DNA of 64,000 nt. It comes from Malacoraja senta. Lineage: Eukaryota. The notes under the pieces were generated by a model. It had not been told where the DNA came from. It worked only from the letters and a program-made list of their open reading frames with translations, and made no database searches. Position 1 is the first letter of the stretch. Each line of letters opens with the position of its first letter. A program made the translations under genes and the position numbers. Below are positions 1 to 64,000 of the stretch, one piece after another. The stretch lies in NCBI GenBank assembly GCA_038087875.1, contig CM075990.1, positions 17,920,001 through 17,984,000 of the forward strand, written 5' to 3'.

Positions 1-583
1 AGAATGCGCTGACCGCCGACATCAACACCTCCGGGCTGTGGGACTGCGGAGCGACCAGCGGTGCCGACTCCAACATCGGGAGCCTCGTGGCTCCAAATCG
101 TGGCTCCAAATCGGCGCGGCCCTGTCGGCTTCAGGTGACATCGACTCCGCTGGGAGGACTCTCCCGACGGCCAGGAACATTGGGCCTCCGTAGAGGCAAC
201 TGTGGTGGCCTCGATGGGCCTGACTCTGGGGAGAACTGGGTTGGGGACTGGACATTGTGCCTTCCCCCACAGTGGTGGTCATTGTGGGGGGATGATTTCT
301 GTGTGCTGTGCCTGTTAGTCCGTGTACAAGATGGCGGTCGGAGGGGAGAGTGGACGCTGGCGCGAATTGGTCGCCGCTGCTCTCTCCTCAAATTGTGTTT
401 CTTATTTTCTTTTGGTGCTCTTGAAATTGAATTCTGTCCTTGATTTGTGTACTGTCGTGTTTTTATATTTAATTTATTCCGATTATGTGTTTTGTATTTT
501 TTTTGTTGTGATTCTATGCATTGTAAGGTGTCCTTGGGTTTTAGAAAGGCGCCAGTAAATAAAATGATTATTATTATTATTAT
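1..583 (+). mobile_element. GC-rich non-autonomous retroposon, 3' part (copy A), L2-like tail
   Basis: GC-rich body, shared stem-loop at 263-292, tail gtaaggtgtccttggg...aaggcgcc..AATAAA followed by (ATT)n. Confidence 0.55.
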
Positions 584-660
584 AAAGATCGCCAGTCAGA
601 AAAGCATCATTCCACCACTACAATCTTGTGGTCAATAGGTAAACCAGATTTGAATCAAAA

Positions 661-1100
661 CTACCTAGTCACCCAGTGGATTTTATGCAACTTAATCTTA
701 TGGATTAGCCTATCATGAGGGACATTGTAATATGCCTTACTCAAGTCCATGTAGGGAACATCCACTACTTTATCCTCATCAATCACCTTCATCTCCCCCT
801 CAAAAATCTCAATCAAATTTGTCAGACATGACCTGCCACAGGCAAAGCCATGCTGATTGTTCCTACTTAGCCCATTCTCTTCCAAATGAAAGCAAGTCCG
901 CTTGAGCTGTAAATAACCTCCCTACCACTGAAGTGAGGCTCACTAGCTTATAATTCCCTTATTCATCCATGTTTCCCTTCTTAAATAATGGTGTAACATT
1001 GGCTTCTCTCCTGATTTCCAGGACCTCATCTGTGGCTAGATAGCATATAAAGATTCAAGTCAAAGCCCCAGCAATCTCCTCTTTGCCTCTCTCAATAACC
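661..1100 (-). mobile_element. CR1 LINE ORF2 fragment
   Basis: Degenerate QHGF..GRSCLTNLIE..D.SKAY RT motifs (ORF 661-885). Confidence 0.85.
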
Positions 1101-1781
1101 TGACGTGGGCAAGTGGCAGAGTCAGAGTGGTTGATGGGAATGCGGGGAAAATAAAAATAGGATTAATTACAAATAGATGCTTGATGGTCAGGTAGAAATA
1201 TAAATAAAATAATTCCTGCTCCTATTTAAGTGTGTTCTTGCGTATTCTCGTGCTTATTAGTAGGTGTACATTTGGTGGGTTAAAGTTCTTGCTGTGCTGT
1301 ATGACACATATAAATCCAGATAAGTAGTTCACATTTGATTACAGCAGTTACCATATTTTTATTTCCTTGAATTATGTACATTTAAAAAATTCTGTTCAGG
1401 AAACCCTACGTGTGAGGGGAGGTTGCGTTCCTAGAAAATGGCAAAAACTGTCATGATTTTCCCTAATGCAAAGCTGTCAACTGCACATGCGTCAAGAAAT
1501 GAGAATTGAAAACATTTTGTTTAGATATATTGATTTTTTATCACAAATTCCACGAGATTGTATTTTATTCATTACCTCTCATTTTTGAACAGTAATGTAT
1601 AATCTCTAAGGCAAACATCTTTAACCTTAACCCAGCTGTTACTTGGGATCGCCTGTATGTTGAAAATACGAGATTAAGAGATAAATATTTTTTCTGCTAT
1701 TAAATAATCTGCCACATAACATGAAGTAAGATATCTTAGTACAGCCGCCTAAAAATGAGATATCACCATCTGAATACTCAC

Positions 1782-1972
1782 CCACGCCACGGTCATCCAT
1801 CGTAGGATTATCAATCCAGCGCTGGGCTTGCTCAATTTTCCCCTCCAAATTCACTGCTGCTTTTACAGGCCGACTATTGGCCACTGCACGATTTGTTTTC
1901 GTCTGCAGGTTCTGCAATGTGGTTGCAATTTGCTTGGACAAAGCACGGGCTTCAGGGGTGTCACCTTTTCCT
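1782..1972 (-). CDS. vcl: vinculin exon 11 (191 nt)
   Basis: cag|A GGA AAA...GTG G|gtgagt; [64 protein letters not shown]. Confidence 0.97.
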
Positions 1973-2266
1973 CTGGGAAGCACAAAAAGTCATGGTCACA
2001 AATTCATAATACAAAATCATAAGGAGTGATTTAAACAAAATGTTCAAGCTCTGAATGTAAAGTGCATTTAAAGATTAATGAGTGAAATTAATAGTAAATA
2101 CTTTACAGTCACTTTATGGAACTATGTGTACATTTAAGGCTAATTAGGGCAACACACAGGTTATAACCCAGAGTGAGTGTTTCATTCTAAACGGGTAAGA
2201 CTTGATAAGTTTGAGTTTAAACAAAAAATCTTATATCCTGTATTTAGCAATTTTTTTAATACATAC

Positions 2267-2442
2267 TGTCTTCTCAAGTCAGATAGCTTTGCAGTCAGTA
2301 CTCCTATTTCATTCATTGAGCGCAGTATGTCATCACGTTCTTTTGGATCTTCACAAAGATCTGCAATTTTTTTAGCTTCTTTTAAAATACCACGAATATG
2401 CTCTTCTCCTTCTGGTGCTCCATGCGGATCAGCCAGCCAACT
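2267..2442 (-). CDS. vcl: vinculin exon 10 (176 nt)
   Basis: tag|AGT TGG CTG...AGA CA|gtatgt; [59 protein letters not shown]. Confidence 0.97.
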
Positions 2443-2659
2443 CTAAATAAAACGCAAAGCCATATTGGATTGTGTAAATAAGCTCAAGAAAAATGTTATA
2501 CATTTTAATGTTACCGCTCTTCTTTGATAATCCCAATGCACATAATTCTGCTCCTATTTTGTTGATACATGCTCTGATTTTTAAATTCTAACAATTCTCA
2601 TGGAAATAATTAACCCATTTACTATTTCTTAAATCATCAACAGGCAATTTGTGAACGTC

Positions 2660-4010
2660 AGAGGTGGCAGAGAGACCTGACAGGTGTATATAAAATTATG
2701 AGCGGCTATGATTGGGTCGACTATCAGAACCTTCTTCCCGGAGTGGAAATAAAAAAAACAGGCGAGCATAACTTTAAGATAAGAGGGGCAAAGTCATAGG
2801 AGCAGAAGTAGGCCATTCGGCCCATATAGTCTACTCCGCCATTCAATCATGGCTGATCTATCTTTCCCTCTCAGCCCCATTCCCTGCCTTCTTTCTGTAA
2901 CCTTTGACACTCTTACTAAGTCAAGTACCAGCCAATCTCCATTTCAAAAATACCCAAAGACTTGGCCTCCACAGCCAATGCATTCCTATGGTAATGAATT
3001 CCAAGTTTAAAGATGTGATGGGCAATTGTTTTCTTTACACAGAAGGTGGTGGATTCCTGAAAAAAAGTTGCAAAGGGTGACAATAAGCAATTGGTGCAGG
3101 AGTAGACCTTCGGCCCGAGCCAGCACCGCCACTCAATGTGATCATGGCTGATCATCCACAATCAGTACCCCGTTCCTGGCTTCTCTCCATATCCCTTAAT
3201 TCCGCTATCCTCAAGAGCTCTATCTAACTCTCTCTTGAAAGCATCCAGAGAACCGCCCTGTGAGGCAGAGAATACCACACACTCACAACTCTGTGTGAAA
3301 AGGTTTTTCCTCATCTCTGTTTTAAATGGCTTACCACTTATTCTTAAACTTTGGCCTCTGGTTCTGGACTCCCCCAACATTGGGAACATGTTTCCTGCCT
3401 TTAGCGTGTCCAAACCCTTAACAATCTTATATGTTTCATCCTCTCATCCTAAATTCAGAGTATACAAGCCCAGCTGCTCCAATCTATGAATGAATGAATG
3501 AACACATGACAGTCCTGCCATCCCTGGAATTAATCTGGTGAACCTACACTGCACTCCCTCAATAGCAAGAATGTCCTTCCTAAAGTTTGGAGACCAAAAC
3601 TGCACACAATACTTCAGGTGTGGTCTCACTATGGCCCTGTACAACTGCAGAAGGACCTCTTAGCTCCTCTACTCAACTCCTCGTGTTATGAAGACCAAAA
3701 TGCCATTCGCTTTCTTCACTGCCTGCTGTACCTTGTGATTGATGAACAAGGACCCCCAGATCCTGTTGTACTTCCCCTTGATACCATTTAGATAATAATC
3801 TGCCTTCCTGTTTTTGCCACCAAAGTGGGTAGTGGTGGAGGCACATAGGGTAATGGTGTTTGAGGCTTTTACATGGCACATGGATATGCAGGAAAAGGAA
3901 GGAGATGGATCACATGCAGGCAGAGGAGATTAGTTTAACCTGGCATCATGTTTGGCACAGATATTGTGGGCCAAAGGGCCTGTTTCAATGCTACTGTTCT
4001 ATGCTCTATG
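2660..4010. mobile_element. cluster of nested CR1 3'-end fragments (main piece 3085-3830 on minus)
   Basis: VRPHLKYCVQFWSP and GESRTRGQSLRI motifs on minus, with plus-strand CR1 3' fragments flanking. Confidence 0.85.
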
Positions 4011-4784
4011 TTCAATCAACTCCCCAAGGAAAATACACATGGGCCAGATCTAGTGAAACAATGGCCTTGGCTTATTCTATGCTGGAGCATCTCAATGGTT
4101 CAAGCAGGGAAGTTGACAGAAAATATTTCAAGTCGGGACTTTTCTACATTATGTCCATTCCCTCCACAGATGCTGCGTGACCTACTAGGTTCCTCCAGTA
4201 CTTCGCTTTTTGAATAAATTATATGATGCAAAAATTAATTTTCATGGAACTACACAATATTTTCATACATGGATGCACTCATCCATCTAAATGTGAGTAT
4301 GGTAGAACAGAGTCAATCCTGGAAAGATCTCTGCAAAGAGTTGCTGACCTGTAAGGATCCAAAACATGCCAATGCCTGGAAATGTTGCCAATAACTTTGC
4401 GTTACTTTGCAGATCTTTTCTCGATTTGAATACGATAACCACTGAACTGACTGACTGTTCTTCAACGTGGTTCAATACCAGTGTTGAATAATGACCCGTT
4501 GTAAAGCTGTCAACAATGCTAGCTCAAATTTGGGAAAGAATGTGAATAAACAAACACTTTTCTGGATCTCTGTTGCATCCACTGGCTGTTTCTAAAGTAA
4601 GTGACATCAAGATTTGCAAATAAGAAATTGCCCCTTGGTTTAGATTTGAAACAGATGCTCAGCTTTACACAGCAGTAAAATGGGAAAGCAGATAAAATCT
4701 TCTCTAGAAATATTAGCAAGTCACAAATTCAAAAAACATAGATTAATTTTAACCTGCATATCTGGCATTGCAAGATTCCAATAC

Positions 4785-6184
4785 TATAACCATATAACCA
4801 TTACAGCACGGAAACAGGCCATCTCGGCCCTTCAAGTCCGTGCCGATTTTTTTTCTCCCTTCTTTCTTCTTACTTCCCCCTAGTCCCATCTACCTTCACT
4901 CAGACCATATCCCTCCATTCCTTTGCCGTCCATATACCCATCCAATCTATTTATAAAGGATAAAATCGAACCTGCCTCCACCACTTCCACTGGAAGCTCA
5001 TTCCACACAGCTACCACTCTCTGAGTAAAGAAATTCCCCCTAATGTTACCCCTGAACCTCTGTCCCTTAATTCTCAAGTCATGTCCCCTTGTTTGAATCT
5101 TCCCTACTCTCAATGGGAAAAGCTTATCCATGTCAACCCTGTCTAACCCGCTCATAATTTTAAAGACCTCTATCAAGTCCCCTCTTAACCTTCTGCGCTC
5201 CAAAGAATAAAGACCTAACTTGTTCAACCTTTCTCTGTAACTTAGTTGCTGAAACCCAGGCAACATTCCAGTAAATCTCCTCTGTACTCTCTCTATTTTG
5301 TTGACATCCTTCCTATAATTAGGCGACCAAAATTGTACTCCATACTCCAGAATTGGCCTCACCAATGCCTTGTACAATTTTAACATTACATCCCAACTTC
5401 TATATTCAATGCTCTGATTTATAAAGGCCAGCACACCAAAAGCTTTCTTTACCACCCTATCTACATGAGATTCCACCTTCAGGGAACTATGCACAGTTAT
5501 TCCTAGATCCCTCTGTTCAACTGCATTCCTCAATTCGCTACCATTTACCATGTACGTCCTATTTTGATTTGTCCTGCCGAGATGTAGCACCTCACATTTA
5601 TCAGCATTAAACTCCATCTGCCATCTTTCAGCCCACTCTTCCAAATGGTCTAAATCTCTCTGTAGACTTTGAAAACCTACTTCATTATCCACAACACCAC
5701 CTATCTTAGTATCATCTGCATACTTACTAATCCAATTTTCCACACCATCATCCAGATCATTGATGTACATGACCAACAACAGTGGACCCAACACAGACCC
5801 CTGAGGTACCCCACTAGTCACCGGCCTCCAACCTGACAAACAGCCATCCACCATTACTCTCTGGCATCTCCCATTCAGCCACTGTTGAATCCATCTTGCT
5901 ACTCCACCATTAATACCCAACAATTGAATCTTCTTAACCAACCTTCCATGAGGAACCTTGTCAAAGGCCTTACTGAAGTCCATATAGACAACATCCACTG
6001 CTTTACCCTCATCAATTTCCCTAGTAACCTCTTTGAAAAATTCAAGAAGATTAGTCAAACATGACCTTCCAGGCACAAATCCATGTTGACTGTTCCTAAT
6101 CAGACCCTGCTTATCCAGATGCTTATATATATTATCTCTAAGTATCCTTTCCATTAATTTGCCCACCACTGACGTCAAACTAAC
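4785..6184 (-). mobile_element. young 5'-truncated CR1 LINE with an open 432-codon RT/C-terminal ORF (4880-6178)
   Basis: QHGF, GVPQGSVLGP, YADD and C-terminal CR1 motifs with no stops; 3' tail of short (ATATGGTT)-type repeats. Confidence 0.95.
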
Positions 6185-6256
6185 TCAGCTTTAAAACATC
6201 TTTATCTGCATATGAACTTTCAGATGAAGCTGAATCCGAGAATATAAGAATATTAC

Positions 6257-6410
6257 CTGAGCGGCATCGATTTTCTTAGCAATGGCCTGCTTTGAGTTAG
6301 TCATGGCTTCCAGTTTCCTGGCTGCATTTTCCACTTTTGCTGTTAACATATCCAGCCCTTGGGATATTTGCTGTGATTTCTGCATGGCAATAGGTGTGGC
6401 ACCTTGACCT
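6257..6410 (-). CDS. vcl: vinculin exon 9 (154 nt)
   Basis: tag|A GGT CAA...GCT CAG|gtaata; [51 protein letters not shown]. Confidence 0.97.
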
Positions 6411-6704
6411 CTACAGTTAAAAATTACACCCAATATTATTGGCGGTCTTTTATATACACAACACAAATCAAAACTGTATGTGGTTTGCAGGGCAAATTTT
6501 CTATGCAGCTGATTATTGTAATTACTCATTGGTTTTTACTGACTACATTGATTATTTCTTCTTATTACAACATGGAGTTATCGTAAGAACAATTGCTAAA
6601 TGAATTGTCTTTGTACTTCAAATATACAATAGTACTGTACCAAATAAAGTAAAATTGTTTAATTATTTCAACAGTCAAGTTTTTAAGTATCTAATTCACG
6701 TTAC

Positions 6705-6852
6705 CTAGCTCGAAGTTCAGATACTTGGTCAGTCATCTGAGCCAGAGCCCTGCTGGTACCCAGAATCTCCCTCCTCTCCTTGCCTGCACACAGTTCACCA
6801 ACCTTACCAGCTTCATCCAATATTTGTTTGATGGCTTGCTCTCCAGCATCAC
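6705..6852 (-). CDS. vcl: vinculin exon 8 (148 nt)
   Basis: tag|GT GAT GCT...GCT AG|gtaacg; [49 protein letters not shown]. Confidence 0.97.
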
Positions 6853-6999
6853 CTAAGTCACACAGCAGATCAGATAAACCTCTCAAAACTCAATAGTCTC
6901 ATTCAGTCAATAAAAGAAAATATTTGGCAACATAATATTTCAGGATGTTAGACAAGTGAAATACTTGAAATTTTTAGTACCACCAATTATTATTATTAC

Positions 7000-7090
7000 C
7001 TGGAGGTGCATTAGGATCTCTTAGCCAGTTTTTAGCCTGGTTTTTCTTTGAGTCGATCATAGCTAGAGCTCTTCTCATGGTCTCAGTGTC
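7000..7090 (-). CDS. vcl: vinculin exon 7 (91 nt)
   Basis: cag|GAC ACT GAG...CCT CCA G|gtaata; [31 protein letters not shown]. Absent from the ORF track. Confidence 0.96.
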
Positions 7091-7619
7091 CTGTTCAAAT
7101 AGACATCAGTCAAGAATATGCTATCAATTAAAAGATCAAGAACAGAAGAAAGAACGGCACTCAAATTAAAAATTAAGTCCTCTCTAATGTTAGAAAAAAA
7201 ACTCAACACATATTGTTTTTTGTCCCCCTCTGGCTGATTATAACAAGTTAGAATTTTTCAAAGTCTGAAAATTTGGATTCACTCCTACCTTCAAGTGAAA
7301 AATAACATTTGTAACAGAATGGCAAATGATTCCTCATTATGGAAGTTAAAAACGCCAATAATTGCCTCAAAACAAATAGTTGCACACATATAAAAACTTC
7401 TAACATGTTTCTGATTATTGTCAATTCTGAACACCTTCCACTAAAATAATAGGACTACGTACCAATTAGAATTACATAGTTTATGAAGATGTGCTGTTAG
7501 ATTTTTTTTTATAACAACATTCATCATAACTTTTTGGTGTGAAAAGGTACACAAATTCATGAAAAGTCGATGATTTAGTTAGTGGAAGCTGTAATTTGAA
7601 TGTTACTGATTTTTAAATA

Positions 7620-8387
7620 CCGTATTTCCCAGCATCGAAGAAGCTATTTTTTACCCTACAATAAGGCCCTGAAAAATCACCTGGGTCTTGGAGGCCGAAG
7701 GGTAGGTTATTCTCGGCCCTTAGCTGCAGCAAGTAAGAATTTCATTGTTCCATTGCCAGTATAGTATGACAATTAAAAAACTCTTGAATCTTGCGATAAA
7801 GGAAATTGGTGGTGGGGAGAAGATGGGATACACAGAGGTTGTTGTAAATTAAATCTTTCTTTCAAAATTAATTATTTCCAGACGGTGGTGGTGGTGGCGG
7901 TGGACGGAGGGGAGGAACGGTGCCGGTGAGTGGGCTGGGGGCTTGGAGGCGCTCTGACGGTTCCATGGTCAGCTGCGGGAGGTGATCTGGGTCACAGAGG
8001 CAGAGCAGAGGCCGTGGGATGCAAGAAAACAGTGCGTCGAAAATCGAGGTGTTGGTGGAGTGGGCCGCTGGAGGCCCCGCAGCAGCCTGGGGCTCTATTG
8101 AATCGGGCGCTGCACAGAGGCTGAGCGCACGGATCGGATGTGGCCTGCAGCGGCACGGAACGGCAGAGCAGCGGTGGAGGACATCGACAACGTCGAAATG
8201 CTATTCTATTCCAAACTCTGTTTTTTTTTAAATCACCGGTATATACATTATCTTTGTTTTATATGAAAACAATACGCAATGCAAAACAATATGCAATGCA
8301 AAAAGCCGCCACAATGGCAAATGTTTTTCCCCCCCCAAAATTTAGCAACTCAAAAGGGGGGTGCGTCTTCGTCGCCAGGAAATACGG
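7620..8387. mobile_element. Tc1/mariner-superfamily (Tc2/pogo-like) MITE
   Basis: TA target duplication at 7618-7619 and 8388-8389; imperfect TIRs CCGTATTTCCCAGCATCGAAGAAGC / CCGTATTTCCTGGCGACGAAGACGC. Confidence 0.8.
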
Positions 8388-8574
8388 TATTGTAATATAT
8401 ATTTTTGAATTATTTATATCAATTTATTTTCAATACATAGATACATAGAAAATAGGTGCAGGAGTAGCCAGCTGGCCCATTCAACGTGATCATGGCTGAT
8501 CATCCACAACAGTACCCCGTTCCTGCTTTCTCCCCATATCCCTTAATTCCGCTAGCCCAAGTAGCTCTATATAA

Positions 8575-8955
8575 AGGGGGGGGGGAGAAGGGGGGGGGAG
8601 AAGTGAGGGGGGAGAAGGGGGGGAGAGGAAGAAGGGGGGAGAGGAAGAAGGGGGGGAGAGGAAGAAGGGGGGAGAGGAAGAAGGGGGGAGAGGAAGAAGG
8701 GGGGGAGAGGAAGAAGGGGGGAGAGGAAGAAGGGGGGAGAGGAAGAAGGGGGGGAGAGGAAGAAGGGGGGGAGAGGAAGAAGGGGGGAGAGGAAGAAGGG
8801 GGGGAGAGGAAGAAGGGGGGAGAGGAAGAAGGGGGGGAGAGGAAGAAGGGGGGGAGAGGAAGAAGGGGGGGAGAGGAAGAAGGGGGGGAGAGGAAGAAGG
8901 GGGGGAGAGGAAGAAGGGGGGAGAGGAAGAAGGGGGGGAGGGAGAAGAAGGAGTG
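8575..8955 (+). repeat. polypurine minisatellite, about (GAGGAAGAAGGGGGGA)n
   Basis: About 380 nt of almost pure A/G with variable G-run length; explains spurious ORFs 8486-8968 and 8567-9004. Confidence 0.95.
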
Positions 8956-8984
8956 GAGAAACTTTTAAGAAGCCAGACAACTTT

Positions 8985-9622
8985 TGATAAAGTTTAGCGG
9001 GCATTTAACATTACCGGTCGGTTTTCCTTGGTTCTGAAAACTCCAATGAGCCAATTAGAATGCTCGGTCAGCAAAGGAGATTGCCTACGGCTACCCCGAC
9101 TGCCTGTAACTACATAGCAACCCCACTACCACTGCACTACAACCTCGCCGACCAATTTTTACTCGCGGAAAATTTTTCAGCATACTGAAATATTTTCCTC
9201 GACCAAACTGAGGCCGCGAGTACGCGGGAACTTCCCTCGAGCATGAAGTTAGGAACCTGTCCCACTGCGGAGACCTAATTTGCGAGATTAAAAGAGTTTG
9301 CCCTCGATTCATACTTGCAGCATGGTCTATATAACTCTCCTTCATGCTCGAGTAGTCCCCGCATACTCGAGGCCTCAGTTTGGTCGAGGCGTTTTTTTTT
9401 TAGCATGCTGAAAAGTGTCCGTGAGTCAAAAAAGGTCGGCATGGGAAAAAAATCTATATTTTTTTTACTCCTAGGTTAGTCGAAGTAGGCCGGCATGTTA
9501 TTCGTAGGTAATCGAAGGCAATCAAAGATAATCGAGGGTAGTTGAAGGTAATCGAAGGTAATCGAAAGAAGTCGTAGATAGTGTTAGTTAGACTATACTA
9601 AGGTAGTCGAAGGTGGTCGTCT
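8985..9622. mobile_element. fragments of a Harbinger-type MITE related to 11872-12535
   Basis: Shares aagtttagcgggcatttaac...gagattgcctacgg...ttttactcgc with 12156-12410; TIR-like cctgtcccac...acctaatttgcgag at about 9257. Confidence 0.65.
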
Positions 9623-11520
9623 TCAAAATTCCAGTGAATACAAGCCCAGTCGTTCCATTCTTTCATCATATGACAGTCCCGCCATCCCAGGAATTAACCT
9701 CGTGAACCTACGCTGCACTCCCTCAATAGCAAGATTGTCCTTCCTCAAATTAGGAAACCAAAACTGCACACAATACTCTAGGTGTGGTCTCTGCAGAAAA
9801 CTGCAGAAGGATCTCTTTGCTCCTATACTCAAATCCTCTCGTTATGAAGGCCAACATGCCATTAGCTTTCTTCACTGCCTGGTGTACCTGCATGTTTACT
9901 TTCAGTGACTGATGTACAAGGACACCCAGGTCTCGTTACACTTCCCCTTTTCCTAATCTGACAGCATTCAAATAATAATCTGCCTACTTGTTCTTGCCAC
10001 CAAAGTGGATAACCTCACATTTATCCACATTATACCACATCTGCCATGCATCTGTCCACTCACCCAACCTATCCAAGTCACCCTGCATCCTCATAGAATC
10101 CTCTTCACAGTTCACACTGCCACCCAGCTTTGTGTCATCTGCAAATTTGCTAATGTTACTTTTAATTCCTTCATCTAAATCGTTAATATATATTGTAAAT
10201 AGATGAGGTCCCAGCACCGACCCTTGCGGCACCCCACTAGTCACTACCTGGCATTCGGAAAGGGACCCATTAATTCCTACTCTTTGTTTCCTGTTGCAAA
10301 CCAATTTTCTATCCATGTCAATACCCTACCCCCTATACCATGTGCTGTAATCTTGCCCACTAATCTCCTGCGTGACCTTATCAACGGCTTTCTGAAAGTC
10401 CAAATACACTGCATCCACTGGCTCTCTCTTATCAATTTTACTTGTTACATCCTTAAAAAATTCCAGAAGATTAATCAAGCACGATTTCCCCTTTGTAAAT
10501 CCATGCTGACTTGGACCGATCCTGTTACTGCTATCCAAATGCACTGCTATTACCTCTTTAAAAATTGACTTTAGCATCTTCCCCACCATTGATGTCAGGC
10601 TAACGTCTATTATTCCCTGCTTTCTCTCTCCCTCCTTAAAAGGTGGGATAACATTAGCTACAGGAACTGATCCATAATCTATTGAACATTTGAAAATGAT
10701 CACCAATGCGTCACGATTTCTAGAACCACCTCCTTGAGTAAGTATCCTGGGATGCAGACCATCAGGCCCTGGGGATTATCAGCCTTCAGTCCCATTAGTC
10801 TACCCAACACCATTTCCTGACTAATGTGAATTTCCTTCAGTTCCTCCATCACCCTAGATCCTCTGTCCCCTACTACATCTGGGAGATTGGTTCTGTCTTC
10901 ACTAAGGATGATACAAACAAAGTACCTGTTCAACTCGTCTGCCATTTCCTTGTTCCCCATAATAAATTCACCTGTTTCTGTCTTCAAAGGACCCACATTT
11001 GTCTTAACTAATCCTTTCCTTTTCACATACCTAAAGAAGCTTTTACTATCCTCCTTTCTATTCTTGGCCAGCTTACCTTTGTACTTTTCTCCCCGTATTG
11101 CCTTTTAGTTACCTTCAGTTGTTCTTCAAATGTTTCCCAATCCTCTGGCCTCCCGCTCATCTTTGCTATGTAATACGTACTCTCTTTTAGTTTTATACTG
11201 TCGTTGACTTCCCTTGTCAGCCACGGTTGCCTCTTACTCCCCTTAGAATCTTTCCTCCTCTTTGGAATGAAATGATCCTGCATCTTCTGGATTATTCCCA
11301 GAAATTCCTGCTAATGCTGTGCCACCGCCATCCCTGCTAGGGTCCCTTTCCAGTCAACTTTGGCCAGCTCCTCCCTCATGCCTCCATAGGCCCCTTTGTT
11401 CAACTACAATACTGACACTTCTTATTTTATCTTCTCCCTCTCAAATCGCAGATTAAAACTTATCATATTATGGCCACTATCTAATGGTTCATTTACTTTG
11501 AGTTCCCTTATCAAATCCTT
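9623..11520 (-). mobile_element. degenerate CR1 LINE ORF2 fragment
   Basis: Frameshifted pieces with QHGFTKGKSCL, GVPQGSVLGP, FADD and HLEYCVQFW. Confidence 0.92.
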
Positions 11521-11670
11521 ATGAATGTCTCTAAATGTCAAAAGCATTTATTACCCATTAAACTGCTCCACAGCTTTAACCAAGCAAAACACAGGTAGCA
11601 GGACCTCAGCAGAATGTCATTTCAGACTCAAAAGCCATAAAGATGTTTGCTGTCTTACTTCCAAACATGT

Positions 11671-11791
11671 GGGATCATCACTGTAAACATATGGCATCAT
11701 TGCCATAGGCTCTCCAATCAGCACAGATGAGGGATCATCACTGTAAACATATGGCATCATTGCCATAGGCTCTCCAATCAGCACAGATGAG
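11671..11791. repeat. perfect 60-bp tandem duplication
   Basis: gggatcatcactgtaaacatatggcatcattgccataggctctccaatcagcacagatga occurs twice head to tail. Confidence 0.95.
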
Positions 11792-11871
11792 TGCAGGCAT
11801 TGATTCCAGGTGCCAGGTCAGATTCAGCATGACCTGGTACATTGTTCATCAACATTACCACTTAATTCTAA

Positions 11872-12535
11872 AGGGGCTGTCCCATTTGGGCAACCTAATC
11901 TGCGAGTTAAGAAGATTGTCTTCGACCTTCAAGCTCGATGGCACTCGCCTGGAAAACCCTCGAGCTGAATCGACTGTTCGCGTTGAAACCGCGAGCTGGA
12001 TTGACCGACCGCACACACACAAACACATCGCGAAGGCGGGGGCCAGGGAGAGCGGGGGAGCGCTGTCTGCGCGATGAAGAGGAAGGTAAACGGCTGCCAC
12101 AGTGTACGTTAAGTCCTTTAGAGAGTGCGGAAGTGGGAGGGGGGAAGCATAATAAAGTTTAGCGGGCATTTAACCTACCAGTAGGTTTTCCTTGGTCTTG
12201 AAAACTACAACGAGTCAATCAAAATGCCCGGTCAGTGAAGGAGATTGCCTACGGTTGCCCTCGACTGCCTGTAACTAAATAGCGACCCCACTCCACTACG
12301 AGTCAAAAAGAACCATGCCAACCAAATTTTACTCGCAGAAAATGTTTCAACATGCTGAAAAATTTTCCGCGACCTAGCTGAGGCCACGAGTATTCGGGAA
12401 GTTCCCTCAAGCATGAAGGAGAGTTCCAGCGACCTCATAGGACCTCCTAGGACCATGTGTCGACCATGCTGCGAGTTTGAAGGTCGAAGACACTCTTCTA
12501 AACTCGCAGATTAGGTCGCCCGAGGGACAGCCCCT
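11872..12535. mobile_element. PIF/Harbinger-type MITE
   Basis: TAA target duplication (11869-11871, 12536-12538); ~40-bp imperfect TIRs AGGGGCTGTCCC...ACCTAATCTGCGAGTT. Confidence 0.85.
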
Positions 12536-12855
12536 TAACTCACAATTAAGTCAAACTCAGTCATGGTGATGCAGCGTAGAAACAGGCCCTTAGGCCCAAC
12601 TTGCCCATGCTGAGCATCATCTACACTCTTCCCACCTGCCTGCATTTGCCCCATACCCTTCTAAACATATCCTATCCATGTATATGTCCAAACGTCTTTT
12701 AAACCTTGTGATGGTACCTGCTCAACTGCCTCCTCTGGAAGCTCATTCCATATACTCACCGCCTTTTGTGTAAAAAAAAGTTGATCCTCAGGTTCCTATC
12801 AAATCATCAACCGCACCCCCCCCCAACCCCACCTTAAAAATATGTCCTCTGGTTC

Positions 12856-13110
12856 TCAAGTCTCCCAACTGGGTCCTTGGTTATGCTGCTGGCCTTGCCG
12901 AGGCAATGTGGTGTAAATGGAGTCAACGGATGGGAGGTTAGTTTGCGTGATGGTCTGGGCAACATTCACAACTCGTAATTTCTTGCAGTCTTGAATGGAG
13001 TTGTTCCCAAACGATACTGTGATGTATCCCAATGAAATGTTTTCTACGGCACATCTGTAGAGGTTGGTGAGGGTTGTCGGGGACATGCTGAACTTCCTAA
13101 GCCTTCTAAA
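12856..13110 (-). mobile_element. Rex1/Babar-type LINE C-terminal fragment
   Basis: LTNLYRCAVENISLGYITVSFGN motif, similar to ORF 30176-30631. Confidence 0.7.
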
Positions 13111-13139
13111 GGTATTGGTGTGTATTGAATGGATTGGTG

Positions 13140-14742
13140 TGTATTGAATGGATTAAAGGCCGATAAATCCCCAGGGCCAGATAGGCTGCATCCCAGAGTA
13201 CTTAAGGAAGTAGCCCCAGAAATAGTGGATGCATTAGTGATAATTTTTCAAAACTCTTTAGATTCTGGAGTAGTTCCTGAGGATTGGAGGGTAGCTAATG
13301 TAACCCCACTTTTTAAAAAGGGAGGGAGGGAGAAAACGGAGAATTACAGACCAGTTAGTCTAACATCGGTAGTGGGGAAACTGCTAGAGTCAGTTATTAA
13401 AGATGGGATAGCACCACATTTGGAAAATGGTGAAATCATTGGACAAAGTCAGCATGGATTTATGAAAGGTAAATCATGTCTGACGAATATTATAGAATTT
13501 TTCGAGGATGTAACTAGTAGAGTGGATAAGGGAGAACCAGTGGATGTGTTATATCTGGACTTTCAGAAGGCTTTCGACAAGGTCCCACATAAGAGATTAA
13601 TATACAAACTTAAAGCACACGGTATTGGGGGTTCAGTATTGATGTGGATAGAGCACTGGCTGGCAGACAGGAAGCAAAGAGTAGGAGTAAACGGGTCATT
13701 TTCAGAATGGCAGGCAGTGACTAGTGGGGTAGCGCAAGGCTCAGTGCTGGGACCCCAGCTATTTACAATATATATTAATGATTTGGACGAGGGAATTGAA
13801 TGCAACATCTCCAAGTTTGCGGATGACACAAAGCTGGGGGGCAGTGTTATCTGTGAGGAGGGTGCTAGGAGGCTGCAAGATGACTTGGATAGGCTGGGTG
13901 AGTGGGAAAATGCATGGCAGATGCAGTATAATGTGGATAAATGTGAGGTTATCCACTTTGGTGGCAAAAACAGGAAAGTAGAATATTACCTGAATGGTGG
14001 CCGATTAGGAAAAGGGGAGATGCAACGAGACCTGGGTGTCATGGTACACCAGTCATTGAAAGTAGGCATGCTGGTGCAGCAGGCAGTGAAGAAACGAATG
14101 GTATGTGAGCATTCATAGCAAAAGGATTTGAGTATAGGAGCAGGGAGGTTCTACTGCAGTTGTACAGGGTCTTGGTGAGACCACACCTGGAGTATTGCGT
14201 ACAGTTTTGGTCTCCTAATCTGAGGAAGGACATTCTTGCCATAGAGGGAGTACAGAGAAGGTTCACCAGACTGATTCCTGGGATGTCAGGACTTTCATAT
14301 GAAGAAAGACTGGATAGACTCGGCTTGTACTCGCTAGAATTTAGAAGATTGAGGGGGGATCTTATAGAAACTTACAAAATTCTTAAGGGGTTGGACAGGC
14401 TAGATGCAGGAAGATTGTTCCCGATGTTGGGGAAGTCCAGAACAAGGGGTCACAGTTTAAGGATAAAGGGGAAATCTTTTCGATGAGAAAAACATTTTTT
14501 ACACAGAGAGTGGTGAATCTGTGGAATTCTCTGCCACAGAATGTAGTTGAGGCCAGTTCATTGGCTATATTTAAGAGGGAGTTAGATGTGGCCCTTGTGG
14601 CTAAATGGATCAGGGGGTATGGAGAGAAAGCAGGTACAGGATACCGAGTTGGATGATCAGCCATGATCATATTGAATGGCAGTGCAGGCTCGAAGGGCTG
14701 AATGGCCTACTCCTGCACCTATTTTCTGTTTCTATGTTTCTT
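13140..14742 (+). mobile_element. young 5'-truncated CR1 LINE
   Basis: KSPGPD, NYRPVSLTS, QHGF, FADD and CVQFWSP motifs with few frameshifts; CR1 3' UTR and ttctatgtttct tail. Confidence 0.95.
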
Positions 14743-14759
14743 CGCTATCGATTCAATGA

Positions 14760-15235
14760 GGCTGGTCCAGGACAAATTGCTTGGTGAAATTTATTCCCAA
14801 GAACTTAAAGCTATCAACCATCTCTACTTCGGAGCCGTCAATGTACACCAGAGCGTGAAGTCAGTCCTGAAGTCCTAAAGTCAGTCACAATCTCCTTCAT
14901 CTTGCTGACATTGAGGGAGAGCTTGTTGTCTTGGCACTCTCCTTACTGTTCTCTGTCTTGTCATTATTTGACATCCGGCCCACTATGGCAGTGTCGTCTG
15001 CGAACTTGTAAATTGAGTTGAATTGGTATTTGGCTGCACAGTCATGTGTGTATAAGGAATATAATTGGGAGCGGAAAATGCACTAGTGTTGAGGATTATC
15101 GTGGAGGATGAATTATCACCTATCATATGTGTCTGTTGGTCAGGAAGTCAAGAATTCAGTTGCGGAGGGGAGTACTAACTCCAACTTCCACAAGTTTGGA
15201 GACGAGCTTGGTTGGGATAATATTGTTACTGTCAA
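14760..15235 (-). mobile_element. old Rex1/Babar-type RT fragment
   Basis: Minus strand encodes degenerate LVSKL..., THDCAA, YKFADDT, similar to 30634-31000. Confidence 0.65.
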
Positions 15236-16108
15236 TACAAGCCTGAAACATTACCATAATTTTTAATACCATTGATTTCTTTGCAATTGAACCAATTGAC
15301 TTCATATTACTAATGCCCCTGCATATGAAAGAATTTTAAAAGCAACAAAGAATTATGCAGAGTACTTTTTTAAATGTGAACCATATGCGTATATTATTTA
15401 TTGGTCTGATTTCATTGCACGGACTTTCCAAAGTTGAATTTTTCACAAATTGCCTCTGCAGTAATTTGATTAAAAGATTAAATTTGATGTGAAAGGAAAA
15501 GTTATTGCAAACTTATAAAATACATTTGGAAAGCAAATTTACGAGGGTTTTATATTTTGAGAAGAAACTTGATTGATAATAATGATAATAATTACTGTAG
15601 TACATAAGAAAATAAACAAACATTTCAGAGCTCCTTAAAACCAATTTCAGACTTTGTCAAAACTAACTTCTTGGCAGATCTTACAAAGCTTTTGTTTTGT
15701 CATTGTCTGCAAAAGGAAATGACACTTTTTTTCCAGGCAAGTTGCATCCTATGGTTATTAAACAAACAGGGCCTATATATTCATCTGCCTTTTTCAAGCA
15801 TAACCTTCTTCAGTCAAACATGCAAAATAATCTTGTGAAAGCACTAATTCATTCATTGCAACCATATCGATGCTGTGATAATCAAGCAGTGATCATCTGA
15901 AAAGTGTATTTTTAATTAAAGCATAATGTGGCGCAGCAAAGGAACACAGGAAAGCATGTGGTTCTTCTCCAATTGAAAAAAAGAGCATATTCTTGACGGA
16001 ACTACACCAACTCTGATGTTCTATTCACTTCCTTCAGTGTCATTTGTAGCAAATTGGTGCTCCATTACAAATCAACATATTAGTTGTAAACAAAGAGAAT
16101 GATCCAGA

Positions 16109-16296
16109 GGTACACAAAAATGCTGGAGAAACTCAGCGGGTGCAGCAGCATCTATGAAGCGAAGGAAATAGGCAACGTTTCGGCCCGAAACGTTGCCTAT
16201 TTCCTTCGCTCCATAGATGCTGCTGCACCCGCTGAGTTTCTCCAGCATTTTTGTGTACCTTCGATTTTCCAGCATCTGCAGTTCCTTCTTTAACAC
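16109..16296. mobile_element. Penelope-derived foldback (inverted pseudo-LTR) insertion
   Basis: 76-bp arms (16108-16183 and 16185-16260) with one mismatch; 13-bp target duplication AGAATGATCCAGA at 16096-16108 and 16297-16309. Confidence 0.8.
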
Positions 16297-17939
16297 AGAA
16301 TGATCCAGACACTGGTGCAGTGGAAAAAGTACTTTAATGTGACAGTTGGAAGCAGAATCTTGCCATTTTAAGCTCATATGTGTTTAATAATTGTCGCTAA
16401 TTTCCCAGCCAGCACTTGGCACAATAATGAACTGACCATTTCCAATTGCTTGATAATCTTACGACTGAGTGGAATTTACTACGAATGGCTGGGTTGAGTG
16501 ATCAATACTCATGGCAAATTATTCTCAGTGAAAATCGAGCAATAGCAAGTGTGCCATTTTTTATAATTATTTTAATTCCACGATCAGTTTAAAAATGCAC
16601 GGTACTCAGCTTTAGACAAGTAAAAAACCCATCAGTTACAACTGCTATGGTGTAGCTGCTGATTAAACTGTGCTCTACTCACAACTGGTTGCAGAGAAGG
16701 TTTACCTCTCAATACTCACCCTAGCCTTTAGTTATATTTTAATGCAGTAAAGAATGCAAACTCAACAAAAATACCCCCTCAACATCAGTACGATACTGCA
16801 CTAAGATTTGGTATTGTGATTCATTCAAAGTTAAACTGTCACCAAATTGCACTAAATGAGATTCTTAGACAAGTTGATAATTGAATATGCTTTCAAAAAT
16901 ACTTTCAACAGGAATGCAAGGAATTAAAAAAATTAACTAAACCTATTCAGTGTAAATGGAAATTATACACTGGATTGCATGAATTAAGAGGCTGTCAGAT
17001 TGAAAGAAAACAAACTTTCATTGACATTACCTCTATCCAGAAATTTATCTAAACTAATGCAGTCCAAGTCACTTCCTGGATGCACAGTTAGAACTGTGAA
17101 TATAAAAGATTACTACAGCCTCGTGGTAGAAGCACATACAAGCAGTGTTTTTGTTTTTTTAATACATCAACCCTTTAGCAGGACCTCTATGTTAATCTAA
17201 AAACTTTGCTGTTCAGGTAATATTTACAACATGTCCAAGTTCTGTTTCTCAGACAAAACAAAGAAAAAGTGTGAATTCTGGTTTAGTTTTCCATGAATCT
17301 TTTATCAATTCACTTATAACTACATCATCATATTCTCCTTTAGAATGTTCCTAATGCTACTTCAATGTATCAAGGCTACAAAATCCTAATTGATTACTGG
17401 ATCATAGCAATGAACCTAATCCTACCTGCAATATTTACAGCACAAAGAGCAGTTCTTAAAAACAAAGTGTAGATGATGGAAGAATGGAACCAAAATTGTC
17501 CTTGATTGATGGCATGACAGAGAAACTGAAATAATCCTCTGCATCGGATATTTTGAGTAACTGTTGGTTACTTCCAGTGAAGGAAGAGGTGGTTGAGAGA
17601 TTGGAAAGGATAAAAATAGATAAACCAGAATCATTAAAAAAGTTGATTGCATTTAAAGTAGTAATGTTACCCAGTGTGGATGGCATGCTTCCTAGATTAT
17701 TGAAGAAATAAGGGTAGAAATTGTGAACCATAATCTTCAAATCTTGCTCTACCACAAGAATTGGAAAGACAATTACATGATTTCACCCTTTCTTCTCACC
17801 CAAGATTGATACACGAGCCAAATAAATCCCAGTCAGTTAAAAAAGAGGCAAAAGAAATGTTTGTTAATCTCAAACAGAATTCATTTTGAAAAATGTTCCA
17901 AAATGAAAGCCAACTTTGGTTTTAAAAGACAAATAACTG

Positions 17940-19340
17940 AGGTAAACCAGGGCAGGATCTTCATAGTGAATGGCAGAGCCCCAGGGTGTGTGGTAGAACA
18001 CAGAGATCTAGGAGAGTAAGTACTGAGTTCCCTGAACGTCACATCACAGGTAGATAGGGTGGTCAAAAATGCTTTCGATACATTGACCTTCACCAGTCAT
18101 GGTAATGAGTATAGAAGTTGAGATGTTACAGTTGTACAAGACATTGGTGAGGCCACATTTGGAGTATTGAAAGTGAATGGTATATTAGCATTCATAGCAA
18201 AAGGATTTGAGTATAGGAGCAGGGAGGTTCTACTGCAGTTGTACAGGGTCTTGGTGAGACCACACCTGGAGTATTGCGTACAGTTTTGGTCTCCAAATCT
18301 GAGGAAGGACATTATTGCCATAGAGGGAGTGCAGAGAAGGTTCACCAGACTGATTCCTGGGATGTCAGGACTTTCATATGAAGAAAGACTGGATAGACTC
18401 GGCTTGTACTCGCTAATATTTAGGAGATTGAGGGGGGGATCTTACAGAAACTTACAAAATTCTTAAGGGGTTGGACAGGTTAGATGCAGGAAGATTGTTC
18501 CCGATGTTGGGGAAGTCCAGGACAAGGGGTCACAGCTTAAGGATAGAGGAGAAATCCTTTAGGACCGAGATGAGAAAAACATTTTTCACACAGAGAGTGG
18601 TGAATCTCTGGAACTCTCTGCCACAGAAGGTAGTTGAGGCCAGTTCATTGGCTATATTTAAGAGGGAGTTAGATGTGGCCGTTGTGGCTAAAGGGATCAG
18701 GGGGTATGGAGAGAAGGCAGGTACGGGATACTGAGTTGGATGATCAGCCATCATCATATTGAATGGCGGTGCAGGCTCGAAGGGCCGAATGGCCTACTCC
18801 TGCACCTATTTTCTATATTTCTATGTTTCTATTGTATTCAGTTTGGGTCACCCTGCTACAGGATATTGTTAAGCTGGAAAGAGTGCAGAAAAGATTTACA
18901 AGGATGTTGCCAGGACTTAAAGGCCTGAGCTATAGGGAAAGGTTGGATAGGATCCCTTGGAGTGCAGGAGGCTATGGAATGATCTTACAGAGGTGTATAA
19001 AATCATGAGTGGAATAGAAAGGGTAAATGCACAGATACTTTTACCCAGAGTAAGTGAATCAAGAACCAGAGGACAAAGATTTAAGATGAGAGGGGAAAGA
19101 TTTAATAGAAACCCGAGGAGCAACTTTTTCCACACAGTCTGGTGGTTGTAGGGAATGTGATGCCTAAGGAGGTAGTTGAGGCAGGTGCAATAACCACTTT
19201 TAAAGACACTTGGACAGGTACATAGAAAAACATTCAGAAGACTATGGGCCAAATGCAGGTGGAAGGGACTAGCATAGATGAGGCATATTTGACGGCATAG
19301 ACAAGTTGGGCCGAAGGGCCTGTTTCCATACTGTATGACT
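17940..19340 (+). mobile_element. old CR1 3' fragment interrupted by a young CR1 3' end (about 18170-18832)
   Basis: The young piece is nearly identical to 14090-14742 and splits an older ...ggagtattg|tattcagtttggg sequence. Confidence 0.9.
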
Positions 19341-20655
19341 GTTAAGAAGCTTCATGACAATTTTCTCAAGGACAATTAGTGATGGGCTACAAATATTTGA
19401 TCCAACTGCAATATCCAGTTCCCAAAAAGAGAATTAATAAGCCATCAAGTCACCTGATGAAATGTTTTATGATAAAATGGAGAGCAAACCCGAGGTTCAA
19501 GCAGTTTGCTGAGCGGATACAAACCTAGCTAAGAGTCAGAAAACAATAACAGCTGACTGAAGAGAGGCCTAATGATGACACTTGAGAGATTTGCTATTGG
19601 GATAGCCACCCTTCTGGTAGGCCACTGGGCACTATTACAACCTTTGTTGGTCATATAGAACTTTTTTTAAATATAGGAGTCAATGAGAAGGATTGCAATT
19701 GATCTGTGAGGACAGAATGGCTGGTAAAATGAGCAGACATATGGCAGATGACATTCAACACAGACAAGTGCAGAATTAAATATTTAGCTCTGAATGGGGA
19801 CAGACAATAAGCCAAAAGGACAATTTCAAAATGACTGTATAAACGTAGTCTGAGGACTGTGAAAACACATGGTACTGAAAAACAAGCTAAAAAACATCTT
19901 TAAAATAAGTCTAAGCAATAGGTCTTTATAAATGGATGCAGCCTACAAGTAGTGAATTAGACTAGAGGATTCTACAAAACACTGATCACACCCGTTAGAG
20001 TACTGTATGTAAATTTCATTTAAGGGGATTTATTAACACGAGAGAGTACAGGGATGCCTTATGGGAATTGTTGCAAAGATGAAGGGGTTTAGCTATTTGA
20101 AAAGGCAGGTGTTCTCTTTAGAACAGCGAAATTAAGAGATTTGATCGAGATATTCCAAAGCAACAAAGGTTTCTTGGAATCTTGGAAACTTTATTGTCAT
20201 TCAGACCTTTCGGTCTGAACGAAATTTTGTTCAACAGAGTAAATAAGGAGAATACTGTCCCCAATGGATCAGTAACCAGACACTGCATTTCACCAATAAG
20301 GAGCAGTGTTAATTAAACTATTATCAATATTATCCTATTCAGAGGTCATGTCTTATCCTTAAGTTCACCTCTCCTCTACTTTTGAAATAATAAAACTTTA
20401 AAAGTGGCATTTTAGGAATCATGCCAAAAACAGATTCTGTCAAAGCTTTTTTTAGAAGCATGGTCAAATCATGGTTTGTAGTTGAAAAAGTTCCAGATAT
20501 GTAACCTAACAGCAGAATTTAATTTTAGGTATTGTGTTCAGCATCTGCTAGCCATGACATTAATTGAAGCAAACTGCACCACACACAAGGCAGTTACCTG
20601 CATTCTTTCGGTACATGCTTCAGCAGAAAAGCAAAGAAAACAAAAGTGAGCTTAC

Positions 20656-20658
20656 CTT
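20656..20658 (-). CDS. vcl: candidate 3-nt alternative microexon of vinculin (AAG = Lys) or recursive splice site
   Basis: Minus strand ...ttttctttgtttcttcttcattctcccttgtag|AAG|gtaagc. No AG dinucleotide on the minus strand from 20661 to 20798. The phase-0 intron makes it frame-preserving. No transcript evidence available. Confidence 0.55.
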
Positions 20659-21361
20659 CTACAAGGGAGAATGAAGAAGAAACAAAGAAAAGGGTAAAAA
20701 TAAGTTTGTAATGATCAAAGAAGAAAATGAATATAAAAGAAAATTATGAAACATGCAATATTTTGACCACAAATGCGGCAGAAAATTTACAGCAAGATCT
20801 CTATGATAAATTTTCTTATTGTCCACTGACACACTTATAACAATATAAAAACATACTGAGTATATAAAGCTGCATCTAAAGTTAATTGTCTTTGCAAATT
20901 CATATTTTTTTGGCCAGATGTTCAATGGATATCAGAAGGGAAAGTATATACTATCCTGCCTCGGAACAGGCACTTCACCTGAATGGACATGCTCGCACGT
21001 TATGACTTGGCATTCTATTGTATTTTTCTGCAGTAACAAATAAATAAGTAAGCTTTAAATGTTCCTATTGTTTGTAGCACAATAAAAAAAATATATATAT
21101 ATATATACCTGGCACTTCAACCAAGATTTTTTAGAAAAGTGAAATGGTGAAAAATGCAAAACGGGACATAAAAAGGTCTACACATACAAACACTCCAGTG
21201 AAGGAACATATATATTTTCAGAACCAAGTAATTATTACCCTATTAAGAATAAGATCCAAAAGCATATTATACGTCAATAGAAAAGTAAATAAAAACCTTA
21301 ACACTGAAGTTATTTCTTATAAAGCACTTGCATTATTTCCTGTCACAACTTTCAAATTTAC

Positions 21362-21522
21362 CTTACTGGCCCAAGCATCTTCATCCCAAGATGTTAGCTG
21401 TAACACACGAATTATCTCACTAATTTCAGTACTCATCTTTTCCACAGTGAAGTTACGGTTCTTTAAAGCTTCTTCCATTCCCTGGCTTTTGAATTGTTTT
21501 GTAGTCACAAAAATCTTTATGG
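21362..21522 (-). CDS. vcl: vinculin exon 6 (161 nt)
   Basis: cag|CC ATA AAG...AGT AAG|gtaaat; (A)[53 protein letters not shown]; ends in phase 0. Confidence 0.97.
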
Positions 21523-22346
21523 CTGTAAAGCATAAATATTATAAAATTACATTTAAAGCATTTCAACAAGATATATAGCCACAAGCATGCATACACACAT
21601 TATTTGTGCTTCAAAAACAATCCTATTTATTAGAACCTTGATTTCACCTTCAAGTACAATCATTTGCAAACTCCTATAACTCAATAAATTATTGGATCAT
21701 TGAAATAAAGTAATAAAGATTTGATTCTGTGCAAGAAAAAGTCATATACCACATGTCTACATGGATTTTAGTAAGATATTTGATACCTTAGTAAGGTATT
21801 TACTTACTACCACCCCATGGTAGACTCAGTAGATTAAGATGCACAGTATTAATAGTGACTTGGAGATATGGATACAGAACTGGCTTACTGTTAAAAGCAA
21901 GAGGTTTGTGGTGGAAGGACAATATTCACGCTGGAGGTCTATAACCAGTGGATTACCGCAAGGATCTGTGCATCAATAGTGGGATTTAAGAGACTTTTGG
22001 ATAGGCACATGGGTATGCAGGGAATGGAGAGTTATAGATTATGTTCAGGTAGATAAGAGGTCCTGGCATCATGTTCAGCACAGACATTGTGGGCTGAAGT
22101 GCCTGTTTTTTTGCTGCACTGTTCTACGTCCTAATAACTACAGATGCTGGTTTACAAAGAAAGAGTGTTGGAGTAGCTCAGCGGGTCACTTTAATTGCAA
22201 AATCAAATCCTATTGACAAGTTATATGCACTCAAATTTGAATAGATTTGAAGAATGAAAAAATAAATTAATGAAACAGTGAGGGGTGGACAGCACCAAAA
22301 AAAATCGAATATACTTTCACACTGCTGGAGATTGATAGACAGATCA

Positions 22347-22526
<180 letters not shown>

Positions 22527-23829
22527 TTAATTCATGGTGCGGTGAAGGAAGAAAGTGACAATAAATACATATAATTACAGAATAAACAACTATATGTGGA
22601 CACCAAGAAATAGAGTTGGAAAGTCAAGGTACACAGCATGTAAACGACCTTTGGCCCAATTCGTCTATGCTAACCAAGATGTCTACCTGAGCTGGTCCAT
22701 TTGCCTGTGTTTAATCCATTTCCCTCTAAACCTTTGCTACCCATGCATCCTCCTCAATGCCTTTTCAACATTGTAATTGTATCTGCTTTTAAAGCTTCTA
22801 CTATCTGCTCATTCCATATACCCTCAGCCTTCTGTGTAGAAAAGTTGCTCCTCAGGCCCCTTTTAAATCTTTCCCTTCTCACCTTAAATCTCAGAGCCAA
22901 AGCTGATAGTGACAGACAGCATGGAAACATGCCATTTGGCCTAACGTCCACATTAATCAAGTTGGTTAAATGAGCTAGACATCCCCATAGCAGAAGTGTC
23001 CACGTCGCAGGGCTGGAAACTGAAAGTATCCTGAGCTCATTCTGCTACCACCATCATCTATTGCATCAAGTGATGTCTCCCACTGATTGTCGCCTGAGGA
23101 CGGACGATGACAACGATGTCAACATTTGAAACATGGAAGATGGACTCGAAAGAAGACAACTGAACTAGACACACTTGCCCTAGTCTGGCCCATATCCCTC
23201 CAAAGCTTTCCTATCCATATAACGTTTCAATATATTTTAAATGCCGTTTCTTCCCAGATGTCATCTGGCAACTGTCCTCTCACCAGCTCAAGTGTGGTCC
23301 TGACCTCCCATCTACCACATTGGAGGCTTTGAACGATCTTTAATCAGACGTTATCAGATTTTATCTTGTGCTAAATGTTGTACCCTTTATCTGTACTCTA
23401 AGGATAACTTGATGGTATTCATATGTAATCTTTTCTTTGACTGGATAGCACACAACAAAAAGCTTTTCACTATATCTCGGTACACACAATAATAATGAAC
23501 TAAATAATATGTCACCACGACTACCAGTCTCTCTCATAGCTTGTTCCATGTATTCATCACCATCTGCGTAAAAAAGCTGCTCCTCGGGTACCTGTTAAGT
23601 CTTTATCCTCTCACCTTAAATCAACTTCGTCAATTTTTAGACAACTCGGGGGAAAAAGACTATGTGACAGGTACATGGATAGGACAGGTTCAGATGGGAT
23701 ATGGGCCAATCGCAAGCAGATGGGACTAGTGTAGATGGGACATGTTGGTTGGTATGGGCAAGTTGAGCCAAAGAGCCGTTTCCACATTGTATGACTCTAT
23801 AATAGATAAATCACCTTATCTTCAACAAC

Positions 23830-24290
23830 GGGTCGGTGATGGAGAGAGGTGAATTTCTACATGTGTACAGTGGAGAGCATATTGACTGATTATATTGTGG
23901 CGTGGTTCAGTAACTCGAATGTGTAGGAATGAAGGAGATTACTAAAAATGGTGGACACTACCTGGTCCATCACGGGTACCAACCTTCCCTCTATAGGAGG
24001 CCCTGTCTCAAAAAGGCAACCAGCATCATATTTCCCTCCTACCATTGGGAAGGTGGTATAGCAATCTGAAAACTGTAACCTCCAGATTCAGGAACTGCGT
24101 CTTCCCAGCAACCATCTTGCTCTTGACATCAAGTAAACAGCAAACTACAAATTGTCTTGGTTGCACTAAGCAATTTTTGCACTAATACTGTGGGGGGTTT
24201 TCAATTTACTGAACGTTTATGTTTATTATGTTATCTATGGGTTCTTTGTTTACAACCAAGTTATGCTGCTGCATATGGAGCAAGACATTT
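23830..24290 (+). mobile_element. old Rex1/Babar-type 3' fragment
   Basis: NFYMCTVESILTDYIVAWFSN-like translation. Confidence 0.6.
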
Positions 24291-24750
24291 ATTATAGAGA
24301 TAATGAGAAATCTCATTCAGCAATGGAAGCATCATTGGGTCTGAGGTGGTGTGAGGGGGGCAGGGGGGTACAGGCAAGGAGAGGGCGAGGGTGAAGAGAG
24401 ATCATGATGTTAAGACAAGTATCATTTAAGGTCACAATGAATAGTTCAGCAAGGTCAAAGGGCAAAATGTCAAACTTTCCCATCTGTTCTACATTTCCAA
24501 TAATTTTCCATCTATACAGAATGTTAAATACATTTGCTGGTCACTTAATCTCCATCCACACAACATATTTATGCATCTGGAGATAGGAATGTAAACTGGA
24601 AGTTAAAATAAGAACGACTTTTTTCCCAGCATCAATATTTCTCCTTTCTCCATGAAGCTATAACTTCATCAAAATACATAATCCCTGCAAAAATGTGGTT
24701 GAAATGAAGGTCAGTTTGCTTTTGTTACATTATAAACATCCAAAGAATTA

Positions 24751-24954
<204 letters not shown>

Positions 24955-25245
24955 TTAAAGTCATTATCACTGTCATAGAGTCATACACCATGGAAACAGG
25001 TCCTTTGGGCCATCTTGCCCACACCAACCAATGCTATCCCACCTGTCTGTGTTTGGCACATATCCTCCTAAATGTATCTTATCCATGTCCCTGTCCCAAA
25101 ACATTGTGATAGTACCTGCCTCAACTACCTCCTCTGGCAGTGCAGTCCATATACCTACCACCCTTTCTATAAATGTTGCCTCACAGATTCCTATTAAATC
25201 TTTTCCCCCCTCACCCTAAACCTAAGTCCTCTGGTTCTTGATTCC

Positions 25246-26725
25246 CCATATAACCATATAACCATTACAGCACGGAAACAGGCCATCTCGGCCCTTCAAG
25301 TCCGTGCCGAACACTTTAAAAAAAAAATCAATTTTTTCTTTATTTATTTATTTATTTATTTATTTATTTTTTATTTTTTATTTGTATTACTTCCCCCTAG
25401 TCCCATCTACCTGCACTCAGACCATAACCCTCAATTCCTTTCCCGTCCATATACCCATCCAATCTATTTTTAAAGGATAAAATCGAACCTGCCTCCATCA
25501 CTTCCACTGGAAGCTCATTCCACACAGCTACCACTCTCTGAGTAAAGAAGTTCCCCCTAATGTTCCCCCTAAATTTCTGTCCCTTTATTCTCAAGTCATG
25601 TCCCCTTGTTTGAATCTTCCCTACTCTCAATGGGAAAAGCTTATCCACGTCAACTCTGTCTAACCCGCTCATAATTTTAAAGACCTCTATCAAGTCCCCT
25701 CTTAACCTTCTGCGCTCCAAAGAATAAAGACCTAACTTGTTCAACCTTTCTCTGTAACTTAGTTGCTGAAACCCAGGCAACATTCTAGTAAATCTCCTCT
25801 GTACTCTCTCTATTTTGTTGACATCCTTCCTATAATTAGGCGACCAAAATTGTACTCCATACTCCAGAATTGGCCTCACCAATGCCTTGTACAATTTTAA
25901 CATTACATCCCAACTTCTATATTCAATGCTCTGATTTATAAAGGCCAGCACACCAAAAGCTTTCTTTACCACCCTATCTACATGAGATTCCACCTTCAGG
26001 GAACTATGCACAGTTATTCCTAGATACCTCTGTTCAACTGCATTCCTCAATTCGCTACCATTTACCATGTACTTCCTATTTTGATTTGTCCTGCCGAGAT
26101 GTAGCACCTCACATTTATCAGCATTAAACTCCATCTGCCATCTTTCAGCCCACTCTTCCAAATGGCCTAAATCTCTCTGTAGACTTTGAAAATCTACTTC
26201 ATTATCCACAACACCACCTATCTTAGTATCATCTGCATACTTACTAATCCAATTTTCCACACCATCATCCAGATCATTGATGTACATGACCAACAACAGT
26301 GGACCCAACACAGACCCCTGAGGTACCCCACTAGTCACCGGCCTCCAACCTGACAAACAGCCATCCACCATTACTCTCTGGCATCTCCCATTCAGCCACT
26401 GTTGAATCCATCTTGCTACTCCACCATTAATACCCAACAATTGAATCTTCTTAACCAACCTTCCATGAGGAACCTTGTCAAAGACCTTACTGAAGTCCAT
26501 ATAGACAATATCCACTGCTTTACCCTCATCAATTTCCCTAGTAACCTCTTCGAAAAATTCAAGAAGATTAGTCAAACATGACCTTCCAGGCACAAATCCA
26601 TGTTGACTGTTCCTAATCAGACCCTGCTTATCCAGATGCTTATATATATTATCTCTAAGTATCCTTTCCATTAATTTGCCCACCACTGACGTCAAACTAA
26701 CAGGTCTATAATTGCTAGGTTTACT
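25246..26725 (-). mobile_element. young 5'-truncated CR1 LINE, near-identical to 4785-6184 (ORF 25397-26695)
   Basis: Open 432-aa ORF differing from 4880-6178 at 14 residues by my count; inserted into an older CR1 3' fragment. Confidence 0.95.
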
Positions 26726-26914
26726 CTGGGTAAAAGTGTGAATTTACCTTATCTATTCCTCTCATGATCTTAGACACCTCTACAAGACTAAGGAAGACAC
26801 AAAATGTTGGAGTAACTCGGCGGGACGGGCAGCATCTCTGAAGAGAAGGAATGGGTGACGTTTCGGGTCGAGACCCTTGTTCAGAACTGATCTCGACCCA
26901 AAACGTCACCCATT

Positions 26915-27196
26915 CGCAGGACCATTCATCGCCCGGCATGGGCTTCAATATCGGGAACCTTGATCGCCTTGACGCAGCGGTTAGACTGCCTGACCGCAGG
27001 AGAAGAAGCAAGGAAGAGATAAGACATTTTTTACCTTTCATCGCAGTGAGGAGGTGCCTGGAGGAGAGTCACTGTGCTGGATGTTTATGTTAAATTTATG
27101 CAATTGTGTGTTTTGTTTGCTTTTTATTGTTATGACTGTATGGTAATGACATTTTGATCAAATTTGTTTTGAATGACAAATAAATTCAATTCAATT
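26915..27196 (+). mobile_element. GC-rich non-autonomous retroposon 3' part (copy B)
   Basis: Shared stem-loop at 27037-27081; tail TGACAAATAAA(TTCAA)n. Confidence 0.5.
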
Positions 27197-27229
27197 GTAC
27201 AACTGCAGCATGACCTCTCAACTTATATA

Positions 27230-27665
27230 CAAATGGATTTACGAAGGGGAAATCGTGCTTGACTAATCCTCTGGACTTTTTTGAGGATGTAACTAGGAAA
27301 ATGGACAAGGAGAGCCAGTGGATGTGGTGTACCTGGACTTTCAGAAAGCATTTGATAAGATCCCACATAGGAGATTAGTGGGCACAATTAGGGCACATGG
27401 TATTGGGGGTAGTGCTGACATGGATAGAAAATTGGCAGACAGGAAACAAAGGGTAGGGATTAACGGGTCTCTTTCAGAATGGCAGGCAGTAACTAGTGGG
27501 GTACAGCAAGGCTTGGTGCTGGGACATTTATAATAGCTATATATAATATATATTAATGATTTAGATGAAGGGATTACAAGTAACATTAGCAAATTTGTAT
27601 TTACACAAAGCTGGGTGGCAGTGTGAACTGTAAGGAGGATGCTATGAGAATGCAGGGTGACTTGA
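27230..27665 (+). mobile_element. CR1 RT fragment
   Basis: DVVYLDFQKAFDKIPH and VTSGVQQGLVLG motifs. Confidence 0.9.
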
Positions 27666-29039
27666 AATAACCTCTACATATCCACTCTATCCAGACTTTT
27701 CATTATATGGTAGCTTTGAATGAGGTCCCCCCTCATTCTTCTAAACACGAGCACTTACAAGCCCAGTGACATTAAACGCTCATCATACGTTAACCCAATC
27801 AACCCCGGGATCAACCTCCTCTGGACCCATCCTCAGATATGGGGCCAAAAACTGCTCAAAATACCCAAATGTGGTCTGACAAGTGCCTCATAAAGCCTCA
27901 GCATTATATCCCCAATTTTATACTCTAGTCCTCTTGAAATAAATGCTAACATTGCATTTGGCTTCTTTACTATCGATTCAACTTGCAAATTAATCTTTTA
28001 GGAATCTTGCACCAGCACTCCCAAGTCCCTTTGTACCTCCAAATTCTGAATCCTCTCCGCATTTAGAAAATAGTTTACACCTTCATTCCAACTACCAAAA
28101 TGCACGACTCCACAATTTGCTACACTCTATTCCATCTGCCACTTTAGTCCACTCTCCCAATCTGTAATTTCTTTATAACTCATTATCACTTCTCCGGCAT
28201 CATTTCCAGCAGTTCAATGTCCACTCTTGCCTCTCTCTCTTACTCATTATATATATAAAGGAACTTTTGCTATCATCTTTTTTTTATTATGGCTAGCTTA
28301 CCTTCAGATTTCATCTTTTCCCCCTTATTGCATTTTTAATTAATCTCTGTTGATTTTTAAAAGCTTCTCGATCCTCTAGCTTCCCACTAATCCTTGCGAC
28401 ATTATGTGCCTTCCCTTTTAGTTTTATGCTGTCTTTGACTTCCCTCATCAGCCACGGTTGCCTCATTCTCCTTTTAGAATCATTCTTCCTGTTCGGGCTA
28501 AAAATATCCTACCTCTTCCAAAGTATTCCCAGAAACCCCTGCCATTGCTGCTCCACATTCATTCCTACTAAGATCCCTTTCCAATCAACTTTAGCCAGCT
28601 CCGCCCTCATCACCTTTACTCAACATTCATACCTACACATCAATTTCATCTTCTCCTTTTCAAACGGCAGATTGAATTTTATCATATTATGGTCTCTACC
28701 TCCTTGGGGTTCATTTACCTTAAGCTCCCTAATAACATCTCGTTCGTTATTCAATACCAAATCCAGAATTGCCTTTTCCCCAGTAGGTTAGAATACAAGC
28801 TGCTCTAAGAAGCGTTCTCGTTGGCACTCTATAAATTCCTTCTCGCACTAACAAACATGCCTGCTGGGGTATTGGTTCCCCTCCAGTTAAGGTGCAACTC
28901 ATCTATCTGCCTCAGAAGAAATCCCAATTGTCCAGAAATCTAAATTCCTGCCCCCTTCTCAAACTCATCAGCCACACATTCATCTCCCCCTACCTTCCTG
29001 TTCCTACCCTCACTTGTACATTGCACTGGAAACGATCCA

Positions 29040-32000
29040 AGTCAAGTTCAAGTGAGTTTATTGTCATGTGTTCCTGATAGAACAATGAAATTCTTGCTTT
29101 GCTTCAGCACAACAGAACATAGTAGGCATTGACTACAAAACAGATCAGTGTGTTCATATACCATTCTATAAGTATATACACACATGAATAAATAAACTGA
29201 TAAAGTGCAAATAACAGTTAATGGGCTATTAAAGTTCAGAGTTTTGTCCGAGCTGATACTTAATCCGAACTTAATAGCCTGATGGCTGTGGGGAAGTAGC
29301 TATTCCTGAACCTGGTCGTTGCAGTCTTCAGGCTCCTGTACCTTCTACCTGAAGGTAGTATGGAGATGGCGGACGTTCAGGAGTGGGCGCCGTTTTTACG
29401 GGCGCCTGCCTGCAGTCCGTCCTCTAACCCTTTTTATTTTCTATAACTTGTATTTGGAGGTCTATTCTTTCTATGTGGGGGGGTGGGTGGGGGGGAAACT
29501 GTTTTAACCCCAGTTCTACCTGGTCGGAGATGCGGTTTTCCTCCAAATCGCATCTTCGCTCTCCCCATGCGGCCTTCTATCGGGCTGGAGCGGCGTTTCC
29601 TGCCGGGACCACAGCTTCGGCGGCACAGCGCTGGGACACCAACAAGGAGCGGGCGTTGCCTTGCCGGGTCGCCGCTCCGGAGTGCTGTGACCGCCGACCA
29701 CCAACATCGAGGAGCTGCGGTCTGCGGGCGGGCGGCGCTGGGTGGAAAACACCGCGGAGTCAGAGTCGGAGCTCCAACCGGCGCGGCCTGAAGACTACGG
29801 GCGTCGCAGTCTCCGGGGAGGGAGCAGCCGCTCCAGACACTTCCAAGCTGCTGAGGACTTTCCACCCGATGCCGGTGTTCCAGCTTCCCAGCAGGTGGGC
29901 GTACAACATCGGGGTGCCGTTGCGGCGACTGACTGCGGAGGCCTCAAACTGGCCCCGACCTCGGGTGGACTAGGAGGAGGACTGGACATTTTGGTGCCTT
30001 TCACTAACAGTGGAGAGTGTCGACTCTGCTGTGGGGGGATGTTTGTGTTGAATTTCTTATCGTGTGTTGTGTCTTTTTTTCTACCTCTTTTTTTTTCATT
30101 TATATGGATAATTTTCTCCGTAAATCACTTTGGCTTCTTTGATTGAAATTGATCGAAAATGCAATATAAATAAATTTACTTTACTTTACTTATGAGTGTG
30201 TGGCCAGGATGGTGTGGGTCCTTGATGATACTGCCAGCCTTTTTGAGGCAGCGACTGCGATAGATCCCCTCGATGGAAGGGAGGTCAGAGCCGATGATGG
30301 ACTGGGCAGTGTTTACTACTTTTTGTAGTCTTTTTCTCTCCAGGGCGCTCAAGTTGCCGAACCAAGCCACGATGCAACCGGTCAGCATGCTCTCTACTGT
30401 GCACCTGTAGAAGTTAGAGAGAGTCCTCCTTGACAAACCGACTTTCCGTAATCTTCTCAGGAAGTAGAGGCGCTGATGTGCTTTCTTAATAATGGCATCA
30501 GTGTTCTCGGACCAGGAAAGATCTTCAGAGATGTGCACGGCCAGGAATTTGAAGCTCTTGACCCTTTCAACCATCGACCCATTTATATAAACGGGACTGT
30601 GGGTCCCCATCCTACTCCTTCCAAAGTCCACAATCAGTTCCTTGGTTTTGCTGGTGTTGAGGGCCAGGTTATTGTGCTGGACAGTTGCTCGATCTCTCTT
30701 CTATACTCTGACTCATCCCCATCAGTGATACATCCCACAATAGTGGTGTCGTCAGCAAACTTGATGATGGAGTTCGCACTATGACCGGCTACGCAGTCAT
30801 GAGTATAGAGTACAGCAGGGGGCTGAGCACGCAGCCTTAAGGTGCTCCCGTGCTGCTTGTTATCGAGTCTGACACATTTCCACCGATACGAACAGACTGT
30901 GGTCTGAGAGTGAGGAAGTCGAGGATCCAATTGCAGAGGGATGCGCAGAGACCCAGTTCTGCGAGTTTGGTAACCAGCTTGGAGGGGATGATAGTATTAA
31001 ATGCCGAGCTGTAATCGATGAATAACAGCCTGACATATGAGTTTTTGTTGTCCAAGTGGTCCAGAGCGGAGTGGAGGGCTAGCGAGATCGCATCCACCGT
31101 TGATCTGTTGTGGCGGTAAGCGTACTGCAGTGGGTCCAGGTTTTTGTCGAGGTAGGAGTTGATCTGCGCCATGATCAACCTCTCAAAGCACTTCATCACC
31201 ACAGGCGTTAGTGCCACAGGCCAATAGTCATTGAGGCACGTCACCTTACTCTTCTTGGGCACTGGTATAATTGATGCCCTTTTGAAGCAGGTGGGAACCT
31301 CAGACCTCAGAAGTGAGAGGTTGAAAATGTCTGTAAAAACTCCAGCCAGTTGTTCCGCACAGGTTTTTGGAACACGACCAGGTATACCATCAGGTCCAGG
31401 CACTTTTCGAGGGTTCACCCCTCTGAAGGATTTCCTGACGTCGGCCTCTGTGACTGAGACTGAAATACCATCACAGCGAATGGGGGCTCGGGAAGGCACA
31501 TCGGTGGTCTCCCTATCAAAGCGTGCGTAAAACGCATTAAGCTCATCAGGGAGTGATGTTTCGCCGACATTCGAGCTGCCTCCTGATTTCGCCTTATAAG
31601 AGGTGATTGCATTCAGGCCCTGCCACAGCCGCCGAACATCTGTCTCTTCCTCCAGTTTGGAGCAGGTCCCTTTTGATGGCCTTACCAAGGTCGTATCTGG
31701 ACTTCTTGTTGACCACTGTATCATGCCCGGTGTCTGGTCTTCAGGAGAGAGCGGATCTCAAAGTTCATCCAAGGTTTCTGATTGGGAAACACTCGGAAGG
31801 TTTTTGTAGGGATGCAGTCCGCCACACATTTCTTAATGAAATCTGTAACGACTGTGGCATATTCGTTCAAGTCCGTTGCCGAGTCCTTGAACATTGCCCA
31901 GTCTACAGACTCCAAACAGTCCTGTAGTTGTTCCTCTGCCTCCCCCGACCAGCTCTGTACTGTCCTCACCTCTGGGGGTGCGCTCTTTAATTGCTGCCTG

Positions 32001-32422
32001 TAGGCAGGAAGAAGCAGCACCGCGGTATGGTCGGATATACCGAAGTGAGGGCGAGTGATAGAGCGATAGGCATTCTTGATGGTGGTGTAGCAGTGGTCGA
32101 GGGTGTTTGGTCCTCTGGTGCAGCAGGAGACATGTTGGTGAAAGTTAGGGAGTGATTTCTTTAGGTTTGCCTTATTGAAGTCCCCAGCAATGGTGGTAAA
32201 TGCCTCGGGGTGAGACGTCTGGTGTTTGTTGACCACGGTGTGCAGCTCCTCCAGTGCCAGACGGACGTCTGCCTGGGGTGGGATGTACACCGCGGTCAGG
32301 ATGATGGAGATGAATTCCCTCGGAAGGTAGAAGGGACTGCACTTCACCGCCAGGTGTTCGAGGTGTGGAGAGCAGGAGTTGGACAGGACTGTCACGTCTG
32401 AGCACCATGCAGAGTTGACCAT
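29040..32422 (-). mobile_element. Rex1/Babar-type LINE (APE endonuclease + RT), 5'-truncated, lightly frameshifted
   Basis: AVKCSPFYLPREF..AVYIPP, AGDFN, SDH (APE); PVALT..MKCFERL, DYSSAFNTI, KFADD (RT); tail TGACAATAAA..(CTTGA)n; GATCCA duplicated at 29034-29039 and 32423-32428. Confidence 0.9.
29365..30190 (+). mobile_element. GC-rich non-autonomous retroposon, apparently full length (copy C), nested in the Rex element
   Basis: Begins AGATGGCGG; stem-loop at 30000-30039; ends AATAAA(TTTAC)n; the Rex sequence resumes on both sides. Confidence 0.7.
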
Positions 32423-33012
32423 GATCCAGAGATTACTACACTGGAGGTTCTGCTTTACAGCTTTTTTCCTAGCTCCCTATACTCATATTGCAGAACTTCC
32501 TTCCTTTTCCAACTTATGTCATTTGTGCCAACATGCAACATCCAAGACGTCCTGGACCCTGGCACCAGGAAGGACGCACACCATCCTGGAGTCTCAATTG
32601 CTGCCACATAATCTATCTGCACCGCCATCTAAAAGGTCACCTACCACTATGGCTGTGCTTGATATTACCTTTCCCTGCTGAGCATCAGTGCCAGCCTCGG
32701 TGCTCCAGCCCTGCCTGGTACCGCTGCTCAACCTTGATAGGTCACCCCTTCCCGGCAGTATTCAAAAGAGTGTACCCGCTTTCAAGGGGGATGGTCACCT
32801 GCACTCTATGTCTATTTCCCTTCTTCGTGGCTACCCACCTTCTCTCTTCCTGGACCTTGGGCATTGTAACCCTGCTATACATCTTGTCTAAGAAGCTCTC
32901 ATTCTCCTGGATTGTCCTGAGGAAATCCAGTTGCACTTCCATTTCCCTAATGTGGTCTGAAAGGAGCTGCACCTGGACACAATACCCACAGGTGTAGCCA
33001 TCAGGGACACCA

Positions 33013-33142
33013 GTCTGAAGAAGGGTTCAGTCCTGAAACGTCACCGATTCCTTCCCTCCAGAGATGCTGTCTGTCCTGGTGAGTTACTCCAGCATTTTGT
33101 ATCTATCTTTGGTTTAAACAAGCATCTGCATTTCCTTCCTAT
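33013..33142 (+). mobile_element. Penelope pseudo-LTR fragment with hammerhead-like motif
   Basis: CTGAAGA-AGGG-TTCAGT-CCT-GAAAC-GTC at 33015-33042; flanking ACACCAG duplication. Confidence 0.7.
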
Positions 33143-33574
33143 ACACCAGCAGTTTCTCAGACTTCCCACATGCTGCAGGAGGAGCAATAGACCAACTTAT
33201 CTGCCATCACCACTGCAACTGAACCAAGAAGGAGAGAAATTAAAAAAAACTCACACACAAGAGCAGAGCAGACTGTACCTATCTGCCTCTGATAGCCTCC
33301 TGGCCTCGGCTTCATCGCCACAAGCTCTTGAGCCAGAGACTCACACTTGACCTCCACACAGCACTTGTCCTCAACACAGCCTCTCTCCCCGCCACTGTGG
33401 CAAATGTACTCTTATGTTTGCTAAATGTCTGCACCTGGAGCTCCATTCTTTCTCCCAGAATATTCTTTCAATGGGAACCTGGCTCCCTGTGTGCCAAAGA
33501 TAGGCAAGACAGGTGAGGGTGGGGTTATGGAGCACTGCAAGGCCTTTCCTGAGGCATGGCAGACTGCAGCATTT

Positions 33575-33830
33575 ACTTTAGTTTAGTTGAGAGATACAGC
33601 GTGGAAACAGGCTTTTCGACCCACCAGTGATCATCCGTACACTAGTCTATCCTACACACTAGGAACAACTTACAAAAGCCAATGAACCTACATATCTGCA
33701 CTTATTTGGAATGTGGGAGAAAACTCTCACGGTCACAGGGATGACATACAAATTCCATACAGACAGCACCTATAGTCAGGATTGAACCCAGGTCTCTGGT
33801 GGTGTAAGGCAGCGACCCTACCACTGCACC
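33575..33830 (-). mobile_element. tRNA-derived SINE (V-SINE/HE1-like)
   Basis: Minus strand has A-box-like gtggtgcagtggtag, B-box ggttcaatcc, central gtatggaatttgtatg and a ctaaactaaag tail; homologous to 39492-39780. Confidence 0.8.
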
Positions 33831-34370
33831 ACCCAGTGATACAAACTGCTTTGACAGTTGTGAAACCCAGCCTCAGACAGGCAAATCTGTCATTTAGATT
33901 AATTGTTAATGAAGATCTTTGTCATGCACAATTTTCAAAATGGTAATGTGAACATCTTTCAGTCATTTATTAAACTAATCAAAACAATAAAACGTTTTCT
34001 TTTCCTTTCACTGAGTGGCAGACTTATATTGATTTTGATTGGCTCACTTTCTTTGTGCCAGCAAACCAGAGCAGATTCAGCTGACAGATTTGCCAGCTTG
34101 AGATGACTCGAGGCAAGCAGCTGTTTCTGTTCACAAACTGGCAGTTATAGGCATATTATTCAAAAGATCTTTCACAGAAGACTTTGCCCCACCAATTAAG
34201 ACATAACTAATTTGGTTTTCAATTAAATGTATATATAATTTATATATAACCTGATTTAGTGTGTTTCCCGAGTCTACATGAATCTGATGCTGGTGCAATC
34301 AAGATTTTTCTTGTACCTTCACCATTCTGAACATCCATCGGATAATGAACTCGTCTTGTTGTAAACCTAC

Positions 34371-34521
34371 CTCTGCTTCATCAAATGTCAAGAGCAAGTC
34401 TGAAGTTCCAGAAAGAATACCTCTTGAACCATCTATAAGATAATCACGAGCAGGTACAGCATATGGATTGTCTTTCAGCATCTGGGCAGCCTGGATCAAT
34501 TTACTACAGGCATTTTCAACC
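34371..34521 (-). CDS. vcl: vinculin exon 3 (151 nt)
   Basis: cag|G GTT GAA AAT...GCA GAG|gtaggt; [50 protein letters not shown]. Confidence 0.97.
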
Positions 34522-34879
34522 CTGCAAACAGCAAGTTGGGACTTTAAAAAAAATTCAAAACATCTTTATAAATAACAATGAACTACAAATTGCATAAGAC
34601 ACTTAAACATTAAATAAGTAATTCAATCTTCAGGAACCAGAGTTTTGATCAATGATCCCCAGACACATACAAATCCCGCAATGGCAGCTGGGACATTTAA
34701 ATCAAATTAAATGAATAATTTGGGATTAAATATAATCTTCATGAAACTGAGAGATGATCACAAAAAACCATTATTCCTGAAAATTTCAGGAAAGAAAATC
34801 TATTACCTTTACCACTCTGGTTACAAACTGACTCCAGACCCACCAATACAATTTGCCTTAACCACCTCTGCATTTCAAT

Positions 34880-35635
34880 GCTAATTATGGAAATGTATGG
34901 ATGAAGTTAAAGGGAAGGAGAGTGCAGGAGAGGTTACTGAAGTCAGGATAAGGTCAGGTCTAAGGTCAGGCAAAATCGGGACCAATGTAAGAAGAGGGGT
35001 GGTGAATACTGAACTAAATGTGTTATATTTGAATGCATGCAGTATGCGGAACAAAGTAGATGATCTTATAGTACAGTTAGAAATTGATAGGTTTGATATT
35101 GTGGGCATTACGGAGACTTGGCTGAAAAAGGATTGGAGTTGAATATCTATGGTTACACATCCTATCAAAAAGACAAACTGGTGGGCATAGGGGGTGGGAT
35201 AGCTCTGCTGGTAAGGAATCAAATTTACTCCTTAGCAAGGGTTGACATTGGATCAGAAGATGTAGAATCGTAATGCATGGATAGAGTGGATGTGGAGAGG
35301 ATATTTCCACTAGCGGGAGAGTGTAGAACCTGAGGACATTGCCTCAGAATAAAAAGACATACCCTTAGAAAGGAGATGAAGAGGAATTTATTTAGTCCAG
35401 ATGGTGGTAAATCTGTGGTATTCATTGCTGCAGACAGCTGTGGAGGCCGTCATTGGGTAATTTTATGCCGATCTTTTTATGAGATCGACAGGTTCTTGAT
35501 TGGTAAGGGTGTCATAGGTTATGGGGAGAAGACATGAGAATGGGGTTGAGAAAAGATAGATCAGCCATGAATGAATGGTGGAGTAGACTCCGCTGATCTG
35601 AATGGCCTAATTCTGCTCCTATGACTTATGACATA
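34880..35635 (+). mobile_element. internally deleted CR1 (ORF2 start joined to the 3' end)
   Basis: LNVLYLNACSMRNKVDDL..GITETWL (APE N-terminus) followed at about 35270 by CR1 3' end sequence. Confidence 0.8.
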
Positions 35636-35659
35636 GGAGCAGAACACTCCCCAGGGCCT

Positions 35660-37540
35660 TGGATCTGACAGTATCCTCGCTTGCTCCTCCATGAAGTCTA
35701 CCAGGTCAGAAAATTTAGCTCGACTTCCACGCTCTTCCTGCATCTGACATGCCCAATCCCTCCACAGTCTCTGAGCCTGTAAGGCAGTTTTAGAAGGATA
35801 GTCTTCATCTTGGAAGCAACATTCATTTCCTCCATATAGGTGAAATGTTCCATAGCATTGCAACAACCTTTAAGAAACAGCGAGAACGCTTGCAATGCCT
35901 TCACATCCACTTGCCTGATCAAATGTCAAATTTGTCTCAAGGCAAATGTCGGCAACTGATTCTTTTGGATGCCCTCTAGTGTATTGCTCTAGAAAATGCA
36001 AGCAATCACTCTTATCATTAGTTTTTCTTTCCACTCCTCTCTCGAATGCCGTGATGAAAACTTCATACTGCAAAGGATCAACATCATAAACAGGAGTGTC
36101 TCTTGGTGGCGAAGTAGAAGAGAGATTTTGTTGAGCCAGAAGAGCAGTGATGTCATTTTGCCTCTGCATTAAGCTTCAGATATTATGTTGGTATCCATCA
36201 TTCGGTACAGGGTGGATAGTACCAACATGCCCCTTCTGCCTCCTCTTCATACGAGTCTGTACATGTTGCCTCGGAAGAGAGTGTTGAGTTAGATGGGTCA
36301 TAACATGAGCTCTAACAGGTGGTCCATGAGTTATTTGTTTTGGTCTAACAACCTGTTGCACATGATCAGGCAAGTATTCATCTGCCTGTAGTTTTAATTT
36401 AGCTGATGTTTCCCTTTGAGCAGTTATTTTTCGCACATAAGAGCTCACCCCGTGAGATACTCTAGAGCTGCTTCTTGATCTCTTGGCCTCAAATATACTG
36501 ATCCTGGCATTGGCTACTGCCAGCTCCATCTGTAGTTCCAGCTGTTCCTTCTCTCTTTTCATCTGCTCTTTTTCTCTATTCAACTGTCCTTCTTGTGCCT
36601 CAAGCTTCTGCCTTTTGTCCAAGGCGGCAGCCCGTTCCAAAAGCCTTTTCTGCCTGAGCTTTTAAGCGAGCAGAGGCTGTTAAAGATGCACATGATGAAG
36701 AATGAGATTTGTGGCATGATCTTTGTTTTGAGACTTCTGAAACACTGTCTTCAGGTCCTATTTATTCTGATTCTACAACACTGTTGTATGGCACTTTCAC
36801 CTATGGAGTGTGTAGTTTGCTGTCCAACTTCAGATAACCACCTCTCTACATCTTGTATAAAAACCATTAAAAGATTCCATTCTTTGTTGAAACCACTGAT
36901 TTTGCCTTTCAAGCTCCTTTTCAGGCAGTGGTACTTTCATTAACGACGTGCTTTTCTCTGACTTCATTAGAGCTTGATTAATTGAACCAGATTAGGATGT
37001 ACTACATTCACATTTTCATCTGATTTCATGAGCTCTCTCACCTTTTCAATTAACTTGTTAGCTTGTTTACATATCGAGTTTCTTGACTTCTGACACTTTT
37101 CCATGAACAATTCCCAGCCTTTGTCCGTGTGCTTAATGATTCTTCTTTCCTTTCCACAATCCTGTCCAACATCGCCCTCTTGTGAGTGAGCTTTAGACAT
37201 ACTGGCTCACTATCGCTTTGAGATGCGTTAACATAAAGCCGTATGCGACTTTGAGTCCTGAAAAGCGCTATATAAGTAAAATCTATTATTATTATGCCTG
37301 CGGCTGGTATTTCGAAACAACTGATATCGTTCAGATTCTCAAGGTCACTTCAAAATTCTCAATTTTAGCCACTGGTTTCCAATATACCTTAACATATATA
37401 GCTTCTCCAATAAAGCTTAATGTGCTGTACGTACTCACTCTCTCGCTGTGCGTAGGCTTGAGGTTTTCAAACTTTGTTAGTCAGATTAGCACAGGTGGCG
37501 ACCTTGTCCAGTTGATCGGCAGTGGCGGCGTCAAACTTGT
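35660..37540 (-). mobile_element. BEL/Pao LTR retrotransposon gag remnant
   Basis: Coiled-coil gag leader, then PPRDTPVYDVDPLQYEVFITAFERGVERKT..CLHFLEQYTRG, DVKALQAFSLFLKGCCNAM..ILLKLPYRLRD and AKFSDLVDFMEEQARILSDP, typical of fish BEL gag (DUF1759-like). Frameshifted; no pol. A possible LTR lies beyond 37540. Confidence 0.75.
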
Positions 37541-38974
37541 GAAATAAAACAATCCTTTGTTCGGTTTGAATGATTCACAAGCTACAGTTTCACCCATAGA
37601 GCCAGTTCTCACTTAAATGTAATGGCAATTTCTAACTTTTCCAGTGTCTTATTTTCTGTTACCATTACTGCACAGGTAAGTAGGAGTGATCTTACGCAGA
37701 CCAAAAAGAACAGATCTTCCAGTCGCTATTTCCAGTTTAATTGTTTCTTTATTGAAGTAGTTGTACAAAGAAAGAGATGAACATATCAGGGTCTCCTTAT
37801 TCTCATACAAGTTGTAGCTTTCTGTTCTTCCCGATCTGGTGAGAACCATGTGCTTTCCACCTCCTGTGCCTGGTCCGAATCACTCCCTGTCCCCTGTAGT
37901 GGCCATTTGGTCTGGTTTGCATGTCACTGATGATGGCATGTGCCTTTCAATTTTAGACTGCCCGTGTATGGTGGGTGGGATTTGTGACGTTTTTTGGGGC
38001 GTGTTTTGGAGCTGGGATGGTTGCGCAGAAGTTTAATTTTTAGTGTAGTTTGGAGACCGCAGGAAGAAGGTTAACCCTTCGACCATGCAGACCACATGCG
38101 GGACCATGCCAGACCATGCCAATGTAATGGAGACACGAGGAGTTTTCCAATGTTTAAAGTTGCAAGTTGGATTTCAAGGAAGATTGCAGTAACGATTCGG
38201 AAGAAACTTGGATGTATCTTACTGTTTACCATCAACAATAAAGCATTTATTCATCAAAAGACTGTATGTTGAAGCTATATCTGTGAAGAAGCTCTGAAGG
38301 TCTCAGAGGAAGCTCGCATGCGTATCGAAGATATTCTCCTTATCCATTCTCATCCATTTTGCGGCTAGGGAGTTAATTTCCTGAAAGATATGAAAAATCT
38401 GCCGCTACACCCCTCAAGCCCATATGTTACGCCCCTCTATGCATCAAATGACCGCCCCCAAGTGTCCAAAATAATACTGCTAGAAATATCTAGACAAAAT
38501 AATATAATATGCCAACAGTAGCTAGCCTAAACATAAATGTCTCCTACACTGTCCCAAAGCCGATTGACCTGCAAACTAGAAGAGTCCGTTTCTACAGCTT
38601 TATTGCTCTACATGCATGTTACAATTCTTCCATTTCATTAAAATAGTGCCCTAACACTTCCCATAATAGAAAATGTACTGCATCCAGTTATTAATATCAT
38701 TAAATATTTTATTATAGCTTGAAAAATTCATAGGAATATTTTCATTGTCAGAATTTCATAGATCATGTATTCATAATTTGGAGCCCCTACACAGGGAAAG
38801 AATGCAGGGGGATAAAGTAGAAACAAATTCTTGGGATAATCTACAACAATTTCCCAGTGTGGAAGAAGGATCATTAGCGTTTAACAAGTACGTGATTTAA
38901 TCGGAGCATTACTTAGTAATTGTGGATTAGCAGTTATTCTACAAATTTACCTAAATTAATATAAATTCATACTT

Positions 38975-39123
38975 TCATGCTTTCATAAATTCATGCTTTC
39001 TTCTTCCCACCCCCCCCACCCTGCATCAGTCTGAAGAAGGGTTTCGGCCCGAAACGTTGCCTATTTCCTTCGCTCCATTGATGCTGCCGCACCCGCTGAG
39101 TTTCTCCAGCATTTTTGTCTACC
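38975..39123 (+). mobile_element. Penelope pseudo-LTR fragment with hammerhead-like motif beside the exon 2 donor
   Basis: CTGAAGAAGGGTTTCGGCCCGAAACGTT at 39031-39058; TATAAATTCATACTT duplicated at 38960-38974 and 39124-39138. Confidence 0.75.
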
Positions 39124-39140
39124 TATAAATTCATACTTAC

Positions 39141-39211
39141 TTAATGAAGGCTGGTGGCATATCCCTCTTCATGACTTGGTCTTCAGTAGTCTGTACCGTT
39201 TCCTTCCCAAC
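39141..39211 (-). CDS. vcl: vinculin exon 2 (71 nt)
   Basis: Minus strand reads ttag|GTTGGGAAG...TTCATTAA|gtaagt and translates VGKETVQTTEDQVMKRDMPPAFIK, matching vertebrate vinculin D1. Absent from the ORF track. Confidence 0.97.
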
Positions 39212-39491
39212 CTAACATAAATATAAATAGCCTCTTGTAAATATTCAGCATACATTTATCACCACGCATAATCTCAATAGACATACATACTGGATGTTAT
39301 AATTTCAGGAAAATCTTAGCAAATCAACCTTGGTCATAATATTGGTCATCAATCATTTCTATTTTGAAATGTACTCATTGTGCTCCTCAGTCCCCTAAAT
39401 TTCTCCAGGGATACACTTGATCCCAGCTGCTTATAATCTAGCCCATACCTTCTTTTTCCTGACCAGAGCCTCAATTTCTCTCATCATTCGG

Positions 39492-39780
39492 CGACACGGT
39501 GGCGCAACAGTAGAGTTGCTGCCTTACAGCTCCAGGGACCTGGGTTCGATCCTGACTACAGGTGCTTGTCTGTAAGGAGTTTGTACGTTTTCCTCGTGAC
39601 CTGAGTGGGTTTTCTCCAGGATCTTCCAAAGACGTACAGGTTTGTAGGTTAATTGGCTTGGTATAATTGTAAAATTGGCCTTAATGTGTTTAGGTTAGTG
39701 ATAGTGTGCCAGGATGGCTGGTCGGTGCGGACTCGGTGAGCCAAATGGCCGGTTTCCGCACTGTATCTCTAAACTAAACT
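39492..39780 (+). mobile_element. tRNA-derived SINE (V-SINE/HE1-like)
   Basis: A box TGGCGCAACAG, B box GGTTCGATCC, conserved ggagtttgtacgtt..ccaaagacgtacagg core and (CTAAA)n tail. Confidence 0.85.
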
Positions 39781-40930
39781 ATCCAGGCTTCCTTACACCC
39801 ATCTGAATTTGCTTTTAAATACAAGATGGTACCAGAGCTTGACAACTCTTACATGCCCTTCCCAGAAGGATCTACTATTATAGCCGTAGAGCTTGTAAAC
39901 CAGTCCTTTGGCTCAACTTGTCCATCCCGACCAACATCTCCTACCTACACTAATCCCACCTGCCTGCATTTGGCCCATATCCCTCTAAATCTATCCTAGC
40001 CATGTACCTGTCTAAGTGTTTCTTAAACAATATGATAGTACCTGACTCAACTACCTCCTCCAGCAGCTTGTTCCATAAACCCACTACCCCTTGTGTAAAA
40101 AAAGTCTATTGTCAGTATCCTGAACATCACAAGCTTTATTGACAAATTCTAGATCCACCATCTGGCTAACGGAAAAACAAGGTACAATAACTGTGAGTGA
40201 ACAAGCAAGGGAGCATATGTACAGCACTTTGTGACTTTTTGTTACAACCCATGCTCCAATTTTGACATCAATGCAAGCTAGATTTTACTCGGTTAGAGAT
40301 TTAATGAAATCTGCAGCAACAATAACAAGGCATTTCCAGCTATTCAGAATAGGCAAGGGGTAGGAGTGGACAATATTTTTTGCAAAGCAAAATTACCCAA
40401 AAATTCAAGATACCTCCCCCTGTTAGCTTCTTCGATGCCTCTCCGAATCATTCCAAAGTCAGAGACCCTTCCTTTTACATAGTAACTTTAATGAGGAAAG
40501 ATGTTTCAAGCAAATTCCAGATTCAGTGACAGTTTCTTCCCAGTTGTTATAATGCAACTGAATCATCCTACCACAACCAGAGAGCAGTGCTAAACTACTA
40601 TCAACCTCTTTGGTGACCCTCAGACCATCCTTGATCGAACTTAGCTACCTTCCACTAAACGTTATTCCTTTACCATGTATCTATACACTGTAAACGGTTG
40701 GATTGTAATTATGTATCGTCTTTCTATTGACTGGATAGCATACAACAAAATGTTTTTCACTGTACCTCGGTACACGTGACAATAAAACAAACTAAACTAA
40801 TGAAAATAATCACTAAAATTTGATGTCCAACCGGAAAGATAATTAGCATTGGGTGATAAAATAAATGCTTTTTGATAAAGGTTTTGAAGAGATTAACAGA
40901 AGAGTGGAATAGGTTCAAAAAGGGAACTAT

Positions 40931-43900
40931 TGTAGCGGGCGCCTGCTGGCGCACGCAGGTATCGAACCCAGCGTTCGGAAGCGGTCACGTGACTCGGGAA
41001 GGGCTGCTGTTTTCGCGCGGTTTTGCTTTCGCGCCACAGTTGTGTTGCTGACCACCGTTGTGATCAGACGTGTTTGCAGAGACCAGTATGCCAAGGAGCG
41101 ATTGTGTTAATAAATTAGTTTAGAAAACTTGGTTGTCGTCTTTGCATCCGCCAAATTGGTGACCCCGGCCTGTCTAGCCATCGTTAGACAAGAGATCATG
41201 CAGGAGGACTACGTCCCTGCAGAATCGGCCGGCACGAGGCAGGGCTCACCGGGCTTCAAGCTACCTTCTTTTTGGCCAGATCAACCTCAGGTGTGGTTCG
41301 CCCACGTTGAGGCACAGTTCCATCTGCATCGAATCATTGCGGATGACACAATGTACTTCCATGTGGTAGGAGCTCTGCCACAGGACTGTGCCTCGAGGCT
41401 GTTGCCGTACATTAGAGACCCACCGACGATCGCAAAGTACGAAGGTTTGAAGGCCCTGCTGTTACATACCTTCGGTCTCAGCCGTAGCGAAAGGGCGGCG
41501 AAGATCCTGCACATGGACAGTGTCGGCGATCAGCGTCCATCCACCATCATGGCAAAGATGCTGGTCCTGATGGCCGGGCATCGCCCGTGTCTGCTTTTCG
41601 AACAGGCGTTCTTGGAGCAGATGCCAGACGAGGTCCGTTTTCAGCAATCGCCAGCACCTCGCGGAGAGAGCCGACAAGTTGTGGACCCACAGACGGCAGG
41701 ACGTTTGTTCTTTCACCCGCCCCACTGCCACGGCGTGGGTGCAACCGAGACGACATCGGGACGAAGGTCAGGATCCGCCCAGCACCGAAGAAGCATCGCT
41801 GCCGGAGGTGTACAGCCGACGACGTTGGTGCTACTACCATCTACGTTACGGTGTGGAAGACAGAAGATGCCGAAGCCCCTGTTCGTTTCAGGGAAATGCC
41901 TTGGCCGATCGCCCATAGAGGCGAACACGATCAGTCCAGCCACCTTTTCCTTGTCGACTCCGGTGCCATAGCCAGCATCCTGCCACCGACCGCCCGAGAT
42001 ACCCGTGTCGGTAAGGTAGGACCCGTCCTCTCGGCCGTTAACGGGAGCGACATTCGCACTTACGGTACGCGGACCCTGGACTAAAATTTCGACTCCCGCC
42101 CGTATAGTTGGAAGTTCAGCGTTGCTGACGTCGCCCAGCCGATATTGGGGGCCGATTTCTTGCGCTCGTTCTCCCTGTTAGTCGATGTGCGGGGCGAGCG
42201 AATGGTTCAGTTGTCGGACCTGTGCCCTGACAAGCCACGCCCCAACAGCAGCTCGACGAGCTAGCTGAGATCCAACAACCTTTCGCAGCCCTTCTCACTG
42301 AATTCCCAGTGTTGCTCACACCCCGGTTTGACGGGGCCTCGCCCCGTCATGGCGTGGTCCACCACATTCCCACCGAGGGCCCACTGGTTCATGCCCGCGC
42401 TCGCCACCTCCCGCCCGATAAACTGCGCATCGCACGAGACGAGTTCCAGCTTATGGAACACATGGGGATTGTCCGGCAGTCGGATAGTCCTTGGGCTTCC
42501 CCTCTGCATATGGTGCCCAAAGCGTCCGGGGGCTGGAGACCTTGCGGTGATTACAGGCGTCTAGACGCCGTAACCACAGCAGATCGGTACCCAGTCCCGA
42601 AACATTCAAGATTTCTCGGCTCATTTGGAGGGCGCCGCCTTCTTCTCGAAGGTCGACCTTGTCCGCGGGTATAATCAGATTCCAGTCCATCCCGACGACG
42701 TCCCTAAGACGGCCACTATCACCTCTTTCGGCCTTTTTGAATGGCTAAGAATGCCTTTTGGCCTGAAGAACGCCGCTGAAGCTTTCCAAAGGCAAATGGA
42801 TCAGGTCGGGCGGGGTTTGCCGTTCATATTCATCTATCTCGATGATATTCTGGTGGCCAGGAGCTCGCAGGTTGAACACGTTAAACACCTCCGCCTGCTC
42901 TTCGAACGGCTACGTAAGCACAGGTTGGTGATCAACCCCCGAAGTGCCAGTTTAGATTGTGCTCCATCTCCTTTTTAGGTCACAACATAACCTGCCATGG
43001 TGCACAACCGCTGCCTGAGAAGGTCGACGCAATCCGTCGCTTCCCGAGGCCACTATCCATCAAGGGCCTGCAGGAATTCATCGGAATGGTCAATTTCTAC
43101 CACCGATTCGTCCCGTCGGCAGCCGCCATCATGCGGCCATTGTTCCAATGTCTGGCAGGCAAGCCTAAGGACCTGGTTTGGTCCAAGGAGGCGGGGATAG
43201 CTTTCGAGGGGGCTAAGGCCGCGCTGGCCAATGCCAGCATGCTGGTACACCCCAGGGCATCGGCCCTCACCGTGGACGCGTCGGACGTCGCGGTGGGTGC
43301 TGTCCTCGAACAGCGGGTAGGTAACCGCTGGCATTTTTCAGCAGGCAGCTGCGGGCCCCGGAGATCAAGTACAGCGCTTTCGATCAGGAGCCCCTCGCGC
43401 TTTACCTAGCGATCCGACATTTCCGTTATTTCCTAGAGGGCCGCGCATTTACCGCATTCACGGACCACAAGCCGCTCACGTTCGCTTTAAATAAGGTGTC
43501 CTGTCTGCCAGGTCTGCCAGGCAACAGCGGCACCTCGCCTACATATCCGAGTTCACTTCTAACATTCGGCATGTGGCGGGGAAGCTGAACGTTGTGGCCG
43601 ACGCGCTATCTCATTTGGCAGTCTCTGAGGTTTCCGCTTTAAACCTAGGTGTGGATTATGCGGAGCTGGCAGCAGCCCAACGCCGGCATGGAGGATTACC
43701 GCAATGCTGGCTTGAGGCGCCTTGTGGTGCCACGGGCGTGCGAGTCATTTGCGATGTCTCAACAGGTAAAGCCCGCCCGATCGTCCCGATTGCCTGAAGG
43801 CGTCGGATTTTCAACACCATCCACAGCCTAGCTCACCCGTCCATCCGCGCCACATCTGCCCTGGTTGCTTCCAAGTTCGTCTGGCACGGGTTACGAAAGC

Positions 43901-44440
43901 AGGTCGCAGCATGGGCCCGCGCTTGAATCCCCTGTCAGACTTCCAAGGTGCAGAGGCATGTGCGCCCGCCCGTGCAGGATTTTGCTGTTCCAGACGGCAG
44001 GTTCCTGCACATCCATGTTGACCTGGTGGGTCCCTTGCCTTGTTCGCTTGGGGCCACTCACTCACTATCATGGATAGGTAAACCAGGTGGGCAGAGGCAA
44101 TACCGTTAACAGAAACCTCCGCTGAGGCTTGTGCACGCGCTATTGTCTCCAATTGGATCACTCGTGTCGGGGTCCCTTCTTATATTACTACCGATCGGGG
44201 GGCCCAGTTCCCGTCCTCCCTGTGGTGTGGTATGGCGCAGCTGTACGGCAGCTGCACCAGACCACCGCGTATCATCCGGAGTCGAACGGTTTCACAGACA
44301 CCTTAAGTCGGCGTTGAAGGCCCAGCTCACTGGCCCCGATTGGGTTGACCAGTTGCCCTGGGTTCTCCTTGGCATCAGAACTACGCCTAAGGAAGACCTC
44401 GACGCCTCCTCGGCCGAGCTGGTTTATGGCTCGGTTTTGC
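40931..44440 (+). mobile_element. Ty3/Gypsy LTR retrotransposon, CsRn1-like lineage; 5' LTR + gag-pol, frameshifted, no 3' LTR
   Basis: TG...CA LTR about 40931-41153 with AATAAA; PBS TGGTGACCCCG at 41157-41167; gag KLPSFWPDQPQVWF; CYYH-x9-C-x3-C; protease FLVDSGA; RT SPWASPLHMVPK, MPFGLKNA, YLDD; RNase H TVDAS; integrase HVDLVGPLP. Confidence 0.92.
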
Positions 44441-45190
44441 AGGTACTACACTTGTCGCTTTACCTCCCCCCTCAACTTCATTCAAGGACCCAAGCAGTCG
44501 TTCCAGGTGCGACAGAGGATCACCTGCATCTCCTCCAACTTCAGGGGGTGGCTGAAGAAGGGTTTCGGCCCGAAACGTTGCCTATTTCCTTCGCTCCATA
44601 GATGCTGCTGCACCCACTGAGTTTCTCCATCACTTTTGTCTACCTTCGATTTTCCAGCATCTGCAGTTCCTTCTTAAACAGTGCAGATGCTGGTTTATGC
44701 CAAAGATAGATACAAAATGTTGGACTAACTCAGCGGGCCAGGCAGCATCTCTGGAGAAAATGGAGAGATGTTATGGGTCAGGACCCTTCTTCAGATTCAT
44801 CTGATTTGATCCGATCGGATAGCATGCAAAACAAAACTTTTCACTGTATTTCAATATGGGTGACAATATTAAACCTAAAATATTAAACCCTCTTGGTTTT
44901 CTTACCCATATCATGAGAAAAAGATCCACCCTCTCAGTACCTCTCATAATCTTATATACTTCTATGCTCAGCCTCCTTTGCTCCAGGGAAAACAAGTCCA
45001 GCCTATCCATAACTAAAAGACACAGCAGGACAGGCAGCATCTCTGGAGAACATGGATAGGTGACCTTGGTCTGAAGAAGGGTCCCAACGCGAAATGTCAC
45101 CTATCCACGTGCTCCAGAGATGCTGTCTGACTCACTAGGTTACTGAGCACTTTGTGTCTTTTGTGGTAAAGCAGCATCTGTGGTTCCTTA
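44441..45190. mobile_element. Penelope-like element fragments (pre-GIY-YIG coding remnant and pseudo-LTRs in both orientations)
   Basis: YTCRFTSPLNFIQGPKQSFQVRQRITCISSN at 44445-44540; hammerhead-like motifs at 44552-44579 (+), 44771-44794 (-, degenerate) and 45071-45098 (+). Confidence 0.75.
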
Positions 45191-45575
45191 CTTTCTATCC
45201 ATAACTAATGAATTCCAAATGTTTGAGGGGGAACAAGAAAACAGTAGTGCCATTTAAGAGGCATTTAGATAGGCACGTGGATATGCTGGAAATAGAAGAA
45301 TATCACATGCAGACAGAGGAGATTAGTTTATCCTGGCATCATGTTTGGCACAGGCAATAAAGGCTGAAGGGCCTGTTACTCTGCTAGACTGTTTAATGTT
45401 TTAAACCTGTTATACGAGAATTTTGCCCGAACAGTGTGACCCATAGCGCTATTTTTAAACGCCATAGCCTTGTGGCCGGTGGCGTTATATTTAAACCACA
45501 TAGACCTGCAGCCGACAGCGCTTTATTGAAATCCCCACGCGCTGCCAACAGTGCTCTGTTTAAACCTTTGCTCGC

Positions 45576-45685
45576 CAAGTCTGTAGCTCTGTGTGTATTG
45601 CCTTTATGCACCAAGTCTGTAGCGCAGTGTGTATTACCTTTATGCACCAAGTCTGTAGCGCTGTGTGTATTACCTTTATCTACCT
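45576..45685. repeat. 36-bp tandem repeat, 3 copies
   Basis: caagtctgtagcgctgtgtgtattacctttatgcac repeated; embedded in an unclassified CpG-containing segment at 45390-45900. Confidence 0.85.
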
Positions 45686-46627
45686 GTGTGTATTACCTAT
45701 GGTAAAATCTCCTGTGGAGAAGTCCCCCATGAAACCTGTGCTGATTGTCATCACCTGCTAAGAAACTCCCTGTGAAGGTTGTACCTATGGCGGCATCACC
45801 TGTAAAGAGTACTGCCGAGAGGCTGTAACAAACGCGTGCAGTGTCTGCAAGCCTGTGATAAGATACAAAGACTTTGTCTAGAGGCAGATCCTGGACTCAC
45901 AGTAACTAAAACTGACATTACTCATATTACATCCTCCGCTGCTTTGCTGTAGATGATAGTTAACTTTATATCCTTATATATGTCTTTGCATGCTTGTATT
46001 TAGCTTATGGGCAAAAGCCTAAGGAGAATGATGTAGATAAATCACTATTGCCGATTTGATTTGTCGAATTTAGAATTCTATCTTTTGGACCTGTATTGTC
46101 TCTACCCATAACTATCTTAAACATAATAGAACAGTGATCGCTGGTCCAGAAAGGTTCATCCAAAAACACCTCATCCACTTGCCACTTTCGAATTCCCAAG
46201 ACAAGATCAAGCATAGCCCTCTTCCATGTAGGGCCCTCTACATATTGACGAAGGAAATCTCGTATTAAAATAAGCGCAATTCAAACCAACAGTCCTTCCT
46301 CACTTCCTGCCCTTCCTCTGCCTCCACTTCTCAAGCATACCTCGACATTTTGGCAAAATAGAACAAAAATGCAGGCGGTCAATTTTGATTAAAGAATATG
46401 ATCACATTGCAGGCTGTAGAACATTGCAGTATGAAAACTGGCTGCTACATTTCCTGCACTGTGACAATGACTGTACTTCAAATATGTAGTAATTGCGAAA
46501 TAGTTAGTAATTGCTCGTTGTTACAAAAGGTGCTGTACAAATACATTTCATTTACAGATTCTGGTACAACATAACTCCAAGAGCCTGTCAGAGGAGCATT
46601 TCTAATAGAATGCAAGAGAAATTTGGA

Positions 46628-47250
46628 CAAAGTCAAAAGTCAAAGTTGATTTTATTCGTCACATGCACCCGAAGGTGCAGTGAAATGAATTTGCTAGCAG
46701 CGATACACTTAAAAAGAACACACAATACACAATAAGATTTAACACAAACATCCACCACAGCATTTGTCACTGTAGTGGAAGGCAATAAAGTTCATCCAGT
46801 CCTCCTCCCTTGTTCACCCGTGGGCGGGGCCATAAACCCTCCGTAGTCGCTGCTAGTTGGCCCGATGTACAGGCCCTCTTGTCGGGATGATCAAAACTCC
46901 GACGTCGGGACAATAGGAGCACTCCTCCCGGCGACCCACGGCAAGGGTTCGCCCGCTCCACGATGGAAAAGTCCACGCTTCGCCTGCTGCTAATGCTCCG
47001 GGCCCGACTCCGGGAAAGGCAGCTCTAATCCATGCTGTTACACCGCAAGGGAGGCGACATGGAATAAGTCGCCCCTCCGCCGAGGTCACCGGAAACGGTT
47101 CCCCCATTTCCTCCCCCCCCCCCACCACCTCCCACAAAAGACACACCCAGAGACACCTAAAATAACACTAGACACACCAATTTTTTTTTTTAATCGAAAT
47201 AATGAACACGCTGCTGGCAGGGCAGCCGACTCGTAGCGCCCCCACCGACC
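46628..47250 (-). mobile_element. GC-rich non-autonomous retroposon (copy D), Rex-like tail
   Basis: 5' GGGGCGCT..GGC.GCCCTGCCAGC.GCGTGTT shared with 49848-49886; stem-loop at 46751-46779; tail GTGACGAATAAA..(TTTGACT)n. Confidence 0.7.
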
Positions 47251-47254
47251 AAAT

Positions 47255-47640
47255 GACGTGCTGGAGTAACTCAGCATGTCAAGCAGAATCTCTGGAAACA
47301 TTGACAGATGACGTTTCAGGTCAGGACCATTCTTCAGATTGAATGTGGGGTGGGGGGGGTGGAAAGAGGAAAGAACACTGGTAAAGTTATTGCCATCAAC
47401 AAGTTCTACATGGGAGCAGGAGGCAGCACTGATGCAGTCATCGATGTAGCAGAGAAAGAGTTAGGGGGTGGTGCTGGTGTGGAGCAGGACAGTTCAACGT
47501 AGCCAACAAAAAGGTACGCAAGTGCCCATGGCTACATCTCTATAGAAGAAAGTCAGAGGAGTCAAAAGTAGTTGGTGTGGGCGAGGATGAATTTTGCCAG
47601 GTGGACGAGAATGTTAGTTGAGGGAAATTGATTGACACAC
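47255..47640 (-). mobile_element. Penelope-like RT remnant plus pseudo-LTR
   Basis: Minus strand LFLCYIDDCISAASCS (Penelope-type YIDD); hammerhead-like motif at 47310-47337. Confidence 0.7.
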
Positions 47641-49835
47641 ATTCCTGGGTTGTATCATCATGAAGGGAACAGTGGAGATCTAAATGCAACTCGCTTCCTA
47701 CACAGAACATCTCTAAATAATTTCCCGTGAAGGTAAGAGAGAAGCAGCAGCCAGAAGCAGCGAGAGCTAGTATTGGCTGGAAGTAGGTGTCAGAGGGAAA
47801 GAAGATTTAAAAAGAGCGCCAAAGGCCCGCATTCAAGTTATTCGCTAATTAGCCCTAAAGTAGTTGATTAGGTAACAGATAAAGATGTGCAGCTGTAGGG
47901 GAGCAGCCTTGTTGAGGTGAAGTGGCTTGGTGAATAAAGTGTGAGTCTTTGGCTTGAGAGTCTACAGTGAGGAGGCTACACTTGATCGAAATTTGTGATT
48001 TTTGTTCACTAAAGAAATGGCAGGCAAGTTGGTGCAGTATGTTTCCTGCAAGATGTGGGAAGTCAGGGACACCGCTGGAGTTTCTGGAAACTACACCTGC
48101 AGAAATTGTGTCCAGGTGCAACTCCTGAATGAACGTGTTGGGGAACTGGAGAAGCAGCTGGATGACCTCAAGGCCATCCAGGAAAATGAGTTTCCTGGAC
48201 AGGACCTACAGTGAGGTTGTCACGCCAAGGATACAGGAAGAGCAAAGGTGGGTGACTGTGAGAAAGGGGAGTAAACATTGAGTGCAGGAGACCCCGGTGG
48301 CTGTGCCTAATGAAAACAGGTACACCCTGTTGGGAGCTGTCGGGACAGACGACGCTTCTAGTCCGAGCGGCGGACAGGTCGGTGGCTCCAATCCCAGCAA
48401 TAAGACTCGACCGGCGAGACCGACTTCGGGCAGAGCCATAGTGGTGGGTGACTCAATTGTCCGAGGTGCGGACAGGAGATTCTGTGGCGGCAGGCGAGAC
48501 TCGAGGATGGTCTGTTGCCTCCCTGGTGCCAGGGTTCAAGTCACGGACCGACTTCAGAACATCCTCGAGGGGGAAAGTGAACAGCCGGAAGTAGTTGTGC
48601 ACGTGGGGAACGTCGGGAAGAAGAGGAAGGAGGTTCTGCTATGTGAGTTGAGAGAGTTAGGAAGAAGAGTGAAAAGCAGGACTTCTAGGGTAGTTATCTC
48701 TGGATTGCTTTCTGTACCTCGTGCTGGTGAGGGCAGGAACAGGGAGATAGGGGATCTGAATGTGTGGCTGGGGAGCTGGTGCAGGGAGCAGGGATTTAGA
48801 TTTATAGACCACTGGGATCTCTTCTGGGGTAGGGTTGACCTGTACAAAAGGGACGGGTTTCACCTTATCTGGAGATGGACCAACGTTCTGGCAGGCAGCT
48901 TTGCTAGTGCTACACGTGTGGGTTTAAACTAAATAGCAGGGGGAGGGGTTGACAAATTGGGAGTATAAAGATGGAGTTAAAGGGGAAATGAGTACAGGAA
49001 AAGTTACAAAAGACTCCCAAATTAATGGGAAAGTTCGAGAAGGGATAAGAGAGTAAGGCCAGGGCCAAAAGTGACCGGTGTGAGAGGGGAGGTGAATACC
49101 GAAGTTAGTGTTGTATGAATGCGTGAAGTATAAGAAATAAAGTGGATGAGCTTGAGGCTCAGTTAGAAATTGGCAAGTATGTTGTAGGAATTACAGAGAC
49201 ATGGCTGCAAGAGGACCAGGGCTGGGAACTGAATAGTTAGGGGTATACGTCCTATCAAAAAGACAGACAGGTGGGCAGAGGGGGTGGGGTAGCTCTATTG
49301 GTAAAGAATTAAATTCAGTCCCTTGCAAGAGGTGACATAAAATCAGGAGATGTAGTCAGTATGGATAGAACTGAGAACTCCTAATGGGAGTTATCTACAG
49401 GCCCCCAAACAATAGCCTGGATATAGGGTGCAAATTGAAGTTAAAATTGGCATGTTGCAAAGGTAATGCTACGGTGGTTATGGGAGATTTCAACATACAG
49501 GTCGACTGGGAGAATCAGGTTGGTACTGGACCCCAAGAAAGCGAGTTTGTGGAGTGCATCTGAGATGGATTCTTAGAGCTGCTTGTACTGGAGCCTACTA
49601 TGGAGAAGGCAATTCTGGGTTTAGTGTTGTGTCATGATCCAGATTTGATGAGGGAACTCAAGGTAAAGGAGCCATTAGGAGGTAGGGACCATAATATAAA
49701 TTTCTAATCTACAATTTGAGAGGGTGAAATTGGAAGTGTCAGTATTACAGTTAAGCAAAGGTGACTATGGAGGCATGAGGGAGGAGCTGGCCAAAGTTGA
49801 CTGGAAAGAGACCCTAGCAGGGATGACAGTGTAAC

Positions 49836-50733
49836 ATCGGTGTCGGAGGGGGCGCTGCAAGCCGGCAGCCCTGCCAGCTGCGTGTTAGTTTTTTCAATTA
49901 AAAAAATAATAATTTAGGGTGTTTTAATGTGTGTTTTTAATATCTCTGTGTGTTGTGTGGGGGGTGGTGTGGGGGGGGGTAAGGGGGGCTTTGGTCGCCT
50001 CCTCCACAGAGAGGCGACTTTTTTCCATGTCACCTCCCCCATGGCCCAACATTGAGGATTGGGCGGGCCTTTCCCAGAGAAGCGCCCAGGGAGCCGGCGA
50101 GCCCTCGCCGGGGGTCACCGGAGGGGAGCGCTCCATTCGCTGGCCCGCGGCAGCCTGAAGCCGCACTCTGCGGAACTCCAGCTGGCGCGGCTTCCGCAGC
50201 CTGGGATCCCTCGTTGGGGACCCGGGAGAAGAAGCTCCGACCGCTGGCCCGCGGCCTACTACCGCGGGCGCGGCGGAGACTTACCATCAGGAGCGGGGTC
50301 CCTCGCTGGGGACCCCTAGAGAGGAGCTCTGACCGCTGGCCCTGCCGTCCGCGGTGCTTCTGGCTGAGACACTGCGAGAACTTTAAATCTTCGAACGCCG
50401 GCTTGCGGCCTACACCAACCTGAAGCCGCGGTCTACGGTGGGGCAGCACCGATTCAGGACTTACCTGGACTTTATCTGGACTTTGCCTTGTCTGAACTTC
50501 TGGACGCCCGCAGCGACGGCTGCAGAGGGTTGAGGTCCCGACCACGGGGGAAAATGGAGGAGGACTGGCCAAATTTTGTGCCTTTCACCACCGTGATGAA
50601 TGCTGTGGTGGATGTTTGTGTTCAACATTTTTATTGTGTTTTTGAGTGTTCTTTTTCATTGTACCGCTGCTGCAAATTCATTTCACTTGCACTTTATGTG
50701 CAAGTGACGAATAAAACTGATATTGATATTGAC
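49836..50733 (+). mobile_element. GC-rich non-autonomous retroposon, apparently full length (copy E)
   Basis: Same 5' block as copy D; stem-loop at 50584-50612; tail GTGACGAATAAA(CTGATATTGATATTGA); inserted into CR1 ORF2. Confidence 0.7.
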
Positions 50734-51339
50734 AACAATGGCAGGTATTTCTGGGAATAATACAGAAGGCACTGTATCAGTTCATTCCAAAGAGGAAGAA
50801 AGATTCTATGGGGAGTAAGAGGCGACCGTGGCTGACAAGGGAAGTAAAGGACAGTATAAAAATAAACGAGAAGTATAACATAGCAAAGGTGAGCGGGAAC
50901 CCAGATTAGAAAACTTTTAAAGAGCAACAGAAGATAACTAAAAAGGCAATACGAGGAGAAATGATGAGGTACGAAGGTAAGCTAGCCAAGAATATAAAGG
51001 AGGATAGTAAAAGCTTCTTTAGGTATGTGACGAGGAAAAAATTAGTTAAGACAAATGTGGGTCCCTTGAAGACAGAAGCAGGTGAATTTATTATGGCGAA
51101 CAAGGAAATGGCAGACGGGTTGAACAGGTACTTTGGTTCTGTCTTCACTAAGGAAGATACAAACAACCTCCAAGATGTACTAGGGGACAGAGGATCTAGG
51201 GTGACAGAGGAACTGAAATAAATCACATTTGTCAGGAAATGGTGTTGGGAAGACTGATGAATCCCCAGGGCCAGATGGTCCCAGAGTAGTCAAGGAAGTG
51301 GATCTAGAAATCGTGGACACATTGGTGATCATTTTCCAA

Positions 51340-53009
51340 TCTATATTACTAAAAGTCTGATCTTGACCACTTCCTGTTGTTCTGTATATTGATTTTAGAA
51401 AAAACGCTGCCACTTACGGCTGTGATTTTTGGCCATCTTACTCCGAGTCCCCCTCCGCTGCGCAAGACAAGAGGATTTTTCCCATCGATTAAAAATAAGA
51501 GTTATTAGTGTTTAAAAAAATGTTGAGATTCTCTCTCCTGAAGGCCACGCCCCTTCCGGAGGGACTATAAAACCCGGAAGTGTTGAGTGCCTCAGTCAGT
51601 CTCTGCAAGATAGGGGAGCCAGAGGGTCACGTCTCTCAGTCTGAGCTGTGAATAACACTGAACACATGTCTACTAAACTGTGAGTGGTTTTACTGACCTG
51701 TCAGTGCCCTTAATGTGGTTTGAAAATATAGTTTGGAAATGCTCTAAAGCTGTGTTGCCTTTGGTTTGGAAATGCTAAAGCTGCGTTGCCTTTGGTTTGG
51801 AAATGCTAAAGCTGCGTTGCGTTTGGTTTGGAAATGATAAAGCTGCCTTGCCTATGGTTTGGAAATGCTAAAGTTGCCTTGCCTAGTTAAAGTTGCCTTG
51901 CCTAGTTAAAGTTGCCTTGCCTAGTTAAAGTTGCCTTGCCTAGTTAAAGTTGCCTTGCCTAGTTAAAGTTGCCTTGCCTAGTTAAAGTTGCCTTGCCTAG
52001 TTAAAAGTTGCCTTGCCTAGTTTAAGTTGCCTTGCCTAGTTAAAGTTGCCTTGCCTAGTTAAAGTTGCCTTGCTAGTTAAAGTTGCCTTGCCTAGTTAAA
52101 GTTGCCTTGCCCAGTTAAAGTTGCCTTGCCTAGTTAAAGTTGCCTTGCCTAGTTAAAGTTGCCTTGCCTAGTTAAAGTTGCCTTGCCTAGTTAAAGTTGC
52201 CTTGCCTAGTTAAAGTTGCCTTGCCTAGTTAAAGTTGCCTTGCCTAGTTAAAGTTGCCTTGCCTAGTTAAAGTTGCCTTGCCTTCTATATAATTAAAAGT
52301 CTAATCTTGACCACTTCCTGTTTGCGCTTTATATTGATTGTAGAAAAAAATGCTACCACGTACCGCTGTGATTTTTGGCCATCTTACTCAGTCCCCCTCT
52401 GCTCATCAGGTGCCGAGGATTTTTCCCATCAATGAAAAATAAGAGTTTAGTGTTTTAAAAAATGTTGAGATTCTCTCTCCTGTCAATCACGCCATGAAGG
52501 CCATGCCCCTTCTGGTGGGAGGCGGGGAGGGACTATAAAACCCAGAAGTGAGGGCGTGGCTCAGTCTCTGCAAAATAGAGGGAGAGGTCATCGACTTGCT
52601 GTCTTTAGTGGCCTTGCACCCTGCTTGACATGGTATGAAACTGCACTTGAATCTTGTGGCCTTGCACCCTGCTTGAAGTGGTAAGAAACTGCACTTGAAT
52701 TTGGTGGCCTTGCACCCTGCTTGAAATGGAATTTCAAGGAATAGCCGTGAGTCAACTGCCAGCCCACCAGCCGTGAGTGAGTGAGCTGCCAGCACAACAG
52801 ACTTGAGTGACTGAGCCGCAAGACCAAGAATCCATTCAGCCCACAATGTCCATACTAGCCCTCTGGAAACCAGTCCCTTCAGCCCACAACACCCATACTA
52901 GCGCTCCAGAAAGTCTCCCCCCCCCCCCCTCCACTGGCCACCAATATTGGAGTTGGGGGACCAGCCCTCCTGTGTGATGCTGTGACCCAACGGGTCCCAC
53001 TTGGTCTAG
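51340..53009 (+). mobile_element. non-autonomous Helitron with internal minisatellites
   Basis: Starts TCTATATTAC and ends GACCC-AAC-GGGTC hairpin...CTAG; inserted between A and T of the host CR1 (ttttccaa^tgttctata) with no TSD; second 5'-end copy at about 52284. Confidence 0.92.
51730..52283 (+). repeat. compound minisatellite: ~5 x 31-bp then ~21 x 19-bp (AAGTTGCCTTGCCTAGTTA)
   Basis: Directly visible tandem arrays inside the Helitron. Confidence 0.95.
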
Positions 53010-53800
53010 TGTTCTATAAATTCTGGATCAGTTCCAGTGGATTGGAAGGTAGCTAATGTTATCCCACTTTTTAAGAAAGGAGGGTTAGGGTTAGGGTTGG
53101 TGGTGGGGAAGATGCTGGAGTCAATTATTAAAGATAAAATAGCGGCACATTTGGATAACAGTAACAGGATCAGTCCAAATCAGGATGGATTTACCAAGGG
53201 AAAATCATGCTTGACTAATCTTCTGGAATTTTTTGAGGATGTAACTAAGAAAATGGACAAGGGAGAGCCAGTGGATGTAGTGTTCCTGGACTTTCAGAAA
53301 ACCTTTGATCAGGTCCCACATAGGAGATTAGTGGGCTGAATTAGAGCACATGGTATTGGGGATAGGGTACTGACATGGATAGAAAATTGGTTGGCAGACA
53401 TGAAACAAAGAGTAGGGGGTTAACTGGTCCCTTTCAGAATGGCAGGCAGTGACTAGTGGGGTACCGCAAGGCTCGGTGCTGGGACCGCAGCTATTTACAA
53501 TATACATTAATGATTTAGATGAAGGGATTAAAAATAACATTAGGAAATTTGCAGATGACACAAAGCTGGGTGGCAGTGTAAACTGTGAGGAAGATGCTAT
53601 GAGGATGCAGGATAACTTGGACAGGTTGAGTGAGTGGGCAGATGCATGGCAGATGCAGTTTAATGTGGATAAATGTGAGGTCATCCACTTTGGTGGCAAG
53701 AACAGGTAGGCAGATAATTATCTGGATGGTGTTAAGTTAGGAAAAGGGGAAGTACAACGAGATCTGGGTGTACTTATTCATCAGTCACTGAAAGTAAGCA

Positions 53801-53939
53801 GGTACACAAAAGTACTGGAGAAACTCAGCGGGTGCAGCAGCATCTATGGAGCGAAGGAAACAGGCAACGTTTCGGGCCGAAATCCTTCTTCAGACCGGGA
53901 ATACCTTCGATTTTCCAGCATCTGCAGTTCCTTCTTTAA
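53801..53939. mobile_element. Penelope-derived inverted pseudo-LTR insertion
   Basis: 15-bp target duplication CACTGAAAGTAAGCA (53786-53800, 53940-53954); same GGTACACAAAA start and 3' end as 16109-16296; minus-strand hammerhead-like motif at 53866-53893. Confidence 0.85.
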
Positions 53940-55154
53940 CACTGAAAGTAAGCATGCAGGTACAGCAGGCAGTGAAGAAAGCTAATGGCATGTTGGCCTT
54001 CATAACAAGAGGAGTTGAGTATAGGAGTGAACAGGTCCTTCTACAGTTGTACAGGGCCCTAGTGAGAGTACACCTGGAGTATTGTGTGAAGTTTTGGTCT
54101 CCAAGTTTGAGAAAGGACATTCTTGCTGTTGAGGGAGTGCAGCGTAGGTGCACAAGGTTAATTCCCGGGATGGCGGGACTATCATATGCTGAAAAGATGG
54201 ACCGACTTGGCTTGTATACTCTGGAATTTAGAAGGGTGAGAGGGGATCTTATTGAAACATAAGATTATTATGGGATTGGACACGCTAGAGGCAGGAAACG
54301 TACTCCCTATGTTGGGGGAGTCCAGAACCAGGGGCCACATTTTAAGATTAAGGGGTAGACCATTTAGAACGGAGATGATTAAAAACGTTTTCACTCAGAG
54401 GTGGAATTCTCTGCCTCAGAAGGCATTTGAGGCCAATTCTCTGGATGCTTTCAAGAAAGAGTTAGATAGAGCTCTGAAAGAAAGTGGAGTGAAGGGATAT
54501 GGAGAGAAGGCGGGAACAGGGCACTGATTGTAGATGATCAGCCATGATCAGTGAATGGTGGTGCTGGCTCGAAGGGCAAAAAGGTCTACTCCTGCACCGA
54601 TTGTCTAAAAGCCCAACATGTCCATACCAACCAAGATGGTCCCTTCCAGCTACTCCCACCTGCCTTTACATTGCCCACATTCTTCCAAACCTCTCTTCTC
54701 AATGTTCCTGTCATTTGGAATAATATTGAATACAAAAGTAGGAACATCATGATGAAGCTGTACAAGTTATTGGTTAAACTAAACTTGTAGTTTTGGTTGC
54801 TCAGCTAATGGAAGGAAGTAATTAAGTTAGAATAGGAGCAAAAGAGGTTCGCCAAGATGTTACCCGGACTTGCAGGCTTGAATTATAGGAAAAGGTTGAA
54901 CTTTTTTTGTTGGAATGCATGGGGCCAAGAGGTGAGTTTATTAAGATGTGCAGGAGTATTTAAGAGGCCTTTAGATTGGCATATGGATATGGTGAAAATG
55001 GCAAAATATGGATCACATGCAGGCAGGGGAGATTAGTTTAACTTGGTATCTTGTACGGCAAGGACATTGTGGGCCAAAAGACCTGCTCCTGCGCTATTAC
55101 AGCACCTCAACTACCTCCTCCAGCACAATAAATTTCATTCCCTATAGCAAATTA

Positions 55155-55340
55155 AACAAATTTGATTTTGATTCAATTTATTGTCATTGCACTTTTCAGT
55201 GCAACGAAATGGTTTAGCCTGCAGCCATAACATAGAATAAATAACAAAAACACACACTCAACACAGTTTAACATCCACCACAGTGAGTCCACCAGGCACC
55301 TCCTCACTGTGATGGAAGGCAAAAAGTCCCAAAGTCCAAA
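55155..55340 (-). mobile_element. 3' end of GC-rich retroposon family (copy F)
   Basis: 14-bp stem TCCATCACAGTGAG/CTCACTGTGGTGGA at 55274-55316; tail TGACAATAAA(TTGAATCAAAATCAAA). Confidence 0.6.
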
Positions 55341-55731
55341 GAAATAAAAGTATGAGTGTTTGGTCAGCTCTGGAGTTTAAAATAGTGAAAGACCTGGATA
55401 GTGTGGACACAGAGAGGATGTTTCCACTAATGGGAGGGTCTAGGATGAGAAGACACAGCCTCAGAATAAAAGGACACACCTTTAGAAAGGAAATTAAGAG
55501 GAATTTCCTTAGTCAGAGAATGATGAATCAGTGGAATTCATTGCCACAGACAGCTATGAAGGGCAAGTCATTGGGTATGTTTAAAGCGGCGATTAACAGG
55601 TTGTCGATTAGTAAGGGTGGTAAAGGTTATGGGGAGAAGGCAGGAGAATGGGGTTGCCAGGAAAAGATAGATGAGCCATGGTTGAATGGTGGAGTAGACT
55701 CAATGGGCTAAAAGACCTAATTCTGCACCTA

Positions 55732-56806
55732 TCTCTATACTTATAACACTCTGATCTTGGTTGTGTATTTATTTGTGTGATGTTCGTGTGCGTTTCACAT
55801 CTCCTCGACAACACGACGCGCTAACGGTGAAATTTTTATATATTCCGATAGAGATTTACACCATGATGTCAAAAATTGCCTTATCTGAAAATTTCATGCA
55901 TTATTTCTCTAGTTATTTATGAAAATGTTCACAAATCTCAAAACTTAGAAAATAAACAATGTCTTGCTGATGATGTCACAATGGATCTGACTGCCTGCCT
56001 GCCTCTGCTCATGCTGCGAGTGACGTCACGCCTGTTAAGTCTTCTGTACTTCTTGGCTTCTTAACTTTCACTCCTTTAAATCTGTCACTTAGCGTCTTTA
56101 AACTGCTGCTCAGGTCCTGCTGCGCGTTTCGCTGGGCTCCTTGAAGTTCTAGAACATGGCGACGGCGGTTGTTATCACCATGCGGGGCAGCGCGGTGGGA
56201 AGGTGACCGTGGCGGCCATTACTCCCTCCGGGAGAGGCCGTATATGGAGACCTGTGATTCCTCCGTCGATCGCAGGGACTTGGGGAATCGTCGCGCGTTT
56301 TCCTCGCTGGTGATCCCGATTCAACCTGCCGATCCCTGGCCGTCACGGGGGATGACCTCTCCGCCTCCCCGTCCGATCATCTGTCACGGGGGTGGGTGGG
56401 CTTCCCCTCGCTGAAGCCATGATCGGCCATGCCCTCCCCTGCTTTTGACCGTCCCCAGTTCGCGCTCGCCCGCAGCCTCCCTCGAGTCTCTGCCGCCCGC
56501 TCGCCGTGGGCCCCGCAGCCCGGCTCCCCTCCTCTACCCCCCTCCCCTCTCCTGCCTCATCTCCCCCCCTCCCCTCTCATCTACCCCCTCCCCTCCTCCC
56601 CCCTCCCCTCCTCCCCCCTCCTCCCACCTCCTCTCATCCTCTCCCCCCCTCCCCTCCTCCCCCTCCCTTTTCTCCTTCTCTCCCTCTCCTCCCACCTTCC
56701 TGTGTTTGTGTGGGGGGTGGTTAGTGTTAGTGTGACGCCGAAGGCCAACCCCCCCCCCCACCTGCGCGTTGAGGGGACGGGATCCAACGGGTCCTACTTG
56801 GTATAG
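55732..56806 (+). mobile_element. second non-autonomous Helitron
   Basis: 5' TCTATACTTATAACACTCTGATCTTG resembles the 51340 start; 3' GGATCCAACGGGTCCTACTTGGTATAG|T resembles 52984-53009; different GC-rich interior. Confidence 0.75.
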
Positions 56807-58164
56807 TGCCGTATAAAATTATGAGGTTTCATATACATACCTCAACTGCCCAGATCCCCTTAGCCCTCAATCTCCTAATCTTTCATAAAATTAATCCACC
56901 TCCACTTTAAGTACTTCAAATGAGGTTAACCACTCTCTGCTAGAACATTTCAGTTTTGGATTCATTTTCTAGTGAAAAAAATCTACTCTTAGGATATCAA
57001 TAAGTTTACCCCTCATTCCTCTATCAGTAGATGAAGTTGATCAGAATATTGTTCAGAAGAAACAATTCTAAAATTTACCCTGGCCCAAAACTCAAACAGA
57101 AGCAGCATTGGCTTTAAGTTAAATACATTTTAGATTAACTTCAATTATATGAGGACAAAATTTACTTGGTTTTTAATTTGTTGCACCACTTACACTAGTT
57201 CTGCAGTTTAGCTAACATTCTTTCATGTTTTTTTTCCCTTCCACTATAAACAAATAGAATATTTCTACTCAACAACTTCAGATAAGCTACAGGAAAGCTA
57301 CAATTAACATAATTTATTATAATTTCGCAGTTGAGAGGAAAACCACTGCATTTGTATGAAGCATGAATTTACAAGGCAGAATAAGGAGTCAACAAGGTCA
57401 GTGTATAATACCCAGAAGTTTTCCTTTTAAGGGTGCCCCATTTTGAGAGCTCAACATTTCCATAAAAGGCTACTATCCAAAACAACTTTTTTTTTTGTTT
57501 CATATTGGCTTTGAAGAGCAAACAGACAATTTGACTCTTCTTTCAGTCTCTATTCGACCAAGGGAAAAGCATTTATACAAATCTTAAAATTTTCACACTA
57601 GACTAATGCGAAAGTCTGACTCTTAAAATAGATCAGTTTGAAGCAATCAACACAAAGGATAACGTTTCTGCATATTACAACAATATGGAATTGATGGAAT
57701 TGGCCAAGTTGGTCAAGAAAGAATAGGGGAATTTTACACAAACGTTGCATCAAACAAACCTTATTCAATGCCTTTTTCTGCCCAACCGGCTAGTAGTACA
57801 AATTCCTGTTAAATATAATCCTTCTACAGCGTACATAACTCAGGATGTTGACGGGGGGGGGGGGGGGGGGGGAGGAAGGAGCAGGATGGAGTGCAGTCTT
57901 CCTATTTTGAAGGCAATTATGCAGTAAATGTTCACAGCTGCAAAGATTATGCGGCCTTCTCAGTACCAGGGTTAAGGACCTGTCCTCGAACTGGAGATGA
58001 AATCTAACCCTGATCCTAAACAGAATATGACAGGAAGTGACAGGGTGTATAAATATAATCAGATTGGAAAAATACAGGAGACCTAACAGAAGTTTGAAGC
58101 GAGGTAAAGATAGGGCAGACGGTTGGTACCTTTATCCCAGGCTGGAATTAGAGGGCATAACTTT

Positions 58165-58560
58165 AATGTCAAGGCAAGAGAGTTTATTGTCACGTGTCCC
58201 AGATAGGACAACGAAATTCTTGCTTGCTGCAGCACAACAGAGTATTGTAAGCATAAATACAGAACAGTTCAGTGTGTCTATATAGCATAGACCATATATA
58301 TACACACATAAATAAACAGATAACGTGCAATAGGCTGTTATAGCTCAGAGTTTGTTTGATGGCGCGTTTAATAGCCTGATGACTGTGGGGAAAAATCTGT
58401 CCCTGAACCTGGATGTACCAGATTTCAGGCTCCTGTACCTTCTACCCAATGGCAGCGGAGAGATTAGTGTGTGACCAGGATGGTGCGGGTCCTTGATGAT
58501 GTTGGCAGCCTTTCTGAGGCAGCGACTGCGATAGATCCCTTAGATGGTGGGGAGGTCAGA
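58165..58560 (-). mobile_element. Rex1/Babar 3' end
   Basis: Similar to 29040-29365 joined to 30192-30290, i.e. it shows the uninterrupted state of that junction. Confidence 0.8.
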
Positions 58561-58562
58561 AC

Positions 58563-58765
58563 AGTCACAGTGGCACAGCGGTAGAGTTGCTGCCTTACAG
58601 CAAAATGCAGCTGTAAGAGACGATTCGATCCCGACTACGGGTGCTATCTGTATAGAGTTTGTACGTTCTCCCTGTGATCTGCATGATCTTCAGTTTCTCC
58701 AAGATCTTCGGTTTCCTCCCACACTCCAAAGACGTACAGGTTTGTAGGTTAATTGGCTTGATAAA
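58563..58765 (+). mobile_element. tRNA-derived SINE, 5' part
   Basis: gtggcacagcggtagagttgctgccttacagc...ttcgatcccgactacggg...ccaaagacgtacagg. Confidence 0.8.
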
Positions 58766-60899
58766 AAAAGTAAAAATTGTCCAAGTTGGCGATATGCAGA
58801 GTACTACCCTGCCGACTACAAAATTCAAAAGGTTCATAAAAACTAAATTCTGTACCCATGAACAATGATTTCACTGAACTGCCGCAATAGGTAACAATAA
58901 TCAGAGTTCCTTCCACTCCAACAAAAGACAGACAAATCAAAAGTTTACACCTCAACCCTTGGTAATGAAACTAGAATCTCAGTACTGTTACAGCATTAAA
59001 ATCAACAACAGGTCAACTCCTTACAATGCAACCGATTCTGTTCTATTCTGCTTCAATTATTTTACCATAAGTGTTATCCAATTGCTATCCAATTCCTTTT
59101 CAAAACTCCTACTCTCTCTACAGGCAACAAGTTCCAGACCACAGCCACTCAAGATTTTCCTCAGATGCCTCACGTCTGTTGTAAATTGAGCAATACAACA
59201 TTCATACATTCAGCAGAGCACATTGTTTATTGCCAGCTTTAGAAATCAAAATTTAATGAGTAAACCAAGAAAGATTGTGGAGTTCAAGGAAACTGACACT
59301 AGAGGGGGGGAAATAGCATGAAATAAACATGTCAGGCAACATCTGTGGCAGAGAAAGTTAATAATTAAAGAAAATAACCCTTCATTTTTTCAAATATAAA
59401 AGCAGTTATCTGAAAATCAATAATTTCTTCCTCCATACACACTGCCTCACCTGATGAGTATTTTCGACACTTGTAATTTTCATCGATCAATTATTTAGCA
59501 GTCTGATTAGTCAGTAATCAGTCAAATTCAAATCTCCAGAGCCTATCATAACCTGAGAGTAAATTATAAATTATGTCTGGAGTACTGTTTACAACATTTC
59601 ACCATGCCAGTAGGAGGCAAGGACTCAGAGTGCGCAAGAGAGGCAGTGTCACATGGAAAATACATGAAAAGGAAGATCTGTATTAATCTCAAGTTTCTTA
59701 GCCTCCTCACAGATGGAACATTGGAATGTTTGACAGCCATTGGCAAGACAGAACAAGCAACTTTCAGAAAGCTTGGAGCAAGCAGGACAATTGATCTAAG
59801 TTCAGAGCGATGAACAACGTTGGCATAAATGGGAGTAACCAACCGTAATGCCACAAAGGACGAAGCCCAGGATTCTGGCCTTATTCAAGGTAGAACATTT
59901 TACAGGCTAATAATACAGTAAAAGGTTTTCACCTTGGTACACAGGAAAATAAAAAAATAAAATCAAAGCAATTTTATGGTTGCCTTTTTTGGATCATTTT
60001 GTAAATTGGTGAAAATACCTAAAATTAAAAAGGCACATTATTCATCGGTCTGTGAAACAATACATTACTAAAACTTGAATCTTGTTTCCAGAGATTGAAA
60101 CAACATACCACTGCACTAAGCTTAAACAGTGTTTTAATGACATAAGCTGTAATTTTCTTCTTTCTTCAATTCTACTGGGTTTTTCTGTTCACAAACTTCT
60201 GCAATTGTCGCTCAAATTGTCTTTCAAAACAAAATTGTCAAATGTTTTTCAATAAATCAAGCTCTAAAACATAATGCAATCCCAAAATTCCCACCTCAGT
60301 GTTTCTGTGTCAGTAAAATGTGAATACTGCAGGCAACTTAGTACACAATATTAAGACAAATTAGATTTATGGTATTCAGGTTGCGAAGACAGTAGTAGTC
60401 GAGAGCCACTGAAAAGTAATTACATTTATTTTTAGAATGAGTTTAAATTTTCTATTTGTGCTCATCTGCCATATATGCTGTTTGCTCTCTGACCAATTGT
60501 GACAGAAAATAATATATTTATCCAGACTTCAACATTCTTAGTGTTGTTTTGGAGACTTCAATTCCTTCTCCAACCAAATGAATAACCTTCCATATGATAC
60601 ATTTACTGGTGTGAATACATAATTGATGGGTTTAAGGGCATTTTTCCATGCTGCATCTCTAAACTAAACCAAACTGAACCTCAGGGAGACTAATGGCTCA
60701 TTTCAGATGATATCATGGTATAGAAAGTGGCACAGAACAGCTCAGAAAGTATCAGCACGTGGACCTTCTTTGCCATAATTCTTTAGAGTATAGGTAGTGA
60801 TTTTTGACTGTAGTAGCAGTGCTTTGAGTGAGAATAAAGCCCCTATTGTCATTGGTACAGTATCTGTTATAATGTTACGTGTGAAGACCAACTCCTCTT

Positions 60900-61120
60900 G
60901 GCCGGTACCCCAGTAACCCATAGCTCCACCCTTGCTAACTCCTTCCCCTAGTCGCAACAGGGACAGAGTCCCCCTTGTCCTTACCTTTCAGTTCGCCCCC
61001 ATCAGCCATCGCATACAACACATAATCCCATAACATTTTTGCCACCTCCAACGGGATCCCACAAGTCACTTTCCCTTCTCCACCCTTTTCCACCTTCTGC
61101 AGAGACAATTCCCCTGGTTA
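60900..61120 (+). mobile_element. Penelope-like coding remnant
   Basis: RDRVPLVLTF..IQHII..HLQRDPT..PSPP motifs from the RT-to-GIY-YIG linker. Confidence 0.65.
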
Positions 61121-61619
61121 ACCCGATCAGCCATGATCACAATGAATGGCGGTGCTCGCTCGATGGGCCGAATGGCCTCCTCCTATACCTATTTACTATG
61201 TTTCTATGTAAAAATAGTTCCCTGCACATCTCCTTTATACTCTAGAATTTGATATTTTCATCCTGGGAATAGGTTCTGACTATCTACATTACATACGTTT
61301 CATAATTTTATTTACCTCTCCCTGCAACCTTCCAGAAAGAATCCAAGTCTGTCGAAACTCTCCCTCTACTTATTATCGCCTAATCCTGGCATTATTCTGG
61401 TAAACCTCGTATGCAAAGCTTTTTCAAAGCCTCCATATCATTCCTGTAATGGAGTGACAACATAAATGCATATTAATTGGTTTTAGAGTGATTAAATTTT
61501 GACATAAATGTAGAAAGATTGGTTAGTAAGCCTGCGGGTGACACCAAGATTGCTGCGATTGCAGACTGTGAGGAAGACTGCATACAAATGACCAAGTCAC
61601 TGTTAATGACATCGTAATC

Positions 61620-62990
61620 TTCTGCATCAGGCTTCCCATTTCTTTCTAAATCTTTCCTATCCATGTACCTATCCACATTTCTTTTGAACATTATAATACC
61701 TCACTCAACCAGCTCCTCAGGCACCCATCATCTTCTGTATGGAAAATGTTGCCCCTCAAGTTTCCATTAAAGCCCTCCCCTCTCACCTAAGCACTTTAGT
61801 TCTTGATTCCCATACCCTGGGAAAGAGACTGTGATTTCACCCATTCCATTTCCCTCATGACTTTATACACCTCTACAAGATCATCCTCAGCCTCCTATGC
61901 TCCAAGGAATAAAGTCCTATCCTGCCCAGCATCTCCCTATAGCCCAGCCCTTAGAGTCCTAGCAATATCCCTGTAAATCTTCTCTGCACGGTTTCCAGCT
62001 CAATTGCATCCTTCCTATAACAGGGCAACTAAAATTGAATACAATACTTCAAATGCAGCCTCAACAATTTGTACGACTAACATAACATCCAACTTCTATG
62101 GACAATATCCTTCCTGAGAAAAGCATATGTACCAAAAGCCTTCATGACCACCTTATCTACCTGTGATGGCATCCCATTCCCTTAATGTAATTGTAAACTC
62201 TCTTTGGATTTTCCTTAATATTACCTGCTGGAATTCCTTCTGAAGTATAGTTCACAAAACTCCTCCAGAGATGCACTTGATCCCAGCTGCCTACACCTGA
62301 CACACGCCTCTTTCATTTTCCTGACCAGAGCATCAATGTCTGAGGAATTTCTAAAGAAGTGTCCCGACCCAAAACATCACCTATTTTTTTCTCACCAGAG
62401 TATAGAAGTTGGGAGGTCAGTTGGGAGTTGGGAGTTGTATAAAACATTGGTGAGACCACAATTAGAATGTTGTGTTCAGTTCTGGGCACCATGTTATAGG
62501 AAAGATATTGTCAAGCTTGAAATGGTTCAGAAAAGATTTATGAGGATGTTGCCAGGACTAGAGGGTGTGAGCTATATGGAGAGATTGAGTAGGCTGGGTC
62601 TCTATTCCATGGAGTGCAGGAGGATGAGGGGAGATCTTATAGAGGTATACAAAATCATGAGGGGGTAGTTGCACAGAGTCTTTTGCCCAGAGTAGAGGAA
62701 TCGAGGACCAAGATGAAGGGGAAAAGATTTAATGCGAATCCGAGGGGTAACGTTTTCACATAAAGGGTGGTGGCTGTATGGAACAAGCTGCCAGAGGTGG
62801 TAGTTGAGGCTGGGACTATCCCATCATTTAAGAAACAGTTAGACAGGTGCATGGATAGGACAGGTTTGGAGGAATATCGAGCATGCGCAGGCAAGTGAGA
62901 CGAGTGTAGCTGGGACATTGTTGGCCAGTGTGGGCGAGGTGGGCCGAAGTGACTGTTTCCACATTGTATCACTCTATGACTCTATGCTGT
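61620..62990. mobile_element. two old CR1 3' fragments (61620-62170 minus; 62395-62990 plus)
   Basis: LVRPQLECCVQFWAP..MRGDLIEVYKIM on plus and a degenerate reverse-complement counterpart on minus. Confidence 0.8.
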
Positions 62991-63127
62991 CTGACCCACT
63001 GAGTTACTTCAGGTTTTTGTTTCAATTTATTTCGTCATCCAGGCTTCATTACCCCCATCCGCCTTACTCTTCGCTTCAACAAGAACATGCGTTTCCTGAA
63101 CTCTTGTCATCACACGTTTCAAACCAT

Positions 63128-63762
63128 CATTCATAGCAAAAGGATTTGAGTATAGGAGCAGGGAGGTTCTACTGCAGTTGTACAGGGTCTTAGTGAGACC
63201 ACACCTGGAGTATTGCGTACAGTTTTGGTCTCCTAATCTGAGGAAGAACATTCTTGCCATAGAAGGAGCACAGAGAAGGTTCACCAGACTGATTCCTGGG
63301 ATGTCAGGACTTTCATATGAAGAAAGACTGGATAGACTCGGCTTGTACTCGCTAGAATTTAGAAGATTGAGGGGGGGATCTTATAGAAACTTACAAAATT
63401 CTTAAGGTGTTGGACAGGCTAGATGCAGGAAGATTGTTCCCGATGTTGGGGAAGTCCAGAACAAGGGGTCACAGTTTAAGGATAAAGAGGAAATCTTTTA
63501 GGACTGAGATGAGAAAAACATTTTTTACACAGAGAGTGGTGAATCTCTGGAATTCTCTGCCACAGAATGTAGTTGAGGCCAGTTCATTCGCTATATTTAA
63601 GAGGAAGTTAGATGTGGCCCTTGTGGCTAAAGGGATCAGGGGGTATGGAGAGAAGGCAGGTACAGGATACTGAGTTGAATGATCGGCCATGATCATATTG
63701 AATGGCGGTGCAGGCTCGAAGGGCCGAATGGCCTACTCCTGCACCTATTTTCTATGTTTCTA
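63128..63762 (+). mobile_element. young CR1 3' end
   Basis: Nearly identical to 14110-14742 and 18190-18832. Confidence 0.93.
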
Positions 63763-63894
63763 TCCCATTTTCCAGATGTTCCTTTGCCCACAAACAACCC
63801 ACTCCAATCAATGTTAGCAAGTTCCCATCTAATACCATCCAAGTTGGCCTTGCCACAGTTTAGCATTTAACATGGGGATAGAAACAGAGAATCT

Positions 63895-64000
63895 TAGAAA
63901 ATAGGTGCAGGAGTAGGCCATTCGGCACTTCGAGCCTGCACCGCCATTCAATATGATCATGGCTGATCATCCATCTCAGTATCCCGTACCCGCCTTCTCT
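63895..64000 (-). mobile_element. CR1 3' UTR (runs off the window)
   Basis: Near reverse complement of 63650-63755. Confidence 0.85.

Follow-up and report, generated by a model that had tools for sequence, protein, structure and literature searches.

ORF-less, LINE-tailed retroposons with a common hairpin-bearing middle in Malacoraja senta

Introduction

What kind of mobile element joins a GC-rich, apparently non-coding body to the tail of a LINE? Six segments (c1 to c6) in a 64,000-nt stretch of contig CM075990.1 of Malacoraja senta, which we call the window, raise this question. The original prediction, made from the sequence alone, saw in them a single family of structured, non-tRNA, non-autonomous retroposons with a covarying stem-loop and interchangeable Rex and L2 tails. 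In outline this description stands, and both tail types occur; covariation does not reach significance on these six copies, and the Rex/L2 switch comes down to one copy, c3. Our reading, to which we give a probability of roughly 0.6, is that these are non-autonomous non-LTR retroposons, derivatives of LINEs of polymerase II type that share a middle domain and have undergone at least one exchange of tails.

A common module in six segments

All six segments contain a module of about 110-140 nt, of the form GGACTGG..TGCCTT-hairpin-GGATG, where it had been predicted (Table 1). Leave-one-out profiles recovered the withheld copy every time (six tests; 26.0, 35.4, 68.2, 84.9, 82.2 and 30.9 bits for c1 to c6), against a maximum of 14.8 bits in 20 block-shuffled 64-kb control windows, and the profile search found no seventh copy in the window. 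A degenerate pattern of the module matches four of the six copies and nothing else in the window; none of 100 shuffles held any match. Per-column identity between the copies is about 56%, and in c1, c3, c4 and c5 the module begins some 50 nt farther upstream than first described. These elements make up about 5% of the window bases. The middle module is indeed shared, but the six copies are at least three subfamilies rather than one family.

Table 1. Positions in the window of the elements and of the LINE that hosts c3
Element	Positions	Strand	Features
c1A	1..325	+	c3-like body plus module; extends 5' beyond the window; no 3' tail of its own seen
c1B	328..583	+	AAGATGGCG head hairpin, T-rich stretch, L2-type tail ending (ATT)n; module-free
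c2	26915..27196	+	5'-truncated; long-loop hairpin type as in c6; degenerate Rex-like tail
c3	29364..30191	+	full-length, in Rex-type LINE; head, T-run, G-run, GC body, module, L2-type tail ending (TTTAC)n
c4	46628..47256	-	full-length; GGGGGCGC-type head, module hairpin about 46751-46779, Rex-type tail hairpin and AATAAA
c5	49837..50731	+	full-length, in CR1 LINE; ACA both sides; Rex-type tail
c6	55155..55340	-	short, 5'-truncated; long-loop module and Rex-type tail hairpin
Host LINE of c3 (Rex1/Babar-type, 5'-truncated)	29035..32476	-	RVT_1, ALKBH8_N, endonuclease

Segment c1 is composite. The body of c1A matches that of c3 (z 10.2), and its hairpin lies at 262-292. What follows, c1B, is probably a separate insertion of 256 nt, with a head fold z of -3.45; CR1 homology begins at 590, 3' of c1B, and none was found to its left. 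The two short copies, c2 and c6, are 86% identical over 58 nt. In c3 (about 825 nt, hairpin 30000-30039) the first letters, AGATGGCG, overlap host letters up to 29368, and ATG is repeated at 30192. The empty-site joint from 29365 to 30192 was seen in 4 of 4 sequencing runs, with three letters that fit both sides, and an empty paralog of the site lies at 58446/58463. The host LINE, which we take from its domain set to belong to the Rex1/Babar clade, has mostly teleost LINE proteins as its best listed relatives; its 3' end, used as the reference Rex tail, is without the module. For c5 (about 895 nt, with an internal repeat of about 90 nt in its body), an empty CR1 paralog of the site is joined at 11320/11323. 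No target duplication was found around c4.

Coding capacity and class

Pfam gave no match in 10 open frames over c1, c3, c4 and c5, ARAGORN found no tRNA, and A and B box motifs were not found either. The claim that the elements have no credible ORF and no tRNA boxes is thus borne out. Among 12 sub-threshold Rfam matches there was no 5S, 7SL or snRNA. Runs of 4-6 T lie in the first 200 nt of c3, c4 and c5; such runs stop polymerase III. The observed/expected CpG ratio is 0.79-0.92 in c3-c5 vs 0.47 in the window.

How do these properties sit with known classes? An autonomous LINE that has lost its 5' part should have ORF2 upstream and variable 5' ends, neither of which is seen in c3, c4 or c5. 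These three are non-autonomous elements and not truncated LINE ends, because c3 and c5 are ORF-less and bounded with empty sites, and c4 and c5 share a 5' head. For them, the original view that they are not the 3' UTRs of ordinary LINEs with ORF2 upstream holds. In the part of SINEBase drawn on here (PMC3531059), SINEs are shorter than 700 bp, with an internal polymerase III promoter in a tRNA-, 5S- or 7SL-derived head and a partner-LINE tail. Length places c4 (629 nt) within this definition and c3 and c5 (820-900 nt) beyond it. The elements are non-autonomous and carry a partner-LINE 3' tail, as SINEs do, but their heads show no tRNA, box motif or small-RNA family and have early T4-T6 runs. 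A LINE-homologous 3' end, as expected of bipartite non-autonomous LINEs, is found in c4 and c5, compared with four Rex tails.

Heads and bodies

The T-run, the G-run and the body that follows are homologous between copies (c3/c4 z 11.9; c4/c5 z 10.8). The heads of c4 and c5 also match each other (z 15-20), and the flanks of these two copies are unrelated. The 5' architecture predicted to be common to the three long copies therefore extends to T-run, G-run and body, but not demonstrably to the head of c3 (z 1.6 and 1.0 against c4 and c5). That head resembles the head of c1B (z 4.4), and the AAGATGGCG motif is present in c3 and c1B and absent from c4 and c5.

Two Rex-type LINE loci, L020 and L021, start with AAGATGGCG and AAAATGGCG, followed by a GC block and a T-run. 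The c5 head matches the 5' end of L020 (509), a Rex LINE of fish, at z 7.7, and the c4 head at z 3.8. The match is reciprocal: the c5 head is the best L020-head match among 3654 window tiles, and the L020 head the best c5-head match among 3448 LINE tiles. Head profile searches against LINE 5' ends gave no match in either direction, the heads of c3 and c1B reach at most z 1.8 against L020 and L021, and c4 and c5 do not match the Rex head of L097 (324 and 843 of 2000 shuffles). For the heads of c1B and c3, the top match in L098 falls within what looks like coding sequence, and we judged it a chance match. Altogether, these comparisons are suggestive of heads that derive from a LINE 5' UTR of polymerase II type.

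LINE-type tails

Rex-type tails are well supported in c4 and c5; the case for c6 is fair and that for c2 weak. Against four Rex tails, c4 scores z 5.7-10.4 and c5 z 4.2-6.4, and in both the tail hairpin has the register of the Rex tails. The c6 tail hairpin folds at z -2.4, but this tail also reaches z 4.8 against an L2 tail. The fourth predicted Rex-like tail, that of c2, is doubtful (z 0.6-2.6; missed by the tail pattern).

L2 tails had been proposed for c1 and c3. That of c1 is probably not c1A's own, because c1B has a separate AAGATGGCG head and shows AAGAT at each end; its tail matches the L2 locus L095 at z 3.5 and the four Rex tails at most at 1.0. By plain alignment the c3 tail is z 2.7 to L2 and up to 2.6 to Rex; the L2 tail pattern singles out c3, this pattern having been drawn up after both sequences were seen. 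A search of 5114 tiles with the L095 tail left c3 and c1B outside the top 14, and the two tails are unlike each other by alignment (z -0.2). The module is clearly joined to an L2-type tail in c3 only, and no read or contig at 80% likeness covers this join (bin 30114-30149) in 4 of 4 runs. Both types of tail occur, as predicted, while their interchange hangs on c3; the best reading is at least one tail exchange among these elements.

The middle hairpin

In all six copies the module hairpin takes the same register, and its stem keeps pairing while the loop ranges from about 3 to 20 nt. Of 72 stem cells, 68 are paired (53 Watson-Crick, 15 G-U); the remainder comprise no A-C and four others. Nine distinct G-U states stand against no A-C state (p about 0.004, two-sided, assuming strand-symmetric transitions). 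At 30003 and 30006, most reads of relatives have a C, which restores both pairs broken in c3. The C-G stem type occurs in c3 and c1A and in none of the Rex-tailed copies.

Stem changes are mainly one-sided, C-G to U-G. A two-sided change occurs in 1 of 12 pairs, a count equalled by 162 of 500 shuffles of the six copies, so that the covariation first described for the stem is not significant. Fold z-scores of single copies are modest (-2.2 to +0.7), and for the wider module the z-score does not separate the sense from the antisense fold. The Rfam check that had been proposed yielded no known RNA or ribozyme: none of the 12 listed matches reached the gathering score and none lay on a module. Readings of the hairpin as a ribozyme, SECIS element or snRNA were rejected, as they had no Rfam support.

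Relatives and transcription

Relatives occur in several species, with 25-28% of c5 words present in runs of six organisms, and they are transcribed in sense. Of the data sets listed for c5, none was expressly marked as RNA. In the first mates of polyA RNA run X23, minus exceeds plus in 17 of 17 bins over c3 (1844 vs 197, about 9:1), against 0.78:1 in six host-LINE bins; X23 is from another organism, about 6% of the run was sampled, and the bias could reflect copies within 3' UTRs. Such sense reads from polyA RNA would suit polymerase II transcription of the elements. The one pile listed over c3 is internal, and no start site was mapped. In five assemblies holding animal LINE DNA we found no c3 homolog (best E 0.04 over 29 nt) and no match to the first L2 tail pattern. 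Viral contigs held no match to the module patterns and no Rex protein or alignment relative. Sixteen module-pattern matches in metagenome contigs were set aside as chance, since none showed BLAST likeness to the window and they scored at most 10.7 bits.

Origin of the elements

We propose a layout of GC-rich hairpin head (LINE-5'-UTR type), T-run, G-run, CpG-rich body, hairpin module, GT-rich spacer and LINE tail. The head would act as an internal polymerase II promoter, with AAGATGGCG as a putative YY1-type site in c3 and c1B, and the ORF2 protein of Rex1 or L2 would bind the tail of the RNA. Copying by target-primed reverse transcription would produce 5' truncations (c2, c6) and 3-nt duplications or microhomologies. 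Subfamilies may have acquired new heads and tails by switching template within the T-rich stretches on either side of the middle, while the middle hairpin would be maintained as a sense-strand RNA structure. As a guess, it may serve RNA stability or RNP assembly, and pausing of the enzyme at the hairpin might favour tail exchange just downstream.

Several other origins have to be weighed. The G-run, body and module could together form a long 3' UTR that belongs to some autonomous Rex (or L2) family of this lineage, with c3-c5 as internal-deletion derivatives and c2, c6 and c1A perhaps as 5'-truncated LINE ends. The heads do resemble Rex 5' ends, L020 has a G-run ending GGGGAAAAC directly after its stop codon that resembles the G-run of c3, read depth is lower in the head bins of c3 than in its body bins, and c2 and c6 are too short to rule out an upstream ORF. 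Yet the middle was not found in any LINE examined, that is, at the 3' ends of Rex elements in the window, in L017-L026 (best outside score 15.8 bits) or in the five assemblies, which hold such LINEs (one match, E 0.19). Moreover, a CpG-rich 3' UTR of 700 nt is unlike the short AT-rich ones of the examined Rex loci, and this origin does not by itself account for the L2 tail on c3; we regard it as rather unlikely. That the elements are polymerase III SINEs whose head escapes recognition through decay or unusual sequence, or whose promoter is external, appears very improbable. The mosaic of head, body and tail and the exchange of tails are typical of SINEs, in the portions of PMC5499810 and PMC11481361 used here, but no tRNA, A/B box, 5S, 7SL or snRNA match was obtained, T-runs come early and c3 and c5 exceed 700 nt. 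Nor do the heads look decayed, because they fold well and retain CpG.

The remaining alternatives concern parts of the proposal. All module elements may depend on Rex, in which case the L2 tails of c1 and c3 would be chimeras that arose once each, either by a second insertion with a deletion or by one template switch, and tails would not be interchangeable. The c1 tail lies on a separable element, the c3 junction is read-free in all four runs, and the tails of c1B and c3 are dissimilar; we consider this less likely than not. On the other hand, the whole of c3 lies between the host halves, and its (TTTAC)n end runs directly into the repeated ATG. Its own head is near that of the L2-tailed c1B and it shares the C-G stem type with c1A only, which suggests that c3 may belong to a separate L2-linked lineage. 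The hairpin, in turn, might be an inherited inverted repeat without RNA function: covariation is at chance level, the fold scores of single copies are modest, and the G/T-rich arm accepts C and T equally. We consider this unlikely, as pairing is kept across differing loops at about 56% identity, with G-U but no A-C cells, and source-like reads repair the c3 stem.

Relation to known systems

The nearest relatives in kind are bipartite non-autonomous LINEs, beside which, rather than beside SINEs, we place the elements on account of their LINE-5'-UTR-like head. The portion of Kojima (2018, PMC5786205) drawn on here lists ORF-less examples (RTESINE, WALLSI3, Bov-A, RIME, NARTc, Vingi derivatives and R2 SIDEs) that are likewise protein-free, with a LINE-type 5' end and LINE 3' tail and probably polymerase II transcription; tail exchange is known there too. 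The sources it names are only RTE, Ingi, Vingi and R2, whereas the tails here are Rex1 and L2, and a middle of 450-700 nt separates head and tail and is common to elements that differ in both. If the head is a LINE promoter, ORF-less non-autonomous LINEs extend from those four groups to Rex1 and L2.

A conserved middle with exchanged heads and LINE tails recalls the HCD-SINEs (CORE, V, Deu, Meta, and CmiSINE/SacSINE1 of cartilaginous fish), as far as PMC5499810 was drawn on, and bivalve HCD-SINEs with four LINE partners likewise keep their middle through tail exchange in the corresponding part of PMC11481361. Going by their descriptions, the present elements are set apart by the lack of a tRNA, 5S or 7SL head or A/B box, by greater length and by T-runs incompatible with polymerase III. 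Within the part used, the table of PMC3747384 has a single Rex1 pair, SINE2-5_NV of Nematostella with Rex1-24_NV; this SINE is non-autonomous with a Rex1 tail, as here, but tRNA-headed and cnidarian. Our literature search, with subscription journals and Repbase Reports mostly outside its scope, found no paper on this family. Tentatively, the elements could belong to a retroposon class of cartilaginous fishes that is as yet undescribed, is driven by polymerase II and parallels the conserved-domain SINEs, a class in which the CpG-rich middle and its functional hairpin would persist across subfamilies while LINE heads and tails (Rex1 or L2) are swapped. Were this so, they could supply CpG islands and polyadenylation signals to these genomes on a large scale, because they fill about a twentieth of the window and their relatives are transcribed in sense.

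SVA and LAVA elements are transcribed by polymerase II. They too are long, GC-rich, composite and non-coding and are mobilised in trans by a LINE, but they are L1-dependent, poly(A)-ending and restricted to primates in the part of PMC5753468 used here, and we claim no sequence relation. In annotation, tools would otherwise name this abundant repeat after its tail (Rex or L2) or list it as unknown; with the present description it would gain a structure. The elements also offer a test case for why conserved middle domains persist through tail exchange in short retroposons, and a usable one because so simple a hairpin can be altered by mutation and assayed for retrotransposition. Every ingredient has a precedent, so the surprise is moderate: the parasitic strategy is a known one, of which these elements show a variant.

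Complete insertions without an open reading frame

The original prediction described six segments sharing a 3' module (GGACTGG..TGCCTT, a hairpin, then GGATG), and all six were located where it had placed them; the module measures about 110-140 nt. The rival reading is that such copies are ordinary 3' UTRs of LINEs with ORF2 upstream. For c3, c4 and c5 this is answered by empty sites (c3, c5), a head common to c4 and c5 (z 15.3) between unrelated flanks, and the absence of Pfam matches in any of 10 frames over c1, c3, c4 and c5 (host LINE frames match): these three copies are complete, ORF-less insertions. Copy c3 splits a Rex-type ORF. In four of four runs, reads and contigs link 29365 directly to 30192; three letters at the joint match either side, and a paralog at 58.4 kb lacks the insertion. 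Likewise, c5 splits a CR1 element whose paralog at 11.3 kb is uninterrupted, and ACA flanks c5 on both sides. Three-letter repeats alone are little proof; the empty sites carry the evidence.

Features of the window discussed in the text
Feature	Position	Strand	Remarks
c1A	1-325	+	extends beyond window edge
c1B	328-583	+	256 nt; YY1-type head hairpin, T-rich middle, L2-type tail, no module
c2	26915-27196	+	5'-truncated; adjoins a MITE-like copy
c3	29364-30191	+	complete
c4	46628-47256	-	complete; adjoins a MITE-like copy
c5	49837-50731	+	complete
c6	55155-55340	-	5'-truncated
Host Rex1/Babar-type LINE	29035-32476	-	interrupted by c3
Further Rex-type 3' ends	40540-40800, 23230-23510, 58168-58560
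Vinculin-family gene exon	34371-34520	-	Pfam Vinculin, E 4.5e-17
Gypsy-type LTR retrotransposon	41114-44600	+	GC-rich, split over several frames; DUF7041 and RVT_1 matches
Short near-palindromic repeats, MITE-like	16108-16295, 26790-26891, 33008-33146, 39025-39124, 44552-44795, 45069-45192, 47259-47373, 53800-53898
Young CR1 copies	4785-6184 and 25249-26701; 14096-14741, 18175-18830, 63128-63763		pairs 94-96% identical; open RT frames of 434 and 448 codons
CR1 ORF1 remnant	48282-48932	+	GDSL esterase-like domain, match below Pfam cut-off
Tandem arrays	8570-8960, 51731-52283		first purine-rich

The module and its hairpin

Leave-one-out profiles recovered the omitted copy in 6/6 tests at 26-85 bits (maximum in 20 shuffled windows, 14.8). 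A covariance model, whose six matches are given by construction, found these same copies; across the window plus ten LINE loci, no other match exceeded 15.8 bits. In c1, c3, c4 and c5 the common stretch begins about 50 nt upstream of GGACTGG.

The hairpin takes one folding register in all six copies. Its 12 stem pairs give 72 cells (53 Watson-Crick, 15 G-U, no A-C, four other); 95.8% of stem cells pair, whereas sliding the partners leaves at most 69.8% paired. The proposed covariation of the stem was not borne out: a two-sided change affects only one of the 12 pairs, which 162 of 500 shuffles equalled. A second such change lies further out on the stem (G-C in c3, A-U in c2 and c6). A better sign of selection at the RNA level is the count of distinct stem states, nine G-U against zero A-C (p about 0.004, the states not being fully independent), since neutral transitions would yield both equally. 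Most reads from relatives carry C at 30003 (230/259 depth in sequencing run X1, 334/374 in X3, 134/141 in X8) and also at 30006, and C at both positions restores both pairs broken in c3.

Subfamilies, tails and heads

Rather than one six-copy family, there are at least three subfamilies (c4/c5, c2/c6 and c3/c1A). The part that follows the G-run is homologous across subfamilies (c3 versus c4, z 11.9) and within one (c4 versus c5, z 10.8). The c2/c6 pair is 86% identical across its long-loop hairpin; c3 and c1A have similar bodies (z 10.2) and both show the C-G stem type. Relatedness of the c3 head to the c4/c5 head was not demonstrable by alignment.

A switch between Rex and L2 partners survives in part, with Rex tails in c4 and c5 and an L2-type tail in c3. 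Scored against four Rex 3' ends (three from the window, one from outside locus L018), c4 and c5 match at z 4.2-10.4, c2 at 0.6-2.6, and c6 at 2.3-4.9, yet c6 reaches 4.8 against the L2 tail. The tail hairpin in the centroid structure of the host Rex LINE also forms in folds of c4, c5 and c6. Among Rex-type 3' ends, the pairing of this hairpin is kept and its sequence differs between families. The L2 reference is locus L095, which by its C-terminus we take to be an L2-type LINE. The c3 tail scores z 2.7 against it, no higher than against Rex; a two-anchor pattern devised post hoc from the c3 and L095 tails hits c3 alone within the window, plus the L095 end, and none of 100 shuffles, and no read covers c3 bin 30114-30149 at 80% likeness. 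The c1 tail (z 3.5 against L095, at most 1.0 against Rex) lies within c1B, which carries a AAGATGGCG head hairpin of its own (z -3.45) and AAGAT at each end; c1B is therefore probably a separate element without module, with a head that links it to c3 (z 4.4), and the partner switch thus rests on c3. As such, c1B is a candidate minimal bipartite L2-tailed element.

The heads contain no tRNA, no box motif and no Rfam family reaching gathering score, and T-runs occur early in the elements. Two outside Rex-type LINEs start with AAGATGGCG (L020) and AAAATGGCG (L021), followed by a GC block, T-run and ORF; c1B and c3 repeat the layout of start motif, GC block and T-run, and have little in common with L020/L021 beyond the start motif. 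The accessible part of PMC5381506 gives CAAGATGGC as a YY1 site at the start of mammalian L1. The c5 head matches that of L020 (z 7.7, 0/2000 shuffles; reciprocal best tiles); head profile searches for this comparison failed in either direction, and the c4/c5 heads did not match the L097 head. These sequence likenesses are suggestive of a LINE origin of the head. Just past the ORF stop of L020, its 3' UTR starts as a G-run that ends in GGGGAAAAC and resembles that of c3, a possible clue to where the elements' middle part came from. The outside loci (L017-L026, L041, L095-L098, L100) are animal retroelement contigs in prokaryote assemblies: LINEs of Rex, L2 and L1 type, together with what is probably a DIRS-type element. 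All are apparently host contamination, the Rex-type LINEs probably from fish.

Setting, spread and expression

The window consists of animal DNA rich in repeats, among them CR1, Rex-type and Gypsy-type elements; the types of repeat suggest a skate or ray as its source. The repeats around the vinculin exon are probably intronic. Beyond the window, 25-28% of c5's sampled words occur in 14 DNA-type runs (six organisms, seven studies), none reaching half. Sequence like c3 is many-copy in X1, X3 and X8, where depth does not equal copy number. In the polyA run X23, from another organism and about 6% read, first mates fall on the minus strand in 17/17 element bins (1844 versus 197), and the ratio in six host-LINE bins is 0.78:1. 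Under the usual library convention these reads are sense RNA of the element; no transcription start site emerged from the portion read.

Comparison with known retroposons

The elements are real, abundant non-autonomous retroposons. We found no description of the module-bearing family in the literature searched, nor is it described in the accessible parts of PMC3747384, PMC5753468, PMC6274825 and PMC5381603; being so abundant, it is probably already in Dfam or Repbase under an automatic name. As far as the available text of each source goes, SINEs are defined by SINEBase as shorter than 700 bp and transcribed by polymerase III, a definition that does not fit these elements (PMC3531059); bipartite ORF-less LINEs are known from RTE, Ingi, Vingi and R2 only, with polymerase II transcription expected (Kojima 2018, PMC5786205); and tRNA SINEs exchange tails about conserved middles, in cartilaginous fish included (PMC5499810, PMC11481361). 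As candidates for either class, the present elements resemble bipartite LINE derivatives in their mode of working and mosaic SINEs in their mode of evolution.

Follow-up and report, generated by a model that had tools for sequence, protein, structure and literature searches.

An AAG triplet enclosed by a strong acceptor and a strong donor on the minus strand of vinculin intron 6 in the skate Malacoraja senta raises the question of what these three letters do: are they an exon of three nucleotides, adding a single Lys to the protein, or a site at which the intron is removed in steps? The window, that is the whole stretch of 64,000 nucleotides analysed here, includes vinculin exons 2-11, and exon 1 lies about 7 kb outside it (the exon numbering was checked). 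Genome searches with each of two vinculin exons returned a single match each. The exons that flank the intron are the following.

21522-21362, minus strand: vinculin exon 6, ending in the WASK codons, with the donor GTAAAT
7000..7090 (start 7090), minus strand: vinculin exon 7, beginning with DTE, with an acceptor without tandem AG

The exon 6 peptide aligns to residues 209-261 of the solved human and chicken vinculin chains and is 100% identical to skate vinculins, including that of Amblyraja radiata. The intron, which an earlier note on this DNA had described as a phase-0 intron of 14 kb, measures 14,271 nt and is indeed in phase 0; AAG lies 703 nt from exon 6. Much of the intron is filled by interspersed repeat copies in both orientations (8400-19340) and a purine-rich tandem array of 386 nt (8574-8959). 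It also contains a near-perfect palindrome of 153 nt (16108-16260; 76-nt arms, 99%), which likely represents two head-to-head repeat fragments. In exon 7, the minus-strand codon at 7043-7045, in the first helix of D2, specifies Lys, whereas Ile, Met or Leu stands at this place in the vertebrate relatives that were fetched; the codon could be a rare allele or could result from an error in the assembly.

The signals around AAG are read from the sequence, and the exon itself also draws on isoforms with an additional Lys in relatives.

20661-20798, minus strand: AG-exclusion zone of 138 nt with a polypyrimidine tract
20661-20659, minus strand: 3' splice site TAG
20658-20656, minus strand: AAG, very likely a cassette microexon of 3 nt that inserts Lys after K261
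20655-20650, minus strand: 5' splice site GTAAGC, where two teleost read-through models also run K-V-S

The tract, TAG, AAG and GTAAGC had been reported previously and are present letter for letter, and the nearest upstream AG (20800-20799) leaves the 138-nt zone free of AG as claimed. With three nucleotides between a canonical AG and GT, the island falls within the 3-27 nt that define cassette microexons. It also stands out from similar arrangements. The two strands of the window together contain 16 AG-NNN-GTRAG sites. Of these, the island has the highest pyrimidine content (0.88; the runner-up has 0.71), and none of the others has an AG-free zone of more than 50 nt; its AG gap ranks 9 (tied) of 8,553. 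Intron 6 carries only two AG-AAR-GT sites and the other one has poor signals. A second donor-like site, CAG/GTAACT (20592-20599, minus strand), is located 58 nt behind the microexon donor in a conserved block. Splicing at this second site would lengthen the exon to 61 nt and bring in a stop in frame, so that it could act as a poison extension.

Proteins of other species provide the main support for the exon. A search for an extra Lys at the exon 6/7 junction recovered it in 130 of the 472 fetched vinculin records, a ratio which is no measure of abundance since one query carried the additional Lys and most records are predicted models. The remainder comprises 293 records without it, 39 unclassifiable ones (mostly read-through fragments), 9 in which the motif is missing and one with a 10-residue insert. 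In 26 exact pairs the two records differ by nothing but the Lys. Carriers among fishes include chimaera, catshark, whale shark, thorny skate, sturgeon, bichir, pike and salmonids and, among tetrapods, frog, lizards, snakes, turtles, alligator, many birds, platypus, echidna, marsupials and placentals including monkeys and rodents. The residue is kept in every major jawed-vertebrate group sampled and in both teleost paralogue types. In the skate Amblyraja radiata, XP_032868536.1 has the Lys and isoform X4 lacks it, as do XP_032868534.1 and XP_032868535.1, respectively. Other examples are Scyliorhinus (XP_038639185.1), Callorhinchus (V9K798) and baboon (XP_009212888.1). These isoforms support the claim that a single Lys is added after K261, near the D1-D2 junction. 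The suggestion that annotation had missed the exon does not hold, since the isoform already figures in NCBI models of another skate and of many vertebrates.

The Lys is also found outside gene prediction from genomes, in pig NP_999099.1/AAL50327.1 (P26234-2) and in Logan de novo contigs of 4.9-5.1 kb (P0437/P0382, P0438/P0381, P0263). That three such contigs carry it in a full-length frame suggests that the Lys form can be the main one in some samples. In tenrec, R261 is followed by K, which shows that the insertion does not simply duplicate the codon in front of it. The NCBI and UniProt isoforms resemble the window's AAG in that the exon 6/7 junction gains a single Lys behind residue 261, and they are mostly paired with a form without it, but they are protein records without tissue or function and none was seen for the genome of the window. 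The extra Lys is absent from the fetched models of Leucoraja and of most rays and sharks. It occurs at the junction in primate proteins, and no human protein with it was retrieved among the fetched vinculin records. Beyond jawed vertebrates, none of 26 aligned representatives has it (150 were listed, with one representative per cluster, so that isoforms are not visible), and no lamprey or hagfish record was identified.

Some models at this junction are unusual. Two vole models (P0271/P0273) have VS replacing D and an eagle model (P0070) has the 10-residue insert; these are likely prediction artefacts. Two teleost models (P0196, P0204) read WANKK-VS, as if the microexon were fused to exon 6. 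This candidate arrangement was rejected since the same flounder gene has models without Lys (P0383 and others), and the WANKK-VS models therefore represent the microexon with intron read-through. As a separate observation, the metavinculin-type insert, of 68 residues in mammals, comprises 78 in a skate model and 59 in one of the teleost paralogues (records P0004, P0437, P0381); de novo contigs combine it with the Lys as well as with its absence.

A likely human counterpart is already catalogued: VastDB event HsaEX0070285 of VCL is 3 nt long (class MIC, chr10:74076110-74076112) and has a row in S3 Data of PMC7935315. In the accessible part of that source, its mean PSI drops from 9.7 in normal samples of head and neck to 1.7 in tumours, and it changes only in head and neck, whereas the metavinculin exon changes in other tissues, prostate, uterus and colorectum. 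The event shares gene and length with the window's AAG and sits 35.8 kb upstream of the metavinculin exon. From the human exon coordinates we take it to lie in intron 6, presumably about 1.2 kb from exon 6 compared to 703 nt in the window; the literature search provided no confirmation of the human VCL exon coordinates. With this assumed placement, the window's AAG is likely its skate orthologue.

Sequencing reads were considered over the region 20300-21600, for which 4 of 23 listed runs, three RNA and one DNA, all from relatives, were aligned; the listing included no RNA run of Malacoraja senta itself. RNA contigs of all three RNA runs join exon 6 directly to exon 7 (tissue is unlabelled and contigs give no levels) and, within this region, their contigs include none with AAG inclusion. 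Together with the 26 protein pairs, this establishes that forms with and without Lys both exist in relatives. One low-depth contig of 178 nt (20483-20660; run X17 record 3, RNA of a relative) begins exactly at 20660, in the acceptor AG. A genome match is predicted to start at 20660 if exon 6 is spliced to TAG and at 20658 in recursive use. The boundary of this single contig is therefore a hint in favour of the exon. It is also where RNA with exon 6 already spliced on would merge with unspliced RNA, and so hints that the upstream part of the intron was removed first.

In the DNA of a relative, 41 intronic differences are listed for the 1,021 bases covered, and 2 further ones are unlisted. From 20609 to 20769 there are 0 listed changes where 7.7 are expected (P=0.0005, or 0.018 if both unlisted ones fell there). 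This stretch is part of a larger block.

20521-20782, minus strand: intronic block low in differences, with 2 listed in 262 nt against 13.5 expected

For this block P=0.00015 (0.003 if both unlisted differences fell there). Both sets of bounds were picked after inspection of the data; with the bounds of the earlier note, 20600-20800, there are 5 changes where 8.8 are expected, a deficit without significance (P=0.13).

The explanation which we hold with strong confidence is that AAG is an optional vinculin exon which adds one Lys; this exon may be under RBFOX/MBNL-type control, mainly in striated muscle, and might shift the hinge between D1 and D2. By default, with AAG below the length that ordinary exon definition requires, exon 6 would be spliced to exon 7. 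In striated muscle, inclusion might be raised by the strong donor, by the long tract devoid of AG and by GCATG and YGCY downstream; these two steps are proposed jointly and tentatively, as about as probable as their opposite or slightly less so. Definition of the 3-nt exon by its strong acceptor and donor would then occur in some cells and add a Lys in frame, and this residue would in turn shift the hinge between the two head domains.

Three putative regulatory features surround the exon.

20757-20752, minus strand: TGCATG, putative RBFOX-type motif upstream of the exon
20618-20614, minus strand: GCATG, putative RBFOX-type motif, +38 from the donor
20568..20633, minus strand: four YGCY, putative MBNL-type motifs, and a UG-rich run downstream of the donor

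The motifs claimed for this region, TCAT starting at 20749, 20730, 20714 and 20674, TGCATG and GCATG, are all present. The first 100 nt downstream include 4 YGCY compared to 1.13 per 100 nt in the intron (counts only), and no QKI motif occurs in the 200 nt downstream of the donor. The reading as a muscle exon draws on the GCATG at +38, from the four YGCY and UG run, and from the restriction of the human change to head and neck; normal head-and-neck samples may include skeletal muscle, and on the human side the reading corresponds to a single table row. HsaEX0070285 was not present in the human heart-development tables searched. As far as the available part of the source describes it, the Snap23 microexon of striated muscle (RBFOX2/QKI/MBNL; PMC12064062) is a comparable short cassette exon; the AAG exon has downstream GCATG and YGCY and differs from microexons of this type in having no QKI motif in 200 nt. 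We regard RBFOX/MBNL-type control in striated muscle as a possibility whose chances fall somewhat short of even.

The same exon could instead be neural and driven by SRRM3/4 or NOVA, a reading which concerns its regulation rather than its identity. Most catalogued conserved 3-nt exons are neural, and the AAG exon shares with SRRM3/4 microexons its length of 3 nt, preserved frame, deep conservation, strong signals and long AG-free zone. The TCAT motifs are moreover without listed change in the DNA of the relative. However, in SRRM3/4 microexons a UGC enhancer is expected shortly before the 3' splice site, and here no UGC is close to the acceptor, the nearest being 99 nt upstream of the exon. 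The NOVA argument fails as well: four YCAY in the AG-free zone do not exceed shuffled sequences (mean 2.67, P=0.27), and the proposed cluster was rejected since base composition alone accounts for this count. In addition, the 18 readable supplementary files of PMC7935315 contain HsaEX0070285 a single time, in a tumour table, and the SRRM4 target data of that one study do not list it, a comparison which assumes orthology. There is also no VCL microexon row in the searched files of PMC9303857 (12 of 18) and PMC13281805 (a part). SRRM4 control appears unlikely, and a neural exon of either type is improbable, if still worth considering. Of the two halves of the claim of a regulated neural or muscle exon, the evidence, which is weak, leans towards muscle, and the tissue and the role of RBFOX stay presumptive.

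The effect on the protein is less clear than the presence of the exon. AlphaFold modelling of the thorny skate pair places the Lys site at the start of the first helix of D2 (255/256-285/286), next to residues 253-258 of the D1-D2 linker, whose pLDDT is <50. The models with and without Lys hardly differ, and they are unreliable at the Lys site. The accessible part of a preprint ties closed and open D1-D2 arrangements to vinculin oligomerisation (10.1101/2022.11.07.515412), which makes an effect of the Lys on the hinge plausible. An extra residue at the start of the helix might shift the register of the helix or alter the register or length of the linker, alternatives between which the models do not discriminate, and thereby tune opening of the head, an idea drawn from the models that we find conceivable but doubtful.

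Conversely, the exon could be real, included at low levels and near-neutral, being kept by constraint on its splice signals with the protein unaffected. Several observations are in agreement with this: the human mean PSI is below 10 in the single tissue listed, three RNA contigs skip the exon, the adjoining low-confidence linker could absorb a residue, and the literature search found no functional paper. Since the exon ends in AG, the constancy of Lys itself may reflect splice signals and not protein function. Retention of the exon throughout the jawed-vertebrate groups and teleost paralogues mentioned above, the three Logan contigs with Lys in a full-length frame and conservation of the flanking intron nevertheless argue against near-neutrality, which appears distinctly unlikely.

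Two further readings deny the exon itself. In the first, the main role of the element would be in recursive splicing, as a zero-length site where use of the second AG is followed by use of GTAAGC. AAG/GTAAGC does form an AG/GT junction behind a strong tract, and the end product would be skipping, as in the RNA contigs. However, the first AG past the tract belongs to TAG, and a TAG acceptor is normally preferred to AAG. The YAG sits 3 nt from the GT and the acceptor adjoining it would be AAG. Vertebrate recursive sites have been described in far longer introns than the 14 kb found here, the one informative contig boundary (weak evidence) is at 20660 rather than 20658, and a recursive site would leave the conserved Lys unexplained. 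This alternative, raised together with the exon, is accordingly disfavoured and very improbable.

The second reading, that the Lys records stem from a tandem acceptor, a shifted donor or an aligner artefact and that the AAG island is a look-alike, could appeal to the predominance of predicted XP_ models and to the odd vole and eagle models but can practically be dismissed, as the exon 7 acceptor in the window is without tandem AG and the 3 nt after exon 6 would code for Val (both sources are ruled out by sequence in this gene), the Lys is present in genome-independent records, the human event is catalogued as a separate 3-nt exon and two teleost models read Lys then Val-Ser, as read-through of the microexon donor would. 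With no tandem or shifted site and one credible AG-AAR-GT site in intron 6, the AAG island is likely the source of the Lys. That it is this source and is included in some tissues of Malacoraja senta appears to us very probable.

The Lys insertion is old among jawed vertebrates and already annotated, and its function has been neglected in the literature searched. Outside subscription papers and VastDB itself, no study of the AAG exon or its function was found, and the identifier HsaEX0070285 was in no main text. A VCL microexon row was likewise lacking in PMC7821500 (8 supplementary files, in which events may be listed by coordinate), in the searched supplements of PMC4317164 (all but file 1) and in PMC12925949 (6 supplementary files), and a search in the text of PMC12626420 gave no match. 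In their available portions, a 2025 vinculin review and a paper on RBFOX1 and vinculin equate alternative splicing of this gene with exon 19, and the word microexon does not occur in the review. The metavinculin exon 19 (PMC12490864 and PMC11216089, as far as accessible) is also an alternative vinculin exon and is RBFOX-regulated in muscle, but it inserts 68 residues of known function in the tail where the AAG exon contributes one residue of the head.

As a sequence feature, the AAG exon belongs to an ordinary, known class and its interest is in the neglect of its function. The insertion sits between D1 and D2, the domains whose relative movement was tied to oligomerisation in the accessible part of the preprint (10.1101/2022.11.07.515412). 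It is a speculative and rather unlikely proposal that vinculin has a second, so far overlooked functional splice switch, of jawed-vertebrate age, in which a striated-muscle Lys re-registers the D1-D2 hinge and tunes activation or force independently of metavinculin. If the Lys does affect the mechanics of the head in muscle, one isoform axis would have been ignored in studies of vinculin mechanotransduction and of cardiomyopathy.
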